Notes: generated by a model from the letters alone, not told the origin. A stretch of DNA of 64,000 nucleotides from Candidatus Poribacteria bacterium (GCA_965242965.1 OZ251518.1:2912001-2976000), one strand, 5' to 3'. Shown: positions 1 through 64,000, numbered from the stretch's first letter. Numbers and translations are program-made.

Positions 1-1
1 T

Positions 2-277
2 GTGATTGAAACGCCGGTAGCCGCTGTCAAAGGGAACAAGCATCCCGCTATCTATCCGGTAGAAATTGTGGAGGCATTTTTACGGCTTCTCACGCCTGTC
101 GGCGCGTTGGTGTTAGATCCGTTTATAGGTTCTGGTTCAACGGCAGTCGCTTGTAAAAGACTCGGCAGACACTATCTCGGCTATGACATTAATCCGGATT
201 ACTGCGAATACGCGAGGCAGCGGGTTGCAATGATTTCATCGGCACCACCGCGGCTCTTTGACGAATCAGAGCCATAA
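2..277 (+). CDS. Site-specific DNA methyltransferase (N4/N6, beta class), C-terminal part; truncated by the window edge
   Basis: HPAIYP, VLDPFIGSGST (SAM-binding motif I) and LGRHYLGYDINPDY motifs. Confidence 0.85.
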   Translation: MIETPVAAVKGNKHPAIYPVEIVEAFLRLLTPVGALVLDPFIGSGSTAVACKRLGRHYLGYDINPDYCEYARQRVAMISSAPPRLFDESEP

Positions 278-289
278 GAGGAACATGCC

Positions 290-622
290 ATGGGCATTCC
301 ATTCTTCGTCGTTTTTGTCCTATCAATCGTCTTCTTGTCGCTGGGGATAACCGCGATAGGCGACTTCGTCTCTGTTCAGTGGCAGCAAGAGGCAACGCGT
401 GAGACAACCGCTGTCGTCCCTTACCTCAGCTTCCGGTCAGATTACTGGGCGATGGCGCGATGTTTCACCGGGTTCGCGCTATTTTTGGCGAGTCTCTATT
501 TCATGGGCTTTTTTCTCTATCTGGAAGAACGCGAAAGTGGACGCATCATGAAAAATGTCAAGAGTTTCGTGAAACTCCGCCAATTTATCGAACGGCACCA
601 AAAGGAGGACTCTCGCAAATGA
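290..622 (+). CDS. Small membrane protein with two hydrophobic segments, hypothetical
   Basis: GAGGAA RBS upstream, two TM-like stretches, ATGA overlap with the next gene. Confidence 0.65.
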   Translation: MGIPFFVVFVLSIVFLSLGITAIGDFVSVQWQQEATRETTAVVPYLSFRSDYWAMARCFTGFALFLASLYFMGFFLYLEERESGRIMKNVKSFVKLRQFIERHQKEDSRK

Positions 623-1437
623 AACGTCTCATACGCATCGCACTCGCTGTGTGTCTCGTCACCTGCGCGGCAGTCAGTCATGCCAAAATCGACCCGGGTA
701 CTGTCGTCGGTATCTGGCTATTTGATGAAGGAAAAGGGAAAACCGCCGCCGACTTATCCGGCAACGGAAACGATGGTGAACTGAAAGAAGGCGCGAAATG
801 GGATGCCGGCAAATTCGGACAAGGCGTTGTCTTTGACGGCAAAGACGACTACGTTGAAATCGCTCCCTCACCGTTGTTTAATCCGGAGGTATTCACTGTC
901 ACGTTCTGGATGCATCCCACCGCTGTGGGCGGCAATAACCCGGCTGGGAAAGGCACCGCCACTCTCATTATCGCCAACGGTGACCCGGGCGACGGTGGCG
1001 GCGCGAATTGGTGGTTTGAATTCTGGAACGCAGGCAACTTTGAATTCAAGAGTTGTCAAGCCGGGTGCGCCGCCGCGACAACACCGCTCAACAAACCTGA
1101 CGAGTGGTATTTTATTGCTGGCATTTACAACGGCACGGAATACGAACTCTACATTGACGGCGAATTTAAGTCAAAAGGCCCAAACGAAGTTGGCGCGCCA
1201 GAGAAAGGACTTCTCATCGGAAGCGGGCTCTGTCCGGCAGGGCACGGTTGTGATGGCGGCTACTTCAAAGGCATCGTTGATGACGTGGCAATGTTCAGCG
1301 ACACCCTGAGCGAGGCGGACCTGAAAACCCTCATGGACGACGGTGTCGGAAAAGTGCTCGGCGTTGCACCGGTAGAACCGATTGGGAAATTGGCAACGAC
1401 ATGGGGAAAACTCAAGGCAACTAACAACGCGCTATGA
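619..1437 (+). CDS. Secreted LamG-like jellyroll domain protein
   Basis: Start moved to ATG 619 after AAGGAGG; signal peptide; WLFDEGKGK...GKFGQGVVFDG...FKGIVDDV LamG pattern; C-terminal VEPIGKLATTWGKLK. Confidence 0.85.
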   Translation: MKRLIRIALAVCLVTCAAVSHAKIDPGTVVGIWLFDEGKGKTAADLSGNGNDGELKEGAKWDAGKFGQGVVFDGKDDYVEIAPSPLFNPEVFTVTFWMHPTAVGGNNPAGKGTATLIIANGDPGDGGGANWWFEFWNAGNFEFKSCQAGCAAATTPLNKPDEWYFIAGIYNGTEYELYIDGEFKSKGPNEVGAPEKGLLIGSGLCPAGHGCDGGYFKGIVDDVAMFSDTLSEADLKTLMDDGVGKVLGVAPVEPIGKLATTWGKLKATNNAL

Positions 1438-2648
1438 TTGAGAAAGAACGACAATTACTCATAACACCGACACCCGCGTTAAGAAAAGACCGGATTTTGC
1501 GCGCAGCGCGCCGTTTACCTGTCGATAGAACACCCGTCTGGATGATGCGACAGGCAGGCCGCTCAGACCCGAGGTATCGCCGCATCCGTGAGAAGATAAA
1601 TCTGCCGCTGGAGCATCTCTTCCGCACCTGTCCCGTGCCGATGTCAGAGACGGCCGTGGAGTGGGCAGTCAAGATTTCGATGCTGCCGAAGCGCATCGGC
1701 GTAGACGCGATTATCGTCTATAAAGATATCCTCACGCCGTTGTGCCCGATGGGCGCGCATTTTCGGTTCATGCCCGGGCCTGTGCTTAGCGAACCTATCC
1801 GTAGCCGTGAGCAAGTAGAGGCACTTCAACCTCTCAATGACGCGCCCACACAGCTCGCTTTCACGGGGAAGGTTATCAGGACACTGCGAGAGACGTTGGA
1901 TGGGGAACTACCCCTCATCGGATTTGCAGGCGCGCCGATGACACTCGCCGCGTTTCTCATCGCCGGCACAAGTCCGATGAAACAGGGTTCTGAAGTGCCG
2001 CCGGCAAAATCGGTGTTTCAGAAACAATCGCGGGAGACAGGCCCCCGCACTACGGTAGAAGCTTCCGTTCCGCCGCCGGCAAAAGCGGTGTTTCAGATGC
2101 TCACCGAGGCACCGGAACTGGCACATCAACTGCTCTCCCGTTTAACCGATGCGACTATCAATTATCTGAACTACCAAATCGCCGAAGGCGTTCAGATAGT
2201 CCAGTTATTTGAGTCCATCGCCGATGTGATGCCGCGGGCGATGTATCAAGAGTTCGCGTTGCCGTATCATCAGCAAATTTTCGCCGAACTCAACCGAAGT
2301 GTCCCCGCGATTCTCTTCGCAAAAGAGTGCGCAGAACTTGATTTGATGCACCAAAGCGGTGCCGACGTGCTGAGCGTCGGGAAATGCGTGAACCTCGCAC
2401 AAGCGAGGGTTGAAACGGCAGAAAATCCTGTCGCTTTTCAGGGGAACGTTGACAACGACATCCTCCGCGATGGCACCTTCGCTGACATCACCACGGCTGT
2501 CCACGATTGCTTAAGACAGGGTGGAAAAACGGGGCACATTCTGAACCTCAGCCACGGCTTGCATAGAGACACGCCGTTTGAAAACGTCAAACATTTTGTC
2601 CAAACCGCGAAAACGTTCGGCTGGAAGCAGGCGGAGGAATCCAAATGA
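1434..2648 (+). CDS. hemE: Uroporphyrinogen decarboxylase, with an in-frame 25-codon REP-associated insertion
   Basis: PVWMMRQAGR, LIGFAGAP, QGNVD and HILNLSHG motifs. Confidence 0.95.
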   Translation: MIEKERQLLITPTPALRKDRILRAARRLPVDRTPVWMMRQAGRSDPRYRRIREKINLPLEHLFRTCPVPMSETAVEWAVKISMLPKRIGVDAIIVYKDILTPLCPMGAHFRFMPGPVLSEPIRSREQVEALQPLNDAPTQLAFTGKVIRTLRETLDGELPLIGFAGAPMTLAAFLIAGTSPMKQGSEVPPAKSVFQKQSRETGPRTTVEASVPPPAKAVFQMLTEAPELAHQLLSRLTDATINYLNYQIAEGVQIVQLFESIADVMPRAMYQEFALPYHQQIFAELNRSVPAILFAKECAELDLMHQSGADVLSVGKCVNLAQARVETAENPVAFQGNVDNDILRDGTFADITTAVHDCLRQGGKTGHILNLSHGLHRDTPFENVKHFVQTAKTFGWKQAEESK

Positions 2649-4114
2649 GAACAAAACGCGCCGGCCCGATGGAAAACCCTTACGCACCACGGCAATACGG
2701 CGAACTCGTCAAAGTAACAGAACGCGTCTATCTCTTCCGCAACGTCGTCAATTCCACGCTGATTATCGGCGATAAGGGTGTTGCGATAGTTGACACGCAG
2801 GTGAATCCCGTGATGGCGCGACGATTGCTCACAGCCGTTCGTCGGGTGACAGCGAAACCGGTCTTGTATGCGATAAATACGCACTATCACTGGGACCACA
2901 CCAACGGCAATGCGGTTTTCCACGAAGCCGGTGCGACGATTGTCGCTCGTGACATGACAAAAGATTTTATGGTATCTCGTTCGCCACGTCAAGAGGCGTT
3001 TCTTGCCTCGCGCGGTTTTAAACTAGGGGACGCACCTGTGCTTCCTATGCAAACGTTCGCGCAGGAGATGGAACTAGATTTAGGCAATCAACCGCTACAT
3101 CTCGTTCACTTGGGCAAAGCGGAAACGGACGATGCAACCGCCATCCGCATTCCGGCAGAAGAATGCATCGTATCTGGGGATACCGTCATGACAGGCAGTT
3201 TTCCGATTTTCGGACAACCTGTCATGAACGAAGGGCTCATGGCAAACCATGATTGGATCAATACCATCACGGAACTCCGCACTTACGCGCCACAACACGT
3301 CCTGCCAGGCCACGGTCCTCTAGCACACGACGCAGAGATGGAACTCCTGATTCAGATCGAGTCCTATTTCCTAACCGAAGTGCGAAAATACTTTGAAAAA
3401 GGGATGCCGTTAAACGCGTTATTAGCAGCGGTTGAGGCGAATCTTCCACCTTGGATTCGGGATATTGCCGAGGTTTGGGGCACACCGCGTTACGCGATTT
3501 TGCGCGTCTATCGCGGACTCATTGATGATGCGGAACCGGGTTGGCAGCACCTGAAACCCTCCGCTATTCCGATGGCGGATGCCGAAAGTCTTCAAGAGAA
3601 AACACGCGAATTAGCAGACTTTAACGCATATCGCGAGGCATCGGAAGAGGTGGAAGAAGGGAATGACCCCGGCTTAGCCATCGCTATTTTAAAAAACGCA
3701 ACAGAAAAATATCCGCAGCTGCCAGCGGCGTGGACAGCCTACGCCGGCGTGCTGATACGCGCATCCCGCACCGTGTCAAGTGTGCTTGAGAAAGGCGACT
3801 TCTTCGCCGAAGCAAAACAGGCACTTAATACCGCCTTGGAATTGAACGCGGATTACGCGCCAGCGTACTTGTTGCAAGGCCAGTCCGAAATCCTGTCCGC
3901 TTACCGCAACGGCGATGCACCCGATGATGGGCTTGCTTCCATTCACAAAGCGATGTCCCTCGGCATTCACGGGACACAACTTGCGCAGGCACATTTCTGC
4001 ATCGGGATGGCGTATCGCACGAACGGAGACGAAGCAGCAGCGAAAGCCGCCTTCGCAAAAGCAATCGCCGCCGATGCACGGTTCATGCCGGCACAATTAG
4101 CAAATATGGTTTAG
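2645..4114 (+). CDS. MBL-fold metallo-hydrolase fused to a C-terminal TPR-like helical region
   Basis: NTHYHWDH (HxHxDH), SGD and PGHG motifs; Ala-rich TPR-like helices at the C-terminus; overlaps the hemE stop. Confidence 0.85.
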   Translation: MRTKRAGPMENPYAPRQYGELVKVTERVYLFRNVVNSTLIIGDKGVAIVDTQVNPVMARRLLTAVRRVTAKPVLYAINTHYHWDHTNGNAVFHEAGATIVARDMTKDFMVSRSPRQEAFLASRGFKLGDAPVLPMQTFAQEMELDLGNQPLHLVHLGKAETDDATAIRIPAEECIVSGDTVMTGSFPIFGQPVMNEGLMANHDWINTITELRTYAPQHVLPGHGPLAHDAEMELLIQIESYFLTEVRKYFEKGMPLNALLAAVEANLPPWIRDIAEVWGTPRYAILRVYRGLIDDAEPGWQHLKPSAIPMADAESLQEKTRELADFNAYREASEEVEEGNDPGLAIAILKNATEKYPQLPAAWTAYAGVLIRASRTVSSVLEKGDFFAEAKQALNTALELNADYAPAYLLQGQSEILSAYRNGDAPDDGLASIHKAMSLGIHGTQLAQAHFCIGMAYRTNGDEAAAKAAFAKAIAADARFMPAQLANMV

Positions 4115-4171
4115 CACACGTAGAGCGAGGGAAACCTGTCCCTCGCTGTTATCAAACGCTAGGAAACGAAA

Positions 4172-5128
4172 ATGTCTAAAAAAAAATACGATAGCATACT
4201 ACTCGTCGCATTCGGCGGACCGACTCCGGGATGCTGCGAAAAATATGACACCTGCCCCGGTGAAGCATACTGCTTTGTCGAAGGAATCGCTGGCACAGCC
4301 GAATCTCAAGTGCCCAGGGTGAAGGAGGTATCCGGGCACTATGTCGAATTAGGCGGCTTTTCACCGTTCAACGAATTGACATTCCAGCAGGGGCGCGCCT
4401 TGGAGAACACCCTCACGGACAACAATGTCTCTCTCCCCATTTACGTTGGATTTCGGCACTGGAACCCCTATTTAAAGGACGTTGTCGCCGAGATGGCACA
4501 AAAGGGGCACCAAAAAATACTGGGCATCATCATGGCACCGCATCAATCTAAAGTGAGTTGGGAGTGGTATATCCAATCCGTGCGGCAGGGTATCGATGCC
4601 TTGCCGAACACGGCGCGCCCCGAGATTGACTATTTAGCTCCGTGGTGGACGAACGACGGTTACATCGGTGCCGTCGCCGATTTGATTCAAAGCGCGTGCA
4701 ACGGGCAATTAGAGAATGCCACCCCGGTTTTCACCGCGCACGCCATCCCACAACCGGCGGCAAAGAACTCGCCTTACACACAACAATTCGCGGAGACAGC
4801 GGCGAAAGTGGCGGCGAAACTCGGCAAAACCGAATTCGCTTTGGCATACCAGAGCCAAGCCGAAAATACCGCTGTCCCCTGGACGCAACCCGATATTAAC
4901 GATTGGATTCGCGAGCAGAAAGATGCTGGCATCCAAACCATCGTCGCTTCACCCATTGGTTTCCTCTGCGACCACGTTGAGGTGCTCTATGATCTGGATA
5001 TTGAAGCGAAAGCGACGGCGGCCGAATGCGGCATTGAGTTTATTCGTGCAGGCACCGTCGGCACCCATCCGAAGTTCATCAATATGCTCGCCTCGCTTGC
5101 TTGTGATAAGTTTAGACAGCAAGGCTGA
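4172..5128 (+). CDS. hemH: Ferrochelatase (HemH/CpfC)
   Basis: LLVAFGGP, GGFSP, FTAHAIP, AYQS, PWTQP and PIGFLCDHVEVLYDLDIE motifs. Confidence 0.95.
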   Translation: MSKKKYDSILLVAFGGPTPGCCEKYDTCPGEAYCFVEGIAGTAESQVPRVKEVSGHYVELGGFSPFNELTFQQGRALENTLTDNNVSLPIYVGFRHWNPYLKDVVAEMAQKGHQKILGIIMAPHQSKVSWEWYIQSVRQGIDALPNTARPEIDYLAPWWTNDGYIGAVADLIQSACNGQLENATPVFTAHAIPQPAAKNSPYTQQFAETAAKVAAKLGKTEFALAYQSQAENTAVPWTQPDINDWIREQKDAGIQTIVASPIGFLCDHVEVLYDLDIEAKATAAECGIEFIRAGTVGTHPKFINMLASLACDKFRQQG

Positions 5129-5182
5129 AGCACGGACTGTCCGGACGAATTGCTTCGTCCGTTGCTACTGTTACGTATTGTT

Positions 5183-6685
5183 ATGGCTCCTAACCCCAAA
5201 CGCGCCCTTGTTATTGGCGGCGGCATTACAGGCCTCGCCGCCAGCTATCGTCTCACGCGCGAGGCAGAGAAAAGGGGTATCCCGCTCCATGTCACCCTGC
5301 TCGAAGCGAGCGACAGGATTGGCGGTGTCATCCGCACTACCCATCGCGACGGTTTCGTGATTGAGCACGGACCGGATGCCTTTATCACCACTAAACCGTG
5401 GGCAAAAGCGTTGTGCGAAGAACTCGGCATCGCCGATGAATGTATCGGCACGAATTCGACAATGCGCCGCAGCTTCGTGGTGCAAAAGGGAAAATTGCAC
5501 CCTGTCCCGGAAGGTTTTTACATGATGGCACCCGGCGCATTGCTCCCTTTTCTCAAAAGCCCTATTTTCAGTTGGCGCGGCAAACTCCGGATGGGACTTG
5601 AGCCGCTGATGCCGCGCAGCGGCGGCGATGCAGATGAATCTGTCGCCGATTTCGTGCGGCGCAGACTCGGCACCGAGGCGTTTGAACGGATGGCGCAGCC
5701 TATGATAGGTGGTATCTACACCTCTGATGCAGAACATTTGAGTCTCAAGGCGACGTTTCCGCGCTTTCTGGAGATGGAACGGGCACACGGCAGTATCATC
5801 AAGGCACTCCTAGCACAAAAGCGGCAGGCAAAAACGGCGAGCGGCACCAGCGGACCGCGGTACAGCCTCTTCCTCTCATTCGCATCCGGCATGCAGACAC
5901 TCGTTGACAAGTTACAGCAAGCGCACCTCATCGCAGCGCGAGAACCTGTCCCTCGCGAGTCACAGCAAGCACACCCCACCGTAGCGCGAGGGCCTGTCCC
6001 TCGCGAGCATTCACCTAAAGCACACCTCCATCTAAACTCTCGCGCCGAAACGCTTCAGCAGCGAAAAAATGGAACGGGATGGCAGGTATCGCTTGCAAAC
6101 GGGGAAATCCTTGAGGCGGAACTCCTCTGCGTTGCGCTGCCTGCACCACAAGCCGGCACCTTATGTGAAAACGTTTCCCCGTCCCTTGCCAAAAAACTCC
6201 AAGCGATTCCTTATGCCTCCTCCGCTACCGTCAACTTCGCGTTCCGCCGTGAGGCGGTAGCACATCCGCTGAACGGGATGGGGTTCGTCGTGCCGGCGGC
6301 TGAGGGGCTTTCGCTCATCGGGTGTTCCTTTAGTAGCGTAAAATTTGAAAACCGCGCGCCAGCGGCACACGTATTGTTGCGCGCGTTTGTCCGAAAAGAA
6401 CAAGAATCGTCCGAGAGCAGCTTGACTGCGGCGGCACTGCGAGATATTACACACCTACTCGGCATCAAAAAAGAGCCTATTTTCTCTCTTGTTAGTCAAC
6501 ATACACAAGCGATGGCGCAGTATCTGGTAGGGCATCAGGAACGCATCAGCGAAATCGAAACGCTCGCGAAAGGTTTGCCGGGGTTTGCCCTCGCCGGGAA
6601 CGCTTACCACGGCATCGGCATTCCGGATTGCATCCACAGCGGTGAGCAAGCCGCGCTCGCGCTACTCGGTGAGGAAAACTTATGA
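5183..6685 (+). CDS. hemY: HemY-type protoporphyrinogen/coproporphyrinogen oxidase, with an in-frame REP insertion
   Basis: VIGGGITGL FAD motif, EASDRIGG, IEHGPDAF, GNAYHGIGIPDCI; ATG at 5183. Confidence 0.93.
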   Translation: MAPNPKRALVIGGGITGLAASYRLTREAEKRGIPLHVTLLEASDRIGGVIRTTHRDGFVIEHGPDAFITTKPWAKALCEELGIADECIGTNSTMRRSFVVQKGKLHPVPEGFYMMAPGALLPFLKSPIFSWRGKLRMGLEPLMPRSGGDADESVADFVRRRLGTEAFERMAQPMIGGIYTSDAEHLSLKATFPRFLEMERAHGSIIKALLAQKRQAKTASGTSGPRYSLFLSFASGMQTLVDKLQQAHLIAAREPVPRESQQAHPTVARGPVPREHSPKAHLHLNSRAETLQQRKNGTGWQVSLANGEILEAELLCVALPAPQAGTLCENVSPSLAKKLQAIPYASSATVNFAFRREAVAHPLNGMGFVVPAAEGLSLIGCSFSSVKFENRAPAAHVLLRAFVRKEQESSESSLTAAALRDITHLLGIKKEPIFSLVSQHTQAMAQYLVGHQERISEIETLAKGLPGFALAGNAYHGIGIPDCIHSGEQAALALLGEENL

Positions 6686-7692
6686 AACGGCGATGGACAC
6701 TCACTATATCTGTATGCCTCGTGATTTTCCTCGCGGCACTCGTCGCGCTGTCAAAGCGTGCAGATAGAGGCAATGCGCGTGCAGAGACAACATCTCCGCA
6801 CGACGATGCCTATCAAGCGTTTCAGGCGGGAAAGTGCAAAAGTTGCCATCCTGCCATCTGGCGCGAGTGGGAGAAATCGATGCACGCGCAAGCGTGGACA
6901 GACGCAATTTATCAGGCGGCGGCAGCCCAAGTCACCGATAGGGAAGCCCGCTGTGATGTGTGTCACGCGCCCGAACCCATCCTCGTCACCGGTATCGGAA
7001 AAATGCCCATCTTGCGCGCTCGGCACCGTGATGCAGGTGTCTCCTGCCTTGTCTGTCACCTCGATGCCGATGGTGCGATGCACGGACCGGCGGCAAGTGC
7101 CGAAACGCATTTTCATGAGAATATCACGAATGCCATCTTTACCGAACCGATGCCGCTCTGCGCTACGTGCCACGGGCAACCGAGCGTCCCCGCGCACGAC
7201 TTGGTGACGAGTTTTCGCGAAAGTAGGTCTGCCGAGGAGAACAAAACGTGTGCCACCTGCCACATGCCCGCGGTGAAACGGTTGCAAAGCACAGCGAGTT
7301 ATGAGAGTATTCCTGGAAGGAAGCATACGTGGCAAGGCAGCCGCAGCGTCGCGCAACTCAAACGCGCCGCCACACTGCACTTTAATTTTAGCGAGGACAG
7401 CGCGACTGTCACCCTGCAGAATAAAACTGGGCATCTCCTTCCCGGCAACATCTATCGTGTCATCGTGCTTGATGTCACGCTTTTTACAGCGGATGGGAAC
7501 GTCCGGCAAACATCGCGGCACACCTTTTCCGAAGCGCAAGCCAATCGTCTGCCAGCCGACGCGCGGCGAACCTTTGTTTTTGCAGCGCACACGGGAGATA
7601 CCATTGAAGCGCGCCTACGGTATCAATTAACATCCGAAACCCCGGAGGCATCGTGGATACGCATGGCAGAAGTGCGTGGTATCGTGCCATGA
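6682..7692 (+). CDS. Membrane-anchored/exported multiheme c-type cytochrome (5 CxxCH)
   Basis: CKSCH, CDVCH, CLVCH, CATCH, CATCH; N-terminal hydrophobic segment; WEKSMHA as in c554-like cytochromes. Confidence 0.88.
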   Translation: MKRRWTLTISVCLVIFLAALVALSKRADRGNARAETTSPHDDAYQAFQAGKCKSCHPAIWREWEKSMHAQAWTDAIYQAAAAQVTDREARCDVCHAPEPILVTGIGKMPILRARHRDAGVSCLVCHLDADGAMHGPAASAETHFHENITNAIFTEPMPLCATCHGQPSVPAHDLVTSFRESRSAEENKTCATCHMPAVKRLQSTASYESIPGRKHTWQGSRSVAQLKRAATLHFNFSEDSATVTLQNKTGHLLPGNIYRVIVLDVTLFTADGNVRQTSRHTFSEAQANRLPADARRTFVFAAHTGDTIEARLRYQLTSETPEASWIRMAEVRGIVP

Positions 7693-7778
7693 GTTTCGGG
7701 ATGCCGTTGCGGCGCGGCAGCATCTGTAGGCGCGATGAAGGTATAAGTGCTATCGCAAAAAAAAATGAGGCCATAAAT

Positions 7779-8447
7779 GAGGGGGTTCATAAATCGATGC
7801 GTTCCCGGTAGGAGAGACCTCCTGGTCTCGATTTCTTCCCGTAGCGCGGGGCCCCTCGGAGGTTTCCATACGCGCATCCGAGCGGGTTTCCCCCGCGAAC
7901 GCCATCGTCACGATGTGTGTTCCCCATCTGTAGTTTGTGCTCGCCTGATCACAAACAGGTCAGGATCAGGCGATCCTGAACTACAGAGCCTGGCGCGAGA
8001 ACGATGGCGAGGGACAGGCCCTCGCCCTACGGTGAAGTGCCGCTTTTTTTCGTAGCGCGGGGGCCTGTCCCCCGCGAGTGCCATCGTCACGATGTGTGTT
8101 TCCCCATCTGTAGTTTGTGATCGCCTGATCACAAACAGGTCAGGATCAGGCGATCCTGAACTACAGGGTCTAGCGCGCGGACGCTGGCGAGGGGTGAAGT
8201 GCCGTTTTTTCCCGTAGCGTGGGGGCCTGTCCCCCGCGAACGTTGGATTGCACGGACGATGGCGAGGGAAACCCTCTCGGATGCGCGTATGGCATCCGAG
8301 GGCCCTCGCCCTACGATGAAGGGGGCTTTCTGCCGCCGCGGCCCCGGGCGCGCCGCCCTATTGCATCGAGACCGGGAGGTCTCTCCTACCAAGAGGGCTC
8401 GATATTCGGGGGAGATAAATGCCGAAACGGATTTATGAAACACGCTC
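7779..8447. mobile_element. Mosaic REP cassette bounded by 14-bp inverted termini (MITE/BIME-like)
   Basis: GAGGGGGTTCATA at 7779 and TATGAAACACGCTC at 8434-8447; interior made of GTAG-headed palindromes. Confidence 0.75.
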
Positions 8448-8577
8448 ACATAAATACCATCGCGAAAAAAAAGATTTTTTTAATTGACAAAATTAATGCA
8501 TTTATGATAAACTATCAATAAGGCTTAATCAAAATTGGCTCAAAGCACAAAACCTTGAGACAAATTTGAAATTTTTC

Positions 8578-8606
8578 TTGACATTTCGTGAAAAATGTGG
8601 TATCAT
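8578..8606 (+). promoter_or_regulatory. Sigma70-type promoter (distal promoter of the giant surface protein gene)
   Basis: TTGACA-17 bp-TATCAT with a TGn extended -10, in AT-rich DNA. Confidence 0.7.
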
Positions 8607-8955
8607 ATATACGTGAAATGTCGTGCTGTTACGATTTTGATTGTTGATGTCCCGCTGAATCCGGGAGAAAGTTCGCGAAGCCCGTGCAATTGGCCGATTA
8701 AAACAGTTGCTTATTTTTGGCACATTTGTTAAAATCACACCTGTCACGATGGGTGAATTTTCAACCCGACAACAAAATACGCTTGCGGAACCGCCGAAAC
8801 GGGGTGTTTTCGGGGACGATTTGAAACACCAGCGATGTTTTGTATCGGCATAGGGAGCCTGAGCGGAAACCTTAAATTTTTAAGGCGCGGAAATAAGCCG
8901 CGGGGAGCAGTATGCCGAAAGCGATGGCGGCTGCATCCCGAACAGAACTTTTTGC

Positions 8956-8985
8956 TTGCTTTTCGCGCGCAAAATCGTGTATAAT
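8956..8985 (+). promoter_or_regulatory. Sigma70-type promoter (proximal)
   Basis: TTGCTT-18 bp-TATAAT. Confidence 0.6.
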
Positions 8986-9223
8986 AATCCTATCCTAGGA
9001 TGCCGTGCCTCTTGGGGTAGGAACGTGTAAATGGAGAGCAGCACCGAACGTTTCTGAAGCAGCTACTGCATCAGAAACCGACATTGTTGAACTCTACCGA
9101 AAATAGTTGGATAGACATGCCGCCGCGCCGCGCGTCTTTTGCTTCCCGCTCAAACGATGTCTATCCAAAGAAAACTCAGTCTGAGTCTTGCGTTTACGCA
9201 GACTTCATGAGGAGGATAAGTTA

Positions 9224-12200
9224 ATGAAAAAACGAACGTTCGTTTGTTTTTTGATTTTTACATTGTGTGTTTTTCACAGTTCGCTGCCAGGCACTGTTTT
9301 CGGACAGGATGCCTCGCTAGCCGAACAGGTACTGGAAAAATACAGCGAGACGTTGCAACGGGAGGACATTCAAGAAATCCTTCCGGATGTCCTGGAGGGG
9401 CTTAAAGCACCGAATATTCAAGCACTCTTGAATCCGGATACTATCACGCTCGTCGTGACCCAGCCGGATCTGCTTGCGCGATTCGTGCCTGACATAGACC
9501 CGAAATTCGTAACGCTGCTGAAAGAGGATGCGGAACTCAAGACGATGCTCCAAGATGCGCAAGTGCAGAAATTGCTTACGCAGCCTGCAGCCATCGACGA
9601 ACTTGCAGCCGCGCTGAACGTAGTGGAGCCTCCGCCGGAAGTGGCACCACCTGTAGAGATGCCGCCAGTAGAGGAGCCGCCGGTAGTCGTTGACCCGCCG
9701 GAAGTGACACCACCCGTAGAGATGCCGACTTCGCTCGCTCAGCAAGTGCTTGCCGCGCATAGCGCGACGCTCATGCGAGCCGATATTCAAGCGGTACTCC
9801 CGGCTGTCTTGGAGGGGCTTAAGGCACCGGATATTCAAGGAATCCTGAATCCGCAGACTATCGGGTTAGTCGTCGCGAATCCAGATATTCTAACGGACTT
9901 CGTGCCTGGAATAGACCCGGCCTTCGTAACGCTGCTGAAAGAGGATGCGCAACTCAAGACGATGCTCAGCGATATGCAAGTTCAAGAGTTGCTGCAGAAT
10001 CCTGCCGCAATTGACGAACTCGCAGCGTTGCTCAACGTCGGAGAACAACCGGCTGTTGACCCGCCGGAGGTGGCACCACCCGTAGAAATGCCGCAGGAGG
10101 AAGTGGCACCACCCGTAGAGATGCCGACTTCGCTCGCTCAGCAAGTGCTTGCCGCGCATAGCGCGACGCTTATGCGGGCCGATATTCAAGCGGTTCTCCC
10201 GGATGTCTTAACGGCTTTGCAAGCTCCGGATATTCAAGAGCAACTGAATCCGGCTATCATCGGTGCAGCTATCGCGAATCCAGACATATTAGCGGCCGTC
10301 GGGGTTGAGCAGCCTTTCATCGACTTGCTGAAAACGGATGCGGAACTCCAGACAATGCTCAGCGATATGCAAGTGCAAGCATTGCTGCAGAATCCCGCCG
10401 CAATTAACGAACTCGCAGGGTTACTTGTTGGCGAACAGCCGGTGGAACCACCAGTAGAGCCGCCCGTTGTAGTGGATCCGCCACCTATTGTGCCGCCCGT
10501 TGGACAGGCAGATCCGTTCGCGCCGATAACACCGGCAAACGAATCGATTGTTGGCAAATCCCGTCTCGGCGGACTTGATAACAATAGACTCTCTGGCAGA
10601 CAATTTGTGAGTGAAGTCTTTGAAGCAATGGGAATCTCGTTGGAGACCTTGGCGGCTTTCGGATACACGCAAGACAAGGTGATTGACGAAATCCTTAATC
10701 TGGTTCCCCAGGGCATGATTCCGAAAAAGCAGATCAAGCAGGTTCTCGCCTCCAAGCATATCAAATACTTTGACGATGTGATTGATGGGCAAGACCTTGG
10801 GCAACAACTCGATTACGAGAATTTTGGAAACGCCATCACACCGATGCTCTTGGAGTTGGCTTACCAAAATGAGCCTAACCGCAAATACGTCACGAGAGAT
10901 AACCTGAACGTTTACGCGCGTGTGCCGTCAGCGAACGTCGGTGGGGTTCAGTTTAGCCTTACTGATGGGCGGACGGTGGAAGGAACGCAAATCACTTCTG
11001 CAGCATTCGGAGCAGATACGTTCCCGTATACCTTCCGTTTGGAAGAAACGCTCGCCGCGACGAACCTGCCTGCATGGCCGGGTTTGGACTCGCAGTTGTT
11101 TTCCAACGTTGTTCTTCGCTACTCGCAAACCGGGTTGACAGGCGACTATATCGCCGTTGAGATGCAACCGGCAACCGGTGCAGATGGCGGTGTCGTTTGG
11201 GAAACGGAGATAGGTATCACGGCAGGTAGCACTTACTACTACTTTGAAGTAATGCTCGCCGAACCGGTGACACTTGAGGTGCTGGATCGGGAGAAGATTG
11301 CCGCTATTGTGCAGCATGTGCTAGGCGGGAATACCGTGAGTATGGCTGAAGTGCTGCATGCAACGAAGTCCTACACGATTGAAGGATGGGCAATGCCAGA
11401 CCCGCGCAACCTTCAACTCGCAGACCGCGGTATCATCAACGCGATTTTCACGTCAGACTTCAAAGCCGCTCTGATTGGTGCAATGGCTGGCCCAATTAGC
11501 AAAGCAACCAGTGGGCAGCAACTGACTGCCAACGACATCGTGAACGCGCTAGGAAAACACCAGAGGAAACTTCAGAACATCCTCTTCCGGAACGCTAACG
11601 CGTTGACAACACAGTTTGAGAACGCATTCGACCCGATGTTGTCCTCAGTCTTCACTCTCCCGCGTATTGATGCCGCAACGGAATCCATCTGGGCAGCCAG
11701 TATTGATTCCATTGCCGATGGCAACTATTACTTGGGTGCCGTTGTTCTCGATGCGAATGGAAATCCGCTGGATCAGATGCAAGGCGAATTTACCGTTGAT
11801 ACCAGCGCGCCAGATGCAGGCATTCATATTACCCCAGGCGCAAACGCCACCGGGTATATGAACGAAGAAGGCGTTTATGTCGCCACCGCGCCAGCAGCTG
11901 GCACTACCGCAACACTGAATATCACGGGGACCCCGAAGGTGGCTGACGTAGCACCGGGCGAAGGGTATCTCTTCTATCAAGAGATTAAACTGGATGCCGA
12001 CGGGATGCCGCAAAGCGCGTGGGCACCGCTCACGGTGGATGCCACGATGCTTGCATCGCGTATCTGGGATGAAACCCTTGCACAGTTGGACCGGCAGGGA
12101 GCTATTCCCAAGCAGTTCTCGTTTATCCAAGGCGTGCCTTTTGAGCAAGTCTTGGCACTGCTCAGCCCCGGGCTGATTCAACAGTATGCCAACCCGTTCC

Positions 12201-15200
12201 TTAAACAGTATGTCAATCCGACTCTCAAGCAGGTCGCGCCAAAGATAGGCGACGCGCAGCTCTCTGAAGAGGACAGTCAGACGTTACTTGACATCTTGGG
12301 GGCTACCCTCGATCTGATTAATTCGATTCCGATTACCTACGGTGAACCGAATAATACGGTAACGATGGCGATTCAGGGTGAGCAGATGCCTCTCCTGCTT
12401 GGCGATTACGGCGTTCGGGCCATGGGAATTGATACACTCTTTAATATCAGTGCCCACACCGCGCCGACGCACATCAGGATTGTCAGCCCCGAATATGACA
12501 CCGCAGCGGTGACGCTCGCTGTCATTGGCGATTGTAACGGGGACGGCGATACCGATGACCCGGGTGAAAGTGGTGCAATCGGTGACTTAACCATTTACGC
12601 CAATACGACAGAGAATATCATGCTTACGGTTGCTATCGGCAATCGCACGGCGCATCCAGCATCCGTGATGGTGCAATACATGGATGCAAGTGGCGCATGG
12701 CAAAATATTAACGAAGTCGATCTGGCGGGTGTCGCCGCGGGTGACACAATTGAAGTAAGTTGGAACGTCGCAGACTTTGACGCGCTCGTCGGCGCAGGCA
12801 GCAGTGTGATGGTGCGTGCAGTCGCAGCCAACGCGCTTGGCCTGGCAGACCCCGAGCCAGTCTCGGCACAGATGATGTTAGACGCAGGTATCTGCCCGGT
12901 TGTGCCGGAAGTCGTGGCAATTACTGTCACGCCTGCAGAAACAAATCCGGACAGTGGCGCGCCGCAAGGCATGCTTACTGTGAACGCAACTACGCCGGAA
13001 CGCACAACTTCTCCTGTCACCGCTGTCCGGTTTGAAGCAAAACGGGCTGGAGACGCGGCATGGGCAACTATCGCAACGGTTGATAGTGCCACCGGCCAGG
13101 AATGGAGTGCCGCCGTTGATACCACGACTTTGGAAGACTCTATCACAGCAGCGAGTCCCGCGGCACGTGATGCCTCCAAAGACGATAATCTCTATACAGT
13201 GCGCGCGATTGCTATCGCCGATGGCGCAGACCATCCCTCCGCTGCCACCGCGACATTCTCGCTAGACAATGTTGATGACGTGGCACCGTTAGGGCCAACG
13301 GCTATTCTCCTCGTTGAGGATAGTGCGGGTGTTATTGCACCCGATGGCAGTGGTGAATACAAACTGGGTGGCATCGTTGACGAATCAGTGGATGCACCTG
13401 TCGCCACGTTTACGCTTCAGCCTGCAGCCGCTCCCAATACGTATGCCTCGGTGAAGTTGGTGCAAACCGATGCCGATGGCACCGTCACTGAAATTGATGG
13501 TGAAGCCGGTATGCTGAAAATCACCGTGGATGTCGGTGCATTGGAGAATGCTGCATATACTTTCCACGCCTTAGCGGTAGACGCTGCTGGCAACGTGCAG
13601 ACAGATGAATCGCCCACAACGACTACCAACGTAGCGAACTTCCGGGTGGCAGATGTCAGTGATGTTGCCGTGACGGCTGTTGATGGCATGAGCGTCGAAA
13701 ATCCAGAATCGCCGGTTGCGCGCGACTCCTTCACGATAAGTCTCACGGTTGCCAACGGCACCGTGGCATCGGGAGAACTGAGCGTAACTATCGACGGCAA
13801 TGCCGCAACAAGCGAAACGGTGGAAGGACCGGCAAATACATTCTCACTGACGGTAGATGTTTCAACACTGCCTGATGGGAAGTATACTCCGAATGCTGTT
13901 GTCACTCAGCGCAATGGCGCGGTATCCATTGAATTGGCATCGATTACGGTAGCCCCGCAAATCAAGGCAATTACGGTTGACGCTGCGGAAAAGACGAATC
14001 CGGATAGTGGCGCGCCGCAAGGCATGCTTACCATCAACGGATATACGTCACAACGCGCAACTTCGGATACCACCGCGATGCGGTTTCAAGCCAAGCAAAG
14101 CGGCGACACGGAGTGGAAAGACATCGGCACGACTGATGTAAGCGACTCCGTTGCTGTGGAAGGACAGGAACTCGTCGACATTATCGAAGACCTGGTTGGC
14201 ACTGTCGCTAGCGGGAAAGAGGAGGTGCCGATTTCGACTACTGCCCGGAAATGGACAGCGTCGATTGACACAACCGAGTTGGAAGATACCATCACCGCGG
14301 ACAGTGCCGCGGCACGCGATGTCTCCAAAGATGATAACACCTATATGGTGCGCGCCATCCTCAGTGTCAACGGCACGGAAATCATGTCACCTGCAGGTGT
14401 CACCGCGACATTCTCCGTGGACAACGTCGATGATGTCGCACCGCTGGGGCCGACGGCTATTCTCCTCGTTGAAGATACCGCCGGTGAGATTATCCCAGAC
14501 GAAGCGGGTGCCTACACAGTAGGTGGTATTGTTGACGACTCGCTGGATGCACCTGTCGCCACGTTTACCATTCAACCGACAGCCGCCGCCGATACCTATG
14601 ACTCGGTGAAGTTGGTGCAAACCACAGCCGATGGCACCGTCACTGACATTGATGGCGAGGCTGGCGAGATGGCAATCACGGTAGCAGTCAGTGCGTTGGA
14701 AAACGCGCAGTATGGCTTCCACGCCTTGGCGGTTGATGCTGCCGGCAACGTGCAGACAGATGAATCGCCGACAACCACTGTTAACGTTCTGAACTTCCGA
14801 CTCGCGGACATCAGTGACTTAGCAGTGACAGCAGTTGACGGTGAAGCTGTAGCAGAACCGCCCGCAGAACCAATTCCGCTCACAACTTCGGTAACGGTAG
14901 GTTTCACGGTTGCCAACGGTTCCTTAAGTCTGGAAGATGTGACAGGAGGAACTGTCAACGGCAGCGAGATGCCAATCGAAACGGCGGAAGAACCGGAGAA
15001 TACCTTCGCATTGACGGTAGATGTATCCGGACTGCCCGATGGGCTCTATACACCTTCGGGTGTCATCACCCAACGGAACGGTTCAGTCTCCTTCCCGCTT
15101 TCGGCGAGTGATGCGATGATTAACGTGGATAACACCGCGCCAATGGTGACGCTTGAGGCACCGTTAGCCGGACATACCATTGACAGTCTGCCGACCGTCC

Positions 15201-16984
15201 TCGCTACCTACGATGATGGCGCGGGGACAGGTGTTGACGGAGCTACCGGTAACTTGGCACTGATGCGCATCCGTCCCGGCAACGCCGAAGATGAGGTGGT
15301 AGACGTAGATCAGGCGATGCTTGAAAAAGATGCCGCCCAGTTAGTCTACACCCGCAACGAGCAGCTGCCCGGTGGTGCCTATCGCATTGTCGTGGAAGTC
15401 GCCGATATCCTCGGAAACGTCGGTGAGGCATCTGTGGAATTCGCTATCAGTGGCACAATCCCCACGGTCGCGATTCAGTCACCTGCCTCCGGACAAACGT
15501 TTGAGCATGGAAACCCGCTCATCAGTGGTGAATTTTCCGGCGCAGGCGAGTTGACAGTGACGACATTTACCGTTGACGGTGTAGACGCAACCCCAGTGGT
15601 AGACGGGAACAGATTCTCGTATACCCCGGCGGACGCGTTAGCCGATGGCGAGCACACCGTTGCAGTCGAAGTTACAGACAGCAATGGTAAGACAGCGCAG
15701 ACATCCGTCGTTTTCATGGTGAAAGTGCCGAAAGACACGACACCCCCTGTTATTTCCGAAGCGGCTCCCTCGGGGCTCGTCAAGGGTGATAGCTGGGTAA
15801 CCATCTCCGCCGTTGTAACAGACGAGCAATCGGACGTGGTCACGGTGAGATTCGGTATTAACGACAAACCGCTCCGCTCCGTGCCTTCCGCGCAGATCGC
15901 TGATGGACGTATTAACGTCGCTGACAGCTTCACGCCAGGAACGCACAAACTCAAAGTGGTTGCAATCAGCGAAGGTGGAACGACTGAACATTCATGGACG
16001 TTCACCCTCGTCGTTGATAACGTCGCACCGACAATCACATCTATTACACCGTCTGGAACTATCCGCGCGGGACTCCCGACAATCTCGGCGAGTGCCAACG
16101 ATGAATCCGGCGTTGACGAAATGTCTATCGTCGTGATGGATAGCGACGGCGACGAGGTGGAAGGCAGCGACGCAGACGATGGCGAAGACGATGTTGAAGG
16201 TATCACCCGCATCGACTTCATTCCGGAGAACCCTCTTGACGAGGGGACTTATACGATTGAAGTTCGCGCAACGGATACCATCGGAAATTCCGCGACGGCA
16301 AAGGGAACTTTCACCGTTGATTTCGACACGGCAGCCCCTGTCATCACCATGTCATCCCCACAACAGGATGCACGGCTGACAGAACGCCGCCCGACGATTT
16401 CAATCACCTTCACCGATGCCGAATCCGGTGTGGATGTCGATTCCCTCAGATTCGTTCTCGATGATCAGCTGATTAACCTCACATCGCAGCAGAAGTCAGC
16501 ATCGCAGGTGGTTTACGTGCCACAGGCTGAACTCTCCTTCGGACTGCATACGGTTAAACTGGAAGTGTCTGACATGGCGCACAAAGAGGGCAACGTCTCC
16601 GATAAGAACGGCGATGCCCGGCAGGCGAACATGGCAGTCCACGAGTTCAGTTTCTTCGTTGAGAGCGAGGAAGGGCCCGTCTTGGCCGCTCGGCCGATAA
16701 ACGCGCCGAATCCGTTCAAGGAGAATACGCGGATTTCCTTCACGCTGACCCGGCAATCCACGGTGAGCATTGTCATTTACGACATGACGCTCCGTCCGGT
16801 GCGGGTGCTGGTGGATAACGAAGTCTGGGATGCAGGCGAGTATATCGGCAAAAATGCAATCGGTTGGGATGGAACAACAACCGGTGGCGAAGACTTAGCT
16901 CGGGGCATCTACTTCTGCCAGATTATAGTGGCAGATGGGTTTGAGCCAGAATACGTTATTCTGAAACTCGCCCTGACGCGCTAA
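9224..16984 (+). CDS. Giant secreted/surface protein: three N-terminal helical repeats, many bacterial Ig-like domains, C-terminal T9SS type A / FlgD-Ig-like sorting domain
   Basis: ATG 9224 after GAGGAGG; signal peptide; SLA(E/Q)QVL...AAI(D/N)ELA x3 with PEV-rich linkers; two TNPDSGAPQG...DNVDDVAPLGP repeats; VDNTAP/DTTPP Ig boundaries; PNPF...ISF...IYD...WDG...LARGIYF C-terminus. Confidence 0.88.
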   Translation: MKKRTFVCFLIFTLCVFHSSLPGTVFGQDASLAEQVLEKYSETLQREDIQEILPDVLEGLKAPNIQALLNPDTITLVVTQPDLLARFVPDIDPKFVTLLKEDAELKTMLQDAQVQKLLTQPAAIDELAAALNVVEPPPEVAPPVEMPPVEEPPVVVDPPEVTPPVEMPTSLAQQVLAAHSATLMRADIQAVLPAVLEGLKAPDIQGILNPQTIGLVVANPDILTDFVPGIDPAFVTLLKEDAQLKTMLSDMQVQELLQNPAAIDELAALLNVGEQPAVDPPEVAPPVEMPQEEVAPPVEMPTSLAQQVLAAHSATLMRADIQAVLPDVLTALQAPDIQEQLNPAIIGAAIANPDILAAVGVEQPFIDLLKTDAELQTMLSDMQVQALLQNPAAINELAGLLVGEQPVEPPVEPPVVVDPPPIVPPVGQADPFAPITPANESIVGKSRLGGLDNNRLSGRQFVSEVFEAMGISLETLAAFGYTQDKVIDEILNLVPQGMIPKKQIKQVLASKHIKYFDDVIDGQDLGQQLDYENFGNAITPMLLELAYQNEPNRKYVTRDNLNVYARVPSANVGGVQFSLTDGRTVEGTQITSAAFGADTFPYTFRLEETLAATNLPAWPGLDSQLFSNVVLRYSQTGLTGDYIAVEMQPATGADGGVVWETEIGITAGSTYYYFEVMLAEPVTLEVLDREKIAAIVQHVLGGNTVSMAEVLHATKSYTIEGWAMPDPRNLQLADRGIINAIFTSDFKAALIGAMAGPISKATSGQQLTANDIVNALGKHQRKLQNILFRNANALTTQFENAFDPMLSSVFTLPRIDAATESIWAASIDSIADGNYYLGAVVLDANGNPLDQMQGEFTVDTSAPDAGIHITPGANATGYMNEEGVYVATAPAAGTTATLNITGTPKVADVAPGEGYLFYQEIKLDADGMPQSAWAPLTVDATMLASRIWDETLAQLDRQGAIPKQFSFIQGVPFEQVLALLSPGLIQQYANPFLKQYVNPTLKQVAPKIGDAQLSEEDSQTLLDILGATLDLINSIPITYGEPNNTVTMAIQGEQMPLLLGDYGVRAMGIDTLFNISAHTAPTHIRIVSPEYDTAAVTLAVIGDCNGDGDTDDPGESGAIGDLTIYANTTENIMLTVAIGNRTAHPASVMVQYMDASGAWQNINEVDLAGVAAGDTIEVSWNVADFDALVGAGSSVMVRAVAANALGLADPEPVSAQMMLDAGICPVVPEVVAITVTPAETNPDSGAPQGMLTVNATTPERTTSPVTAVRFEAKRAGDAAWATIATVDSATGQEWSAAVDTTTLEDSITAASPAARDASKDDNLYTVRAIAIADGADHPSAATATFSLDNVDDVAPLGPTAILLVEDSAGVIAPDGSGEYKLGGIVDESVDAPVATFTLQPAAAPNTYASVKLVQTDADGTVTEIDGEAGMLKITVDVGALENAAYTFHALAVDAAGNVQTDESPTTTTNVANFRVADVSDVAVTAVDGMSVENPESPVARDSFTISLTVANGTVASGELSVTIDGNAATSETVEGPANTFSLTVDVSTLPDGKYTPNAVVTQRNGAVSIELASITVAPQIKAITVDAAEKTNPDSGAPQGMLTINGYTSQRATSDTTAMRFQAKQSGDTEWKDIGTTDVSDSVAVEGQELVDIIEDLVGTVASGKEEVPISTTARKWTASIDTTELEDTITADSAAARDVSKDDNTYMVRAILSVNGTEIMSPAGVTATFSVDNVDDVAPLGPTAILLVEDTAGEIIPDEAGAYTVGGIVDDSLDAPVATFTIQPTAAADTYDSVKLVQTTADGTVTDIDGEAGEMAITVAVSALENAQYGFHALAVDAAGNVQTDESPTTTVNVLNFRLADISDLAVTAVDGEAVAEPPAEPIPLTTSVTVGFTVANGSLSLEDVTGGTVNGSEMPIETAEEPENTFALTVDVSGLPDGLYTPSGVITQRNGSVSFPLSASDAMINVDNTAPMVTLEAPLAGHTIDSLPTVLATYDDGAGTGVDGATGNLALMRIRPGNAEDEVVDVDQAMLEKDAAQLVYTRNEQLPGGAYRIVVEVADILGNVGEASVEFAISGTIPTVAIQSPASGQTFEHGNPLISGEFSGAGELTVTTFTVDGVDATPVVDGNRFSYTPADALADGEHTVAVEVTDSNGKTAQTSVVFMVKVPKDTTPPVISEAAPSGLVKGDSWVTISAVVTDEQSDVVTVRFGINDKPLRSVPSAQIADGRINVADSFTPGTHKLKVVAISEGGTTEHSWTFTLVVDNVAPTITSITPSGTIRAGLPTISASANDESGVDEMSIVVMDSDGDEVEGSDADDGEDDVEGITRIDFIPENPLDEGTYTIEVRATDTIGNSATAKGTFTVDFDTAAPVITMSSPQQDARLTERRPTISITFTDAESGVDVDSLRFVLDDQLINLTSQQKSASQVVYVPQAELSFGLHTVKLEVSDMAHKEGNVSDKNGDARQANMAVHEFSFFVESEEGPVLAARPINAPNPFKENTRISFTLTRQSTVSIVIYDMTLRPVRVLVDNEVWDAGEYIGKNAIGWDGTTTGGEDLARGIYFCQIIVADGFEPEYVILKLALTR

Positions 16985-17005
16985 GTCAATAGGTGTCTAC
17001 TGCAT

Positions 17006-17038
17006 CGGGGAATGGGCGGCCCTCCCGTTCATTCCCCG
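17006..17038 (+). terminator. GC-rich hairpin after the giant gene (stabiliser/attenuator; no U-tract)
   Basis: CGGGGAATGGGCGG...CCGTTCATTCCCCG inverted repeat. Confidence 0.5.
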
Positions 17039-17123
17039 TGGTAGATGCTGAAGGACTCGCGACCGGAAGGTCGCGCCTATACAAAGGCTCGCGACCGGGA
17101 GGTCGCGCCTACAGGAGGATATA

Positions 17124-18101
17124 ATGTCTACAACAAAGCAACTTGCGAGATGGGGCACATTGCTCTGCGGTTTAATCCCCGTTTTGTTTCTTATCCTAGC
17201 CGTGTCACCGGTCAGTTTCGCGGGTGTGAATGCGATGCCGCACTTGAAACTCGGTGCCGGTGCACGTTCGATCGGGCTGGGCGGTGCTTTCACGGCAATA
17301 GCCGATGATGCGACAGCCACCGTCTGGAATCCGGCAGGCCTCGGTGCTGGGCAAGATAGCCTCAATTTTTCTACCCAGCGGCTTTCCTTGGATAGAACGC
17401 ATAACTTTTTCGCCGTGACGAAGTCCCTCGGCAGCGGCTCGCTTGGGCTCGCCGTGACAAACGCCGGCGTGAGCGGTATCGCGCAATACGATGCGAATGA
17501 GCGTTACGGCGGTGAATTCAACTACAGCGCGAACGCGTATTCCCTCTCTTACGGCCACGGACTCGGCAGCCTCAATATCGGGCTCAGTGCCCGGATGCTG
17601 ATGGATAACTTCGGCGCAGAAAGCGTTGAAAACCAGAGCGGCTTCGGCGGTGTTGATGTCGGTTTGATGGGACACGCACTCGCTATTGACGTGGGTGAGG
17701 AAGAAATGCCGACGTTCCACTACGGTATCGTCGCGAAATACCTCGGTGCCTCCCTCGGCGATGATGCCGTGCCGATGGTTATCAACGTGGGCGTAGCCTA
17801 TGATATTTACATGGGCAACGTTGTCACCTTCGCAGCCGATCTGGAACACGAGATGGTGACGGTGGACGAGAGCACTACCGGCGTTCGCCTCGGTGCTGAA
17901 TACACGATTGTCACCTACAAATCCACGCAGTTTGCCCTCCGCGGCGGTGTGAGAGCCACGCGCGATGTGCAGAACCTCTTCGGTGGATTCGGCGTGAACA
18001 TCGGCGGTTTACAGATTGACTACGCCATCCAAGACGGTATGGCGAGCGAAATCAACGGAGTCGGAACAACGCACTTTGCGTCCCTCTCTTATAGTTTCTA
18101 A
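17124..18101 (+). CDS. PorV/PorQ-family outer-membrane beta-barrel
   Basis: LKLGAGARSIGLGGAFTAIADDATATVWNPAGL signature; C-terminal SLSYSF; AGGAGG RBS. Confidence 0.85.
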   Translation: MSTTKQLARWGTLLCGLIPVLFLILAVSPVSFAGVNAMPHLKLGAGARSIGLGGAFTAIADDATATVWNPAGLGAGQDSLNFSTQRLSLDRTHNFFAVTKSLGSGSLGLAVTNAGVSGIAQYDANERYGGEFNYSANAYSLSYGHGLGSLNIGLSARMLMDNFGAESVENQSGFGGVDVGLMGHALAIDVGEEEMPTFHYGIVAKYLGASLGDDAVPMVINVGVAYDIYMGNVVTFAADLEHEMVTVDESTTGVRLGAEYTIVTYKSTQFALRGGVRATRDVQNLFGGFGVNIGGLQIDYAIQDGMASEINGVGTTHFASLSYSF

Positions 18102-18174
18102 ACAGACTGACCGGCAGGTGCGATGGGAGCCTGCTCCTGTCGACTCCCCGGTCTCAGCGTAAAGGAGAAACCTG

Positions 18175-19038
18175 ATGAAAATGATAAGAGCCACGCTGAA
18201 GTTGGCACTGGTGCTCTACATTTGCACGGCACTCAGTGGCGTTTACGTGTTATCCGCCTCCGCCAAAATCACACCACACGCTGGCGACGAAGATACGATG
18301 TTAGTCACCATTGTGAAGGGTGACACGCTCTGGCATCTGTGCCAGGAGCATCTGAAGGACCCGCTCCGCTGGCGCGAGCTGAGCAAATACAACGATTTCA
18401 CGAATCCACACCTCATCTATCCCGGTGAAAAGCTCCGGATTCCGGTAGCCATGGTCAAGGAGATAGTTCAGGCGGAAGAGGAAGATATCGTGATGCAGCA
18501 AGAGGAACTCGAAAAACTTCAGGCGGAGTTGGAAGAGTCCGAAGCGACGCGCGAGAAACTGATGGCGGAAATCGAGGAGTTTAACGAGAAGGTTGCGGAA
18601 CTCAAGGGCGAACTCAAGGCACTTGAAGAAACCCTGAAATCGCAAGAGCATTTGATGGAAGCGGTGCACGAATCCGCACACGAACTCGGTTCTCACATGG
18701 AAGAGGCACTTGAAGCCAATACGGCCGCTATCAAAAAGCAGTTCGCGCACCTTGATGAGCACATCGAGGCGTTAGGGGAAATGCTTGAAGAGCGCATAAC
18801 GCACGCGAACACAATCCACAAACTCGTTGAAGAGCTTCAAGGGAACGTAGCGATGTCTTTGGAACAGATCGAAATGAGCCAAAAGGGTGTCGCTGAGATG
18901 AAAATGATGCTCAAGGATGCGAAAGGCGTGCATGAGGAAATGTCCTCAAACAAACGGACTTTGGTATTCCTGACGACGGCCGTCGCAGGCATCGGATGGC
19001 TCGCCATCAATCTGATTGGCGGCCGCAGCGGCGACTAA
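18175..19038 (+). CDS. LysM peptidoglycan-binding protein with a long coiled coil and a C-terminal TM helix
   Basis: IVKGDTLWHL...NPHLIYPGEKLRIP; E/K/L-rich heptads; hydrophobic C-terminus. Confidence 0.88.
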   Translation: MKMIRATLKLALVLYICTALSGVYVLSASAKITPHAGDEDTMLVTIVKGDTLWHLCQEHLKDPLRWRELSKYNDFTNPHLIYPGEKLRIPVAMVKEIVQAEEEDIVMQQEELEKLQAELEESEATREKLMAEIEEFNEKVAELKGELKALEETLKSQEHLMEAVHESAHELGSHMEEALEANTAAIKKQFAHLDEHIEALGEMLEERITHANTIHKLVEELQGNVAMSLEQIEMSQKGVAEMKMMLKDAKGVHEEMSSNKRTLVFLTTAVAGIGWLAINLIGGRSGD

Positions 19039-19153
19039 GTCACGCCCGGGAACTCGTTCCTACCCGATGAGGCGTGGAAAGTGTTCCAGGCACCTAACAG
19101 GCCGTGCCTAACGGAAACCCTGTTATCGGATGTCCCTCTCGAACGCTACTTAG

Positions 19154-19190
19154 GCAGGGAAGGTGTTTTAGGCACCCTCCCTGCTTTTTT
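19154..19190 (+). terminator. Rho-independent terminator
   Basis: GCAGGGAAGGTG...CACCCTCCCTGC followed by TTTTTT. Confidence 0.8.
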
Positions 19191-19255
19191 GTAGGTTTCG
19201 TTCGATGTGTAAGGGTGGATGTCTCTCTCCGGCCGAAGGATACCCGACGAAATTC

Positions 19256-19864
19256 ATGAAAACCCCAAGCGTCTGTCAATTCGCAACGAAAGCCATTGAA
19301 CTCTATGGCGATAGAGCGGGGAGCAAAGGCACTTTCAAGTTCGCCGGGCTCGCTTGGCTGCAGACAGAAAAAGTCATTCTGATGCACGGTGATACGCAAA
19401 GCCTCGCAGAACCCGCGGCGTGGCGGCGTTTCCATCGCCTCGCCACCCTCGCGCACCGGCTGAAAAAACCGATGGTGCTGTGGAATCTGTCAGTCGCGCG
19501 CGAACCGCCTGCCGCCTTGGGACTCGCACGCGCAATTCAGCAGACTGAACTGCAACTCCTCAAATTGCCGCACCCTATCGTCACGGTTTTTGATGGCACG
19601 TTTGCGCGGGATGTGGATGTGACAGAACTCGCGTGGGGTGATGGAGCCGTGCTGATGCAACCTACGCATAACCTAGAAGCTGAAGACGCAACTTTACCGG
19701 TGCGGCGGCACGTAAAAATCGCCGAGGATGCAGACGACATTCCTGCACACATTTCGGCGTTATTGTGTCGCTTATCGGCAATTCCAGCTAAAGAATTGGT
19801 GGAAAATCGGAGCGAGACTTTGCGTTTGCTTGCGAAAAGATGCCTCATAAACGGCAAGATTTGA
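19256..19864 (+). CDS. Degenerate acetyl-CoA carboxylase carboxyltransferase alpha-like (AccA-like) protein
   Basis: ELYGDRAG, EPAAWRRFHRLATLAHRLKKPMVLW and ARAIQQ...LLKLPHPIVTV echo AccA; GEGGSGGA motif absent; start uncertain. Confidence 0.5.
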   Translation: MKTPSVCQFATKAIELYGDRAGSKGTFKFAGLAWLQTEKVILMHGDTQSLAEPAAWRRFHRLATLAHRLKKPMVLWNLSVAREPPAALGLARAIQQTELQLLKLPHPIVTVFDGTFARDVDVTELAWGDGAVLMQPTHNLEAEDATLPVRRHVKIAEDADDIPAHISALLCRLSAIPAKELVENRSETLRLLAKRCLINGKI

Positions 19865-19980
19865 CAACGGGCACGTCCATTCAGATAGGCAAGACAGATT
19901 GCTAGCCCACCGTGAAGACGGCCTGGTGCGTCAACGTTTTCTAACCAATTGCAGCCGAAAACGCATTGCGAACTACAAAT

Positions 19981-20604
19981 ATGTTTGAAGCAAAATTGAG
20001 AACGCGGCTTGAGACAGTCCTCTCTATTCTCGCAACCAAAATGGTTGCCATCGGCATCACGGCGAATATGGTGACGCTCTTCGGGTTCGTGGTGAACCTC
20101 ATCGCAACCTTCTTCTTCGCGAAGGGATACCTTGTGACAGGGGGCATTCTCATTCTGTTAGGGGGGAGTTTTGATACACTTGATGGAGCAGTTGCACGGG
20201 CTCAGAGCCGTCTCCGGCCATCAGGCGCGCTCCTTGATTCTGTCATCGACCGGTATTCGGAAGGCTTCCTCTTCCTCGGCGCGCTGATTTACTTCTACGG
20301 ATTAGAGAGTCTGCTCGGGATAACCCTCGCGTTCGGCGCATGGTTCGGTTCAATTCTGGTGAGTTATGTGAGAGCCAGAGCCGAAGGGCTCCAGATAACT
20401 TGCAAGGTGGGGTTCATGCAACGTCCGGAACGCATTATCCTCTTCGGTGCCGGCACGCTTTTGCAAGGCGTGCTGTGGCACAAATTTCCCTCCCTCCAAG
20501 CCAGCGGCATGATTCTCCTCTGCACGCTTGGCATCTTGACGCTTACGTCGCATATTACTGCCATCCACCGATTGATTTTTTCGTATCAGGAATTGGGCCG
20601 TTAG
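19981..20604 (+). CDS. CDP-alcohol phosphatidyltransferase (PgsA / PIP synthase-like)
   Basis: ANMVT, DTLDGAVAR...GALLDSVIDRYSE, SYVRARAE, GFMQRPER. Confidence 0.92.
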   Translation: MFEAKLRTRLETVLSILATKMVAIGITANMVTLFGFVVNLIATFFFAKGYLVTGGILILLGGSFDTLDGAVARAQSRLRPSGALLDSVIDRYSEGFLFLGALIYFYGLESLLGITLAFGAWFGSILVSYVRARAEGLQITCKVGFMQRPERIILFGAGTLLQGVLWHKFPSLQASGMILLCTLGILTLTSHITAIHRLIFSYQELGR

Positions 20605-20606
20605 TT

Positions 20607-21410
20607 GAGGGTGTTTCATATCTCAATGCCTTCCCGGTAGGCGAGACCTCCTGGTCTTGACATCCGTAAAACATCGGGAGAGCATGGCGAGGGACAGGCC
20701 CTAGCCTTACGGGCCGCGGCACGTTGTTTTCACCGTAGCGCGGGGGCCTGTCCCCCGAGATCACACCCGTGAAAAAACGCCTCTTCAGGTCCTTTAGGTC
20801 CTGCATGTCTATAGTATCCCCGACCTCAAAAAAAACCCTAAGGTCCTTTAGGTCCTTAATAGTAGAATACACACCGCTGGAAAATATTAAGGTCCTAACG
20901 GACCTTGAGGACTTGGCTGTCTGCATGTGCTATAGACATTAAGGTCCTACGGACCTTGAGGAGACTGTCGTTCAGGAGCACCTGCTCCCGAACGGGCGCA
21001 TGGCGAGGCGAGCCCCTTCCGGGCCCGTAGCGCGGGGGCCTGTCCCCCGCGATCGTTCGATCTGCGCGAAAAACGCACGCAGACCAAGGCCGTCTCTCGT
21101 TCCGATCGAGGCACGGCGAGGGACAGGCCCTCGCCCTACGGTGAAACGGAGACGGCTTTGCACACCGTAGCGCGGGGGCCTCGCCTGCCATACGCGCAGG
21201 CGGGCGGGTTTCCCCCGCGATCGCCCGATCTGCGCGAAAAACGCACGCCAACCAACGCCGTTTTCCGTTCCGCGCCGGCGGGATGGATTCTGGGTGGTAA
21301 AAAAATTTAACTAGGAAAGAAAAAAGCAGTACGGTAGTAAAGCTGATTTTTCTCGCCACGAGGTTCCTAATCTTGGAAATCTTGAAAATCGTGTGAATCC
21401 TGCTTCTGCT
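20607..21410. repeat. Mosaic REP cluster between convergent genes (left terminus only seen)
   Basis: GAGGGTGTTTCATA at 20607; GTAG palindromes; AGGTCCTACGGACCT modules; AAATC(T/C)TG 9-mers near 21370. Confidence 0.75.
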
Positions 21411-21422
21411 CCTGTTGTTTTG

Positions 21423-22736
21423 CTAAGGACACACAAACTTCCCCAAAACCTTTCGCATGGACGCGCCAGTGGCGGCTGGAACGTTGCCTGCCTGTCCGTG
21501 TAACGCTTCGTTCGCGAGGATTGCAAAGGCTATCGCTTCTTTCGCATCGCTGTTTTCTACGGAGAGAACGATGCTATCGGGGAAGATTTGGGCTAATCGG
21601 CGCATGAGGGTTTGGTTTTGGGTGCCGCCGCCGCTGATGTAGAGTCTGTCTATTTTGCATCGAGACCGGGAGGTCTCGCCTACGGTGTTGCATCGAGACC
21701 GGGAGGTCTCTCCTACTGAAGAACATTGAGACTGGGAGGTTTCTCCTACGGTATTGCATCGAGACCGGGAGGTCTCTCCTACCGGTGTTTGTTGCGTCTG
21801 GGAGGGCTCTCCTACGGAGACGAATTGTTTGACATACTGCGCGATGGACTGCACCGTCAATTCTGTTACTGTGGCGATGCAAGCATCGTCATCTAATCCG
21901 CGCGCGAGGCATTGCGCGAGACAGGTTTGCGCGAAGGTAACGCCGAACATTTCACGTCCGGTCGTTTTCGGTGGAGGTTGCGAGAAGAAGGGGTGCGTTA
22001 ACCACTCCTCAACGAGTGGGAGATAGGGGGTGCCTTGCGCGGCACGCTGGCCGCTTGTGTCAAATCGTTCGGTGCCGCCGGTTATCTCGGAGACGACAGT
22101 GTCGATTATCATGTTGCCGGGGCCGGTATCGGAGGCGGCGATGAATTCAAGCGTGCAATTGGCGGGAAGGACGGTGATATTGGCGATGCCGCCGATGTTG
22201 AGGAGCCCGCGAGTTTCGTGTGTGTCGCGGTAGAGGAGGTAATCGGTATAGGCGACGAGGGGCGCGCCTTGTCCGCCGGCTGCCATATCTGCGACGCGAA
22301 AATCGGCGATTGTCGGAACCCCGGTCTGGTGCGCAATCACGGCGGGTTCGCCGATTTGTAAGGTTGATGGATAGGCGGCGTTGGGCAGATGGTGAATCGT
22401 CTGTCCGTGTGAACCGATGAGCGCGATGTCCCTCGCCGGGATACCGTGCTTTTTCAAGAGTGCCTTGACAGCGTCAGCAAACAAATGGCCGAGTCTGAAA
22501 TGCATCTCACATATCTTATCGACGCGCCCTGTCTCCGGATGACAGAGCGCGAGGATACTGTCCTGCACACTCGGCGGAAAAGGGACGGTGTCAAAGGCGA
22601 TGAGCGTAGCGCGCGTCGCAACGCCGTGGCCTTCAATCTCAACGACAGCCGCATCAATACCGTCTGCAGAGGTACCGGACATGAGGCCGATGACACGTTT
22701 TTTCTCTCGTTTCAGAAGTTCATAAAAAGGTTGCAT
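21423..22736 (-). CDS. anmK: Anhydro-N-acetylmuramic acid kinase, with five tandem in-frame REP units
   Basis: GLMSGTSADGID, GSHGQT, DFRVADMAAGGQGAPL, DTGPGN, PKTTGRE, KEAIAFA. Confidence 0.95.
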   Translation of the reverse strand: MQPFYELLKREKKRVIGLMSGTSADGIDAAVVEIEGHGVATRATLIAFDTVPFPPSVQDSILALCHPETGRVDKICEMHFRLGHLFADAVKALLKKHGIPARDIALIGSHGQTIHHLPNAAYPSTLQIGEPAVIAHQTGVPTIADFRVADMAAGGQGAPLVAYTDYLLYRDTHETRGLLNIGGIANITVLPANCTLEFIAASDTGPGNMIIDTVVSEITGGTERFDTSGQRAAQGTPYLPLVEEWLTHPFFSQPPPKTTGREMFGVTFAQTCLAQCLARGLDDDACIATVTELTVQSIAQYVKQFVSVGEPSQTQQTPVGETSRSRCNTVGETSQSQCSSVGETSRSRCNTVGETSRSRCKIDRLYISGGGTQNQTLMRRLAQIFPDSIVLSVENSDAKEAIAFAILANEALHGQAGNVPAATGASMRKVLGKFVCP

Positions 22737-22771
22737 GGTTTTTGAGAATCGGCGGCTATGGCCATCTCCCT

Positions 22772-23980
22772 TTACGAATAGCGTTGATAGATTTTTCTGT
22801 CATCATGCCACGCCTGAACACCGACACGCCACTCCCGCTGGATTTTTTCGATGGGTTCCTGGGCAGACAAGGCGAGGCGAAGACTGCTGTTACCGGCGAG
22901 TCTATCGAAATGTTCCTGATGGAAGACGAAGGTGTCCGGATAGGCACGCACTAAGTTGGCTAACATAAAAATGGCTGTCTCTATCGGCCGGAAGAGGAGC
23001 TTGTTGGTGACATGGAGGGCAACGCCTTTACACAACTCGTTCGCATACTTTGTGCTTTTCGTTACGGGGGCGGGTGTGAAAACGATGGGCCGAAACCGCA
23101 CGCCGGGGATAGCGAGGGCGTTGAGTTCGCGGGCCCATTGTTCGCCATCGCACCAGGGCGCGCCGATGTATTCAAAGGGTTTCGTCGTGCCGCGGCCCTC
23201 GCTGACGTTCGTGCCTTCAAAAAGGCAGAGGCCGGGATAGACAGCGACGGTATCCAGCGTCGGGATATTGGGAGAAGGCGGCACCCAGGGCAAACCGGTG
23301 TCTTCATACGTCATCTCGCGCGTATAACCGCGCATGGGGATAATTCTCACCATGAAGGTGGCAGGGTAACCGCGCGAGTTCCACAAGACAGCCGCGAGTT
23401 CGCCGATGGTGAGCCCGTAGCGCATGGGGATAGGATGCACGCCGACAAAGGAGCGGAATTCTTCGTTTAATACCTGTCCTTCCACGGTGAGACAACCGAG
23501 GGGGTTAGGCCGGTCGCAGACGAGGAACGTAATTTCTGCTTCGGACGCTGCGTCCATGGCATATAGCAACGTAGAGATATAGGTATAGCAGCGCGCGCCG
23601 ACATCCTGTATGTCGTAGATGAGGACATCGATGCCTTCAAGTTGTTCGGGGGTGGGCCGCAAATTTTCGCCGTAGAGGCTGTATACGGGGACAGAGATGG
23701 TATCAACTCCGTGCGGTGGTTTCTCGGATACGCATCTCCGAATGTCAAGGGTGTATGTCTCGTTTTGTGCGACACCGTCTTGCGCCGCGCCCCCGAATCC
23801 GTGCTCCGGGGTGAAGATAGCGGATAGGCGACACGGCAGAATATCGGCGATGACTTGGTAGGTGGGCAAGAGGTTTTCGTTCACACCGGTGTGGTTGGTA
23901 ATCAACCCGATGGATTTGTGTTCAATATATCGCAGCAGTTGCCAGTCTGTCGTTAAGTGGGTTATACCGAGTTCAACCAT
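22772..23980 (-). CDS. namZ: Exo-beta-N-acetylmuramidase NamZ (DUF1343)
   Basis: GLITNHTG, PEHG, YSLYG, DIQDVGARCYTY, DRPNP, WVPPSPN, SEGRGT; GGAGG RBS before ATG 23980. Confidence 0.92.
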   Translation of the reverse strand: MVELGITHLTTDWQLLRYIEHKSIGLITNHTGVNENLLPTYQVIADILPCRLSAIFTPEHGFGGAAQDGVAQNETYTLDIRRCVSEKPPHGVDTISVPVYSLYGENLRPTPEQLEGIDVLIYDIQDVGARCYTYISTLLYAMDAASEAEITFLVCDRPNPLGCLTVEGQVLNEEFRSFVGVHPIPMRYGLTIGELAAVLWNSRGYPATFMVRIIPMRGYTREMTYEDTGLPWVPPSPNIPTLDTVAVYPGLCLFEGTNVSEGRGTTKPFEYIGAPWCDGEQWARELNALAIPGVRFRPIVFTPAPVTKSTKYANELCKGVALHVTNKLLFRPIETAIFMLANLVRAYPDTFVFHQEHFDRLAGNSSLRLALSAQEPIEKIQREWRVGVQAWHDDRKIYQRYS

Positions 23981-25013
23981 GTGTGCCTCCAAAGATAAGT
24001 TCATAAAATGCCTTCCGCAGGGGGAGGATGCCCTGTCTGTCGGCATCGGGATGGACGCGATTTGTTAATAAAATGGCGGCGCGGTTGCTTTTGAGACAGA
24101 CGCGGAGGGAGGTGCCGGTGAAGCCGGTATGATAGATGGAGCCGTCTGCCATGATGCGCCAGCCGATGCTGCGGGGTTCGCCTTCTGCAGGGTAAAGGGC
24201 GCGCATCGCAGCCAGACTTTCGGGGGACAGAACCTCGGTGCCGCCAGCCATGAGCATCCTGCAAAATGCCGCGAGTTCTGCCGCGGTAGAGAAGAGCCCC
24301 GCGTTCCCAGAAACGCCGCCGAGAAAATGCGCGTTTTCATCATGCACCTGCCCGACAATGACTCCTTCGCGCCAGTCGTGGCGCGCGTAGTTGACTTTTC
24401 GGCGTTCAAAACTGTTGCCGCTTTCGGTGGCGGCGCAGTTATCATGCCATGCAGGCGGAGGATTAAAGCCTGTCCGTTTCATGTGCAACGGCGAGAAGAT
24501 ACGCGCGTGCGCAAGGGCATCCAGCGGTTCGCCTGTTACCTTGGAGATGAGCGCGCCGAGAACAATGTAACCCAGGCAGCTGTAAAGTGCCTTCTCACCC
24601 GGCGGCGAGACGAGAGAGAGTGTGCTGAGATAATCGACGGCTCTTTCTGGCGAATCTGTGCCGAGATAGACAGGGCTCCAGTCGGGTAATCCAGATGTAT
24701 GCGTCAGCAGGTGCCGAAGAGTAATGCGTGGATGTCGGAATTCGGGCAGATAGGTAACTGCCGGTGTATCCAGTGCAACCTGTCCTTTTTCCACGAGTTG
24801 CATGCAGAGTGTCGCGGTGACGATGGGCTTCGTCAAAGAGGCAAGATCGAAGAGTGTGTTGCGGTGCATCGAGAGACGTTTCGGCACAACGGCGCGGTAT
24901 CCGAACGCCTCGTGAATATGCACTGCATCGGCGGTGAGGACGTAGACGACTGCACCGGGACACACATTTTCGGCGATGCTATTTTTGATGAGGGTTGCAA
25001 TGAATTTTTCCAT
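23973..25013 (-). CDS. Serine hydrolase, beta-lactamase/AmiE-like (probable muropeptide amidase)
   Basis: FDLASLTK (SxxK), LLTHTSG, YSC, VHDENA, HTGFTG; upstream of namZ-anmK. Confidence 0.88.
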   Translation of the reverse strand: MEKFIATLIKNSIAENVCPGAVVYVLTADAVHIHEAFGYRAVVPKRLSMHRNTLFDLASLTKPIVTATLCMQLVEKGQVALDTPAVTYLPEFRHPRITLRHLLTHTSGLPDWSPVYLGTDSPERAVDYLSTLSLVSPPGEKALYSCLGYIVLGALISKVTGEPLDALAHARIFSPLHMKRTGFNPPPAWHDNCAATESGNSFERRKVNYARHDWREGVIVGQVHDENAHFLGGVSGNAGLFSTAAELAAFCRMLMAGGTEVLSPESLAAMRALYPAEGEPRSIGWRIMADGSIYHTGFTGTSLRVCLKSNRAAILLTNRVHPDADRQGILPLRKAFYELIFGGTHG

Positions 25014-25019
25014 AATCGT

Positions 25020-25049
25020 ATAATAGCACATTTTCTGTTTTGATGTCAA
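25020..25049 (-). promoter_or_regulatory. Sigma70 promoter, probably giving a leaderless transcript of the recycling operon
   Basis: Minus strand TTGACA-18 bp-TATTAT with a TGn extension, ending 6 nt before ATG 25013. Confidence 0.6.
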
Positions 25050-25127
25050 TAAGTTTTTTCAGCGGCATCTTTTTTCTTGATTTGCAATGTGGTTATATGG
25101 TAAATTATTTATAGTCATTATTTAAAG

Positions 25128-25780
25128 GAGGGTGTTCCATATCTCGACGGATTCCCGGTAGGAGAGACCTCCCGGTCTCGATGCTGTGGTGGGCTTATTC
25201 TCTCGGGCAGGCGTGCCTGATTTTGACCTGTTCGGGCTCAGGTGTCCCGAACTACAGGGCTACATGTCTATAGCAGCACGTGTCGTGCCGTTTTCAAGGT
25301 CCGTTAGGGCCTTCATAAAAAAACGCGCGGCATGTCAAAATCTATTAAGGACCTAAAGGACCTTAGCATTCTTCGCGAGCGCGCGGGCTATAGACATTAA
25401 GGTCCTACGGACCTGAAGAGACTTTTTTCGTAGCGCGGGGGCCTGTCCCCCGCGAGCGTTGGATTGCACGGACGCTGGCGAGGGAAACCCGCTCGGATGC
25501 GCGTGTGGCATCCGAGGGCCCTCGCCCTACGATGAAAGGAAGGCGTTATTTTTATCGTAGGGCGGGGGCCTGTCCCCCGCGTTGTCCATCGTCACGATGT
25601 ATGTTACCCCATCTGTAGTTTGTGATCGCCTGATCACAAACGGGTCAGGATCGGGCGATCCTGCCCTACAGGAGGGATGCAGTCTGACACCAAAACGCAC
25701 GGCGAGGGACAGGCCCTCGCCCTACAGTGAGGGGGGGGCGTTTTTTCACCGTGACGTTGAGCGAGTTATGAAACACCCTC
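25128..25780. mobile_element. Mosaic REP cassette with inverted termini and a 24-bp flanking direct repeat
   Basis: GAGGGTGTTCCATA...TATGAAACACCCTC; ATTTATAGTCATTATTTAAAGGAG at 25107-25130 and 25781-25804. Confidence 0.85.
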
Positions 25781-25830
25781 ATTTATAGTCATTATTTAAA
25801 GGAGCATAGTCACCGACACCGCAAACATCC

Positions 25831-26205
25831 ATGCAACAACCAGAAACCTTAGCGCACGCCTTGCGTGACTACCAAAAAACCGAAAAACCGTGGGGCGGCT
25901 TTATCCAATATGTCCTCAACCAGCCTGTCACCGTCAAGATTTTGGAAATCCGTGCTGGCGAGCAGGTGAGTTATCAGTATCATCACCATCGGAGTGAACT
26001 GTGGATACCCCTTGATGCGGGCGCGTGCGTCAACATTGAAGGCGAAGTGCAACGTCCCGCACCCATGGAACCCGTTTTCATTCCGCAAGGCGCGAAACAC
26101 CAACTCATCGGCGAAGCACACGATTACCGCATCCTCGAAATTGCGTTCGGGCATTTTGATGAGGAAGACATCGTCCGGCTCTCAGACAAATACGGGAGAA
26201 GTTAA
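25831..26205 (+). CDS. Phosphomannose isomerase type II C-terminal cupin protein
   Basis: KPWG, SYQYHHHRSELW, ILEIAFGHFDEEDIVRLSDKYGR. Confidence 0.9.
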   Translation: MQQPETLAHALRDYQKTEKPWGGFIQYVLNQPVTVKILEIRAGEQVSYQYHHHRSELWIPLDAGACVNIEGEVQRPAPMEPVFIPQGAKHQLIGEAHDYRILEIAFGHFDEEDIVRLSDKYGRS

Positions 26206-26210
26206 GAATT

Positions 26211-27599
26211 ATGGGCCACTCATCTCTCACCTTGGAGATTAGCACCTCCTGGGATGCAGAACAGGGTAATGGCGATGCGCGGTTAGCAGCAATTCGTCCT
26301 CTCTTTGCAGCGGAAACCGATGCGCCGCTTGACGTGCTGGAGAGCAATCTCCGCGCATGGACGCGCAGTCACCTGCAAACCGAACATATCGCGCAGTGCC
26401 GCGCCGTGGCCGAACGCGCCCAGCAAGACTTTGACGCGCTTGTGACGATAGGCATCGGTGGTTCCGACCTCGGGGCCCGTGTCTTTCACGATACGTGCAA
26501 CCATCCGTATCACAATCGGATGTCGGTTGCGGAACGTGGCGGCGCGCCGGAAGTCTATTTCACGGGCGATACCTTCGACCCGAGGCGACTCATCGAGCTC
26601 CTAGAGATGCTGAATAGCCGAAACCTGCTCCACAAAACGCTCTTCAATGTCATCAGCAAATCCGGCAGGACGAGCGAGACAATCGCAACGTTGATGATTA
26701 TTCGGGAGACACTGCAACGGCACGGGCTCACATGGCAAAATCACGTCGTGGCAACGACAGGGTTAACCCCAGAAAGCGCGCTGTTTCAAATACATAAGAA
26801 GACACCCTTTTACAACGGTGAGTTGCTCCCGGTGCCCGAGGGTGTCGGTGGACGATTCTCCGCTTTTTCGCCGGTGGGGCTCTTCTTTCTGGCGATGACA
26901 GCCGGTAAAAATGAGACACCGGAGACGCGCATCTGTGCAGCGATGCAAGGCGTGCAACGCGCCGATGAAGACTTTCGCGCCGAATCATCCGTGGCCTATC
27001 AACTCGCACGATGGCTGCAGCTTGCTGAGGAACGCGAATGCATCGGCACTATTGTCTTCTACAATTATGCCGACAACAGCTGCCTCGGCGAGTGGTTCGT
27101 CCAACTCTATACCGAATCGATTCAGGAGCGCGGCGGTGGCGCGAACGTTATTCCTGCAAAAGGCCCGACGAGTAATCACTCCATTCTCAACGGCATTCTC
27201 AACGGCCCGCGGGATAAGGTTGTCCTCTTTATCCATTGGGAAAAACTGGGTGACGATGTGAATGTGCCAAAGGATACCGGCATCGGTGGGGAGTTCGCGG
27301 ATTTTGAGGGCATGTCACTGTCGCAAATTCAGACTGCGTCTTATCGCGGCACGGCGATGAGTTTCACCGAAAACGGCGTGCCGAACGCAACGTTAACCCT
27401 CCCGAAACGGGATATCGGTAACGTTTGTCACTTAATGCGCACGCTCATGGACACTGTCGCGGTGAAGGGCCGGTTGCAGGGTTTGCATCTCGATGACACA
27501 GAATTTGCGTTGGAAAGAGAGCGCACCTATCGCCAAGATGCCGTTGAAGACTACAAACGGCGGACAAGAGAAATTGCGATGGAAATGTTTAACACGTAA
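26211..27599 (+). CDS. pgi: Glucose-6-phosphate isomerase
   Basis: GIGGSDLG, VISKSG, VGGRFS, QLYTES, QDAVEDYK. Confidence 0.88.
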   Translation: MGHSSLTLEISTSWDAEQGNGDARLAAIRPLFAAETDAPLDVLESNLRAWTRSHLQTEHIAQCRAVAERAQQDFDALVTIGIGGSDLGARVFHDTCNHPYHNRMSVAERGGAPEVYFTGDTFDPRRLIELLEMLNSRNLLHKTLFNVISKSGRTSETIATLMIIRETLQRHGLTWQNHVVATTGLTPESALFQIHKKTPFYNGELLPVPEGVGGRFSAFSPVGLFFLAMTAGKNETPETRICAAMQGVQRADEDFRAESSVAYQLARWLQLAEERECIGTIVFYNYADNSCLGEWFVQLYTESIQERGGGANVIPAKGPTSNHSILNGILNGPRDKVVLFIHWEKLGDDVNVPKDTGIGGEFADFEGMSLSQIQTASYRGTAMSFTENGVPNATLTLPKRDIGNVCHLMRTLMDTVAVKGRLQGLHLDDTEFALERERTYRQDAVEDYKRRTREIAMEMFNT

Positions 27600-27659
27600 G
27601 TCTTACGCGGGACGCTTGCACCAGAGGCGCGATTTTCATCGGCACGTCTTACATTATTT

Positions 27660-27875
27660 GAGGGTGTTTCATAACGCCGTTTCGGTATTTATCCCGCCTT
27701 GGCGGGCGGGCGAATACCAGAAGGCATTGGGCCCACCTCTGTAGTTCGGGATCGCCCGATCCCGAACGGGTCAGGATCAGGCGATCCTGAACTACAGGAG
27801 GGATGCGGTCTGACAGCAAGACACATGGCGAGGGCCTGTCCCTCGCCCTACGTGAAAAGCGCGCCTACCGGGGAC
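27660..27875. repeat. REP cluster with a left cassette terminus
   Basis: GAGGGTGTTTCATA at 27660 followed by GTAG palindromes. Confidence 0.7.
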
Positions 27876-27911
27876 AACTCAGGGCATTTGCGTCTGTCTG
27901 GAGACGAAAAC

Positions 27912-29939
27912 ATGAAAAAGAAGAAATATCTCAGGAATGCATTGCGAAATACATCGCTCCAAGACAAAATCTTTTTCGCCTACGGTGTCGTCTTCTTCTT
28001 CATGTTCGGAGTCGTTTTCGGTATCACCAATTTCCTCATCGGCCTCGCGTTTGATAGACAGATTGAGGCTTATGTTGAGGAGCTGGAGAGCGAGGTATCC
28101 AATAACTACACGGTGTTGGTTGCCAAAATGCGGAACGAAGTCACCGCGAAGGCAGAGGCACCCGCGCTCCATCGCGCCATCTTGAAAGGGCAATCCGACG
28201 GTATCCGCGCCCTCCGCGATACGGAACTTGACGTTTTGGAATACGGCACAGCGTATGGCACACTGCTCGCCAGCACTTGGATGGAAGACCCGAGGATAGG
28301 AACGAATGTGATGCGGAACAGCGGTGCCGACGGCACGCGTGGGACAAGTATCGCGCTATGGGAAGGCGGAAATGGAGATATTCGGCTGCGGAAAGTTGAA
28401 CAGGACGGCGGCATTGAACCGCGACTCGTCGTGGAAGTCACACAGGTAGGCGACTGGGGATTTTTGACAGGCAGGCGGATTTTGTCAAAATGGCTGGAAA
28501 CCGAAACGGAGATTCGTTCCGATGAGCACGCCATCTTTCTGGTGCAGGAAAACCATGCACCTATCAGCGAGGTAGAACCGCTACGGCGGGATGCACCGTT
28601 GCGAACGACAGCGCACTGGATTCCGCTCAACAACGCCTCACGCCACGCGCTTGCCCTGCGCGAAGAATGGGCACGTCGCACCGCTGCTCTGCCGCCAGAA
28701 CGCGAACGCACGGGCGCACATCGCAAAGTGGATTTGCAATTGGCGGCGGCAAACACCGAACGCAACTGGACAGGGTTTCGGATAGAGCCGCTCGGTTCCC
28801 TTTTTAGCGATGCCTTGCCTGTCGGTATCGTCGTCGCCTACTCGCATCAACGCCATCGTGAGTGGCAGCAGCAACTCACTATCATCTTGTTGCTGAGCGG
28901 CGCGGGCGGGCTCGGGCTCGTTTATCTTATCAGTTATGTGATGAGCCGTCGGATTACCAGCCCGATTGCAACACTCCGGGCCGGTGTCAGTGAAATCGCC
29001 GCTGGCAATTTAGACCATCGTGTAGGGGTGTCTTCGACTGGCGAGCTTGGACAACTCGCCGAGGGTGTGAACCAGATGGCGCATGACTTGAAACAGAGTT
29101 TGGAAGAACGCATGGCGGCGGAACGCGCCGCAACTTGGCGCGATGTCGCACAGCAAGTCGCGCACGAAGTCAAAAACCCGCTGTTCCCCATTCGGCTCTC
29201 TGTTGAAAACCTGCAGCAGGCGAAAGCCTCGCCGGAGATTTTCGAGAACATCTTTCAGGAATGCACCGATACCATTATTGAGGAAGTAGACAGGATTGGG
29301 CGGCTCATTGATGAATTCCAGCAGTTCGCACGCATGCCTAAACCTAAAAGAGACTGGGTCGATCTCAATGAAATTGTTACCTCCGTGTTGATACTTTACC
29401 AAGGTGGGAGCAGTGGGTTGCTGAAGCAAGGTGGGGGACCGGTTCAAGGGCAACCGCTCCCCGATATGGAAATCTTTGTGGGGGGCACCGTTGCCCCAGG
29501 AAACCCTATTGAACGCCTGAAGGAATACGAAAAATTGGCGAATCCGAAGGTGAAAATTGAGACGGAGCTCCAGCCGCTACCCAAACTCTCGCTGGATGCG
29601 GAGCAAATCGCGCAGGTGTTAGGCAATCTTGTCAAAAATGCGATAGAGGCGATGCCAGAGGGTGGTACGCTGCGGGTGCAAACGTCTGTCACTGCCGATG
29701 GAACGGATGCAACACCGCGGAAAGTTGCCCTCGTCGTCAAAGATACCGGCTACGGCATGTCACCCGAAACGCTTGAAAACCTTTTCACGCCCTACTACAC
29801 GACAAAGACAGAGGGCACCGGGCTCGGCATGGCGATTAGCCAACGGATTGTGGCAGACCACGGGGGCGAAATTGACGTAAAAAGCGATGAACGCGTCGGA
29901 ACGACTGTCCGAATTCGGTTTGCGGTTGATTTTTTGTAG
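27912..29939 (+). CDS. Sensor histidine kinase, NtrY-like (2 TM, HAMP, HisKA, HATPase)
   Basis: AHEVKNPL H-box, NLVKNAIEA, DTGYG, FTPYYTTK, GTGLGM; start at ATG 27912 (the longer ORF reads through REPs). Confidence 0.92.
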   Translation: MKKKKYLRNALRNTSLQDKIFFAYGVVFFFMFGVVFGITNFLIGLAFDRQIEAYVEELESEVSNNYTVLVAKMRNEVTAKAEAPALHRAILKGQSDGIRALRDTELDVLEYGTAYGTLLASTWMEDPRIGTNVMRNSGADGTRGTSIALWEGGNGDIRLRKVEQDGGIEPRLVVEVTQVGDWGFLTGRRILSKWLETETEIRSDEHAIFLVQENHAPISEVEPLRRDAPLRTTAHWIPLNNASRHALALREEWARRTAALPPERERTGAHRKVDLQLAAANTERNWTGFRIEPLGSLFSDALPVGIVVAYSHQRHREWQQQLTIILLLSGAGGLGLVYLISYVMSRRITSPIATLRAGVSEIAAGNLDHRVGVSSTGELGQLAEGVNQMAHDLKQSLEERMAAERAATWRDVAQQVAHEVKNPLFPIRLSVENLQQAKASPEIFENIFQECTDTIIEEVDRIGRLIDEFQQFARMPKPKRDWVDLNEIVTSVLILYQGGSSGLLKQGGGPVQGQPLPDMEIFVGGTVAPGNPIERLKEYEKLANPKVKIETELQPLPKLSLDAEQIAQVLGNLVKNAIEAMPEGGTLRVQTSVTADGTDATPRKVALVVKDTGYGMSPETLENLFTPYYTTKTEGTGLGMAISQRIVADHGGEIDVKSDERVGTTVRIRFAVDFL

Positions 29940-30047
29940 TTCGATGTGTAAGCATTGACGTGGCACCCTGCAAGCCTATCTCAGAAACGCAGCATGCAAC
30001 AACGGCGCATGCTGCGCGATGGCGAGAGATATTCATATACCGAAAAA

Positions 30048-31454
30048 ATGGAAACTATCCTTATTGTTGATGACGAACGAAATACGCTGAGAATGCTGTC
30101 GCAAGGATTGCAGTTGCGCGGTTACAACGCGTTAACCGCCGCGAGTGGTGAGACGGCGTTGGCTCAATGCGCCAAAACGAATGTCGATTTGGTGTTGCTG
30201 GATATCCGCATGGAAAACGGCATGGACGGTGTCCAGACGCTCGTCAAGTTGCGTCAGCAACATCCCGAGCTCAACGTGGTGATGATGTCAGCGCAGCGCG
30301 ATATTGAAACGGCTGTGAAGACGATGGAGCTCGGCGCGAAGCGGTATATCACGAAGCCGATTAGCATTGATAAAATCCTTGCGAGTGTTGAACCGTTTCT
30401 GGAGATATCGCGCCTCTCACAAGAAAACGAGGTGCTCAAATCGAAGATTGGCCCCGATGACGAGATGGTGGGGGAGAGTCAGGCGATGGTGAATCTCCGT
30501 TCCCAGATTCGCCGTGTTGCCGCAAGCGAGCCTACCGTGCTGATTACCGGCGAAAACGGGAGCGGTAAACAGCTCGTCGCCGAGGCTATCCACGGGCAGA
30601 GCGCGCGCGCGAAGAAACCGTTCATTCCGCTGAATTGCGCCGCGATGCCCGATGAACTTGTGGAGAATGAACTCTTCGGGCACGAACGCGGCGCGTATAC
30701 CGGCGCGGACGATAGGCGGCCGGGGCGGTTTGAGTTGGCGAACGGAGGCACGCTCTTTCTCGACGAAATCGCCGATATGAGTCTCCGCGCCCAGGCGAAA
30801 GTCCTCCGCGTCCTTGAGTCCGGTGAGGTGGAACGCCTCGGCGGCCATCAGATTCGGAAGGTGGATGTGCGCATCCTCGCCGCCACAAACAAGGACTTGC
30901 CGACAGAAATTGAGAACGCGCTGTTTCGGTTGGATCTCTTCTATCGGCTCAACGTTATCCCGATTGTGGTGCCGCCGCTGCGAGAACGGCGTGAGGACAT
31001 CCCGTTACTGGTGAAATACTTCGCGGCGCGCCTCCAGTTGAACATGGGCACCTCCGCTGCAAAGGTGCTGGATCCAGCGGTTTACGCCGTGCTACAAGAG
31101 TATGACTGGCCCGGCAACATCCGCGAGCTCAAAAACATCGTCGAACGTCTCATGATTATGGTGAACCGCGCCATCGTGCTGCCGGCAGATGTGGAAGAGG
31201 TCCTCGCGCTCACGCCGCAACGCCAGAGCATTCAAGAGACAGCGACAGTTTATGCCGAGCCTTATCAACCGAATACGCCGCTGAGCACGATGGTGGATGC
31301 CGCCGAAGCGGCGTGCATTCAGCAGGCACTGGATGAACACGACTGGAACATCCGAAAGACGGCGGAAGTTCTGGGGGTGGAGCGCAGCAATTTGTATAAG
31401 AAGATGAAGAAATACAACATTGAACGTCCTGACGTTGGCGAGGTGAGTGAATAG
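30048..31454 (+). CDS. Sigma54-dependent Fis-family response regulator, NtrX/NtrC-like
   Basis: IVDD/LLDI receiver domain, GENGSGK, GAYTGA, LFLDEI, WPGNIREL, C-terminal HTH. Confidence 0.93.
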   Translation: METILIVDDERNTLRMLSQGLQLRGYNALTAASGETALAQCAKTNVDLVLLDIRMENGMDGVQTLVKLRQQHPELNVVMMSAQRDIETAVKTMELGAKRYITKPISIDKILASVEPFLEISRLSQENEVLKSKIGPDDEMVGESQAMVNLRSQIRRVAASEPTVLITGENGSGKQLVAEAIHGQSARAKKPFIPLNCAAMPDELVENELFGHERGAYTGADDRRPGRFELANGGTLFLDEIADMSLRAQAKVLRVLESGEVERLGGHQIRKVDVRILAATNKDLPTEIENALFRLDLFYRLNVIPIVVPPLRERREDIPLLVKYFAARLQLNMGTSAAKVLDPAVYAVLQEYDWPGNIRELKNIVERLMIMVNRAIVLPADVEEVLALTPQRQSIQETATVYAEPYQPNTPLSTMVDAAEAACIQQALDEHDWNIRKTAEVLGVERSNLYKKMKKYNIERPDVGEVSE

Positions 31455-31601
31455 TGAGGTTGTTGATGCTCTGTAGTTCAGGAGCACCCGCTCCCGAACG
31501 ATCAAGGCGGAGTGAACAGTGAGGTTGTTGATGCTCTGTAGTTCGGGAGCACCCGCTCCCGAACGATCAAGGCGGTGAGTGAACAGTGAGGTTGTTGATG
31601 C
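31445..31601 (+). repeat. Triplicated 25-bp gene junction interleaved with two REP hairpins
   Basis: GAGTGAAYAGTGAGGTTGTTGATGC at 31445, 31510 and 31577. Confidence 0.9.
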
Positions 31602-32044
31602 GGCAGATTATCGGACGCTTTGCTCCCAGACGAGAAAGTGGGATGACGTGGGTGCAGCTGCTTATCCTGCTTGCGCTGGCTATCGTGATATTCGCGCTCG
31701 CCTTTCCGCCGTGGCGTGAATATCGCAACGTGAGCCAAGCCGATGTAGATGTGGAAACCATCGCTATCGCTATCAAAAAATACTTTCGGCACACACAGCA
31801 GTATCCGAAGAACTTGGAGCAGCTCGTCACAGACCCGGGTGTGGAAGGCTGGCGCGGCACGTATCTGGCATCGGTGCCGAAAACGCCGTGGGGTGGCACC
31901 TACGTGCTGCAGCCAAGTGCCTATAAAGTCGGCATTGCGAGGGGGCATCCGCGTGTGCCATCTAAGTATCAGTTGGGCGGCATCGCGGAAATCAGCCGCG
32001 TTTATCATGTTGACGCGCGCCTCGGCGAGAAACATTGGTGGTAA
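31598..32044 (+). CDS. Type II secretion pseudopilin, GspG-like
   Basis: RRESG|MTWVQLL prepilin site, hydrophobic helix, YP..LEQLV, WRGTYL, KTPWGG.Y. Confidence 0.8.
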   Translation: MRQIIGRFAPRRESGMTWVQLLILLALAIVIFALAFPPWREYRNVSQADVDVETIAIAIKKYFRHTQQYPKNLEQLVTDPGVEGWRGTYLASVPKTPWGGTYVLQPSAYKVGIARGHPRVPSKYQLGGIAEISRVYHVDARLGEKHWW

Positions 32045-32149
32045 TTTTTTGTTGTTCGCAAGGCGTTCGGTAAGGGTTGTCGGTGCAATGGCGTTCTTCT
32101 ACGTAATCCGTCATTGACGTTGTCAATGACTACGTTTCCTGGGCTACCG

Positions 32150-32645
32150 GTAGGAGAGACCTCCTGGTCTCGATGTTCCCGTAGCGCGGGGGCCTGTCCC
32201 TCGCGTTGGCCCTCGCCATGCGTTTGGCTGGCAGACCGCCTCACTCCTGTAGGTCAAGATCGCCTGATCTTGACCCGTTTGTGATCAGGCGATCACAAAC
32301 TACAGAGGGGAGTGGGTCTGGGGTACGCGAGGCACGGCGAGGGACAGGCCCTCGCCCTACGATGAAGGAGGGCGGCCTTGACAACCGTAGCGCGGGGGCC
32401 TGTCCCCCGCGTTGTCCATCGTCAAGCGGCAGCGTTTTAGGTCCTTTAGGTCCTTAATGTCTATAGCAGCACGTGTCGGCCCATGTCAAGGTCCTTTAGG
32501 TCCTTAATAAAAAACGCGCGGCCCTGGCAAAAACTATTAAGGACCTAAAGGACCTTAGGATTCTTCGCGGGCGCGCATGCTATAGACATTAAGGTCCTAC
32601 GGACCTGAAGAGAACAAGAGACGTTTTTTCCGTAGCGCGAACGAT
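32150..32645. repeat. Mosaic REP cluster
   Basis: GTAG palindromes plus AGGTCC/GGACCT and TGCTATAGACAT modules. Confidence 0.8.
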
Positions 32646-32715
32646 TTTGATGAGGGTTTGTTGGTGCGCTGACGTTATACTCATCAAAAATGAACGATGC
32701 ATTGCGAACGCAAAA

Positions 32716-33504
32716 ATGTTTTTTTTGACGATTTTCATATTCGGTTTGGCGATGGGCAGTTTTCTGAATGTGTGTATCTATCGCATGCCGCGCGCCGGGA
32801 TGTCCATTCATACGCCGCGCCGCTCCTTCTGCACAGCCTGTCGCGAACCGATAAAGGCGGTGGATAACATCCCACTGGTGAGTTATCTGCTGTTGCGAGG
32901 AAAGTGCCGGCACTGCCACGCGAAAATTTCAGCGATGTATCCCGCTGTGGAACTGACAACGGCGTTGCTATACCTCAGTCTATTTTGGCACTTTGGGTTG
33001 ACGCTCGATTTTGTGCACGCGCTCATCTTCGTCACGCTGCTCATTCCGATTGCGATGATTGACGCGCAGCACTACATTATCCCGAACGGCATCATCGGCA
33101 CTGGGATGGTTTTGGGGATGCTCATCGTCTCGCTCATCGCATATCAACGAGGCGATGTTGGGTATCTGCTGACACGCCTCATCGGTGCTGTCGCTGGCGG
33201 CACCGTGCTGTGGCTGGTTGCAGTTATCGGTGGCGCGATTTTACGGAAAACGGCGATGGGCGGCGGCGATGTGAAGTTGATGGCACTCAACGGCTTGTTC
33301 CTCGGCGCGTGGCCCGAACTGGCGATGGTGCTCGCTTTGTCGGCGATAGGCGGCGCGGTTATCGGGAGTCTGCTGGTGCTTGCTGGACGCAAGAGTCGGC
33401 AGAGCCCAATTCCTTATGGGCCGTTTCTCGCCGCCGCCGCGGTTATTGTGCTGCTCTGGGGCGATTTGCTCTGGCGGAAATATTTGCAGTTAGTCGGTTT
33501 TTAG
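32716..33504 (+). CDS. pilD: Prepilin peptidase (A24)
   Basis: GSFLNVCIYR, CxxC...CxxC, MGGGDVKL, IPYGPFL. Confidence 0.93.
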   Translation: MFFLTIFIFGLAMGSFLNVCIYRMPRAGMSIHTPRRSFCTACREPIKAVDNIPLVSYLLLRGKCRHCHAKISAMYPAVELTTALLYLSLFWHFGLTLDFVHALIFVTLLIPIAMIDAQHYIIPNGIIGTGMVLGMLIVSLIAYQRGDVGYLLTRLIGAVAGGTVLWLVAVIGGAILRKTAMGGGDVKLMALNGLFLGAWPELAMVLALSAIGGAVIGSLLVLAGRKSRQSPIPYGPFLAAAAVIVLLWGDLLWRKYLQLVGF

Positions 33505-33552
33505 ACTTACGCAATTTCATTGAGTATACAAAAATACGGAGGGTTTTTTATC

Positions 33553-34122
33553 ATGGACGTTAAAGACGCGATTCTTTCACGCCGCACGATTTTTAAGTTC
33601 AAACCGGAACCGGTGCCGAACGATGTCATTGAGCAGGTTTGCAGCTACGGCATCTGGGCACCGAACCATCACGTCACCGAACCGTGGCGGTTTACCGTCA
33701 TCGGCGCGGAGACGAAGGAGATTCTCGCCGAACGCTATCGCGAGATTAAAATCGAGGACACGCCAGAACACGTCGATGCCGAGAACCTCGCGAAGATAGG
33801 CGAATTGGCTTACGAGAAGTTCATGTCTAAGCCAACTATCATCGTCGTTTCGTGCCTGCAGGAAGGGGACGAACAGCGGCAACGCGAAGATTACGCCGCC
33901 GCTTGCTGCGCCATGCAGAATGTCCAACTCGCCGCCTGGGACGCGGGTGTCGGCATGCAGTGGAGCACCGGCAGAATCACGCTGGAGGAGCAGACTTACC
34001 GGCTGCTCGGTATTGATGCCGCGCAGGAATACATCATCGGGTTCTTCTATACCGGTTACCCTGCCGAGATTAAGGATCCGAAACGGCAACCTGCAGGGGA
34101 ATTTATGCGTTGGGTGGCCTGA
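33553..34122 (+). CDS. Nitroreductase family protein
   Basis: SRRTI, WAPNHH..PWRF, QNVQLAA, WSTG, GYPA. Confidence 0.9.
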   Translation: MDVKDAILSRRTIFKFKPEPVPNDVIEQVCSYGIWAPNHHVTEPWRFTVIGAETKEILAERYREIKIEDTPEHVDAENLAKIGELAYEKFMSKPTIIVVSCLQEGDEQRQREDYAAACCAMQNVQLAAWDAGVGMQWSTGRITLEEQTYRLLGIDAAQEYIIGFFYTGYPAEIKDPKRQPAGEFMRWVA

Positions 34123-34165
34123 ATTCCTATGCGATAGGCGCGGTTTCAAACCGCGCCTACGGAGT

Positions 34166-35014
34166 TCATTCCGATAGTCCATACGCTGTCTTCGCGTTTT
34201 GTGCGAAAAACTTCGCCGTGATGGACTCCCCCGCCTGCGCCGCCTTTTCGCTGAAATAGGCGTTCACAATCTGTTGCACCGTCGCATAAGAGGCGAAACG
34301 TTCAGAAACGGGCCAGTTACTGCCGTAGATGAGCCTGTCTTCGCCGAATGCATCCCACAAAACGTCGATTGTCGGCGCGTAATAGCCCGGGTCTGACGGC
34401 GCGGGAATTTGCCCTGTATGCTCAGCTAAGCCGGAGACTTTGCAGTAGATATTCGGATAGCGCGCCACTTCGTTGATGGCATCTACCCACGCCGCATCTG
34501 GCGGATTGCCATCAACCCGCACGCCGGCGATGTGGTTAATCACCACCCGCATCGCCGGCGTATGCTCAACCAAAGCCGGTATCGCTGACAGCAACTCCGG
34601 TCCGATTAGTAAATCGAGGGAGAGGTTTTTCTCCGCCAGTTTCTCAAGGTTGCCCAGGACTGTTTTGTCTCCGATGGCTCGGAGATGCCCGCTGCCGATG
34701 CGTATGCCGCGAAAAAGCGGATTCGCCGAGAACCGTTCCAAATCGCGAGCAAAATTAGCATCGTCAGGCTCAAGATGGCCGACGAACCCGACGATGAAAG
34801 GTTCTTCCGCCGCCAAATCGAGAATCCACTGGTTATCTTCAACCCATTTGCTTGCTTCAACGACGACGGTGCCGGTCACGCCTTCTGGCACGGCGAGTGC
34901 TTTGTAGTCGTCGGGCATCACTGTGCGATAAAGGACTTCGTCGTTTGGATTCGGCCACGGCACACCCTCTGGCCGGGAGGGATTGTAGAAATGCGTATGT
35001 GTATCAATAATCAT
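34166..35014 (-). CDS. Amidohydrolase_2 family protein (sugar lactonase-like)
   Basis: IIDTHTHF, VINH, CKVSG, FGEDRLIYGSNWP. Confidence 0.9.
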   Translation of the reverse strand: MIIDTHTHFYNPSRPEGVPWPNPNDEVLYRTVMPDDYKALAVPEGVTGTVVVEASKWVEDNQWILDLAAEEPFIVGFVGHLEPDDANFARDLERFSANPLFRGIRIGSGHLRAIGDKTVLGNLEKLAEKNLSLDLLIGPELLSAIPALVEHTPAMRVVINHIAGVRVDGNPPDAAWVDAINEVARYPNIYCKVSGLAEHTGQIPAPSDPGYYAPTIDVLWDAFGEDRLIYGSNWPVSERFASYATVQQIVNAYFSEKAAQAGESITAKFFAQNAKTAYGLSE

Positions 35015-35062
35015 ATTTTTCTTGCCTTCAAAGGACTAGGTAGGAGAGACCTCCTGGTCTCA

Positions 35063-35926
35063 ATGTGGTTCGCGTATTTGCGCGAGACAACTCTTCGCGT
35101 TCTAGGTAGGAGAGCCCTCCCGGTCTCGATGTGGTTCGTATGTTTACTTCTCCTCGCGGCGTGCAATGCGCAGGATAGCGCGCAACAGCGGCGGCGAGAG
35201 TTGCAACGCGATGCCATTCAACTCCGAATGGGCCGCCAGCTCAACCCTACCGATGCGGAGGGACATATTCAGTTAGGACAGGTTTACCATCAACTCGGTG
35301 AATACGAAAACGCGCTGAACGCCTTTCAATCTGCCCTCGCGCTGGATGAACAGCACCCGCACGCCTATAACAACATGGGGCTCGTCTATCTCGATCTACG
35401 GTTCTATTCAGAGGCCATCTCTATGTTCCAAGCCGCGCTTGAAATTGCGCCGTGGAACGCCGCCTTCCTCAACAATTTGGGTTACGCGTATGACAGCGCG
35501 GACAGGTTTGAAGAAGCATTGGACGCGTATCACCGTGCGCTTGAGGCGGACGCTACTTTTGTCGATGCCCATTCCAATCTCGGCGATGCGTATCTGAATC
35601 GCGAGATGTATGCGGAGGCGATTCAGTCTTATGAGCAGGCAGTCGCGCTTGATGCAACCGATGCCACTGTCTATTTTAACCTCGGTTTCGCCTATGAGGA
35701 GAGCGGCGAATTTGCGCGCGCCATCCGGGCTTACGAGAAGGGGCTTTCCCTTGACGAGACAGAGGTAGAGGCTTACTATCGCCTTGCGCATACCTATCAG
35801 AAAAATGGTGATACGCTGATGATGCGCCGCTATTTAGACGATTTCCTGGCACGCGCCGAGGGCATCTCGCATCTTGAAGCGCAATTCAGGGCGGCACAGC
35901 AGATGAAAACCGTCGGTGACCGGTAG
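35063..35926 (+). CDS. TPR-repeat lipoprotein (start at 35063 or 35129)
   Basis: LLAAC lipobox; several canonical TPRs (AYNNMG, NNLG, SNLG, FNLG). Confidence 0.85.
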   Translation: MWFAYLRETTLRVLGRRALPVSMWFVCLLLLAACNAQDSAQQRRRELQRDAIQLRMGRQLNPTDAEGHIQLGQVYHQLGEYENALNAFQSALALDEQHPHAYNNMGLVYLDLRFYSEAISMFQAALEIAPWNAAFLNNLGYAYDSADRFEEALDAYHRALEADATFVDAHSNLGDAYLNREMYAEAIQSYEQAVALDATDATVYFNLGFAYEESGEFARAIRAYEKGLSLDETEVEAYYRLAHTYQKNGDTLMMRRYLDDFLARAEGISHLEAQFRAAQQMKTVGDR

Positions 35927-36223
35927 GCCGAGGTAAGCGCGGAGATGAACGTAGGGCGAGGGCCTGTCCCTCGCCAGCGTCCGCACGCCAGGCACTGTAG
36001 GTCAGGATCGCCTGATCCTGACCCGTTTGTGATCAGGCGATCACAAACTACAGAATGGGAAACACACCTCGTGACGATGGACGATCGCGGGGGACAGGCC
36101 CCCGCGCTACGGTAACGGGGGGGGTTCTTCACGCTCGCGGGGGACAGGCCCCCGCGCTACGGTACTGTGAGGGTTTCTTGGCAGCAGTGCCTGTCCTTCG
36201 CCGTGCCCCGCGCCTTTCACCGA

Positions 36224-37135
36224 TTACGTATATACCCTCGCGTCTGTCAACCCCTGAATCGGACTACTGTCTTCAATCGGGTTATTTTTGATGCTCACAT
36301 TGTTCAATTTTCCCAGATTAGCGAGAGGCGTGATGTCACTGACCTGATTTTTCGCGAGCCACAAGGCTTCAAGTTCAGTCAGGTTAGCGATGCACGTGAT
36401 GTCGGCAATCTGATTCCCGGCAATCCATAACCATCGGAGGTTTGTCAGGTTAGCGATGCACGTGATGTCACGAATTTTATTCTGCGCGACATGCAGTCCA
36501 GCGAGGTCTGTCAGGTTGACAATTGCCGAGATATCGCGAATCTGATTCTTCCCCAGATACAACCATTTGAGTTGCGTCAGATTCACAAGTGAAGAAATGT
36601 CGCCAATCCGATTGCTACCGAGTTCTAACCGTTCAAGGTTGGTTAGGTTCGCCAGTGGCGCGATATCGTCAATCTCATTTTCCGTGAGATATACCCCTTC
36701 AAGTTGCGTCAAATTCGCGAGTGGGGAAAGATCGCGGATGTGGTTCCGCCTGAGCTCCAATGCCGAGAGTTGCGTCAGATTCGCGAGCGGTGCGATGTCG
36801 CAAACCTGGTTCTTCGGGAGCGTTAACGCCGCGAGGTTCGTCAGGTTAGCGAGGGGTGTGATGTCACCGATGTGATTTCGCCCGAGGTCTAACTCCGCGA
36901 GTTGTGTTAACTTGGCGAGGGGTGCGATATCGCAAATCTGATTTTCCGAGAGGTATAACTCCGTCATATTCGTGGCGTGTTCCAGCCCTGTTAGGTCGAC
37001 TATCTCCTGTCCTTGGGCAACCAAGTAGGTGATTTGTTGCATCGTCTCCTGTGTGAGCGGCGTGCTTGGAGTTATGCGGAGTCTTTCGCGGATAGCATGC
37101 TCTAAGTGGGCATCCGGGATGGCTATAGGTTTCAT
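36224..37135 (-). CDS. Internalin-like leucine-rich repeat protein
   Basis: IPDAHLEHAIR cap plus about ten 22-aa LxxLxLxxNxIxDIxPLANL repeats. Confidence 0.93.
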   Translation of the reverse strand: MKPIAIPDAHLEHAIRERLRITPSTPLTQETMQQITYLVAQGQEIVDLTGLEHATNMTELYLSENQICDIAPLAKLTQLAELDLGRNHIGDITPLANLTNLAALTLPKNQVCDIAPLANLTQLSALELRRNHIRDLSPLANLTQLEGVYLTENEIDDIAPLANLTNLERLELGSNRIGDISSLVNLTQLKWLYLGKNQIRDISAIVNLTDLAGLHVAQNKIRDITCIANLTNLRWLWIAGNQIADITCIANLTELEALWLAKNQVSDITPLANLGKLNNVSIKNNPIEDSSPIQGLTDARVYT

Positions 37136-37436
37136 TTTTATCGCCTCAGTTGAAAAATTAACGTTGTTGTCCCGCGCGGTGTCGGGATGGGAAAGTCTAA
37201 CCTATAATACGTATCCAAGCGCGTTTTCGTTTCATTATTTGGCGAACCGTAGGAGAGACCTCCTGGTCTCGATTCCTCGCGAACGTCCGATGGCGCGCCG
37301 TAGGAGAGTCAGACCGCCTCACCTCTGTAGGTCAAGATCGACCAATCCTGACCCGTTCGGGATCAGGCGATCCCGAACTACAGAGGTGGGCCCAATGCCT
37401 TATCGAGACCAGGAGGGCTCTCCTACCGGTCCCAAA

Positions 37437-38939
37437 TTAATACGCATCCAAATCAATCTCCTCCTCACTAAACCGAAGGTGCGACTGATTGACGAGTTCA
37501 ACGATGGCATCCCACTGTGCGCGCGTCGCATCGGAAATCCCCTCGCGTTCCAGTGCCTCGGCGAATTGCGTCAGGTCCTCAATAAACCTATTTTGTAAGA
37601 AGGCGTATTCCTCAGTCTGCGCCGCGTTTTTCGGGGGTTCAAAGTTCAAGATGAGTTTCGCATAAGCCGCCAACTGCTTTGCCGCCGAGACCGCGGACTC
37701 CTTCCCCTCGCCGCTGTCAAAATAGTCGACGACCTCGTAATAGTCTTCTATCATGAGAGCCATGAGTGCCTTCAGGTCTTCGACATCTGTCTCAATCAAG
37801 AGCTCTTCGTTCTCATCATCCTCATCATCTGTTGCACTCGGGAGTTCGCTTTCACCGGTATCCGTAGGCGCGCTTTGTAAGCGCGTATCGGTTGTCTCCA
37901 ATTTCGGGGAACGCGCCCCGAGGATGGTTAACCCCACAATCGCGACAACAGAGAGACTCGTGACTGTCAGCGCGACCGGGCGTTTCCAAAGCACCTCGCG
38001 TTCACTTTTATCTAAGAAGGGTAAAAAAAGCAAGAGCAGGATGCCGACTGTCGGAATCACAAACGTGCCGACGATTTCTAGCGGGCCTTGGAAATACTTC
38101 AGCAGTTGGAACAGAAAGAGGAAATACCATTCTGGCCTCGGGTCATAGTCTGCATTCGTCGGGTCGGCGACATCTTCCAGCGGCACGGGGACAAACAGCG
38201 CGACCGATGCCAGAACCACAAACAGAATCAGCATTCCGAGAACGTCTTCAAATACCTGATGCGGATAGAACGGTTTGCCGGTTTTCATCTCCTCTGGGGT
38301 ATTTCGCGGTTCTCCTGATGAGCCGTAGAACCGGACGAAGAGGAGATGCACACCGACGAGCCCGAACGCAATCCACGGCAGCCAGATGGTGTGAATCGCG
38401 TAAAACCGCGAGAGTGTCACCGCGCCGATTTCTGAACCGCCGCGCAGCACCTTCGCAACGAAATCACCTAATACCGGTGCGGTGCTGGCGATTTCCACGC
38501 CGACGACGGTCGCCCAATACGCTTTCTCATCCCACGGCAGCAGATAGCCGGTGAAGCCGAAGCCGAGCACGACGAGGAGGAGCAGCACGCCGACTATCCA
38601 CGTCAATTCACGCGGGGATTTGTAGGAACTATAAATCACGACGCGGAGCAGGTGCAGGAAAACGACAATCACCATCGCGCTCGCGCCCCAGTGATGCAAG
38701 CCGCGCACGAACGCGCCGAACGGCACTTCTTCGCTGATATAGGTGACAGCGTTATGCGCGTGGTCTGGGGATGGCGAGTAGTAGAGTGCTAGAAACGCGC
38801 CTGTCGCCGCCTGTAGCAACAGGAGAAACATCGCCAAGCTGCCGAGCGAAAAGAGCAGATTGATGTGCTTCGGCAACGGTTTGCGCAAGTGGTTGCCGAT
38901 TTCTGTCAAGGGGAGGCGTTCTTTGAGGAACTGTTTCAT
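37437..38939 (-). CDS. Cytochrome b (b6 + subunit IV type, unsplit) with an extra C-terminal helical domain
   Basis: RGLHHWGAS, LHLLRV, GFTGYLLPWD, IHT..LP...VHL, KPFYP, PEWY. Confidence 0.93.
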   Translation of the reverse strand: MKQFLKERLPLTEIGNHLRKPLPKHINLLFSLGSLAMFLLLLQAATGAFLALYYSPSPDHAHNAVTYISEEVPFGAFVRGLHHWGASAMVIVVFLHLLRVVIYSSYKSPRELTWIVGVLLLLVVLGFGFTGYLLPWDEKAYWATVVGVEIASTAPVLGDFVAKVLRGGSEIGAVTLSRFYAIHTIWLPWIAFGLVGVHLLFVRFYGSSGEPRNTPEEMKTGKPFYPHQVFEDVLGMLILFVVLASVALFVPVPLEDVADPTNADYDPRPEWYFLFLFQLLKYFQGPLEIVGTFVIPTVGILLLLFLPFLDKSEREVLWKRPVALTVTSLSVVAIVGLTILGARSPKLETTDTRLQSAPTDTGESELPSATDDEDDENEELLIETDVEDLKALMALMIEDYYEVVDYFDSGEGKESAVSAAKQLAAYAKLILNFEPPKNAAQTEEYAFLQNRFIEDLTQFAEALEREGISDATRAQWDAIVELVNQSHLRFSEEEIDLDAY

Positions 38940-38964
38940 CGTTTTGTTTTCCGAAGGCAGCAAT

Positions 38965-39180
38965 TGAGACCAGGAGGTCTCTCCTACCGGGCCATCACTT
39001 GCATCGAGACCGGGAGGTCTCTCCTACTGTGGGACAGTGCATCGAGACCGGGAGGTCTCTCCTACCAGTAGGAGGGACATCCTTGTCCCGACAGGTAGGA
39101 GGGACATCCTTGTCCCGACAGGTAGGAGGGACATCCTTGTCCCGATAGGGTGTGTGTCGAGTCCGGGCGGTCTCTCCTAC
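38965..39180. repeat. REP cluster between the Rieske and cytochrome b genes, including 3 tandem 27-bp units
   Basis: GTAGGAGGGACATCCTTGTCCCGA at 39068, 39095 and 39122; GAGACC..GGTCTC hairpins. Confidence 0.9.
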
Positions 39181-39182
39181 GG

Positions 39183-39656
39183 CTAATTCTCCTTCACGTA
39201 TAAAACGCCGGCTTCCACTTTGACATCAAATTTCTGCAACGGACGCGGGGGAGGCCCGGCGATGACGGTGCCGTTTTTATCAAATATCGCGCCGTGGCAG
39301 GGACAGAGGAATTCGCCGCGCTGCTCATTCCAACGGACGAGGCAGCCGAGGTGGGAACACGTTCGCGAAAAAACGTTCCACTCGCCATTGCCGATATCAG
39401 TGACATAGACAGAACGCTTTTTCGTGGCCTTCACCCATCCATCTTTCGCCGTGAAGGTATAGTTTACCTTCTTGAATTGGCTATTTTTCAGCCGAGCGAC
39501 CAGGCCCAAGTCAACCCATTTCGATTCGCCTTTTTTGAAGGCGGGTGCAATTGCGAAGCCGATGAGCGGGATGCCGGCGGCGAAGCCGATGATGCCGCCG
39601 ATGCATGCCGTCAGTTTTTCTAAAAATGAGCGGCGCGGCGGGTATTCTTGACTCAT
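39183..39656 (-). CDS. Rieske [2Fe-2S] subunit of a quinol:cytochrome c reductase
   Basis: RRSFL Tat motif, CSHLGC, CPCHG, GPPPRPL; start at ATG 39656. Confidence 0.93.
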   Translation of the reverse strand: MSQEYPPRRSFLEKLTACIGGIIGFAAGIPLIGFAIAPAFKKGESKWVDLGLVARLKNSQFKKVNYTFTAKDGWVKATKKRSVYVTDIGNGEWNVFSRTCSHLGCLVRWNEQRGEFLCPCHGAIFDKNGTVIAGPPPRPLQKFDVKVEAGVLYVKEN

Positions 39657-39959
39657 GAGGTTCTCCTGTTGAGACGAGGCGTTCTCTGTTACCAAGTGGT
39701 TTTTGGTTGTGACACGAATGCGAGGGACAGGCCCTCGCACTACGGTGGCGAGAAGTTTTTGGCCCGTAGCGCGGGGGCCTGTCCCCCGCGATCGTTCGAT
39801 CTGCGCGAAAACCGCACGCCAGCCACGGCCGCTGCCCCGCCAGAGGCATGGCGAGGGGAACCCGCTCGCCATGCGCGTGTGGCATGCGAGGGCCCTCGCC
39901 CTACGGTGCCAGCGGCACGTTGAGCGATTTATGAAACACCCTCATGTAACCTTCCGAGG

Positions 39960-41027
39960 CTACCGTTTCCGCGTTTGGCCTTCAAACGGCGCGCGCAAAT
40001 CGTATCTGCCTTCTTCCAAGACAGGCAGCGTGCCGTCGTTCACCATCAATTCCAGCGGCAATTCCTTCGTCTCTAGTGGCATCGTGACGACGTTTTTGAT
40101 GCGCAGCGATTCGTAAATCGCCATCATAATCTCAATCGTGTAGCGCGCCTGAACGCCGCTGCCACGATGGTTGTCGATTTTTCCCTCTATCCATTCGGTG
40201 AGTTCTTGGAACTGATTTTTCGGTTCCGAGGGCGGCGTGATTTGCTGCCATCCCTGCGCGTCACCGTTTTGGAGGAGGAGGGTCCCGTCCGGTCCGGTCC
40301 GAATCATGCCTTCGGTGCCAGCGATTTTCGGCATAGAGACGTTCGGTTCCGGCAGGTCACCTTCGTAGATGCCGCGTGCGCCGCCTTCAAAGCAGACGAG
40401 GCCCATACAGAGGTCTTCGCAGATTGTGCGGCGTTCCCACCGGTCGGTAGTGCGCGCAGTCTGGCCGATTACCCATAATGTCTCCGGATCGGACAAGAGG
40501 AACCGCCAGCCATCGATTGCGTGTGTGCCGGTGTTCAGCAGTCCGGCGTGCGGTTTGGCGCGATGGTGCACCGTCGTCGGTTCTCCAATTGCGCCAGCTG
40601 CGACGAGTCGGCGCGCTTCGATGTTCGCGGGTGCGTATCGTCCCTGATGCCCGATGACGAGTTTCACGTTATTCGCCTCGCAAGCGGCAAGCATCTCGTC
40701 GGCTTGTCCGAGGGAGGCGGACATCGGTTTCTCGCCGATGATGCCTTTCACGCCGGCGTTTGCGGCGGCTACCGTGGCTTCTGCCCGCGGTCCCTGCCAC
40801 GTCGTGATAGAGACGATGTCCAAGTCTTCCTTCGCTAACATTTCATTCACGTCGGTGTAAATCGCGGGGACATCGTATTCGTCTGCGACGCGCTTCGCCG
40901 ATTCTTCGTAAATATCTGCCGCGGCGACGACGGTGGCGTTCGGCTGTTTTGTCCAGGCTCTGGAGTGGGAGCGTCCCATCCCGCCGCATCCGATGATGCC
41001 GATTCGGTATGTCTGGTTGGTTTCCAT
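39960..41027 (-). CDS. Gfo/Idh/MocA family oxidoreductase
   Basis: IGIIGCGGMG, EKPM, GTHAID; GGAGG RBS. Confidence 0.92.
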   Translation of the reverse strand: METNQTYRIGIIGCGGMGRSHSRAWTKQPNATVVAAADIYEESAKRVADEYDVPAIYTDVNEMLAKEDLDIVSITTWQGPRAEATVAAANAGVKGIIGEKPMSASLGQADEMLAACEANNVKLVIGHQGRYAPANIEARRLVAAGAIGEPTTVHHRAKPHAGLLNTGTHAIDGWRFLLSDPETLWVIGQTARTTDRWERRTICEDLCMGLVCFEGGARGIYEGDLPEPNVSMPKIAGTEGMIRTGPDGTLLLQNGDAQGWQQITPPSEPKNQFQELTEWIEGKIDNHRGSGVQARYTIEIMMAIYESLRIKNVVTMPLETKELPLELMVNDGTLPVLEEGRYDLRAPFEGQTRKR

Positions 41028-41168
41028 AAGTTCTGCCTCCTGTGTCCATCTTGTGGGTATTTTAGCAACTTTCGTCATTTTTTTCAACAAAAAAAAGGAA
41101 AATGTGTTATACTATGCATAGTGGCGATGTCCTGAACAAGAATTGAAACCGCTCAGCGAGAAATTATT

Positions 41169-41686
41169 GAGGGTGTTTCATATTTCAATGTCTGCCCGGT
41201 AGGCGCGCCCGGTCTTGATGTCTTCCCGGTAGGAGAGACCTCGGGTCTCGATGTTCCCGTAGCGCGGGGGCCTGTCCCCCGCGTTGGCCATCGTCAGGAG
41301 TGGGCGTTTTAGGTCCTAAAGGACTAAAAGAACCAGAGACGTTTTTCCGTAGCGCGAACGATGGCGAGGGACAGGCCCTCGCCCTACGGTGAGGGGGATG
41401 GCGTTTTTTCATCGTAGCGCGGGGCCCCTCGGATGCCATACGCGCATCCGAGCGGGTTTCCCCCGCGATCACCATCGTCACGATGTGTTTACCTCTCTGT
41501 AGTTTGTGATCGCCTGATCACAAACGAGTCAGGATCAGGCGATCCTGACCTACAGCGGTGAGGCGGTCTGACAGCCAAACGCATGGCGAGAGACAGGTTT
41601 CCCTCGCCCTAAGTGAAGGGGAGGCGTTTTTTCACCGGAGCGCGGGGCCTGTCCCCGCGACGTTGAACGAATTATGAAACCTCCTC
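41169..41686. mobile_element. Mosaic REP cassette with inverted termini
   Basis: GAGGGTGTTTCATA at 41169 and TATGAAACCTCCTC at 41673-41686. Confidence 0.78.
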
Positions 41687-41732
41687 GCTTAAATTGCTGT
41701 GAAGTTTTTATTGCCTATAGAGGAAATAGCAA

Positions 41733-42833
41733 ATGGAAGCCCACTACCAAGATACCGCGTCCCACATTCGTGTGACAAACCTCACCGCGTTTCCCATGGG
41801 TGTCAAGTCTTATGTCAAGATTGAGACGAACATGGATGTCACCGGTTGGGGTGAAATTAACAACATGGAGCCCACCGTCTCCTGCGCGCTGGCACGTTCG
41901 CTGTCCGAACTCATCATCGGCGAGAACCCGACGCGCATTGAACATCTCTGGCAGCGCATGTTCCGCGCGCATCGCAACATCCGCGGTGGCGGTATCATGG
42001 TGCATACGCTTTCTGCCATTGATATGGCACTCTGGGATATCGCCGGCAAACTCTGGGGCGTGCCAGTGTATCGCCTCCTCGGCGGGCCCTGCCGCGACAA
42101 AATTTGGAAATATCCGAGCCCTAAGGCGATTAAAACCGGTCCCGGCGGTTCCAAACCGTTCGCAGGCACGCCTGACGAGATTGAGGGACTCCTGCAACGC
42201 GTTCGCGAGACAAGAGAAAAAGTCGGTTCCGACGGTGCTGTCATGTTTGACGCACACAGCTGCCTCCCGCCGCCGATTGTCAAGCAATTCGCGAGTTACC
42301 TCAAACCCGACGATTTGCTTTTTTTAGAGGAAGCATGGGTGCCCGGCAACATTGAAGTCATGCGCAAGGTTCGCGAATCTGTCCCTGTGCCTCTCGCTAC
42401 TGGCGAACGCGACCGGACGATTTGGGAGGTGCGCGAAATTTTGGAGGCGCAGGTGATTGACATCTTGCAACCCGATTGCGGGCACGGCGGCGGCATCACG
42501 CAGGTGAAAAAGGTAGCCGCCCTCGCCGAAGCGCATCACGTGCCGATAGCACCGCACTGCACGATGTCCTATCTCGGACTCACCGCCAGTTTCCAACTCG
42601 CCGCGTCCGTGCCGTTCTTCCTTATCCACGAAGGGTATGAGAACGTGTTGCCAGATGGCGTTGCGCACAAGACGTGGGTGATGGACGCAGAGGGATACGT
42701 TTCATTACCGGAAGGCCCGGGCTTAGGCGTTGAGGTTGACGAGGCGCGCGTCATTGAAGTAGGGAATGAATCCGGGAGGCGTTTCACCTGGCCCAATAGC
42801 CGTTTGAGGGACGGTTCTGTTGCTGATTATTAA
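41733..42833 (+). CDS. Mandelate racemase / acid-sugar dehydratase (DgoD-like)
   Basis: SAIDMALWDIAGK...PVYRLLGG, DAH, LEE, ATGER, QPD, APHC. Confidence 0.92.
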   Translation: MEAHYQDTASHIRVTNLTAFPMGVKSYVKIETNMDVTGWGEINNMEPTVSCALARSLSELIIGENPTRIEHLWQRMFRAHRNIRGGGIMVHTLSAIDMALWDIAGKLWGVPVYRLLGGPCRDKIWKYPSPKAIKTGPGGSKPFAGTPDEIEGLLQRVRETREKVGSDGAVMFDAHSCLPPPIVKQFASYLKPDDLLFLEEAWVPGNIEVMRKVRESVPVPLATGERDRTIWEVREILEAQVIDILQPDCGHGGGITQVKKVAALAEAHHVPIAPHCTMSYLGLTASFQLAASVPFFLIHEGYENVLPDGVAHKTWVMDAEGYVSLPEGPGLGVEVDEARVIEVGNESGRRFTWPNSRLRDGSVADY

Positions 42834-42835
42834 CC

Positions 42836-43222
42836 GGTAGGAGAGACCTCCTGGTCTCGATGTTCCCGTAGCGCGGGGGCCCTCGGATGCCACACGCGCA
42901 TGCGAGCGGGTTCCCCTCGCCATGCGTTTTGCTGTCAGACCTCATCACCCCTGTAGGTCAGGATCGCCTGATCCTGACCTGTTTGCGATCAGGCGATCGC
43001 AAACTACAGAGGTGGGCCCGATACGCACCACATCAAGACCAGGAGGGCGCGCCTACCGGAAGGCATCGAGACCGGGAGGTCTCTCCTACCAGCAGCGCGG
43101 GGGCTATCCACGCGACGTTGAGCGAGTTATGAAACACCCGCACTTAATCCTGGAAATCCTGGAAATCGTGTAAATCCTGCTCGTCATCGTGGAAATCTTG
43201 TAAATCGTGTAAATCCTGCTCC
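42836..43222. repeat. REP cluster with a right cassette terminus and tandem AAATCCTGG-type 9-mers
   Basis: TATGAAACACCCGC at 43128-43141; 9-mer tandem at 43147-43220. Confidence 0.75.
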
Positions 43223-43828
43223 TCATTCAAAAAGTCTCCAGACTTCACACGAAAATCCCGGCACCACCTCTTCCCCTGTCAGCGTGTCTTCGCGCGTGAG
43301 CAACGTGATGTCGGTTTCGGAACGATAGATTGTCACCGTTTGCGCCACTGGTTCGACAACCCAGACGAGCTGCGTGCCGGCATCCAAGTAGTTCAGCACT
43401 TTTTGGACAATCCGAAACTGCACGTCTGATGGAGAGACTACCTCTACCGCCAGGTCTGGTGGAATTTCAAACGCCTTGCGCCGTTCTTCCGGCAGCCGCG
43501 CGTTTGAGATAAACGCGATGTCGGGGATCAGGACGCGCTCGCCGACCTGGAATCCCGTGTCAGGTAGATAGACGCGGCCCAATTGATTCTCACGGACATG
43601 CGCCTGCAAATGCCAATCAATATTGGTGCTAATATCACCGTGTTCGCCTGATGTAGGTGACATCTCTATTAATTCTCCTTTGACGTATTCATATCCCTCT
43701 AAATCGCTCGCGAGGAATTCCTCCAAGGTCATCGCTGGCAGGGAGAGGGGTTCCTGCGCGAAATCTGATTCCTCTGTTGGTGGGGGTTGGATGCCCACTT
43801 CCGCGGGGTGAACTTGCGGTATGCTCAT
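43223..43828 (-). CDS. Uma2 family (DUF820) putative endonuclease
   Basis: YEYVKGEL, PDIAF, PDLAVEVVSPSD, YLDAG..LVWVV, VPGF. Confidence 0.92.
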   Translation of the reverse strand: MSIPQVHPAEVGIQPPPTEESDFAQEPLSLPAMTLEEFLASDLEGYEYVKGELIEMSPTSGEHGDISTNIDWHLQAHVRENQLGRVYLPDTGFQVGERVLIPDIAFISNARLPEERRKAFEIPPDLAVEVVSPSDVQFRIVQKVLNYLDAGTQLVWVVEPVAQTVTIYRSETDITLLTREDTLTGEEVVPGFSCEVWRLFE

Positions 43829-43847
43829 GTTTTTCTCCTCTTAATCT

Positions 43848-44065
43848 GAGGGTGTTTCATATATCGCTCAACGTCGCGGGGGACAGGCCCCCGCGCTACG
43901 ATAAAAATCAGACGCTCCTCAGTAGGTCAGGATCGCCTGATCCTGACCCATTCGGGAGCGGGCGCTCCCGAACTACAGAGGTGGGCCCGATGCCTTCCGG
44001 TAGGAGAGACATTGAGACCGGGAGGGCGCGCCAACCGGGAAGGCATCAATTTATGAAACACCCTC
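43848..44065. mobile_element. Short REP cassette with perfect 14-bp inverted termini and an 8-bp direct repeat
   Basis: CTTAATCT|GAGGGTGTTTCATA ... TATGAAACACCCTC|CTTAATCT. Confidence 0.85.
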
Positions 44066-44066
44066 C

Positions 44067-45440
44067 TTAATCTATCCACTCCATCGTTTGCCGGAGTTTC
44101 TCTTTGGCTTTCGCGTGGTCCCGGCGTGCCTGATAGAAGACGCGTTGCGCCTCGGTGAACTGCGCCTGCGCTTGGAATGCATCGTCAAATGTCAACCCGC
44201 GATAATTTGGCAATTCTACCGTGACTTCATCCAGCACGCGCTCAATTGCACGGAGCCGTTGCTCATAGATTTCCACGCGCCGCTGCTCAATCTCAATTCG
44301 TTCTTGCGCATTGGCGACAGCACGGTAATCGCGGCGGACTGCGACGCGGAGGAGGTCGCGCTTTTCGGCGGCATCCAAGTGGAGTCGCTCAAGTTCGGCG
44401 AGTTCTGCCGAGCGCAGGTTCTCTGTCTGTTTCCCATCGAAGAGCGGCAGGTTGAGATTGAACTGCAGTGCCCATCCCTCTTCGGCGCGGGGCGTGCGTT
44501 CAAAAATGCTCGGCACATCGCGTTCTCTGTCCAAAAGCACCGGCGTGTAGCGTGCGGTTGCATCCCACGTCCGTTTGCCGGGGTGCTGCTCCAATAACAC
44601 GCGCAGGTCGCGATAGCGTGCCTCGGCTGACACTTCCGGGAACCGGTTCCAGAGTGTTTCGCCGACGATGCGTTCTTGACGCGCGATGTCCCCCGCCAGG
44701 TCTCGCAGAGTGAGGCTATTTTTCAATGCCAGTTCGACAGCGGCTTCCAGCGTGATGTCATCCGCCGGCAAGGGTTGCGCGAGAGTGACGTTTGTGAGCG
44801 GGTCCAACCCGGTGAGCCGGATGAGTTCCGCCGTGTCCACGTCTAAGCGCCGCTGGAGTTCGTTCAAGGCGAGTTGCTGCTCCGATAATTCGAGTTCGGT
44901 ATTGAGGCGGCTCAGGAACAGCACGCGCTTTTTTTCGTGCTTAATTTGCGTGCCTTTGAGTTTTTTGACGAGTTCCACCTCAATCGCGCGGCGTTGGGCA
45001 ATCTCTTCCTGCGTCAAAATCATATCGTGCCAGAGGTTGCGGAGTTGGGAGATAACGTCTTTTTTAACGCGTTCCAACGCAATCGTCGATTTGCGGACGG
45101 CTTCCTGCGCCGTGTCTAACCCTTCTGGCACTTCACCGAATTGTGCGAGCAGCACGCTCAATTGGGCGCGGGAGAGGTAGTCCCACTCGTCGCTCGCGCC
45201 GTCCTTTTGGCGTTGATATTCGCCGGTGACACCTACCTGTGGCAGATAGATGGCGCGTGAGATGCGGTGATGTGCCTCGGCACGTGCCACGACTTTCTCG
45301 GCTTTTTTGACGGCCGCGTTGTTTTTCAAGGTGAGTTCGATGGCGCGTGCCGGCGTGAGGATGACGTGGCGTTGCGCGGGGACAGCACGGACGGCGAGTA
45401 AGAGTAAGCAGAGTGTCAGTGCTGTCAGTCGTGTGTTCAT
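44067..45440 (-). CDS. TolC family outer-membrane efflux protein
   Basis: Signal peptide, two OEP halves (AIELTLKNN...YLPQV; AVELALKNS...FPEV), LNLPLFDG. Confidence 0.85.
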   Translation of the reverse strand: MNTRLTALTLCLLLLAVRAVPAQRHVILTPARAIELTLKNNAAVKKAEKVVARAEAHHRISRAIYLPQVGVTGEYQRQKDGASDEWDYLSRAQLSVLLAQFGEVPEGLDTAQEAVRKSTIALERVKKDVISQLRNLWHDMILTQEEIAQRRAIEVELVKKLKGTQIKHEKKRVLFLSRLNTELELSEQQLALNELQRRLDVDTAELIRLTGLDPLTNVTLAQPLPADDITLEAAVELALKNSLTLRDLAGDIARQERIVGETLWNRFPEVSAEARYRDLRVLLEQHPGKRTWDATARYTPVLLDRERDVPSIFERTPRAEEGWALQFNLNLPLFDGKQTENLRSAELAELERLHLDAAEKRDLLRVAVRRDYRAVANAQERIEIEQRRVEIYEQRLRAIERVLDEVTVELPNYRGLTFDDAFQAQAQFTEAQRVFYQARRDHAKAKEKLRQTMEWID

Positions 45441-45506
45441 GGTTGTGTTGCGTCTCCTCTCTGTCTGGCGCGGGACAAGCCTTCGCGCGACGATAACAGC
45501 CGGTTT

Positions 45507-47825
45507 TCATCGGCGGCTAATCCGAATCGTCACAATAGCGATACCGATGACGAGGAGGATTAACGCCACGAACAGCAGCGTCTGGATGGACAGTTGCGTC
45601 TGTGACTCCACCTTCACCGTGATGGAGCGTTCGCGTGCCTCCTCCTTCCGATTATCCACCGTGACTTCGGCGTTCAGTTTCGCCTCGTATTCCCCGACAC
45701 TGATGTCCGCGGGCGGGTTCAACGCGACCTGAATCTCCTTCTCTTCATTCCGTTTCAGCGCACGGATGACTTCGGGTGACACCGTATAGTTCCACTCGGT
45801 GTTCACTTCTACCACCATGCGGATATCCACCAAGTCCCGCGTGCCAATGTTTTTCAACGTCGCAGTCAGTTGCACCGGTTCTCCCACCTGAATCGTCTGG
45901 AACGCGTTCGGGACGAAGAGTTCAATCTCCGGCACGCCTTTTGGAATTAGTTCAAACCGCTCGATGCCGCCTTGGATGTCCGCTATCCGTTCAGGTGCTA
46001 AGTCCAGCCGGTTGTTGCCGCCGCCGAGGGCGTTCGCCTCCGCTTCATCAAGCACCGCGACGTAAAATTCCAGCGTGTTATCGAGATAGGCGGCATCCAA
46101 TTCTTCCGGCAGATACACAATCAGTTGCAACTGCCGCTTGGATTGTTCTTGTGTAAACTTCACCTGCGACTGCCGCGATTGTGTCTCGGGGTCTTGAAAT
46201 TCAAACGTGAGGCGATTTAGCAGGTTAATGACGCGCAACTGAAACGTGTTCTCTGTCTCTGCCAACCGGTCCAACGTCAAATCGTATGTGACGCTACTGC
46301 CGAGATTGCCCTCTTGTGAAAACCGCAACGAACTGACATTGACGACATCCAACGCCGATTCCTTCTGCAGGTAAATCAGCCGCCTATCGGGCTCGGTTAA
46401 CTCCGGATAGTTGAGCGACACCTTCAGGCTCTCCACATCTTTTTGGAGTTGGAACGTCAAGTCCACCGTTTCATTATAGCCGAGCACCGGAATTTTGGCT
46501 TCGTAAGGTTTGACGATGTTCGTGTCATCGGTGACATCTAACAACGATACATAAATTGAACGGATTTCATTGGCGGCGGCGATTTCCGCCGGGGTTGCAT
46601 TCATCGGCATCGCCTCTGTCGTGGAGGTATTCTTCAACTGCAGCGTCACCATCATTTGCCCCCCTGTGCCGCTGTCCACCCGGAACTTCTTCGCACTTAA
46701 AATCGAGATGTAGCGCGTGTCTTCCTCCAAGTGGATTTTATAGGGATAATCCTTGTCAAGGTAGCGCAGATTGACGGTGAGGCTGTCCACATTCCGGCGG
46801 AGTTCAAAGTCCAGCAACTTCTCCTGTCCATCCTTGAGCGTCGGAATGCGATGCTCGTAGGGGTACCCGATGATAGCCTCGGTGTCATCCTTGATGGCGA
46901 CATAAACGTTGTTGATTTCCTGCGCCGTCGATTGGGCATCGGTGTCCGCCGCTGTATCATCAATGCTTGTCACGGCACCGTAGGTGAGGATGACCTCTAA
47001 TCGCCGCCTGTCCCCCTCTTTGTAGCGGCGCGCCGAAACGACAGAAATGTAAGGGTCTTCCTGTTTCAAGTGGATGTTGCGTTCGTCGACAATATCAAGA
47101 TAATCCAATTCAACGATGACGCTGCGCACATCTTCTTTGATAAGTTCAAACTCCAGCGTCACCGCCTCGCCTTCTTTCAACGTCTCGATGCGGCGTTGGT
47201 AAGGTTCGGCGATGATGGCACCGCTGCGGCCGTAATCCTCTGCCTCTTTAATAGAGACGAAGATGTCATCCACCTGCGCGCTCACGACAACCTCGCGCCC
47301 GAGCACTTTGGAACTCTCGGTGAGCGTGACAGGCAGCGAACTGTTGCGCAGCGTAATCGAGAACAGTTCCCGGCCGTCACGCGATTCATAGAGCCGCGTG
47401 CTTTCGACGGTGATGTGCCAGGCATCCTTCAACGAATCGAGCTCCACCTGTTGCAGATTCAGTTTCGCCTTTTCATATTCGGCGATGGCGCGTTTATGCT
47501 CTTCCTCGGCACGATTCACCTCCGAGACGGTGACGATGTTGTTCTCTTCACGCATCATCGCCTGCAGATTTTCGAGTTCAATCTGCTTCTCTTTCATCAG
47601 GTTCTCGGCGAGTTCCATCTCCAAACGGGCGCGTTCAATGGCGATTTCACGACTCTGCTCATCTCTCGTCTTCGCCGATGCGTCCCCCTCCTGCGCAAAC
47701 AGCGGCGACAGTGACACCGCTGCCAGCAGGCACACGATGCAACTGCAGACGATGACAGCTTCGGCGAGAAAACGTGAGTGCACGGGAAACATCCCCGAAC
47801 GCAGTGCGCCAAACAAAAACATCAC
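45507..47825 (-). CDS. Exported multidomain protein: coiled-coil hairpin, three ~100-aa repeats, NEW3/NPCBM-associated domain, C-terminal TM anchor
   Basis: Repeats of (Y)ISxxSA...EIxxxYVx...PY..RI..L...LxFxL; LKNIG..DL...PPADISVGEY; hydrophobic C-terminus ending RISRR; start uncertain. Confidence 0.75.
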   Translation of the reverse strand: MMFLFGALRSGMFPVHSRFLAEAVIVCSCIVCLLAAVSLSPLFAQEGDASAKTRDEQSREIAIERARLEMELAENLMKEKQIELENLQAMMREENNIVTVSEVNRAEEEHKRAIAEYEKAKLNLQQVELDSLKDAWHITVESTRLYESRDGRELFSITLRNSSLPVTLTESSKVLGREVVVSAQVDDIFVSIKEAEDYGRSGAIIAEPYQRRIETLKEGEAVTLEFELIKEDVRSVIVELDYLDIVDERNIHLKQEDPYISVVSARRYKEGDRRRLEVILTYGAVTSIDDTAADTDAQSTAQEINNVYVAIKDDTEAIIGYPYEHRIPTLKDGQEKLLDFELRRNVDSLTVNLRYLDKDYPYKIHLEEDTRYISILSAKKFRVDSGTGGQMMVTLQLKNTSTTEAMPMNATPAEIAAANEIRSIYVSLLDVTDDTNIVKPYEAKIPVLGYNETVDLTFQLQKDVESLKVSLNYPELTEPDRRLIYLQKESALDVVNVSSLRFSQEGNLGSSVTYDLTLDRLAETENTFQLRVINLLNRLTFEFQDPETQSRQSQVKFTQEQSKRQLQLIVYLPEELDAAYLDNTLEFYVAVLDEAEANALGGGNNRLDLAPERIADIQGGIERFELIPKGVPEIELFVPNAFQTIQVGEPVQLTATLKNIGTRDLVDIRMVVEVNTEWNYTVSPEVIRALKRNEEKEIQVALNPPADISVGEYEAKLNAEVTVDNRKEEARERSITVKVESQTQLSIQTLLFVALILLVIGIAIVTIRISRR

Positions 47826-48556
47826 TCGCTCTCCTCCTCTGCCGGTTCATACCCGGCGACGTACCGAAGATACAACGCCTCCAGATTCTCCTCGGCTATC
47901 TCCTCGCGCGTCAACTCGCGCTCCAGCGTGCCGGCTACCAGAATGCCGATTTTGTCGGCTATCGCCTTGGCGCGGAAGATGTCATGCGTGGACATGAAGA
48001 TGGCTTTCCCTTCCTCCCGCAAGTCACGGAGCAAATTCAAGAAATCCGCACCACCCTTCGGATCCAACCCCGATGTCGGCTCATCCAACAGCACGGCTTG
48101 CGCATTCTTCATCATCGCAATCGCAATACCGAGACGCTGCCGCATCCCTTTAGAAAACGTCTTCACCCGCCGCGTGAACGCCGCTTCTGGTAACCCGACG
48201 CGTCCAAGGGTAGCATCCAGTTCGTCGTTGGATACCTTCTTCCTGCCGCCCAGTTTCGCAAAAAACGCCAAGTTCTGCCGCGCCGTAAAGTTGCGATAGA
48301 GCTCCACATTCTCCGAGACGTAGGCCAAATGCCGCTTCGCAGCCAGCGGAAACTTCGGAATCTCAATATCACCGATGAGTGCCGTGCCGCTTGTTGGTTC
48401 AATGAAGTTGAGCAACATTGATATCGTCGTGCTTTTCCCCGCGCCATTCGCGCCGAGCACGACGTAGATTTCACCCGCGTTGACGGTGAGGTTCAAGGCA
48501 TTCACCGCCAACACCGTCTCGTTGAACACTTTCGTTAAGTCACGCGTTTGTAACAT
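47822..48556 (-). CDS. ABC transporter ATP-binding protein
   Basis: GANGAGKS, FSKGM, LLDEPTSGLD, STH; GGAGG RBS before ATG 48556. Confidence 0.95.
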   Translation of the reverse strand: MLQTRDLTKVFNETVLAVNALNLTVNAGEIYVVLGANGAGKSTTISMLLNFIEPTSGTALIGDIEIPKFPLAAKRHLAYVSENVELYRNFTARQNLAFFAKLGGRKKVSNDELDATLGRVGLPEAAFTRRVKTFSKGMRQRLGIAIAMMKNAQAVLLDEPTSGLDPKGGADFLNLLRDLREEGKAIFMSTHDIFRAKAIADKIGILVAGTLERELTREEIAEENLEALYLRYVAGYEPAEEESE

Positions 48557-49230
48557 GAAGAACCTCCGTTTACGGTCAGGTTTGTTTGAGCCTCGCGTTG
48601 CAGGTTTTCCTGAAACGCGTTCTTTTGGTAAGTAGTTTGTTCTATACGATGAAAAAACGTCTCCCTTCACGTAGGGCGAGGGCCTGTCCCTAGCCATGCG
48701 TTTGGCTTCAGACCGCCTCACTCCTGTAGGTCAGGATCGCCTGATCCTGAACTGTTCGGGAGCGGGTGCTCCCGAACTACAAAGGTGGGCCCAATGCCTG
48801 CCGGTAGGAGAGACCTTCTGGTCTCGATGCGAGCAATGTTCCCGTAGGAAAGCCCTCCCAGTTTCTATGTTATTATACCTTATTTCCTGACAAAAATTCA
48901 GAAAAAAGGGTGTCTATTGATATGAACTACAGAGTTATTCCGTTCGCGAAAAAAACTGCCTTAAGCCTTACACACCTGTGATGCCAAAAGGTTGCATCTT
49001 TTTTGGCTCAGTTCAGGTTTGCGAGGGACAGGCCCTCGCGCTACGATGAAAAAAACGCCTCCCCTTCACGTAGGGCTTGGGCCCTCGCATGCCATACGCG
49101 CAGGCGAGCGGGTTTCCCTCGCCACGCGTTTTGCTGTCAGACTGCATTCCCCCTGTAGGTCAGGATCGCCAGATCCTGACCTGTTCGGGTGCAGGCGCAC
49201 CCGAACTACAGAGGTGGGCCCAATGCCCCC

Positions 49231-50676
49231 TCACTTCACCTCGCTCTTCAAAAACGAAATCTGCGCGATGATGAAAAACAACGCATTAAATAGAATTAAC
49301 AACCCCACCGGCATCAGCACGCTTTCGTATGAGAGCCGCTCTTTAAATTGCGGCACAGCATTCGGGTTCACCGGTTTTTGGGACAATCCCTCTTTCACGG
49401 GATAGATGTGCAGACTGCCCGGGTCGCTTCTATCCTCCGTTTTGACGAAATCGGTAAACGTTTGCCGATACCGACGCGCCTGCTTGACGAAATTCATATA
49501 ACTGCCAATCCCCGTGTTTGCGAGGGCTTCCATCGCCTGTTGGAAGCACGCCAGGGGCGAAAACTGCGTCAGGTCTCGGGCGAGTTGCACCTGTCGTAAC
49601 TGCCGGTCGATCTGGGCATCAGCCAGCTGCGTTTCCGTATCTCTGCGCTTGAGAAAGTAAGTGGCCCATCGGCGCGTCGCCTCGGGGTTTTCGGCAGATG
49701 GGGATTTTTGCAACCGTGTCGAGTGGGGGTGCCGAAATTCTTCTTCGATTTGCGCCAATTGTGCTGATTTCTGTAACGCAACTTCGTCAATCGAAGGAAT
49801 AGGATTCAGGTTGCCGACAAAGGTGCCGAGCAGACTCGGAAAGGCGAACGCAAGGCAGACCCAGGTTAACAAAAGCCAGACTAAACTCGTGATAGAGTTG
49901 GAGACACGACTGGAGACAAACAGCCCGAGGAAGATGAAACTTGAAACCAGCAGTGCCATGAGCCCTACCATGCCGAGGATGCGCAGCCACTCGCCGCCTG
50001 CCAGCGGGATACTTTTGGTAAGCAGGAGCACCAGCAAATTCATCAGGATACCGATGGCGAGGGGCACCATGAGCGTGAGAAACGCCCCGAGGTATTTGGC
50101 GAACAGCACCTGTCCGCGGGAGACCGGATTTGACATGATGAGGCTCAGTGTGCCGCGGGCGCGCTCGCCGGCGATGGCATCAAACGTGAACAAGATAGTG
50201 AAGAAACTCATGAGAATCCCGATGAACACCCAGTCTAGCTTGATGCGTTGTGTCGCCTGTCCACTCTCACTCGGCAGCGGATATTGTAATGTCCACGGAG
50301 AATTCCATGCGTAAGGTTCCAAATCGCCAAAGCCGCTGCGGCTACTTTGAATGTTGCCTGACATCACGACGAATTTCGGGATGACTTCGTCGGCACCATC
50401 GGCGCAGAATGTCAGCGGGCTGGGCCGCTTGGAAAGGAGCCTGGGTCCGCTGATGGCTAACGCCGCCAGACTCTCCGCTGCTGACGCTTTGAGTCCGGTG
50501 CTCGTTCTGGATACACGTTGCTGATGCGCGTTGTTTTCTGCCATCCAACCGCCGCCGGCTAAGCCGTAGATGAGCGCGTTCGCTAGCATCAGGAGCGGCA
50601 GCAGGAGGAGCATTAACGCGAATCTCAGCGTCGTGAGGTTATGATAGATTTCTTTCGTTGCAATGTGCCAAATCAT
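49231..50676 (-). CDS. ABC-2 type exporter permease with large extracytoplasmic loops
   Basis: MIWHIATKE, FDAIAGERARGTL..I.SNP.SR...AKY, multiple TMs. Confidence 0.9.
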   Translation of the reverse strand: MIWHIATKEIYHNLTTLRFALMLLLLPLLMLANALIYGLAGGGWMAENNAHQQRVSRTSTGLKASAAESLAALAISGPRLLSKRPSPLTFCADGADEVIPKFVVMSGNIQSSRSGFGDLEPYAWNSPWTLQYPLPSESGQATQRIKLDWVFIGILMSFFTILFTFDAIAGERARGTLSLIMSNPVSRGQVLFAKYLGAFLTLMVPLAIGILMNLLVLLLTKSIPLAGGEWLRILGMVGLMALLVSSFIFLGLFVSSRVSNSITSLVWLLLTWVCLAFAFPSLLGTFVGNLNPIPSIDEVALQKSAQLAQIEEEFRHPHSTRLQKSPSAENPEATRRWATYFLKRRDTETQLADAQIDRQLRQVQLARDLTQFSPLACFQQAMEALANTGIGSYMNFVKQARRYRQTFTDFVKTEDRSDPGSLHIYPVKEGLSQKPVNPNAVPQFKERLSYESVLMPVGLLILFNALFFIIAQISFLKSEVK

Positions 50677-50769
50677 TTGGAACTCCTTTGAGATCAGATA
50701 CCCACCCTGGTAGACGCGGTTTCTAACGGCGCAGACTTGCGGTGAGCGCGCCTACCGTTCGCGATGCCC

Positions 50770-52317
50770 TCAACTCAAGTCAGAGCGGAGGAACGAGACA
50801 TACGCCGCCAGAAACAGGATGATATTCCATGCGACTAAAATCAGAATGTCGCCCGCGGCGCGCGAGAAGCTTTCTGATAGCGACGGCCGCCGGTGCTGAA
50901 AAACGGGCATATCGGTGAGCACCGCCTCGCCCCGGTCGCTGGAAAACCACTCCCGCGAGGAAAACGCCGCTCTATCGGTGAGGTAGGCAACCAGTTGCCG
51001 CCTATAGGTACGCGTGGCGGACAGAAAATCGGTGTAACTCTCCCTGCCGGTGCCAGCGAGCGTGCCGACAGCAAAACTATAGACATCGGCGAAGGAGAGC
51101 CGCGAGATGTCCGCTGCCAATTGCGCGTGCTTTGCGGCGGCTTGACTCGGCTGATTCAGCACTGCCTCGACTTTCTCTGCATAGCGAATGCGCAGCGGTT
51201 CCTGATACCCTAGGATGTCCTGAAAAACGGACAAGTCGGCGTGCTCAATATTGCTCACGCGATAGGTATCTTTAAAATACCACGGGGCTGTAACAGAACC
51301 GTGATTTGTTTCGCTTGCAAGTGCTTTGGATGGATAGGAAATTGCATCTTGCGGATTCTTCCAGTCGGCCGCCTGTTCCTGGCCTCTCTGTTTCACATAG
51401 GCGTTCCGTTCTTTTTTGAAGTCTTCCCAGACTTGATGGGCTTCTTGAAAAACCGGTCGGAAAGATTCCTCCGTTGCCTGCGAGGGAAAAAGTCGCTCCA
51501 CGGCGAACGTCGCAACATTTGAATGGACGGTTGTCACAATCACCCAGACAAACATGGACAGGATGAGCGTTGTGGCCGCCGTCTTCGTCCAGACAGAAAA
51601 CAGCAGTCCGAGCAGATACCACGTTGAGACATACACCAATGAGACAGCGAAGATGAGCGCGATGTATCCCAGGTCATTTCCATCAAAGGCTGTCGCCGGT
51701 GAGGCGTAGGCAAAAAGGAGCGCGAACAGGAGACTCACGCCAACGATGGGCAGCAGCGAGCACATCCCACCCAAGTATTTCCCGAGCACTATCGTGTCCC
51801 TCGGCACGGCGTTTGATAACACCAGTTTGAGGGTGCCGTCCTCTCTTTCTCCTGAAATCGCGTTGTAAGCGAACAGAATCGCCAACGCACTGAGCACGAT
51901 TTTGAAGATGAACGTCACATCCACCGACAGAAAAATCGAGAGGAAGGGATTGTCCGTGCCCATCTTCTGAATGGGGGCGAAGAACCCGCCATGCGGTCCG
52001 CTCCAAATCGGGGTGGCGGGTTCAACACTCACGGTATTGCCACCGAAGGTTTCCATCCCGACGTGAAAGATGCCGAGGGGGTTCGGCTTTCGGTGTGCTT
52101 TCGGATTGATTTCAGAGTAGATATCCCACGTCCGTGCTTCCCTCTGTGATGCCCGCGCGGCGGTGTGGTAAGCCGTCAACCGTTTTTCGTAATCGTCGAC
52201 TTGCACCATCACGGCGACACCGGTAGCGAGCAGGCATACCAGAAATCCGATGATGAAGCGCGATGTCAGCACATTGGAGATAACTTCGCGGCGGATAATC
52301 AGCCAAAGTATTTGCAT
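50770..52317 (-). CDS. ABC-2 type exporter permease
   Basis: YNAISGEREDGTLKLVLSN; GGAGG RBS. Confidence 0.9.
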   Translation of the reverse strand: MQILWLIIRREVISNVLTSRFIIGFLVCLLATGVAVMVQVDDYEKRLTAYHTAARASQREARTWDIYSEINPKAHRKPNPLGIFHVGMETFGGNTVSVEPATPIWSGPHGGFFAPIQKMGTDNPFLSIFLSVDVTFIFKIVLSALAILFAYNAISGEREDGTLKLVLSNAVPRDTIVLGKYLGGMCSLLPIVGVSLLFALLFAYASPATAFDGNDLGYIALIFAVSLVYVSTWYLLGLLFSVWTKTAATTLILSMFVWVIVTTVHSNVATFAVERLFPSQATEESFRPVFQEAHQVWEDFKKERNAYVKQRGQEQAADWKNPQDAISYPSKALASETNHGSVTAPWYFKDTYRVSNIEHADLSVFQDILGYQEPLRIRYAEKVEAVLNQPSQAAAKHAQLAADISRLSFADVYSFAVGTLAGTGRESYTDFLSATRTYRRQLVAYLTDRAAFSSREWFSSDRGEAVLTDMPVFQHRRPSLSESFSRAAGDILILVAWNIILFLAAYVSFLRSDLS

Positions 52318-52348
52318 AAACCAACCTCCTAATGTAAAATAAAAAATG

Positions 52349-52840
52349 AGCAGGATTTTCAAGATTTACAAGATTAGCACGATGAGTCCGTAGCGCGGGG
52401 GCCTGTCCCCCGCGATCGCACGCGTGCCCCAGAGACTGTAGTTCGGGCTCGCCTAATTCCGAACGGGTCAAGAGCACGGCCTCCTCACTACCGTAGCGCG
52501 GGGGCCTGTCCCCCGCGATCGTTCGCGTGCCCCAGAGCACGGCGAGGGACAGGCCCTCGCCCTACGGTGAAACGGAGACGGCCTTGCATACCGTAGCGCG
52601 GGGGCCTGTCCCCCGCGATCGCTCGACCTGTGCGAAAACCGCACGCCGGCCAAGGCCGTTTCCCGTTCCGATCGAGGCACGGCGAGGGACAGGCCCTCGC
52701 CCTACGGTGAAACGGAGACGGCCTTGCATACCGTAGCGCGGGGGCCCTCGGATGCCACCCGCGCATCCGAGCGGGTTTCCCCCGCGATCTCCCGCGTGCC
52801 CGATGGCCTGGCGAAGGACAGGTCCTCGCCCTACGGGTAT
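52349..52840. repeat. BIME-like array of alternating GTAG palindromes
   Basis: Repeated GTAGCGCGGGGGCCTGTCCCCCGCG / GGCGAGGGACAGGCCCTCGCCCTAC units. Confidence 0.88.
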
Positions 52841-52866
52841 ATGTGACGCATCAACCACATTAGGTG

Positions 52867-54561
52867 TTATTGGCCAGACATCCTATCCGTGGCAAACGTG
52901 AAAAACAAGAAAGGTGCCAGTTTCGCCATCGCTTCACTCCCCGTTTCCTCCGGTGCGTGGCGGATGTCCAGCGATGTTGTCTTCTCTTGGACAACCAGGG
53001 AGGCGAAGAGCGGGGCCATCTGTCCCGTGGATGCCACTACCTCCGCGGGCATCGACGAGTTGTTCGGTGCTGATGCCCGGATAAGTGCCCCGAAGTCAAA
53101 TTGGAGACAGGCTGCGGGCGTTGCGGTGAACGCCGCGATCCGCTGCTGCAAACCACCCGATACCGGTGCCGCTAGCAAACTGTCCACCAGCGTCTGGAAC
53201 TGTTTCTCCGAAAATGCTAACAGAAAGATGTCGTCGACAGTGCCGTAGTGAAGGGAACCAGGAATATCCACGATGTTGCAGGTAACGCCGCGATAGTCCA
53301 CTTGTCGGAGCGGGTGAACGGCACATTTTTCCACAATTCCTTGGAACATCGCCTTCCATTTTTCCGGTGCATCGGGAATGAAGAGGAAGCCGACGTTGAG
53401 CTCTTCAAAATCAATGCCGACTGAGTCTAGCACGCCATCTGTTGTGTCCTTGATAACCTTGTATAATGTAGAGCGCGACCCGAGGTTGGCAAGCTCTATC
53501 GTGCAGGTGAGTTCACCGGCGAGAGCGGCTTGCAATTCGGCAGTCGGCGGAAACAGAAAGTTGCGGACTTCCGAGGGAGTCTGACTACCCAGAACGGTTT
53601 GCCAGAAGAGGGCCGCTGTCTGCGTCGGGAATGCAAGGAAAAATTCCTCTGTCCCGGCGATTCCCCGCGTGGTTTGCATCGCCGTGGTCTCCTGCAACCG
53701 AGAGATCAGCGTCTCTTTTCCCTCGGTGTTGAGGTGTCCATACAGCCGATGTCCGCCGCCGGGACGTAACAGATTCAAGGTGTATCCCAACGTGCGGAAG
53801 CCTGCGAGTTCTCGGCTAATTACCTGCGGTAGCAGGAGTTGCAGATAGGGACTTCCGCCTGTCATATCGACGAAGGCAAACACTTCGTTTGGCCCTGCCA
53901 TCTCCACCACCGAACGATACGCCGCGTTTGTGCCTATCGATGCCTGCTCGGCGCGGTAAACATCCACCACCTTCTTGAAACTGGCCGGGGTGAATCCGAC
54001 GAGGAAGAGGTCTGCGTCTAGGTTACCATAAGTGAGCTGCTGTCCACCCACCGAGGCCGTGTGATACGTGATGTCCCGATAGGTATCTTCCGCCACGTTG
54101 ACTTCGTTCCCCATGCTGGAAAGCGTTTGGGTGAGTGTCGTGAACGTCTGTTCGGCGGCGGCTGCCTTAACCGCGTTCTGGACGACGAGCCCGACGAGGA
54201 GTCCTTCTGCCCCAGCGGAAACCGTCAGCGCAACCTGGTCTTCCAGAAACGTGTTGAGGATTCCAGGAATGTCTGTGCCGGTGAACATCGGCACCATTTG
54301 CAGCATTTGGTTCATCGGTGCCCAACTAGGGCTTGCGGTGATAAACTCGGCGGCTGCCTTCCAATTCGCCGAGGTTCCCATTGCCTCGCGGCACGCAGCC
54401 AAGTTTTGGAGTTTGAGATAAAGGAAGCTATCCGCGGGGATGACATCCTCTATCGTTTTGGCATGAGAAGTGACTATCATCGCGAGGGTGAAAAGGAACG
54501 TGAAAAGGACTACGAGCCCGAATCGAATCCCTCCGTAATGACGGCGTGTTTTGTTAAACAT
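52867..54561 (-). CDS. Exported protein, DUF3352-like, hypothetical
   Basis: Signal peptide; VIPADSFLYL N-terminus; two similar halves (TYRDITY / DYRGVTC); AAGGAG RBS. Confidence 0.65.
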   Translation of the reverse strand: MFNKTRRHYGGIRFGLVVLFTFLFTLAMIVTSHAKTIEDVIPADSFLYLKLQNLAACREAMGTSANWKAAAEFITASPSWAPMNQMLQMVPMFTGTDIPGILNTFLEDQVALTVSAGAEGLLVGLVVQNAVKAAAAEQTFTTLTQTLSSMGNEVNVAEDTYRDITYHTASVGGQQLTYGNLDADLFLVGFTPASFKKVVDVYRAEQASIGTNAAYRSVVEMAGPNEVFAFVDMTGGSPYLQLLLPQVISRELAGFRTLGYTLNLLRPGGGHRLYGHLNTEGKETLISRLQETTAMQTTRGIAGTEEFFLAFPTQTAALFWQTVLGSQTPSEVRNFLFPPTAELQAALAGELTCTIELANLGSRSTLYKVIKDTTDGVLDSVGIDFEELNVGFLFIPDAPEKWKAMFQGIVEKCAVHPLRQVDYRGVTCNIVDIPGSLHYGTVDDIFLLAFSEKQFQTLVDSLLAAPVSGGLQQRIAAFTATPAACLQFDFGALIRASAPNNSSMPAEVVASTGQMAPLFASLVVQEKTTSLDIRHAPEETGSEAMAKLAPFLFFTFATDRMSGQ

Positions 54562-54667
54562 GGTATTTCTCCTTTTGGTGCGCGCTATTAAGGCGCGTGC
54601 TTGTCAATGAGACGTAGTGGTAGGTAACGTCAAGTTGCGGTGACGAGACGAACCAACCTCCTTAGTT

Positions 54668-56182
54668 TTAAACCTCCGAACGGACAAAGACGAGGAAGGC
54701 ACCTAATAGAAACCCTCCTAGTAATAACACGAGCAACAGGATATCCCCCACCGCCGTGTTCAACGTATCTCGGAATGTCACCTTATCCTCAAAAATCGGG
54801 ATTGCCTGCGGCGGTACCGGCTTCTCGGACATGCCTTGCGGAATGCCGATGAGGTGAAGACTGGCGGCATCGGCGCGCTCCCGTTCCTCAATGAATCCTC
54901 GGAATTGGCGGATATGCATCTGCACACTGTCAAGAAAGTGCAAGTGGCGGTTAAATCCGGTGCCCGCCATGGACTCCAAGGCATATTGGACGGTGGCGGC
55001 GGGCGAAAACCGGGTGATAGCTCTCGCTCGCAAGACTTGGGCACTTTGTGCGGCGAGATGTTCGCGGTTGAACTGCTCGCGAACCTCTACATCTTTCCTC
55101 ACAAGTTCCGCCAGCATCGGTAAATCAGCATCGTCAACCTTTGCCGCCTCGGTTTCCACCAAGGCTTGCGCTTCTGCCGGTGTCATTTTAAGCAGGCTGC
55201 CGAGGGAATACCTTGATAGCAACTGTTTTTCAAATCGTTCCTGCATCTGTTTGATGGGTGCGTCTATTGCCTGCGCCAGTGCCGCCGCTTTTGCCTTATT
55301 GAATTGGTGTTGTGTTTGGACAGGCGACATCCATTTGGCTGCGAGCGTCCCGAGTGTGGACGGCATAAACACGACTATGGTAACCCAGATTAACAACAGC
55401 AGAATGAGCGTTAGTCGGCTCTCGCGAGTTGCGGCGGAGACGATGAGCCCAACGGCACAGAAGATGCCGGCATAGCACGATGCAATGAGCACGATGAGTC
55501 CCAATCTGCCCCACGCGGCCGTATCCAAATGCGTCCAAGTATCTGTGGAGAGAATCGCTAAGTTGAGCAACACGGCGAAACAGAACGGGAGCAACACGGC
55601 GAGGAGGGCCCCGATGAATTTGCCGAGCAAGAGCGCGTGGCGGGAAATGGGGTTCGCGAGACATAGGCGCAGCGTCCCCTGCTCGCGCTCACCCGAAAGC
55701 GCGTCAAACGTAAACAGGATCGGGAGAAACGAAAGCAGATAGGTGATGATAAACACCCAATCTATCTTCGTCGCTGTCGGACGCAAACTGCTCATTGATC
55801 CCAAGTTGAGATAGGGATATCCCAACCACCAAACGCTTTTTAACGATTTGCCCGGGGACGTTGTCTTTGTCCAAGAACCGCCGCTCCCGAGCTGACTCGG
55901 CAGCAATGCCTCACCGCCATCAGCGATGAAGGCGAGAGGTGAGGGCCGTTTGTGAAAATCGCCCGGTCCCTTTTGCAGCAAGAGATAGAGCTGCGTCCGT
56001 GACTTCACTGCGTTGCGCGCAGCGGTGACGTTTTTGGAATACTGCCGGACCCGGCCCGGATACCGCCCCAGATGCACCACGGCGTTCGTCACCATGAGTG
56101 CCACCAAGATAAGCGTGGTTAAGGCGAAACGCAGGCTGTTGATATGGTCAAAGAATTCGCGAGTGATAATGTGCCAAATCAT
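54668..56182 (-). CDS. ABC-2 type exporter permease
   Basis: MIWHIITRE, FDALSGEREQGTLRL. Confidence 0.9.
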   Translation of the reverse strand: MIWHIITREFFDHINSLRFALTTLILVALMVTNAVVHLGRYPGRVRQYSKNVTAARNAVKSRTQLYLLLQKGPGDFHKRPSPLAFIADGGEALLPSQLGSGGSWTKTTSPGKSLKSVWWLGYPYLNLGSMSSLRPTATKIDWVFIITYLLSFLPILFTFDALSGEREQGTLRLCLANPISRHALLLGKFIGALLAVLLPFCFAVLLNLAILSTDTWTHLDTAAWGRLGLIVLIASCYAGIFCAVGLIVSAATRESRLTLILLLLIWVTIVVFMPSTLGTLAAKWMSPVQTQHQFNKAKAAALAQAIDAPIKQMQERFEKQLLSRYSLGSLLKMTPAEAQALVETEAAKVDDADLPMLAELVRKDVEVREQFNREHLAAQSAQVLRARAITRFSPAATVQYALESMAGTGFNRHLHFLDSVQMHIRQFRGFIEERERADAASLHLIGIPQGMSEKPVPPQAIPIFEDKVTFRDTLNTAVGDILLLVLLLGGFLLGAFLVFVRSEV

Positions 56183-56324
56183 TTTTTCGTATTTCCTTCG
56201 GTGGTTTGACGTTTCTTCCATGCTAGGCATGCCAGTAGGAGAGACCTCCTGGTCTCGATGTAGTCTTGCCTCCTGGTCTCGATGCAGTCTTGCTCCCATC
56301 GGACACTTTGCGAACGCCGAAACA

Positions 56325-57806
56325 CTAAACCTCCATTTTGACAAAGATGAGAAATGTCCCCATGAACAAGCCGACATTGATTAACAATAGCACCAGCAGT
56401 TCCGGTAGGGCGCGCTGCGCATAGACACCCACCGCGGCTTGCTGAAAGCGGAAAGGCGGCAGATCTGACCAGGTGACTGGCCCGTCATTCGTGGCAAACC
56501 ATTGTCGACTGCCGAACGCCTCTTTATCTTGAAGATAGGTGATGAAGGAACGCCGGTATCGCCGCGCCGCACGGAGATAATCCACTATTCCGTCCACATC
56601 GGTGCCGGCCCATGCCGCCGTGGCAAAGGTGTAGAGACTTGCAGGACTCAGCTTCATGAGGCGTTCATCCCACTTCGCTTGGCGCAGATAGGTTTCTGCC
56701 ACCATCTGCTGTCTCACTAAGCCTGTCTTCTCAGCGAGACGCATTTGCACCTGGCACATGAATTCATGATACTGTTGGAGATGCGGCACAAGCGGGTGAG
56801 CGGTGTTTCGCAATGTGCTGATGAGCTGGTCTGCTCCGTGTCCATCATACATCCGCCGATTTTCGCTGAAGTCAATATTAAACCACGGCGGCTTGCCTGT
56901 CAGAGGGCTGTTGGCGAGGAACCGGCGTTCCTCTCGTTCTTTCTCTTCCCGAATTTGATTTATCTGTTGATAGGCGGCGGTGCGGCGGGCACTCGTGTCG
57001 CCAATCGGTTCGATAGCAAACCGACTCCAGTTCGGATAGACTAGGACTAAAACTACCCATGCGAACATGCAAAGGATGAGCGATGTCGCAGCGCGGCGCG
57101 TCGTCGTGGAAATGAGTAACCCGAGCAGGTAGAACCCCGACAGATAAACCACTGTCGTCACCACGATGCCGCCGATACGGAGAAACTCGCCCGAACCGAG
57201 TTGCAGCGAGGGAGAAAGCGTGCACTGAATCAGCACCAGCAGCAGACTCATCAGCAGTGGCAGCAGCAGGCAGACCATGGCGGCCAGATATTTCGCAAAT
57301 AAGACGGCCCCGCGCCCGATAGGATGCGAGAGCACCAGCCGCAAGGTGCCGGCTTCCGCATCGCCGGCAATTGCATCATAAGCGAAAAGCAGCGCAAGCA
57401 GGCTCAACACGACTTGGAACAGAAACACCAGATCGATGTGCGAAAAGAGGGTTAGATACGGGTTCTTTGAGCTGAGCGGCGCGCCCGAGCTTAAAAGGGA
57501 CGGCACCTGCTCATGGAAGATGCTAATGGTGCTACCATACCGCGTGTCCAACCCCGCGCTAAAGAGACTCAGCGGGTTCGGGGGCCGGACTACTGCCAGC
57601 CTTAAAGATGAGTAGGTGGGTGCTTCGGCGATTTTCTCGCGTATCACCGCTTCGCGCTGGCTATAGTTTGCGAGCCGCTCTTCATACGCACCGAGCAACA
57701 CAAACATATTGGCAACGACGAGCAGCACGGTAATCACCACGGCAGCGAAAAACCGCGCACTCATCAAATGCACGAGCAACTCTTGACGTATCAGTGTGCG
57801 TAGCAT
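56325..57806 (-). CDS. ABC-2 type exporter permease
   Basis: MLRTLIRQE, YDAIAGDAEAGTLRL; GGAGG RBS. Confidence 0.9.
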   Translation of the reverse strand: MLRTLIRQELLVHLMSARFFAAVVITVLLVVANMFVLLGAYEERLANYSQREAVIREKIAEAPTYSSLRLAVVRPPNPLSLFSAGLDTRYGSTISIFHEQVPSLLSSGAPLSSKNPYLTLFSHIDLVFLFQVVLSLLALLFAYDAIAGDAEAGTLRLVLSHPIGRGAVLFAKYLAAMVCLLLPLLMSLLLVLIQCTLSPSLQLGSGEFLRIGGIVVTTVVYLSGFYLLGLLISTTTRRAATSLILCMFAWVVLVLVYPNWSRFAIEPIGDTSARRTAAYQQINQIREEKEREERRFLANSPLTGKPPWFNIDFSENRRMYDGHGADQLISTLRNTAHPLVPHLQQYHEFMCQVQMRLAEKTGLVRQQMVAETYLRQAKWDERLMKLSPASLYTFATAAWAGTDVDGIVDYLRAARRYRRSFITYLQDKEAFGSRQWFATNDGPVTWSDLPPFRFQQAAVGVYAQRALPELLVLLLINVGLFMGTFLIFVKMEV

Positions 57807-58271
57807 GATGGATTCCTCCGTGCCGGTAGGCGCAATTGAAAACCGATCGCGCCTATCGGGTTCGTTCTGCGTAAATCCTCATCGAATGTTCGGTTTACTT
57901 GAATAGAGTCAGTTGAACCGAAAAAGGATAGTGAAGAAAAATAGAGTTTGGACAATTTCAGGGGTAACCTCTCTGCGCGGCAGAAGTTGCCGCCTTTCTG
58001 CAACAGAAATAGCCCGCGACGCGCGCGGGAGGGAAGAGATAACGCCGATGCAGCATCGATGCTGCCGAGTTTTTGAAGGTTAACACTTGTAGGGTAAGGG
58101 GGGGGTCTTCGGGGAGTAGGAAATCCGTGATGGCGCGACGAAGGATCTTGACGCGCACGAGAGGTGCGGCATCACGCCGGATTCGTTTTTGGCAATAGCA
58201 TTGAGTCGTCGCAGATTCACGGTGTTTTCCCCTATTCAGTAAGGTGTGCGGATGTGGTTTTTCTCAACATT

Positions 58272-58821
58272 TAAACCAAATTTTATTTTAACTTAATTGC
58301 GAATTTTTGTCAAGTTTTTTTCGTGAAGTTCAGAGCGATTCAGTTTTCCTCGGTAGGAGAGACCTCTTGGTCTTGACTCGCCTCGGTAGGAGAGCCCGCT
58401 AAACCAAGTTTTATTTTATCTTAATTGTCGGATTTTTGTCAAGTTTTTTCGTGAAGTCTCGATTTCCGGTGGGAGAGCCCTCCCGGTCTCGATGCAATTC
58501 AGTGAACGTGTTTCATAACTTGCTCAACGTCGCAACTGATGAGGGATTTCTGCTGGCTTTAGGTCTGTAGGACCTGAAGAGCCGTTTTTTCAAAAGCGAT
58601 TTCGCCGCTGCGAATGAACACCGCCGTTTTTCCGTAGCGCGGGGGCCTGTCCCCCGCGATCTTCCGGTAGATCGCAGCATGGCGAGGGACAGGCCCTCGC
58701 CCTACGGTAAGCGAGGCCGTTCTGGATACCGTAGCGCGGGGCCTGTCCCCCGCGACGTTGAGCGATTTATGAAACTCCCTCATTTTATATTAATTCCTGA
58801 TTTTTGTCAAGTTTTTCCTGA
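58272..58821 (-). promoter_or_regulatory. Three homologous copies of a sigma70 promoter, separated by REP units
   Basis: TTGACA-17/18/17-TAAAAT; -35 boxes at 58308-58313, 58437-58442 and 58805-58810. Confidence 0.75.
58504..58781. mobile_element. REP cassette with degenerate inverted termini
   Basis: GAACGTGTTTCATA ... TATGAAACTCCCTC. Confidence 0.7.
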
Positions 58822-58848
58822 CAATCATCACATCTCTCCAAAAGCGCG

Positions 58849-59259
58849 TTACATTCCCAAAAGTTCCGCCTTGTATGCCTCAACAATCGCATCCAAAACG
58901 GCTTCCGGAATCTCTTCCAGTTGCGCCGCTAATTCCTCCTCAACATTTACCATGAGGCTGTGATCGAACGTTTCACGTTCCTCGCATGCGTCAAAGAATT
59001 CGCCGTGTGCTTCCAACATGCGTGCCAAGCGTGCCGGGGTCAAACCTGCTGAGATGCCGTGCAGGTCCCACGCGGTGCCTCGGTAGCCTTTCTCATAATC
59101 TGCGCCGAGGTGTTGCTGCGCGATTGCCTCGCGTTGCGCGCCGTCCGCGCCGCTGGTTTCTATCGCTTCCGCCGCGGCGATGGCGCGGGCATCTAATTCT
59201 ATCTGGAAGGCGGTGGAGGCATCTGCCGCCGCCACGGGGTAAATTTTGTAGGTGTTCAT
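58849..59259 (-). CDS. Hypothetical acidic protein
   Basis: 136-aa ORF with host-like codon use; no motif recognised. Confidence 0.6.
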   Translation of the reverse strand: MNTYKIYPVAAADASTAFQIELDARAIAAAEAIETSGADGAQREAIAQQHLGADYEKGYRGTAWDLHGISAGLTPARLARMLEAHGEFFDACEERETFDHSLMVNVEEELAAQLEEIPEAVLDAIVEAYKAELLGM

Positions 59260-59467
59260 TTTGTGTATTTCTCAATCAGCGTTCGCGGGGGCCTATCCCC
59301 CGCGCTACGGTGAGGGGAGTGTCTCGCGGTTCGTAGGGCGAGGGCCTGTCCCTCGCCGTGCAACGATCGCGGGGGACAGGCCCCCGCGCTACGGTTCTGG
59401 TGCGGGTCTGGGAGGTCTCTCCTATTGCATCGAGACCGGGAGGTCTCTCCTACCAGGTCCGCGCTTC

Positions 59468-60250
59468 TTATACTACTGCGGAGAGCCCACCGTCAATATT
59501 AATCGCGGTGCCGGTGATGAACGCCGCGCAATCTGAAACCAGAAAGGCGACTAAATTGCCGACTTCCTCTGGTTCGCCTAGCCGTCCGAGTGGATGTTCC
59601 GCGCCGCGCTCGTTCCAATACGCCGCTAGCGTTCCCGGTGAACCCGCCGCCTTCCACGCGCGTTCTCCCTGCGCGCTCTTAATAGAGGTGAGACACACGG
59701 TGTTTACCAAGATCTTGTGCGGTAAAAGTTCTTTGGAGAGTGCCTTCGTTAACGCGATGCCTGCCGCCCGACTGACAGAAGTGGGGACTGAAACTGCTCC
59801 CGGCTGTTTGCCGCCCGGATGTGTGATGTTGATGATACGGCCGCTACCGTTCGCTTTCATGTGCGGGATGACTAAGCGCGAGCAGCGCACCGCGCCCATC
59901 AACTTCAAATCCAGATCGGCGTACCATTCTGCGTCGCTAGTCGCTTCAAACGCGCCTGCTGCTGAACGTCCGGCGTTGTTGACTAGGATGTCGATCTTGC
60001 CAAAATGCGAGGCGGTTTGTCCGATAAAATGCTGTAGCGTTTCAGGCGCGGTTACGTCTGCAGGGATTGCGAGGACTTCGCTGCTGGTTTGCGCTTGGAT
60101 TGCCGCTGCGGCATCCGTTAAAACTTCCTCGCGTCTTGCACAGATGGCGATGTTCGCGCCTTCGGCGGCGAGGCGCGTCGCGATACCTTTGCCAATTCCT
60201 TCGCTGCCGCCGGTAATCACGGCGACTTTTCCGCTTAATCCGAGTTCCAT
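59468..60250 (-). CDS. Short-chain dehydrogenase/reductase (atypical active site)
   Basis: TGGSEGIG, VNNAG, TSVSRAA in place of YxxxK, TGTAINIDGG; AGGAGG RBS. Confidence 0.92.
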   Translation of the reverse strand: MELGLSGKVAVITGGSEGIGKGIATRLAAEGANIAICARREEVLTDAAAAIQAQTSSEVLAIPADVTAPETLQHFIGQTASHFGKIDILVNNAGRSAAGAFEATSDAEWYADLDLKLMGAVRCSRLVIPHMKANGSGRIINITHPGGKQPGAVSVPTSVSRAAGIALTKALSKELLPHKILVNTVCLTSIKSAQGERAWKAAGSPGTLAAYWNERGAEHPLGRLGEPEEVGNLVAFLVSDCAAFITGTAINIDGGLSAVV

Positions 60251-60320
60251 TGATGATTTCCTCCTATAAACATTTGACCCAAAGGGGTTTTATATCCAAG
60301 TGCAAACTGAAACCTAAATT

Positions 60321-60816
60321 GAGGGTGTTTTATAACTCCGTTTCGGTATTTATCCCGCCTTGGAGGGCGGGCGAATACCGGCAGGCATCGGGCCCTTCTC
60401 TGTAGTTTGTGATCGCCTGATCACAAACGGGTCAGGATCAGGCGATCCTGACCTACAGGGGTGATGTGGTCTGACACCAAAACGCTTGGCGAGGGCTTGT
60501 TCCTCGCCATGCTTGCTTGCCGCTTTCACCGTAGGGCGAGGGCCTGTCCCTCGCCATGCCTAAGGTCTGTAAGACCTTAATGTCTATAGCAGCCTTAATA
60601 AAAAAAACGCGCGGCGTGTCAAAAACTATTAAGGACTTAAAGGACCTTAGGATTCTTCGCAGGCACGCGTGCTATAGACATTAAGGTCCTACGGACCTAA
60701 GAGACGTTTTTTTAAGGGGGCTTTCTGCCGCCGCGCCCCCGGTAGGCGCGCCGTCCTATTGCATCGAGACCAGGAGGTCTCTCCTACCGGGATCCATCGA
60801 GTTATGAAACACCCTC
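60321..60816. mobile_element. Mosaic REP cassette with inverted termini
   Basis: GAGGGTGTTTTATA at 60321 and TATGAAACACCCTC at 60803-60816. Confidence 0.8.
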
Positions 60817-62440
60817 ATTTAATTACAGAGAGTTGGATATTAATCGCCTGCGGTACTGCATTAAGCACATCGCTGGCTATCAATCCGTGCATGCCCGAGG
60901 CTTCAGCGGCGATGTCACCCGCCAAGCCGTGAAGATAACTGCCAAGCACCGCCGCCCTTTCGCCTGACAACCCCTGCGCCATCAAACCTGCGATGATGCC
61001 GGTGAGGATATCTCCCATGCCAGCTGTCGCCATGCCGGGGTTACCCGTTGGATTTATCCACGTGCTGCCGTCAGCGTGCGCGGTGACGGTAGGCGCGCCT
61101 TTAAGCAGAAGCGTCACACCCCATTCCTGTGCAAATTGCTGTGCCGTGCCAATCCGGTCTGCCTCTATTTCTGGGATAGTTGTTCCTATTAGACGCGCCA
61201 TCTCGCCCGGATGCGGTGTAAGGACGATGTCAGCATTTGAGCGAGCGCGAGGGACAAGAGTGGGCGGCCGCGCTACGTTCGTTTGTGCTAGCGCGTTCAA
61301 CCCATCTGCGTCAATGACTATACCCAATCCCGATTTCGCATGGACTAAGCGATGAACCAACGCCGCGGTCCCCGGATGTTGTGATAACCCCGGCCCGATA
61401 GCCATCACCGATTTCGTTTTTTCCGCAAATTCGAGGATGGATTCGGCGGCGGACTCCGCCAAACTACCCGCCTCCGTTTCGGGCAATGGCAACGTCATCA
61501 CTTCAGACAACTTCACCTCTAAAATCGGGTTCAAACTTTTCGGAATTGCGAGCGTGACGATGCCCGCGCCGATGCGCAAGGCGGCCTCACTTGCCAAAGC
61601 CGCCGCGCCTGTCATCCCCGTTGAACCGGCGACGACGAGGACGCGGCCATAACTCCCTTTATGCGATGCCCGCGGCCGAGGTGGCAGCCAAGATGCCGCA
61701 TCCTGCGCTGTTGTCCAATTCACACCGATATTTTGCGCGTCAACAACCGATTTGGGAAAACCGATGTCCGCAACTTCTAGTTGTCCTGCGAACTCGGCAC
61801 CGGGGTGCAACAACAGCCCGCGCTTCGGCAGCCCGATTGTTACCGTTTTGTCTGCGCGGATACACGCGCCCAGCGGCTGCCCAGTATCGGCATCCAGTCC
61901 GGAAGGTAAATCAACGGCGATGACAGGCACGGAGAGGCGATTGATGTCCTCAATCACAGCCGCAATCTCCCCGACAACCGGGCGGCGGAGTCCCGTGCCG
62001 AAAATCGCATCGACAAACAGTTCACATTGCGCGTGGCAAGGGACAGGCCCTCGCGCTACGGTATGCAGCGCGGTTGTCTGTGTCCGGGAAATGGTTCCTA
62101 CCAGCTCTGTTAGGATTTCCTCCATCGGCAATCCTAAATTCCGGGCAATGTGGAGGTTCGTTGCTGCGTCGCCGGTAAAACTTTCCGCGGGAGAGACGAG
62201 GAAGATATGCACATCGCGACCGGCATGCGCCAACTGCCTCGCGATGACGAGCCCATCGCCGCCGTTATTCCCCTTGCCGACAAAGATGCCGATGCGCCGG
62301 CAGTCAGGATAGTCGCGTTGGATGGAACGGACGATGGCACTCCCGGCGGTTTCCATCAGGACGATGCCGGGAATGCCGATGCGTTCTATCGTATCGCTGT
62401 CGATCTGGCGCATTTCCGCCGCTGTGACAATCTTCATCAT
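60815..62440 (-). CDS. nnr: Bifunctional NAD(P)H-hydrate epimerase/dehydratase (NnrE-NnrD), with two in-frame REP remnants
   Basis: LMETAG, GKGNNGGDG, DAIFGTG, DLPSG, HKGSYG, IGPGL, DADGL, TPHPGE, GMGD. Confidence 0.95.
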   Translation of the reverse strand: MMKIVTAAEMRQIDSDTIERIGIPGIVLMETAGSAIVRSIQRDYPDCRRIGIFVGKGNNGGDGLVIARQLAHAGRDVHIFLVSPAESFTGDAATNLHIARNLGLPMEEILTELVGTISRTQTTALHTVARGPVPCHAQCELFVDAIFGTGLRRPVVGEIAAVIEDINRLSVPVIAVDLPSGLDADTGQPLGACIRADKTVTIGLPKRGLLLHPGAEFAGQLEVADIGFPKSVVDAQNIGVNWTTAQDAASWLPPRPRASHKGSYGRVLVVAGSTGMTGAAALASEAALRIGAGIVTLAIPKSLNPILEVKLSEVMTLPLPETEAGSLAESAAESILEFAEKTKSVMAIGPGLSQHPGTAALVHRLVHAKSGLGIVIDADGLNALAQTNVARPPTLVPRARSNADIVLTPHPGEMARLIGTTIPEIEADRIGTAQQFAQEWGVTLLLKGAPTVTAHADGSTWINPTGNPGMATAGMGDILTGIIAGLMAQGLSGERAAVLGSYLHGLAGDIAAEASGMHGLIASDVLNAVPQAINIQLSVIK

Positions 62441-62639
62441 AATAACCGTTTCCCGAGCAGGATTTCCACGATATAACCGTAGCGCGGGGGCCTGTCCCCC
62501 GCGATCGTTCGCTTCTCCGTAGCGCGGGGGCCTGTCCCCCGCGATCGTTTCCTTTTCCGAGCAGGATTTCCACGATTTCCAAGTTCTGTAGTTTGTGATC
62601 GCCTGATCACAAAGCCTGTCCCCCGCTAACGCGGTGACA

Positions 62640-63053
62640 TCAGACCGCTGCCGTTTCCGTTGTCAACTTATCGGCAAATTCCAGCAGTTGCGCTTCCATC
62701 GCGCGCGATGCCTGTTCAAGGCGTTCCGCGTCAACTTGGACTGCCTGCACCCGTTCGTCTTGATGCGTCTGGAGACAGAAGCCGAGGTTATTGCGAAGAT
62801 CGAACAGGCTCTGCTGGATGTGTTCGTGGAACGAACCTTCAGGATACATCCACCGTCTGCCGCGCGTCTGCCGCAGATTGAAGTGGCAGTGTCCGTTATC
62901 GCCGCCGAAGCAGTCGAAGCGCATAATTTCGTCGTCATGCACATATAGCGATGCCGCGGGCCCGCGGCCGCCAGCATCGTCTCGCCAATATGCTTCAAGC
63001 CGCACGTTAGCCTGGATGGGGTATTCAACCAGGTCATGTTTGACGTTCGCCAT
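62640..63053 (-). CDS. Hypothetical protein
   Basis: AAGGAGG RBS; consensus promoter upstream; RFDCFG...GHCH motif. Confidence 0.75.
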   Translation of the reverse strand: MANVKHDLVEYPIQANVRLEAYWRDDAGGRGPAASLYVHDDEIMRFDCFGGDNGHCHFNLRQTRGRRWMYPEGSFHEHIQQSLFDLRNNLGFCLQTHQDERVQAVQVDAERLEQASRAMEAQLLEFADKLTTETAAV

Positions 63054-63124
63054 TTTGTTGTTCCTCCTTTAGTTCTGGGTTCAGGTAAAAAATTGCCTTG
63101 ACATTTTAACTCAATTTGCGGTAA

Positions 63125-63153
63125 ATTATATCAGAATTAGAAATTGGTGTCAA
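63125..63153 (-). promoter_or_regulatory. Consensus sigma70 promoter, overlapping a divergent + strand promoter (TTGACA at 63098 ... TAAATT at 63122)
   Basis: Minus strand TTGACA-17 bp-TATAAT with a TGn extension. Confidence 0.8.
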
Positions 63154-63209
63154 TAGCGAAAAAATATCTTTCAGGGAGGGCTTTATGCCCACATTCTATA
63201 AAGGCGCGG

Positions 63210-63640
63210 GCATGGCGAGGGACAGGCCCTCGCCCTACGGTGTTTGGAGGTGCTCTTCCTTACCGGTGCATGGCGGGGGACAGGCCCCGCCCTACGGTGC
63301 GTGGGAGCCGCTCCTCCTTATCGTAGTGCGAGGGCCTGTCCCTCGCGATCTCGCGATCAAACGAACACGGCGGGGGACAGGCCGGTGCTTGGAGGTGCTC
63401 TTCCTTACCGGTGCATGGCGGGGGACAGGCCCCGCCCTACGGTGCGTGGGAGCCGCTCGTCCTTATCGTAGTGCGAGGGCCTGTCCCTCGCGATCCTCCG
63501 ATCAAACGAACTCGGCGAGGGACAGGCCCCCGCCCTACGGTGTTTGGAGTTGCTCGTCCTTATCGTAGTGCGAGGGCCTGTCCCTCGCGATCGTCCGATC
63601 AAACAAACCCGGCGAGGGACAGGCCCTCGCCCTACGGTAG
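63210..63640. repeat. BIME-like tandem REP array
   Basis: Repeating GGCG(A/G)GGGACAGGCCC..GCCCTACGG and GTAGTGCGAGGGCCTGTCCCTCGCG with duplicated linkers. Confidence 0.88.
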
Positions 63641-63648
63641 AATTAACG

Positions 63649-64000
63649 ATGAGCCGATTTGAAATGCGTTTCGTTGATCTGAAAGAGGTTAACGAGAGGA
63701 ATTCCATAGCGTTCCTTCGGATGGAATTTCTTGACATCCGGAGATACGGACCGACTTTTGGCGGGCGCGTCCGGTATGCCCGTGATGGCGTTGAGCAAAA
63801 AAGCGGGTTCCCCATGGATCTGGGCAAAGGCATCTTCATCGCGACGCTTGAAGATGATGAACTCGACGGCATCTCTCGGAACGAATTAGAGGAAAGTTTG
63901 CGGGAAGCGGCAGCAGAGATTATAGAGATTATCCGGCGAAACAACACGCCGAGTGCGCTGCATCGATTCCTCGCATTTGATGACGATTTTGAATACGATG
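63649..64000 (+). CDS. Hypothetical protein, runs off the window end (MSRFEMRFVDLKEV...)
   Basis: Frame open from ATG 63649 to the end; not in the ORF track because it has no stop. Confidence 0.6.
   Translation, partial: MSRFEMRFVDLKEVNERNSIAFLRMEFLDIRRYGPTFGGRVRYARDGVEQKSGFPMDLGKGIFIATLEDDELDGISRNELEESLREAAAEIIEIIRRNNTPSALHRFLAFDDDFEYD

Follow-up and report, generated by a model that had tools for sequence, protein, structure and literature searches.

How do REP sequences enter a host genome, and does their entry duplicate the DNA that receives them? A 64-kb window of Candidatus Poribacteria DNA (64,000 nt, the whole stretch analysed) raises this question, as host sequence recurs there on both sides of GTAG-headed palindromes. 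The least costly evidence on how REPs spread comes from natural footprints of insertion, and young, polymorphic REP sites are unusually numerous in this lineage. Repeat-family DNA makes up 4801 of the 64,000 nt (~7.5%), forming a BIME-like mosaic to which several families of GTAG-headed REPs contribute, with pattern counts of 44 (F1), 25 (F2), 10 (F3a), 14 (F3b) and 2 (F5). A scan for short GC-rich palindromes returned 131 with a GTAG head, some of which are chance matches. The repeats are high-copy, short, GC-rich palindromes with an unpaired GTAG head, as in REPs and REPINs. In the module map, F3-type REPs (F3a/F3b) form inverted doublets (REPINs) at 14 places, tail to tail and with the arms 1 nt apart, and several REP types alternate in orientation, with recurrent linker motifs between them; blocks of 124-160 nt (families D9 and D18) are common to different clusters. 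The mosaic clusters sit just past stop codons and between genes.

GTAG-headed palindromic REPs have been linked to RAYTs (PMC2817692, PMC3733652), and REPs inside genes have been reported for other species (PMC3733652). The GTAG head, the GC-rich palindrome, several families per genome, inverted doublets and mosaics are all shared with known GTAG REP/REPIN/BIME-RAYT systems. However, the mosaics here have an inverted terminal motif that is not palindromic, together with duplicated flanks, the REP density is ~1.5 per kb, and none of the 51 ORFs of the window matches RAYT/Y1_Tnp or another transposase family. The literature searched has no mention of Poribacteria together with REP terms.

A preliminary description of this DNA had listed six repeats around REPs, and all six were found (Table 1; sites are named by their position in kb). 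We compared the flanks of 27 repeat clusters, using 702 mismatched left/right pairs as controls. Direct repeats scoring at least 20 (range 20-25) flank 4 of the 27 clusters, and none of the 702 controls reaches 12. REP DNA lies between the copies in each of the five long, local non-REP direct repeats (random placement, ~1e-4; 7e-4 without the 62.45-kb pair), and direct repeats of at least 20 nt were not found in the REP-free DNA of the window outside two repeat-domain genes. Duplicated host DNA is tied to REPs, as had been claimed, and the link of the listed repeats to REP DNA is not due to chance. The stronger claim that duplication regularly accompanies REP insertion did not survive, with only four long cases among the 27 clusters. 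In 21 of the 27, flank duplication is not above chance, though many REPs are near-consensus, suggesting that duplication is at most facultative or that nested insertions hide it. Uniqueness of the duplicated segments refers to the 64-kb window, and the length distribution, with n=4 long cases, is anecdotal.

Table 1. Positions of repeats, REP units and mosaics in the window
Feature	Position	Strand	Remarks
hemE duplication, left copy	1997..2022	+	coding, PPAKSVFQ
F1 GTAG REP unit, in frame in hemE	2023..2059	-	palindrome 2030-2053
hemE duplication, right (ancestral) copy	2072..2097	+	PPAKAVFQ
hemY-like gene, in-frame 48-nt tandem duplication	5921..6009	+	20-nt flank + REP
Target duplication CATAAAT, left copy	7772..7778	+	abuts left terminal motif
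REP mosaic, 670 nt	7779..8448		degenerate left motif; right motif 8434-8447
Target duplication CATAAAT, right copy	8449..8455	+	single gATAAATg in L001
REP unit, 32-nt tandem duplication	17056..17113	-	1 unit in L001, 2 in window
anmK, five in-frame 33-nt F2 REP units	21652..21822	-	copy number varies among relatives
25.1-kb duplication, left copy	25107..25130	+	perfect 21-24 nt
REP mosaic, 653 nt	25128..25780		inverted terminal motifs 25128-25141 and 25767-25780
25.1-kb duplication, right copy	25781..25804	+	27 nt upstream of ATG at 25831
A-REP-A-REP-A array	31442..31601	+	period 65-67 nt
66-nt-period duplication	35036..35145	+	REP + ~17 nt 3' flank; unrepeated spacer between units
14-nt repeat TAATACGYATCCAA around REP cluster	37205..37451	+	37205-37218 and 37438-37451, 13/14 identical
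8-bp duplication CTTAATCT, left copy	43840..43847	+	zero gap to element
REP mosaic, 218 nt	43848..44065		inverted terminal motifs
8-bp duplication CTTAATCT, right copy	44066..44073	+	zero gap to element
Two tandem units, ~128 nt each	58272..58500	+	A (58 nt) + linker + F2 REP
Motif-bounded mosaic	58504..58781		between unit 2 and third A copy
Third, partial A copy	58782..58816	+	abuts right terminal motif
20-nt pair around two F1 REPs	62453..62576	+	62453-62472 and 62557-62576, 20/20

The orthologue set comprised 35 fetched loci, all from Poribacteria, with L001 as the one close relative; close relatives exist at 92-94% protein identity. The top matches of HemE and of a giant protein likewise belong to Poribacteria. 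Synteny of all 35 loci ends near window position 20.7 kb, so the sites at 25.1, 31.5, 43.8, 58.3 and 62.45 kb lie outside the comparison, and empty or less-occupied orthologous sites number only two (hemE and 7.77 kb). L001 and the window have REPs in common at orthologous positions.

The hemE duplication is real, in frame and lineage-specific. The copies agree at 25 of 26 positions, and the match reaches ~28-31 nt if a 3-nt indel is allowed. The palindrome is followed by GGTAGAA, 11 nt and the right copy, which stands 12 nt away from the REP unit, and the insert breaks the Pfam match to URO-D in two. In L001, as in 11 orthologous loci free of REPs, the right-copy segment is the sole copy; the region spans 99 nt in these 11 loci, 135 nt in L001 and 171 nt in the window, where two copies surround the F1 REP. 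The L001 site has a different REP (F5), which indicates more than one event there. The same insert occurs in two proteins whose contigs are independent, P0001 (a 23-sequence cluster) and P0003, and it is therefore not an assembly slip of the window. The left copy of P0001 reads VPRPVKAVFQ, and P0003 has two REP-plus-flank units in the order REP-A-REP-A, A being the flank segment. Insertion with long target duplication is known for kb-sized restriction-modification units, with duplications of >30 to ~400 bp (Furuta 2010, PMC2853133). The hemE case resembles it in that a unique segment is doubled around the insert and single-copy without it, but the inserts here are non-coding repeats of 37-670 nt; against the >30-bp length, hemE has ~28-31 nt, single-copy in orthologues, and the 25.1-kb site 21-24 nt.

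At 7.77 kb, the mosaic is absent from the orthologous L001 site, where a single gATAAATg stands in place of the CATAAAT found on both sides in the window; ~6-7 bp are newly duplicated. The longer, decayed repeat at this site (8450-8475, partner 7743-7768) had been taken as a product of the insertion, but it is older than the mosaic: both copies are present in the empty site of L001, at 9218-9241 and 9262-9284. This empty site refutes the listed example by the refuting condition set in the preliminary description itself.

A feature missed in the preliminary description is an outward-facing inverted terminal motif, TTATGAAACACCCTC, which bounds REP mosaics like the ends of a MITE. The consensus of its ends, eight left and eight right, is cGAgTTATGAAACACCCTC, with the element boundary before A.tTAA, and the first 10 bases outside the motif ends are 77% A+T, compared with 45% for the window. 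The inverted motif is only ~15-17 nt long, and the two ends differ further inside. Six mosaics have both motifs. At 25.1 kb, the flank copies are identical at 24 of 24 positions without a further copy in the window; the last 3 nt (GAG) of the left copy overlap the start of the left motif, and on either side the flank copy meets the insert without a gap, as at 31.5 kb. At 43.8 kb, the 8-bp copies touch both terminal motifs, and the right one holds the TAA stop (minus strand) of an OEP gene (44067-45440). This pair is present as described, but it is not significant alone, 88 of the 702 controls reaching a score of 8; it is counted solely for its position, directly against both ends of the element with no gap. 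Among the five mosaics with both motifs and testable flanks, that at 41169-41686 shows no duplication, and that at 60321-60816 only a doubtful 5/8 flank match. Abutting repeats (~6-7, 8 and 21-24 bp) occur in 3 of 5-6 complete elements, the shortest being the one seen as single-copy in L001; across four motif-bounded mosaics the lengths are ~6-7, 8, 21-24 and possibly at least 35 nt, from few copies.

Terminal inverted motifs and AT-rich targets, at about two to four examples, point to a MITE-like, TIR-plus-TSD transposition and not to HUH/RAYT. The statement that DDE duplications are short and fixed needs qualifying, given IS1630 (19-26 bp) and IS1634/IS1549 (8-514 bp) as reported exceptions (PMC2853133, PMC2266710). 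The mosaics resemble MITEs, IS1630 and IS1634 in their terminal inverted motif, AT-rich target and abutting repeats of ~6-8, 8 and 21-24 (possibly at least 35) bp, a likeness seen in 3-4 informative elements. They differ in that their cargo is REP palindromes and in that the ORF lists of the window and L001 contain neither a transposase nor a parent IS sharing the terminal motif. We think it more likely that a DDE-type transposase acted in trans on the motif-bounded mosaics than that a RAYT did.

Two sites form longer arrays. The three flank copies reported earlier at 31.5 kb were confirmed (31442-31469, 31508-31534, 31574-31601) and alternate with F3c REPs at 31473-31499 and 31538-31566. Each copy holds the stop codon of a gene for a sigma-54 activator together with the RBS and ATG of a pseudopilin gene, and this gene junction is triplicated. 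At 58.3 kb, 58272-58329 and 58400-58457 are 91.5% identical over 59 aligned columns, with a partial third copy at 58782-58816 as noted before; unit 1 has an extra truncated REP. The junction of the third copy does not abut on its left side (gap of 10 nt), and no matching flank was found at the left terminal motif at 58504. Each A copy contains TTGACA-N17/18-TAAAAT on the minus strand, a near-consensus promoter-like site that thereby occurs three times upstream of an ABC-transporter operon. In the alignments, the repeats of both sites run on into the REP.

Head-to-tail units of flank plus REP(IN) were found at 31.5 and 58.3 kb, in the hemY-like gene (one unit in L001, two in the window), at 17.06 and 35.0 kb, and in L001, which has its own 132-nt and 93-nt tandem repeats. 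In anmK, proteins carry from 0 to ~6 REP-coded 11-aa units across 14 aligned sequences, and at 56.2 kb a 24-nt unit whose start lies in the REP loop is tandemly duplicated. Tandem REPIN clusters that include flanks were described in P. fluorescens SBW25 (Bertels and Rainey 2011, PMC3116915), with 5' flank, REP(IN) and short 3' flank head to tail and sometimes an unrepeated spacer; the units at 35.0 kb, hemY, 58.3 kb and L001 21056/21188 are of this kind. However, a lone element between two flank copies, as at 25.1 kb and hemE, falls outside that description, as do arrays with an additional flank copy at the end, and several of the present arrays lie in frame within genes.

The reading we favour, with a probability of roughly 45%, is that insertion is coupled to a target duplication of variable length (~6-35 bp) and that slippage then amplifies flank-plus-REP units. 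The flank duplications appear to be partly footprints of insertion and partly products of later copying in place, not the work of one new mechanism. The repeats, their exact abutment, the single-copy state of two sites in orthologues and the differences in copy number between relatives are directly observed. We infer that duplication and insertion were one event, in which an enzyme would join a motif-bounded mosaic or a single REP unit at staggered breaks, preferably in AT-rich, TTAA-like DNA, and filling of the gaps would leave direct repeats. Such footprints may measure ~6-8 bp (7.77 and 43.8 kb), 21-24 bp (25.1 kb), ~28-33 bp (hemE and 31.5 kb) and possibly at least 35 bp (58.3 kb). Once direct repeats and hairpins were present, slipped or unequal replication or recombination could amplify the flank-plus-REP tandems of 31.5 kb (three copies), 58.3 kb, hemY, 17.06 kb, 35.0 kb, anmK and the P0003 hemE.

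It is possible, although we consider it rather doubtful, that insertion duplicates nothing or little and that all long duplications arose afterwards, by slippage or unequal sister exchange between hairpins and direct repeats, with A-REP-A left after loss of a REP. Tandem flank-plus-REP duplications are indeed frequent and recent (hemY, 17.06 kb, 35.0 kb, 56.2 kb, anmK, 58.3 kb and twice in L001), the order in the P0003 hemE and the 21 of 27 clusters lacking flank duplication agree with it, and REPIN excision has been reported as well. However, simple tandem duplication yields A-R-A-R and not A-R-A. The arrays at 31.5 and 58.3 kb end in an extra flank copy (A-R-A-R-A) and therefore need a pre-existing A-R-A. 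At 25.1 kb, the 653-nt mosaic is single and perfect copies touch both its motifs, so that slippage would need ~674 nt to be duplicated and the second mosaic to be exactly deleted.

The mechanism proposed in the preliminary description appears improbable: a RAYT (HUH Y1 nuclease) would nick the target, the 3' end would prime REP copying, and a switch back upstream would copy the target twice. GTAG-headed palindromes of the RAYT-linked kind (PMC2817692, PMC3733652), a REP dissemination mechanism described as still open (PMC8266576), varying duplication lengths and the ~28-33-nt duplications around single REP units without terminal motifs (hemE, 31.5 kb) are consistent with it. At 31.5 kb, the host sequence immediately preceding the first flank copy also resembles the REP 3' arm and tail and could have guided the switch back, but the alignment is weak and gapped, and no such resemblance was seen at 25.1 or 58.3 kb. 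Against this mechanism stand also the 51 RAYT-free ORFs of the window, the REPs without duplication, which are the majority, and about two to four examples flanking mosaics with inverted terminal motifs in AT-rich targets, from which strand-specific HUH insertion differs. REPs are thought to be handled by Y1 HUH enzymes related to IS200/IS605 (PMC2817692, PMC8266576), elements which PMC2817692 describes as having neither terminal inverted repeats nor a larger target duplication. Subterminal hairpins are shared with this "peel and paste" system, but IS200/IS605-like insertion was rejected in view of the inverted motifs at 8+8 ends and the abutting repeats at 7.77, 25.1 and 43.8 kb.

Chance likeness between AT-rich intergenic sequences, or misassembly of a region dense in repeats, might explain the 8-bp and 7-bp pairs by score alone and would suit a 7743/8450 pair unrelated to insertion, but for the long repeats this reading is largely refuted and very improbable, with four sites far above every control, the hemE arrangement recurring in independent proteins and REPs at orthologous sites in L001.

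We tentatively propose that in this lineage GTAG REP units and mosaics enter sites by a reaction that duplicates a variable stretch of target, from ~6-8 to ~35 bp and, in the two cases of a single REP, ~28-33 bp. If this is right, REP spread here would lie off the duplication-free IS200/IS605 route assumed for RAYT-driven REPs, and these loci would be the first natural record of REP mosaic integration, including in frame in housekeeping enzymes. Effects on the host extend beyond the gene junction and the putative promoter copies: HemE, the HemY-like oxidase and AnmK carry REP-encoded peptide inserts, with copy numbers that differ between relatives.

Two further pairs were found in the window. 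The 62453/62557 pair was rejected as a host duplication, as it belongs to a dispersed (GAAATCNTG)n module. The TAATACGYATCCAA repeat does not abut its REP cluster and has a score of 11, which is reached by 2 of the 702 controls; its right copy holds the stop codon of cytochrome b.

The window has a G+C content of 55%, and 4801 of its 64,000 nt are repeat-family DNA. REPs, short palindromes headed by GTAG, matched the family patterns F1 (GTAGCGCGGGGGCCTGTCCCCCGC type) 44 times, F2 (GTAGGAGAGACCTCCTGGTCTC) 25 times, F3a 10 times, F3b 14 times and F5 twice, and they form about 27 clusters, each a mosaic built from recurrent modules. A further recurrent module inside the mosaics consists of AAGGTCCTACGGACCT/CTATAGACATTAAGGTCC-type hairpins without a GTAG head. 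Candidatus Poribacteria gave the best matches of both the HemE-like ORF and the 2598-aa surface protein, as well as all 35 loci fetched with the latter. Neither a RAYT (the HUH Y1 nuclease linked to REPs) nor any other transposase was found among the 51 ORFs of the window, and a search of the window against Rfam at gathering thresholds returned no matches.

Each of the host repeats that the preliminary description had listed around REPs was present where it had been reported. When high-copy repeats were masked and direct repeats no more than 1.5 kb apart were listed, all local pairs of at least 20 nt bracketed or contained REP DNA, two genes with internal domain repeats (encoding the Ig-like giant protein and an LRR protein) being set aside. 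REP-free DNA outside these two genes had no such pair. Under random placement, P was about 1e-4 for five of five long pairs bracketing REP DNA and 7e-4 for four. Comparison of the 80 nt to the left with the 80 nt to the right of the 27 clusters, with module boundaries set by hand, gave scores of 20–25 at four clusters (hemE, 25.1k, 31.5k and 58.3k, the sites being named by window position), against a maximum of 11 among 702 mismatched left/right pairs. However, 21 of the 27 clusters showed no flank repeat above chance. Flank duplication beside REP DNA is therefore genuine but exceptional, with four long cases, and not the general companion of REP insertion that had been proposed. Two other pairs were rejected as host duplications: the 42-nt pair at 41639/43094, both members being copies of one end module, and an additional 20/20 pair found here at 62.45k, which encloses two F1 REPs and is part of a dispersed GAAATCNTG 9-mer module occurring in four other places.

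Many clusters are closed by an outward-facing motif, TTATGAAACACCCTC, which the preliminary description had missed; its left-side form is the complement, GAGGGTGTTTCATA. Eight left and eight right ends yielded the consensus cGAgTTATGAAACACCCTC, followed on the outside by A.tTAA, and the first ten bases outside the motif are 77% A+T, compared with 45% for the window. Three alternative modules, an F1 REP, an F2 REP or another hairpin, occur inside the motif, which is thus an end piece common to the mosaics. Its interpretation as a conserved host signal was rejected because 11 REP-free Poribacteria loci gave only chance matches or an unrelated terminator hairpin, which stands at one orthologous place.

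Features of the window and of the close relative's contig L001 (A, duplicated host flank segment; coordinates refer to the window unless L001 is named)
Feature	Coordinates	Description
43.8k site		218-nt mosaic, terminal motif at both ends, between two CTTAATCT copies, gap zero
25.1k site		653-nt mosaic, both motifs, flanked by perfect ATTTATAGTCATTATTTAAAG copies
7.77k site		670-nt mosaic, both motifs (left degenerate), CATAAAT on either side
31.5k site		A-REP-A-REP-A array, period 65-67 nt, A = 28 nt
58.3k site		two ~128-nt units by alignment, each 58-nt A + linker + F2 REP; extra truncated REP in unit 1
35.0k site		REP + ~17 nt flank, 66-nt period, spacer unrepeated
56.2k site		24-nt unit, start in REP loop
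Sigma-70-like promoter matches	58285-58313, 58413-58442, 58782-58810	minus strand, one per A copy
Host likeness to REP at 31.5k	31425-31445; 31490-31510	upstream coding DNA; REP 3' arm and tail
HemE insert	hemE 1434-2648	25 aa; four states among relatives
HemY-like insert	gene 5150-6685	2 x 16 aa
AnmK insert	anmK 21423-22736	5 x 11 aa (VGETSRSRCNT)
REPs at one hemE codon position	1960-2130; L001 3361-3495	F1; F5
hemE stop region	2575-2665; L001 3940-4080	not alike
Non-GTAG hairpin module	20790-20960, 25260-25410, 58555-58580, 60560-60700	inside mosaics
GAAATCNTG module	21384-21404, 43141-43225, 52349-52383, 62453-62472, 62557-62585	2-4 tandem 9-mers
Tandem duplication in empty site	L001 9228-9262	15 nt, GCGAAAAAATGGTGG x2
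Surface-protein repeat indels	9650-9688, 10091-10426; L001 14092-14118	in-frame repeat units

Relatives were fetched by a genome-contig scan with the giant protein as the query and 10-kb flanks, reaching window position 1 to ~27k, and comprised 35 Poribacteria loci. L001, a contig of a public Poribacteria MAG, is the sole close locus; its nucleotide identity is ~86% across window 1-20674, and it has REP families in common with the window. Synteny is lost in all 35 loci past the CDP-alcohol phosphatidyltransferase gene (19966-20604), at ~20.7k, and the orthologue comparison is thus limited to sites within the first 20.7 kb and to one close relative. Genes between lamG and the CDP-alcohol phosphatidyltransferase gene, both included, stand in one order in the Poribacteria loci spanning that stretch; in the window, this conserved order ends at the REP cluster at ~20.6-21.4k. 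No fetched locus runs on into anmK and beyond, which suggests that this cluster marks a rearrangement breakpoint.

At three sites, a single motif-bounded mosaic stands between two host copies. The 43.8k mosaic lies between a TAA stop and the RBS of the next gene. The copies at 25.1k have three more bases in common (GAG), the left GAG also being the first bases of the motif; the duplicated sequence forms a single pair, unique in the window, and a promoter scan of this site found no sigma-70-like match. That the 21-nt repeat here arose from two nearby 8-bp insertions followed by recombination was rejected by reasoning only: further copies of the element would then be expected beyond the repeats, where there are none. 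The 7.77k mosaic is missing from L001, whose empty site already has the decayed 23-26-nt repeat twice but ATAAAT just once. The decayed pair at 7743/8450, read in the preliminary description as an insertion product, hence drops out by that description's own reasoning. By comparison with L001, the CATAAAT pair itself appears to be a genuine target duplication, a short one, beside a motif-bounded mosaic. The L001 empty site also contains a short tandem duplication with no REP there.

In hemE, an F1 REP unit is enclosed by two copies of a 26-nt coding sequence, and the total insert of 75 nt keeps the reading frame. The length across the site is 99 nt in 11 REP-free loci, 135 nt in L001 and 171 nt in the window; the duplicated segment occurs once in L001, beside an in-frame F5 REP, and twice in the window, around the F1 REP. 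Among related HemE proteins, P0001 is arranged like the window, but its left copy is fuller (VPRPVKAVFQ), implying an original duplication of ~31 nt. REP-plus-flank units number two in P0003, whereas P0002, P0004 and P0005 agree with L001. P0001 and P0003, like P0121-P0125, come from the closest relatives, at 92-94% protein identity. Judging from these states, the duplication in hemE is real and lineage-specific, and it is linked to the F1 REP's arrival. Several events have affected the site, where 12 nt separate the right copy from the REP unit. The presence of differing families at one codon position, F5 (GGTAGGCGCGGTTTGTAATCCCGC) in L001 and F1 in the window, suggests an insertion hot spot or replacement within the gene. 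The hemE stop also differs: L001 ends with ...KTFR*, followed by 51 extra nt including a small hairpin, and the window gene is 8 codons longer, overlapping the next gene at an ATGA. In L001, the extra DNA is bordered by a weak 18-nt repeat (14/18) around a 36-nt insert, which was discounted as too near chance level.

The remaining two long cases are arrays. At 31.5k, A contains the stop codon that ends a sigma-54 activator gene, together with the RBS and ATG that begin a pseudopilin gene. At 58.3k, the two units are followed by a motif-bounded mosaic, and a third partial A abuts the right terminal motif of this mosaic. Each A copy at 58.3k carries TTGACA-N17/18-TAAAAT, a near-consensus sigma-70-like match, on the minus strand (11/12 consensus positions), facing and upstream of an ABC-transporter operon starting at 57806; 50 shuffles of the region gave a mean of 0.6 matches.

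Simple tandem duplication yields A-R-A-R (R being a REP or mosaic), not a single element with copies abutting both ends, as at 25.1k, 43.8k and 7.77k, nor an array closing with an extra flank copy, as at 31.5k and 58.3k. These arrangements make duplication at the time of insertion the most economical reading. Entry of the element would have produced the flank copies at these sites in the form of target duplications that vary in length, and the new direct repeats would afterwards have misaligned, amplifying flank-plus-REP units. We give insertion-coupled duplication with later slippage a tentative probability of about 0.45. For the motif-bounded mosaics, the inverted terminal motif, AT-rich target and abutting repeats together bear the hallmarks of MITE-like transposition. 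An origin wholly after insertion, by duplication and loss, which is at odds with the same A-R-A sites and array ends, seems less likely. We consider still less probable the nick-primed template switch by a RAYT put forward in the preliminary description. Both single-REP cases lack the terminal motif and have duplications of ~28-31 nt (hemE) and 28-33 nt (31.5k); for these two, a copy-choice route akin to that mechanism is possible. A point in its favor is that the host coding DNA immediately before the first A copy at 31.5k, CGTCCTGACGTTGGCGAG, weakly resembles by alignment the REP 3' arm and tail, CTCCCGAACGATCAAGGCG, a likeness that may reflect either chance or homology guiding a template switch. 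Chance or artefact as the source of the duplications is hardly credible beside flank scores that none of the control pairs reached.

Tandem duplication around REPs is pervasive here. The hemY-like gene has two in-frame tandem 48-nt units, each made up of a REP and 20 nt of flank, and the 17.06k site has two tandem 32-nt units; at either place L001 has one. L001 for its part has two tandem repeats of flank plus REP, one of 132 nt and one of 93 nt. In anmK, five 33-nt REP units stand in frame in the window, and REP-coded units range from 0 to ~6 among 14 aligned proteins. The flank-plus-REP repeats of the window and L001 match the ordered REPIN clusters of P. fluorescens SBW25, which the relevant passages of Bertels and Rainey (PMC3116915) describe as tandem repeats 'including the flanking sequences' and read as a sign of a second cluster-forming mechanism. 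GTAG REPs occur in frame as peptide inserts in three housekeeping enzymes (HemE, HemY-like and AnmK), and their copy number or type varies among relatives.

Long target duplications are known for other elements. The sections on these elements in PMC2853133 and PMC2266710 give 19-26 bp for IS1630 and 8-514 bp for IS1634/IS1549, with no mechanistic model, and the former also reports long duplications for restriction-modification units as 'insertion with long target duplication'. GTAG REPs, mosaics, REPs within genes and the RAYT linkage are established in the pertinent parts of PMC2817692 and PMC3733652; IS200/IS605 elements are described in the former as being without terminal inverted repeats or larger target duplications. 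How REPs disseminate is stated to be unresolved in a passage of PMC8266576. In the literature searched, which does not extend to subscription journals and so lacks the older papers on BIME polymorphism in E. coli, neither target duplications where REPs or BIMEs have inserted nor REPs in Poribacteria turned up. Searching the text of Di Nocera et al. 2013 gave no mention of duplication, direct repeats or empty sites. Given this coverage, the absence of earlier reports is provisional.

Two further features were observed. Between the window and L001, the gene for the 2598-aa Ig-like surface protein, in which a T9SS sorting domain was matched, shows in-frame indels of repeat units, 39, 336 and 27 nt long. 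The GAAATCNTG module often has CTCNTCAT after it and neighbours REP clusters and gene ends; it looks like an array of putative protein-binding sites.

Follow-up and report, generated by a model that had tools for sequence, protein, structure and literature searches.

MITEs derived from insertion sequences (IS) are a familiar component of bacterial genomes, for which a size of 70-300 bp is quoted (Di Nocera et al. 2013, PMC3733652). The enclosure of REPs within a palindrome is already in print: in Anabaena variabilis, GTAG-15 REP dimers lie inside long palindromes, and in Halothiobacillus neapolitanus, CGTC-1 dimers lie inside 41-bp palindromes (PMC3733652). Another association between the two kinds of repeat comes from IS621, IS1594 and other IS that target REPs (Delihas 2011, PMC3184786).

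The routes by which REP arrays arrive at new loci, and the way in which mosaic clusters form, are open questions; the locus described here, from Poribacteria, a group of sponge-associated bacteria, bears on both. In the window, by which we mean the whole 64,000-nt stretch of DNA analysed, REP arrays of several families lie between inverted 14-bp termini. We compare these termini, their flanks and the enclosed REPs with those of related genomes and weigh how the elements arose.

Results

Termini, pairing and end classes

The 14-mer GAGGGTGTTTCATA has 15 matches at ≤2 mismatches on the two strands of the 64,000-nt window, against 0.20 expected by shuffling, and none of 100 shuffles gave 15. A sixteenth copy, at 7779, is degenerate and reads GAGGGGGTTCATAA, with one substitution and one T missing. 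The first-pass annotation had listed the 14-mer at these positions; all of them matched at ≤2 mismatches except 7779, where the copy is real though degenerate. Its six inward-facing pairs, each with the left end on the plus strand and the right end on the minus strand, were recovered (Table 1). The paired ends span 218-669 bp and carry 0-2 mismatches per end, the 7779 copy excepted. The four solo ends that it had reported (20607+, 27660+, 39930-, 43128-) are also solo by our search: the 10-mer core at 1 mismatch found no partner for them, nor did inspection of the sequence of 20560-21460 for a partner of the 20607 end. A looser terminus search, allowing 3 errors including indels, gave spurious matches and was dropped before counting.

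The 16 ends fall into three recurrent types, A, B and C, each with a constant terminus-to-REP junction at several loci. Class A (6 copies) keeps a constant spacing to the R3 family of REPs, class B (7 copies) has 28 bp in common with the junction to the REP identical at 4 of the 7, and the 3 copies of class C have at least 38 bp in common. Beyond the TIR, 4-24 further bases are conserved per end, giving 18-38 bp in all. The ends combine as A/B, A/C and B/B in the window and as B/C in another genome. The termini are also polarised. A REP is found 11-139 bp inside every one of the 16, and on the outer side no REP lies within about 500 bp of 15 of them; the only terminus with a REP just outside (13 bp) belongs to E58504.

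Table 1. Paired elements (E) and one-ended arrays in the window, with their termini, contents and surroundings
Feature	Coordinates	Strand	Length	Left terminus	Right terminus	Interior	Flanks and setting
E7779	7779..8447	.	669 bp	7779-7792 (+, degenerate, class A)	8434-8447 (-, 1 mismatch, class C)	R3, R2 doublet, R1 pair, R2 doublet, R1, R3	7771-7778 CCATAAAT, 8448-8455 ACATAAAT; identity 7/8
One-ended array	20607..21280	+		20607-20620 (+, exact, class A)	none	REP array and one nested 135-bp element	
E25128	25128..25780	.	653 bp	25128-25141 (+, 1 mismatch, class A)	25767-25780 (-, exact, class B)		between divergent genes; exact 21-bp direct repeat, 25107-25127 and 25781-25801; adjacent 8-mers match 7/8
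One-ended array	27660..27851	+		27660-27673 (+, exact, class C)		R2 doublet, R1	
One-ended array	39717..39943	-			39930-39943 (-, exact, class B)	R1 pair on inner side	
E41169	41169..41686	.	518 bp	41169-41182 (+, exact, class A)	41673-41686 (-, 2 mismatches, class B)		between divergent genes; identity only 3/8
One-ended array	42833..43141	-			43128-43141 (-, 1 mismatch, class B)		
E43848	43848..44065	.	218 bp	43848-43861 (+, exact, class B)	44052-44065 (-, exact, class A)	R1, R2 doublet, R3 (minimal form)	target duplication CTTAATCT, exact 8 bp, 43840-47 and 44066-73
E58504	58504..58781	.	278 bp	58504-58517 (+, 2 mismatches, class B)	58768-58781 (-, 1 mismatch, class B)		identity 4/8
E60321	60321..60816	.	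496 bp	60321-60334 (+, 1 mismatch, class C)	60803-60816 (-, exact, class A)		between convergent genes; identity 5/8

Several termini and array edges adjoin genes closely. The terminus at 20607 begins 3 bp past the stop of a CDP-alcohol phosphatidyltransferase-like gene, the left edge of the array at 42833..43141 is at the stop codon of an enolase-superfamily gene, and E43848 is located 19 bp upstream of the start of a Uma2-family gene. The right terminus of E60321 contributes two bases to the TGA with which the NAD(P)H-hydrate repair gene (60815-62440, -) ends. The window elements themselves have no coding capacity, and an ORF inside E7779 (8129-8449) has no Pfam match. The window has no match to Rfam or in a tRNA scan. 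Over 25000-44999, neither promoter-like sites (9 vs 10.2 expected) nor terminator-like sites (27 vs 22.6 +/- 5.6 expected) are enriched, and we therefore make no regulatory claim.

REP modules inside and outside the paired elements

Counted by motif, the window holds 119 REP modules in three families, and 79 GTAG-headed hairpins have a stem of ≥7 bp. R1 has a GCG(R)GGG stem and the loop CCTGT, R2 comprises variants on a GATCGCCTGATC-type core that usually form inverted doublets, and R3 is GTAGGAGAGACCTCCTGGTCTC. The R2 types stand nearly always as head-out inverted pairs with 1-3 nt between them, and the members of R1 pairs are separated by ~21-nt spacers. The hairpins named in the first-pass annotation are present, together with its AGGTCCTACGGACCT and TGCTATAGACAT modules; its six unrelated hairpins collapse to the three families R1, R2 and R3. 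It had also described the interiors as shuffled. None of the six matches another over its whole length, but a backbone recurs (read from terminus to terminus with end A leftmost: R3, optional inserts, R2 doublet, R1), so the shuffling is not free, and "combinatorial cargo" is an overstatement for three REP families in a recurring order. A contrast drawn with classical BIMEs, on the ground that these use one REP family, is mistaken as far as we are aware: the BIMEs of E. coli combine palindromic units of several types with further motifs.

REP modules are widespread beyond the elements, with 86 of the 119 outside the six pairs. The 13 terminus-less arrays in the window have the same architecture and share with shelled arrays segments of 100-250 bp that are 82-92% identical. 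The first 49 nt of the array at 42833..43141, for example, are identical to a terminus-less array at 32146 (repeat family D14), and composite units of 124-160 nt recur (families D8 and D17). Long identical segments are common to shelled and terminus-less arrays as readily as among shelled ones, so the homogenisation of arrays must work without the shell too. Given this sharing, movement of the entire cargo together with the shell is at most a possibility. From the terminus inward, the one-ended array at 27660 and E60321 are collinear over their first 188 bp, at 88% identity.

Single REPs have left their own traces. A REP insert in hemE is surrounded by a 25-bp duplication (24/25 identical), and tandem "REP + flank" units are found at 31471-31585 and 5921-6014. 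The product of hemE is 69-74% identical to proteins named Candidatus Poribacteria, and 87-93% identical to the HemE proteins of the closest relatives; the window itself is poribacterial. REPs insert and duplicate locally, even inside genes, and some of them are in frame.

A transposase-bearing relative and similar elements in other genomes

The first-pass annotation had reported no transposase in the window and proposed looking for a terminus-bounded copy that encloses one; both points hold. Scanned against Pfam in two sets (42 + 12), 54 window ORFs matched no transposase family and no Y1_Tnp, the RAYT domain, and tblastn with the related transposase detected no remnant in the window (best E 1.2). 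In another Poribacteria assembly, locus L039 (2001-3122) is a 1122-bp element between two exact inverted 14-mers and encodes a DDE transposase (Pfam DDE_Tnp_1_3 at 35.4 bits; cut-off 27). The TIRs of the window elements are identical to those of this transposase-bearing element. Two more Poribacteria assemblies (L019 and L014) carry an L039-type transposase beside the 14-mer, in truncated copies that keep one terminus. The transposase has 772 homologues at E≤1e-5, mostly of 332 aa and many on 1.1-1.3 kb contigs, and those that are named are labelled Candidatus Poribacteria.

A scan of the genome contig collection for the 14-mer returned at least 107 loci, most of them chance or unrelated matches. 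Among the matches listed (at least 107), 9 loci belong to six Poribacteria assemblies, and at four of these 9 the contig ends ≤20 bases from the 14-mer. Compared with the window by blastn, these at least 107 loci gave only two short matches (L023 and L088), and no fetched locus is orthologous to the window.

Among NCBIfam models, the transposase matches IS982 (NF033520) best, at 55, 57.5 and 60.9 bits for three 332-aa relatives and 49.6 bits for the L039 ORF, below the cut-off of 130. On this sequence comparison, the parent transposase is treated here as an unclassified member of the DDE_Tnp_1 clan and not of the IS982 family. Poribacteria and Bacteroidales transposases that have the terminus in common show no BLASTP similarity (E 8.5), and no solved structure is related to the transposase at E≤1. 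Sub-terminally, ends A, B and C are unlike the L039 element, which counts against descent of the window elements from such an IS.

Similar architecture occurs in a second species, where the element L010 (1865-2014), 150 bp long, is flanked by an exact duplication of 8 bp and encloses a REP doublet; its spacer from the terminus to an R3-like REP differs in length and sequence from that in the window. Copies identical to E43848 were sought via predicted proteins, and 10 matched its read-through, 5 of them with terminus-derived peptides. All 10 are partial matches, with no full-length identical copy among them. One, P0241, is on another contig and is collinear with E43848 except for an additional R1 pair, and P0244 combines one B end with one C end. 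The repeats yield spurious ORF calls.

Target-site duplication

For eight cognate pairs of ends (the six in the window, L039 and L010), the identity of the flanking 8-mers is 8, 8, 7, 7, 7, 5, 4 and 3 of 8. A match of 7-8/8 was obtained in 5 of the 8 cognate pairs (three of the six in the window, L039 at 7/8 and L010 at 8/8) vs none of 56 non-cognate pairs. Because the flanks match in cognate but not in non-cognate pairs, both ends of an element arrived together. The flanking 8-mers are 81% A+T vs 45% for the window, and the insertion made an 8-bp duplication of an AT-rich target. The three remaining window pairs are without a convincing duplication (5, 4 and 3 of 8), which counts against reading the six as transposed units. 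The exact 21-bp repeat at E25128, unexplained by a DDE cut with an 8-bp stagger, also counts against this reading. So do the four solo ends among the 16, the six interiors that all differ, and the lack of both an autonomous IS and a RAYT among the 54 window ORFs.

Discussion

Probable origin and movement of the paired elements

The 14-mers are probably the TIRs of a Poribacteria IS, and the six paired units its non-autonomous MITE-like derivatives with REP interiors. The parent IS would be ~1.1 kb long, would encode a single DDE transposase, of 332 aa and from the IS4/IS5/IS982 (DDE_Tnp_1) clan, and would duplicate 8 bp of an AT-rich target on insertion. The transposase may be supplied in trans by a complete copy at another place in the genome. 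The REPs next to the termini and the backbone of R3, R2 doublet and R1 were presumably already inside at the time of movement. The interiors would have been remodelled later by REP insertion and by tandem duplication of "REP + flank" units; a third small element would also have inserted within them, and they would have exchanged sequence with the many terminus-less REP arrays. REP insertion is presumably driven by a REP-associated tyrosine transposase (RAYT), absent from the 54 window ORFs. Recombination within shared REPs would account for the mixed end combinations and the one-ended arrays. The likeliest reading of the elements is as selfish DNA located at gene boundaries. The two-tier element proposed by the first-pass annotation thus stands in its outer tier, a MITE-like shell with a transposase-bearing relative, 8-bp duplications and inward REPs; its inner tier does not in the form given, with three REP families in a recurring order and a cargo that is not special to the shell.

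We suggest, tentatively, a further role for the DDE-type shell as a vehicle that takes whole REP arrays to new intergenic sites, with recombination swapping ends and shedding one-ended arrays. If this is true, the REPs, which belong to a single-strand tyrosine/HUH system, can also spread en bloc by means of the cut-and-paste apparatus of an IS to which they are unrelated, and the terminus-less arrays with the same backbone are partly former shells.

Alternatively, the shell may move nearly empty, with REPs invading a preferred interior afterwards, locus by locus, so that the cargo is never transported. In favour of such a course are interiors that are dissimilar from locus to locus, the equal sharing of REP modules and long segments with terminus-less arrays, and the clear local insertion and duplication of REPs, even within genes; the different terminus-to-REP spacer of L010 is what independent entry would give. 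The cargo nearest the termini argues otherwise. Terminus-to-REP junctions are identical at six loci for class A, at 4 of the 7 for class B and at three for class C, 188 bp of cargo are collinear from the terminus inward at two loci, and P0241 is collinear with E43848 on another contig. None of the six pairs is an empty or near-empty shell, and even the smallest, whose TIRs and duplication are perfect, contains four REPs. Entry of the REPs only after insertion is therefore judged rather unlikely.

Three end types with constant junctions across loci are unexpected if each paired unit is a full-length IS that decayed in place, its transposase gene replaced by REPs independently at each locus. One-terminus truncated IS copies do occur in other Poribacteria (L019 and L014), but the window has no transposase remnant by tblastn and the units, at 218-669 bp, consist wholly of repeat modules; we consider such decay very improbable. 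We give similarly little credence to termini that are mere passengers of arrays copied by the REP machinery (a single-strand HUH tyrosine transposase) or by duplication and recombination, with no part for the DDE transposase. The spread of arrays without termini is consistent with this, and so is the exact 21-bp flanking repeat at E25128, which resembles the 25-bp hemE duplication and the tandem "REP + flank" units. The 8-bp duplications, present in 5 of the 8 pairs, among them a copy with a transposase gene, and in two species, are evidence to the contrary, as are termini that are always outermost and inward-facing. That the 14-mer is a host-factor site or an array-boundary motif of a BIME-like system instead of a transposon end is scarcely credible, for although it always stands at array edges next to gene boundaries and the 13 terminus-less arrays manage without it, a transposase gene is bounded by the identical sequence, target duplications are present, assemblies of other genomes break at it, and promoter-like and terminator-like sites are not enriched over 25000-44999.

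Two other arrangements were ruled out. Insertion of an IS into REP arrays has the opposite topology, and the inner ends of a composite transposon have the opposite orientation.

The probable origin of the termini as transposon ends has consequences for the study of REPs. A quarter of the REP modules in 64 kb are bounded by a recognisable transposon end with a target duplication, and each bounded array represents a dated, polarised insertion event against which later array growth can be read. Should the cargo move together with its shell, there is a link between two transposition systems that are otherwise unrelated; should it not, the shells are signs of hotspots at which REPs enter. In both cases, close relatives could be compared to follow REP dynamics. 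The repeats are also of practical concern, as they break short-read assemblies of such genomes. Our literature search found no paper relevantly joining Poribacteria with REPs or MITEs and none with the 14-mer or its complement. For Poribacteria, the window and its relatives document a family of IS with its derived MITEs, and GTAG-REPs at very high density, none of which that search found described for this phylum.

Comparison with known systems

The IS982 family offers the best NCBIfam match, the Pfam domain DDE_Tnp_1_3 and a single ORF in an IS of ~1.1 kb, but the parent transposase scores 55-61 bits against the family cut-off of 130. With IS-derived MITEs, as characterised in the cited accounts (PMC3733652; PMC3184786), the window elements share short TIRs, here identical to those of a transposase-bearing IS in other Poribacteria, a fixed-length target duplication, small size without a transposase, noncoding content and a position beside genes. 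They differ in exceeding, at 218-669 bp, the quoted range of 70-300 bp (PMC3733652), and in that their copies are not near-identical: only the 18-38 bp ends and the backbone order are common to them, and apart from these ends the interiors are wholly REPs that vary by locus.

The closest precedent for the combination is the Anabaena GTAG-15 dimer, in which GTAG-type REPs are likewise regularly enclosed by an unrelated inverted repeat (PMC3733652). The Anabaena and Halothiobacillus cases, taken no further by their authors, consist of a single REP dimer in one fixed palindrome, whereas the window elements hold a multi-family array; section 7 of that source, where they are treated, reports neither a transposase-bearing parent nor a target duplication, whereas the shell in the window is tied to a DDE IS (PMC3733652). 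In IS that target REPs, the IS is also physically associated with REP sequences, but there the REP lies outside the IS ends, and in the window the REPs lie between them (PMC3184786).

The modules themselves resemble BIMEs and the REPINs of RAYT systems, as these are presented in PMC2817692, PMC3116915 and PMC3337134, in their GTAG-headed palindromes and inverted doublets and in mosaic alternating clusters with recurring spacers that are dense in intergenic DNA. They are 20-40 bp palindromes with an unpaired GTAG at one end, as in the GTAG superfamily of REPs and REPINs, and the likeness to BIMEs, as alternating REP clusters with recurrent linkers, is one of architecture. The window differs from these systems in phylum and in sequence, in having no RAYT among its 54 scanned ORFs, in REPs that also lie in frame within genes, and in the quarter of its modules that is placed inside DDE-type terminal repeats. 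In the elements, two established kinds of bacterial repeat are combined in an unusual way, and no new kind is involved.

Termini and interior organization

The 14-mer GAGGGTGTTTCATA is a real terminus, and chance is excluded by a wide margin: the window holds 15 matches at up to two mismatches against 0.20 expected, a count reached in 0 of 100 shuffles. A degenerate sixteenth copy at 7779 carries one substitution and lacks one T. Among these 16 copies we recovered the six inward-facing pairs claimed by the first-pass annotation, and the remaining four copies were unpaired, in agreement with its four solo ends; neither the 10-mer core at one mismatch nor a reading of 20560–21460 yielded a degenerate partner for the latter. 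Its statement that the window lacks a transposase also held, with a transposase Pfam family in none of 54 ORFs (42 + 12) and a best tblastn E value of 1.2. The polarity of the termini relative to the REPs is strict: a REP lies 11–139 bp inside every terminus (16/16), and outside there is none within about 500 bp at 15 of the 16.

The sequence immediately inside the 14-mer sorts into three classes, A (n = 6), B (n = 7) and C (n = 3). Class A ends continue with about 16 nt resembling the 3' tail of the R3 unit, and a full R3 then follows at a constant distance; class B ends have a conserved 14-nt stretch, with an inverted R1 next in four of seven; class C ends have at least 38 conserved bases and then an R2 doublet. 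The pairs combine these ends as A/B (three), A/C (two) and B/B (one), and the shell-specific portion of each element is very small. The interior hairpins, first described as unrelated, collapse to three families of GTAG-headed REPs, namely R1, R2 and R3, of which R2 mostly forms inverted doublets, and the array maps reveal, instead of the free shuffling proposed earlier, a recurring backbone with insertions and duplications. The R2 doublet is missing only from the B/B element at 58504. Two extra "modules" of the earlier description are accounted for by a third small element, which has 12-bp inverted repeats (ATGTCTATAGCA type) at its bounds, is placed between AGGTCC...GGACCT hairpins, and sits inside REP arrays whether or not these have the 14-mer shell.

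Coordinates of elements, REP arrays and associated repeats (window positions unless a scanned locus, L0xx, is named; T, terminus; orders are read from the A end)
Feature	Position	Length (bp)	Flank identity	Interior order or detail
Paired element	7779	669	7/8	A end left; duplicated version of backbone
Paired element	25128	653	7/8	A end left; T R3 R2 (nested element) R1 R1 R2-doublet R1 T
Paired element	41169	518	3/8	A end left; T R3 R1-pair R2-doublet R1 T
Paired element, minimal form	43848	218	8/8	Read from A end; T R3 R2-doublet R1 T
Paired element	58504	278	4/8	
Paired element	60321	496	5/8	Read from A end; T R3 (nested element) R1 R2-doublet T
Paired element	L010 1865-2014	150	8/8	
Transposase-bearing element	L039 2001-3122	1122	7/8	
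Solo ends	20607, 27660, 39930, 43128			
Third small element	20805-20939, 25264-25397, 32457-32589, 60580-60681	102-135		
Shared segment	7779 with 35947	145		91% identity
Shared segment	25128 with 32146	159		90% identity
Shared segment	52386 with 20607	204		91% identity
Tandem "REP + flank" units	31471-31585, 35036-35145	65-66 per unit		
R1 REP in hemE (1434-2648 +)	1997-2097	75 per unit (25 aa)		In frame
REPs in long ORFs	5921-6014 (hemY-like), 21652-21815 (anmK)			Pfam domains intact
REPs in two other long ORFs (Pfam domains intact)	56231-56300, 62035-62062			
Coding repeats, LRR protein gene	36314-36943	66 per unit (9 copies)		Unrelated to elements
Coding repeats, 2598-aa Ig-like surface protein gene	9283-10301	~400 per unit		Unrelated to elements

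REPs beyond the shells

By motif, 119 REP modules occur in the 64 kb, just 33 of them within the six pairs, and there are 13 more arrays without termini, several of which have the same backbone as the shelled elements. Segments of 100–250 bp with 82–92% identity join the shelled elements to one another and, equally, to the terminus-less arrays; array content is therefore subject to exchange or copying that does not depend on the shell.

Among the genes of the window are those for haem biosynthesis, for LRR and TPR proteins, and for the 2598-aa Ig-like protein, which carries a type IX secretion tail. HemE (uroporphyrinogen decarboxylase) is 69–74% identical to Candidatus Poribacteria proteins and 87–93% to its closest relatives. 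Gene content and HemE jointly assign the window to the Poribacteria. On either side of the REP unit within hemE lies a 25-bp direct repeat derived from the native coding sequence (24/25 identical). The unit is present at 0, 1 or 2 copies in close relatives, so that its copy number is polymorphic within a conserved enzyme. Intragenic REPs also include a 48-bp unit in two tandem copies and a set of five R3 units, of which four are spaced at 33 bp, and unit lengths are multiples of three wherever measurable.

Target duplications and the probable parent insertion sequence

Target duplication was assessed by matching the 8-mer just outside the left end against the one just outside the right end in eight pairs (six in the window, L010 and L039). 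Non-cognate flank combinations never attained 7/8 (0 of 56), and the cognate matches therefore indicate that both ends of an element were inserted together, the outcome expected of a DDE transposase. The flanking 8-mers are 81% A+T compared with 45% for the window, which accounts for ends lying right at stop codons or just upstream of ribosome-binding sites. The element at 25128 is additionally flanked by an exact 21-bp direct repeat (25107–25127, 25781–25801). This repeat and the 65–66-bp tandem units are outside the reach of an 8-bp staggered cut, and such long flanking repeats point to slippage or to a different route of insertion at hairpins.

The 14-mer scan of genome contigs listed at least 107 loci, most of them chance matches, and six Poribacteria assemblies supply nine of those listed. 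In L039, a transposase gene lies between two exact inverted 14-mers; its product matches Pfam DDE_Tnp_1_3 (35.4 bits; cut-off 27). Of 4660 candidates, 772 are homologous to it at E ≤ 1e-5; these are mostly of 332 aa, many lie on 1.1–1.3 kb contigs, and the few named ones are poribacterial. The best NCBIfam match is IS982 at 55–61 bits, below the cut-off of 130, and the protein is therefore placed in the DDE_Tnp_1 clan with no family assignment. This sole complete copy fetched is frameshifted (L039 2100–3096), with residues 1–53 of a 332-aa relative aligning in one frame and residues 44–332 in another. Decay of the copy, an error in sequencing or programmed frameshifting could each account for this. 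Truncated copies adjoin the same terminus in L019 and L014. At four loci from two Poribacteria assemblies (L023, L024, L088, L103) the contig terminates within 20 bases of the 14-mer, the effect expected from a high-copy repeat, which shows that the sequence is multi-copy there and breaks short-read assemblies.

The same 14–15 bases are also the termini of an 896-bp Bacteroidales IS5-family element (L016 2001–2896; TAA on both flanks; transposase NF033580, 175 bits, cut-off 110) and, by record title, occur in about 25 of the at least 107 listed loci, from Bacteroidales, Muribaculaceae, Porphyromonadaceae and others. BLASTP similarity between the L016 and poribacterial transposases is absent (E 8.5), and the common termini either descend from one ancestral end or have converged.

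Related elements occur in other genomes. The L010 element comes from a complete Poribacteria chromosome, and the HemE encoded there shares 73% identity with that of the window. One of the element's termini is exact and the other has 2 mismatches, its 8-bp duplication is exact, and its interior contains an R3-type REP doublet. With the read-through translation of the 43848 element as query, 5 of 10 hits contained the terminus-encoded peptides of both ends; one predicted protein (P0241) is collinear with the element plus one extra R1 pair, and another (P0244) has a B end on one side and a C end on the other.

Origin of the elements

We conclude that the window elements derive from a poribacterial IS, are MITE-like, and would be mobilised in trans. 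Several lines of evidence show the basis for this reading: termini identical to those of the transposase-bearing element, target duplications, lack of coding capacity and recurrent junctions. The transposase would be supplied from elsewhere in the genome. The main rival, that shells move nearly empty and REPs invade afterwards, is improbable given the conserved terminus-to-REP junctions, the 188-bp collinear stretch running inward from the terminus at two loci, and a minimal element already loaded with REPs. Under trans-mobilisation of MITE-like elements, at least the terminus-proximal REPs would be carried along during transposition, and probably the backbone also. The interiors may later have been remodelled as further REPs inserted, units duplicated locally in tandem and sequence was exchanged with other arrays, and this remodelling could also give the mixed end pairs and solo ends.

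Comparison with known systems

The contrast first drawn with BIMEs "using one REP family" does not appear to hold against the E. coli literature. The IS and its MITEs make up a candidate new family, in what would be a newly recognised REP-rich lineage. The sections of Di Nocera et al. (2013, PMC3733652) that treat GTAG REPs place them in eight phyla, with several REP types per genome and REPs within genes, and their account of GTAG-15 dimers inserted in long palindromes of Anabaena variabilis offers the closest precedent there for REPs in an inverted-repeat shell. Section 7 of that paper gives no transposase-bearing parent for the Anabaena case, whereas the poribacterial shell shares its termini with a transposase-bearing element (L039). 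REP-targeting ISs, as described by Delihas (2011, PMC3184786), have a topology opposite to that of the poribacterial elements. The composite architecture stays within known kinds and is no new category.
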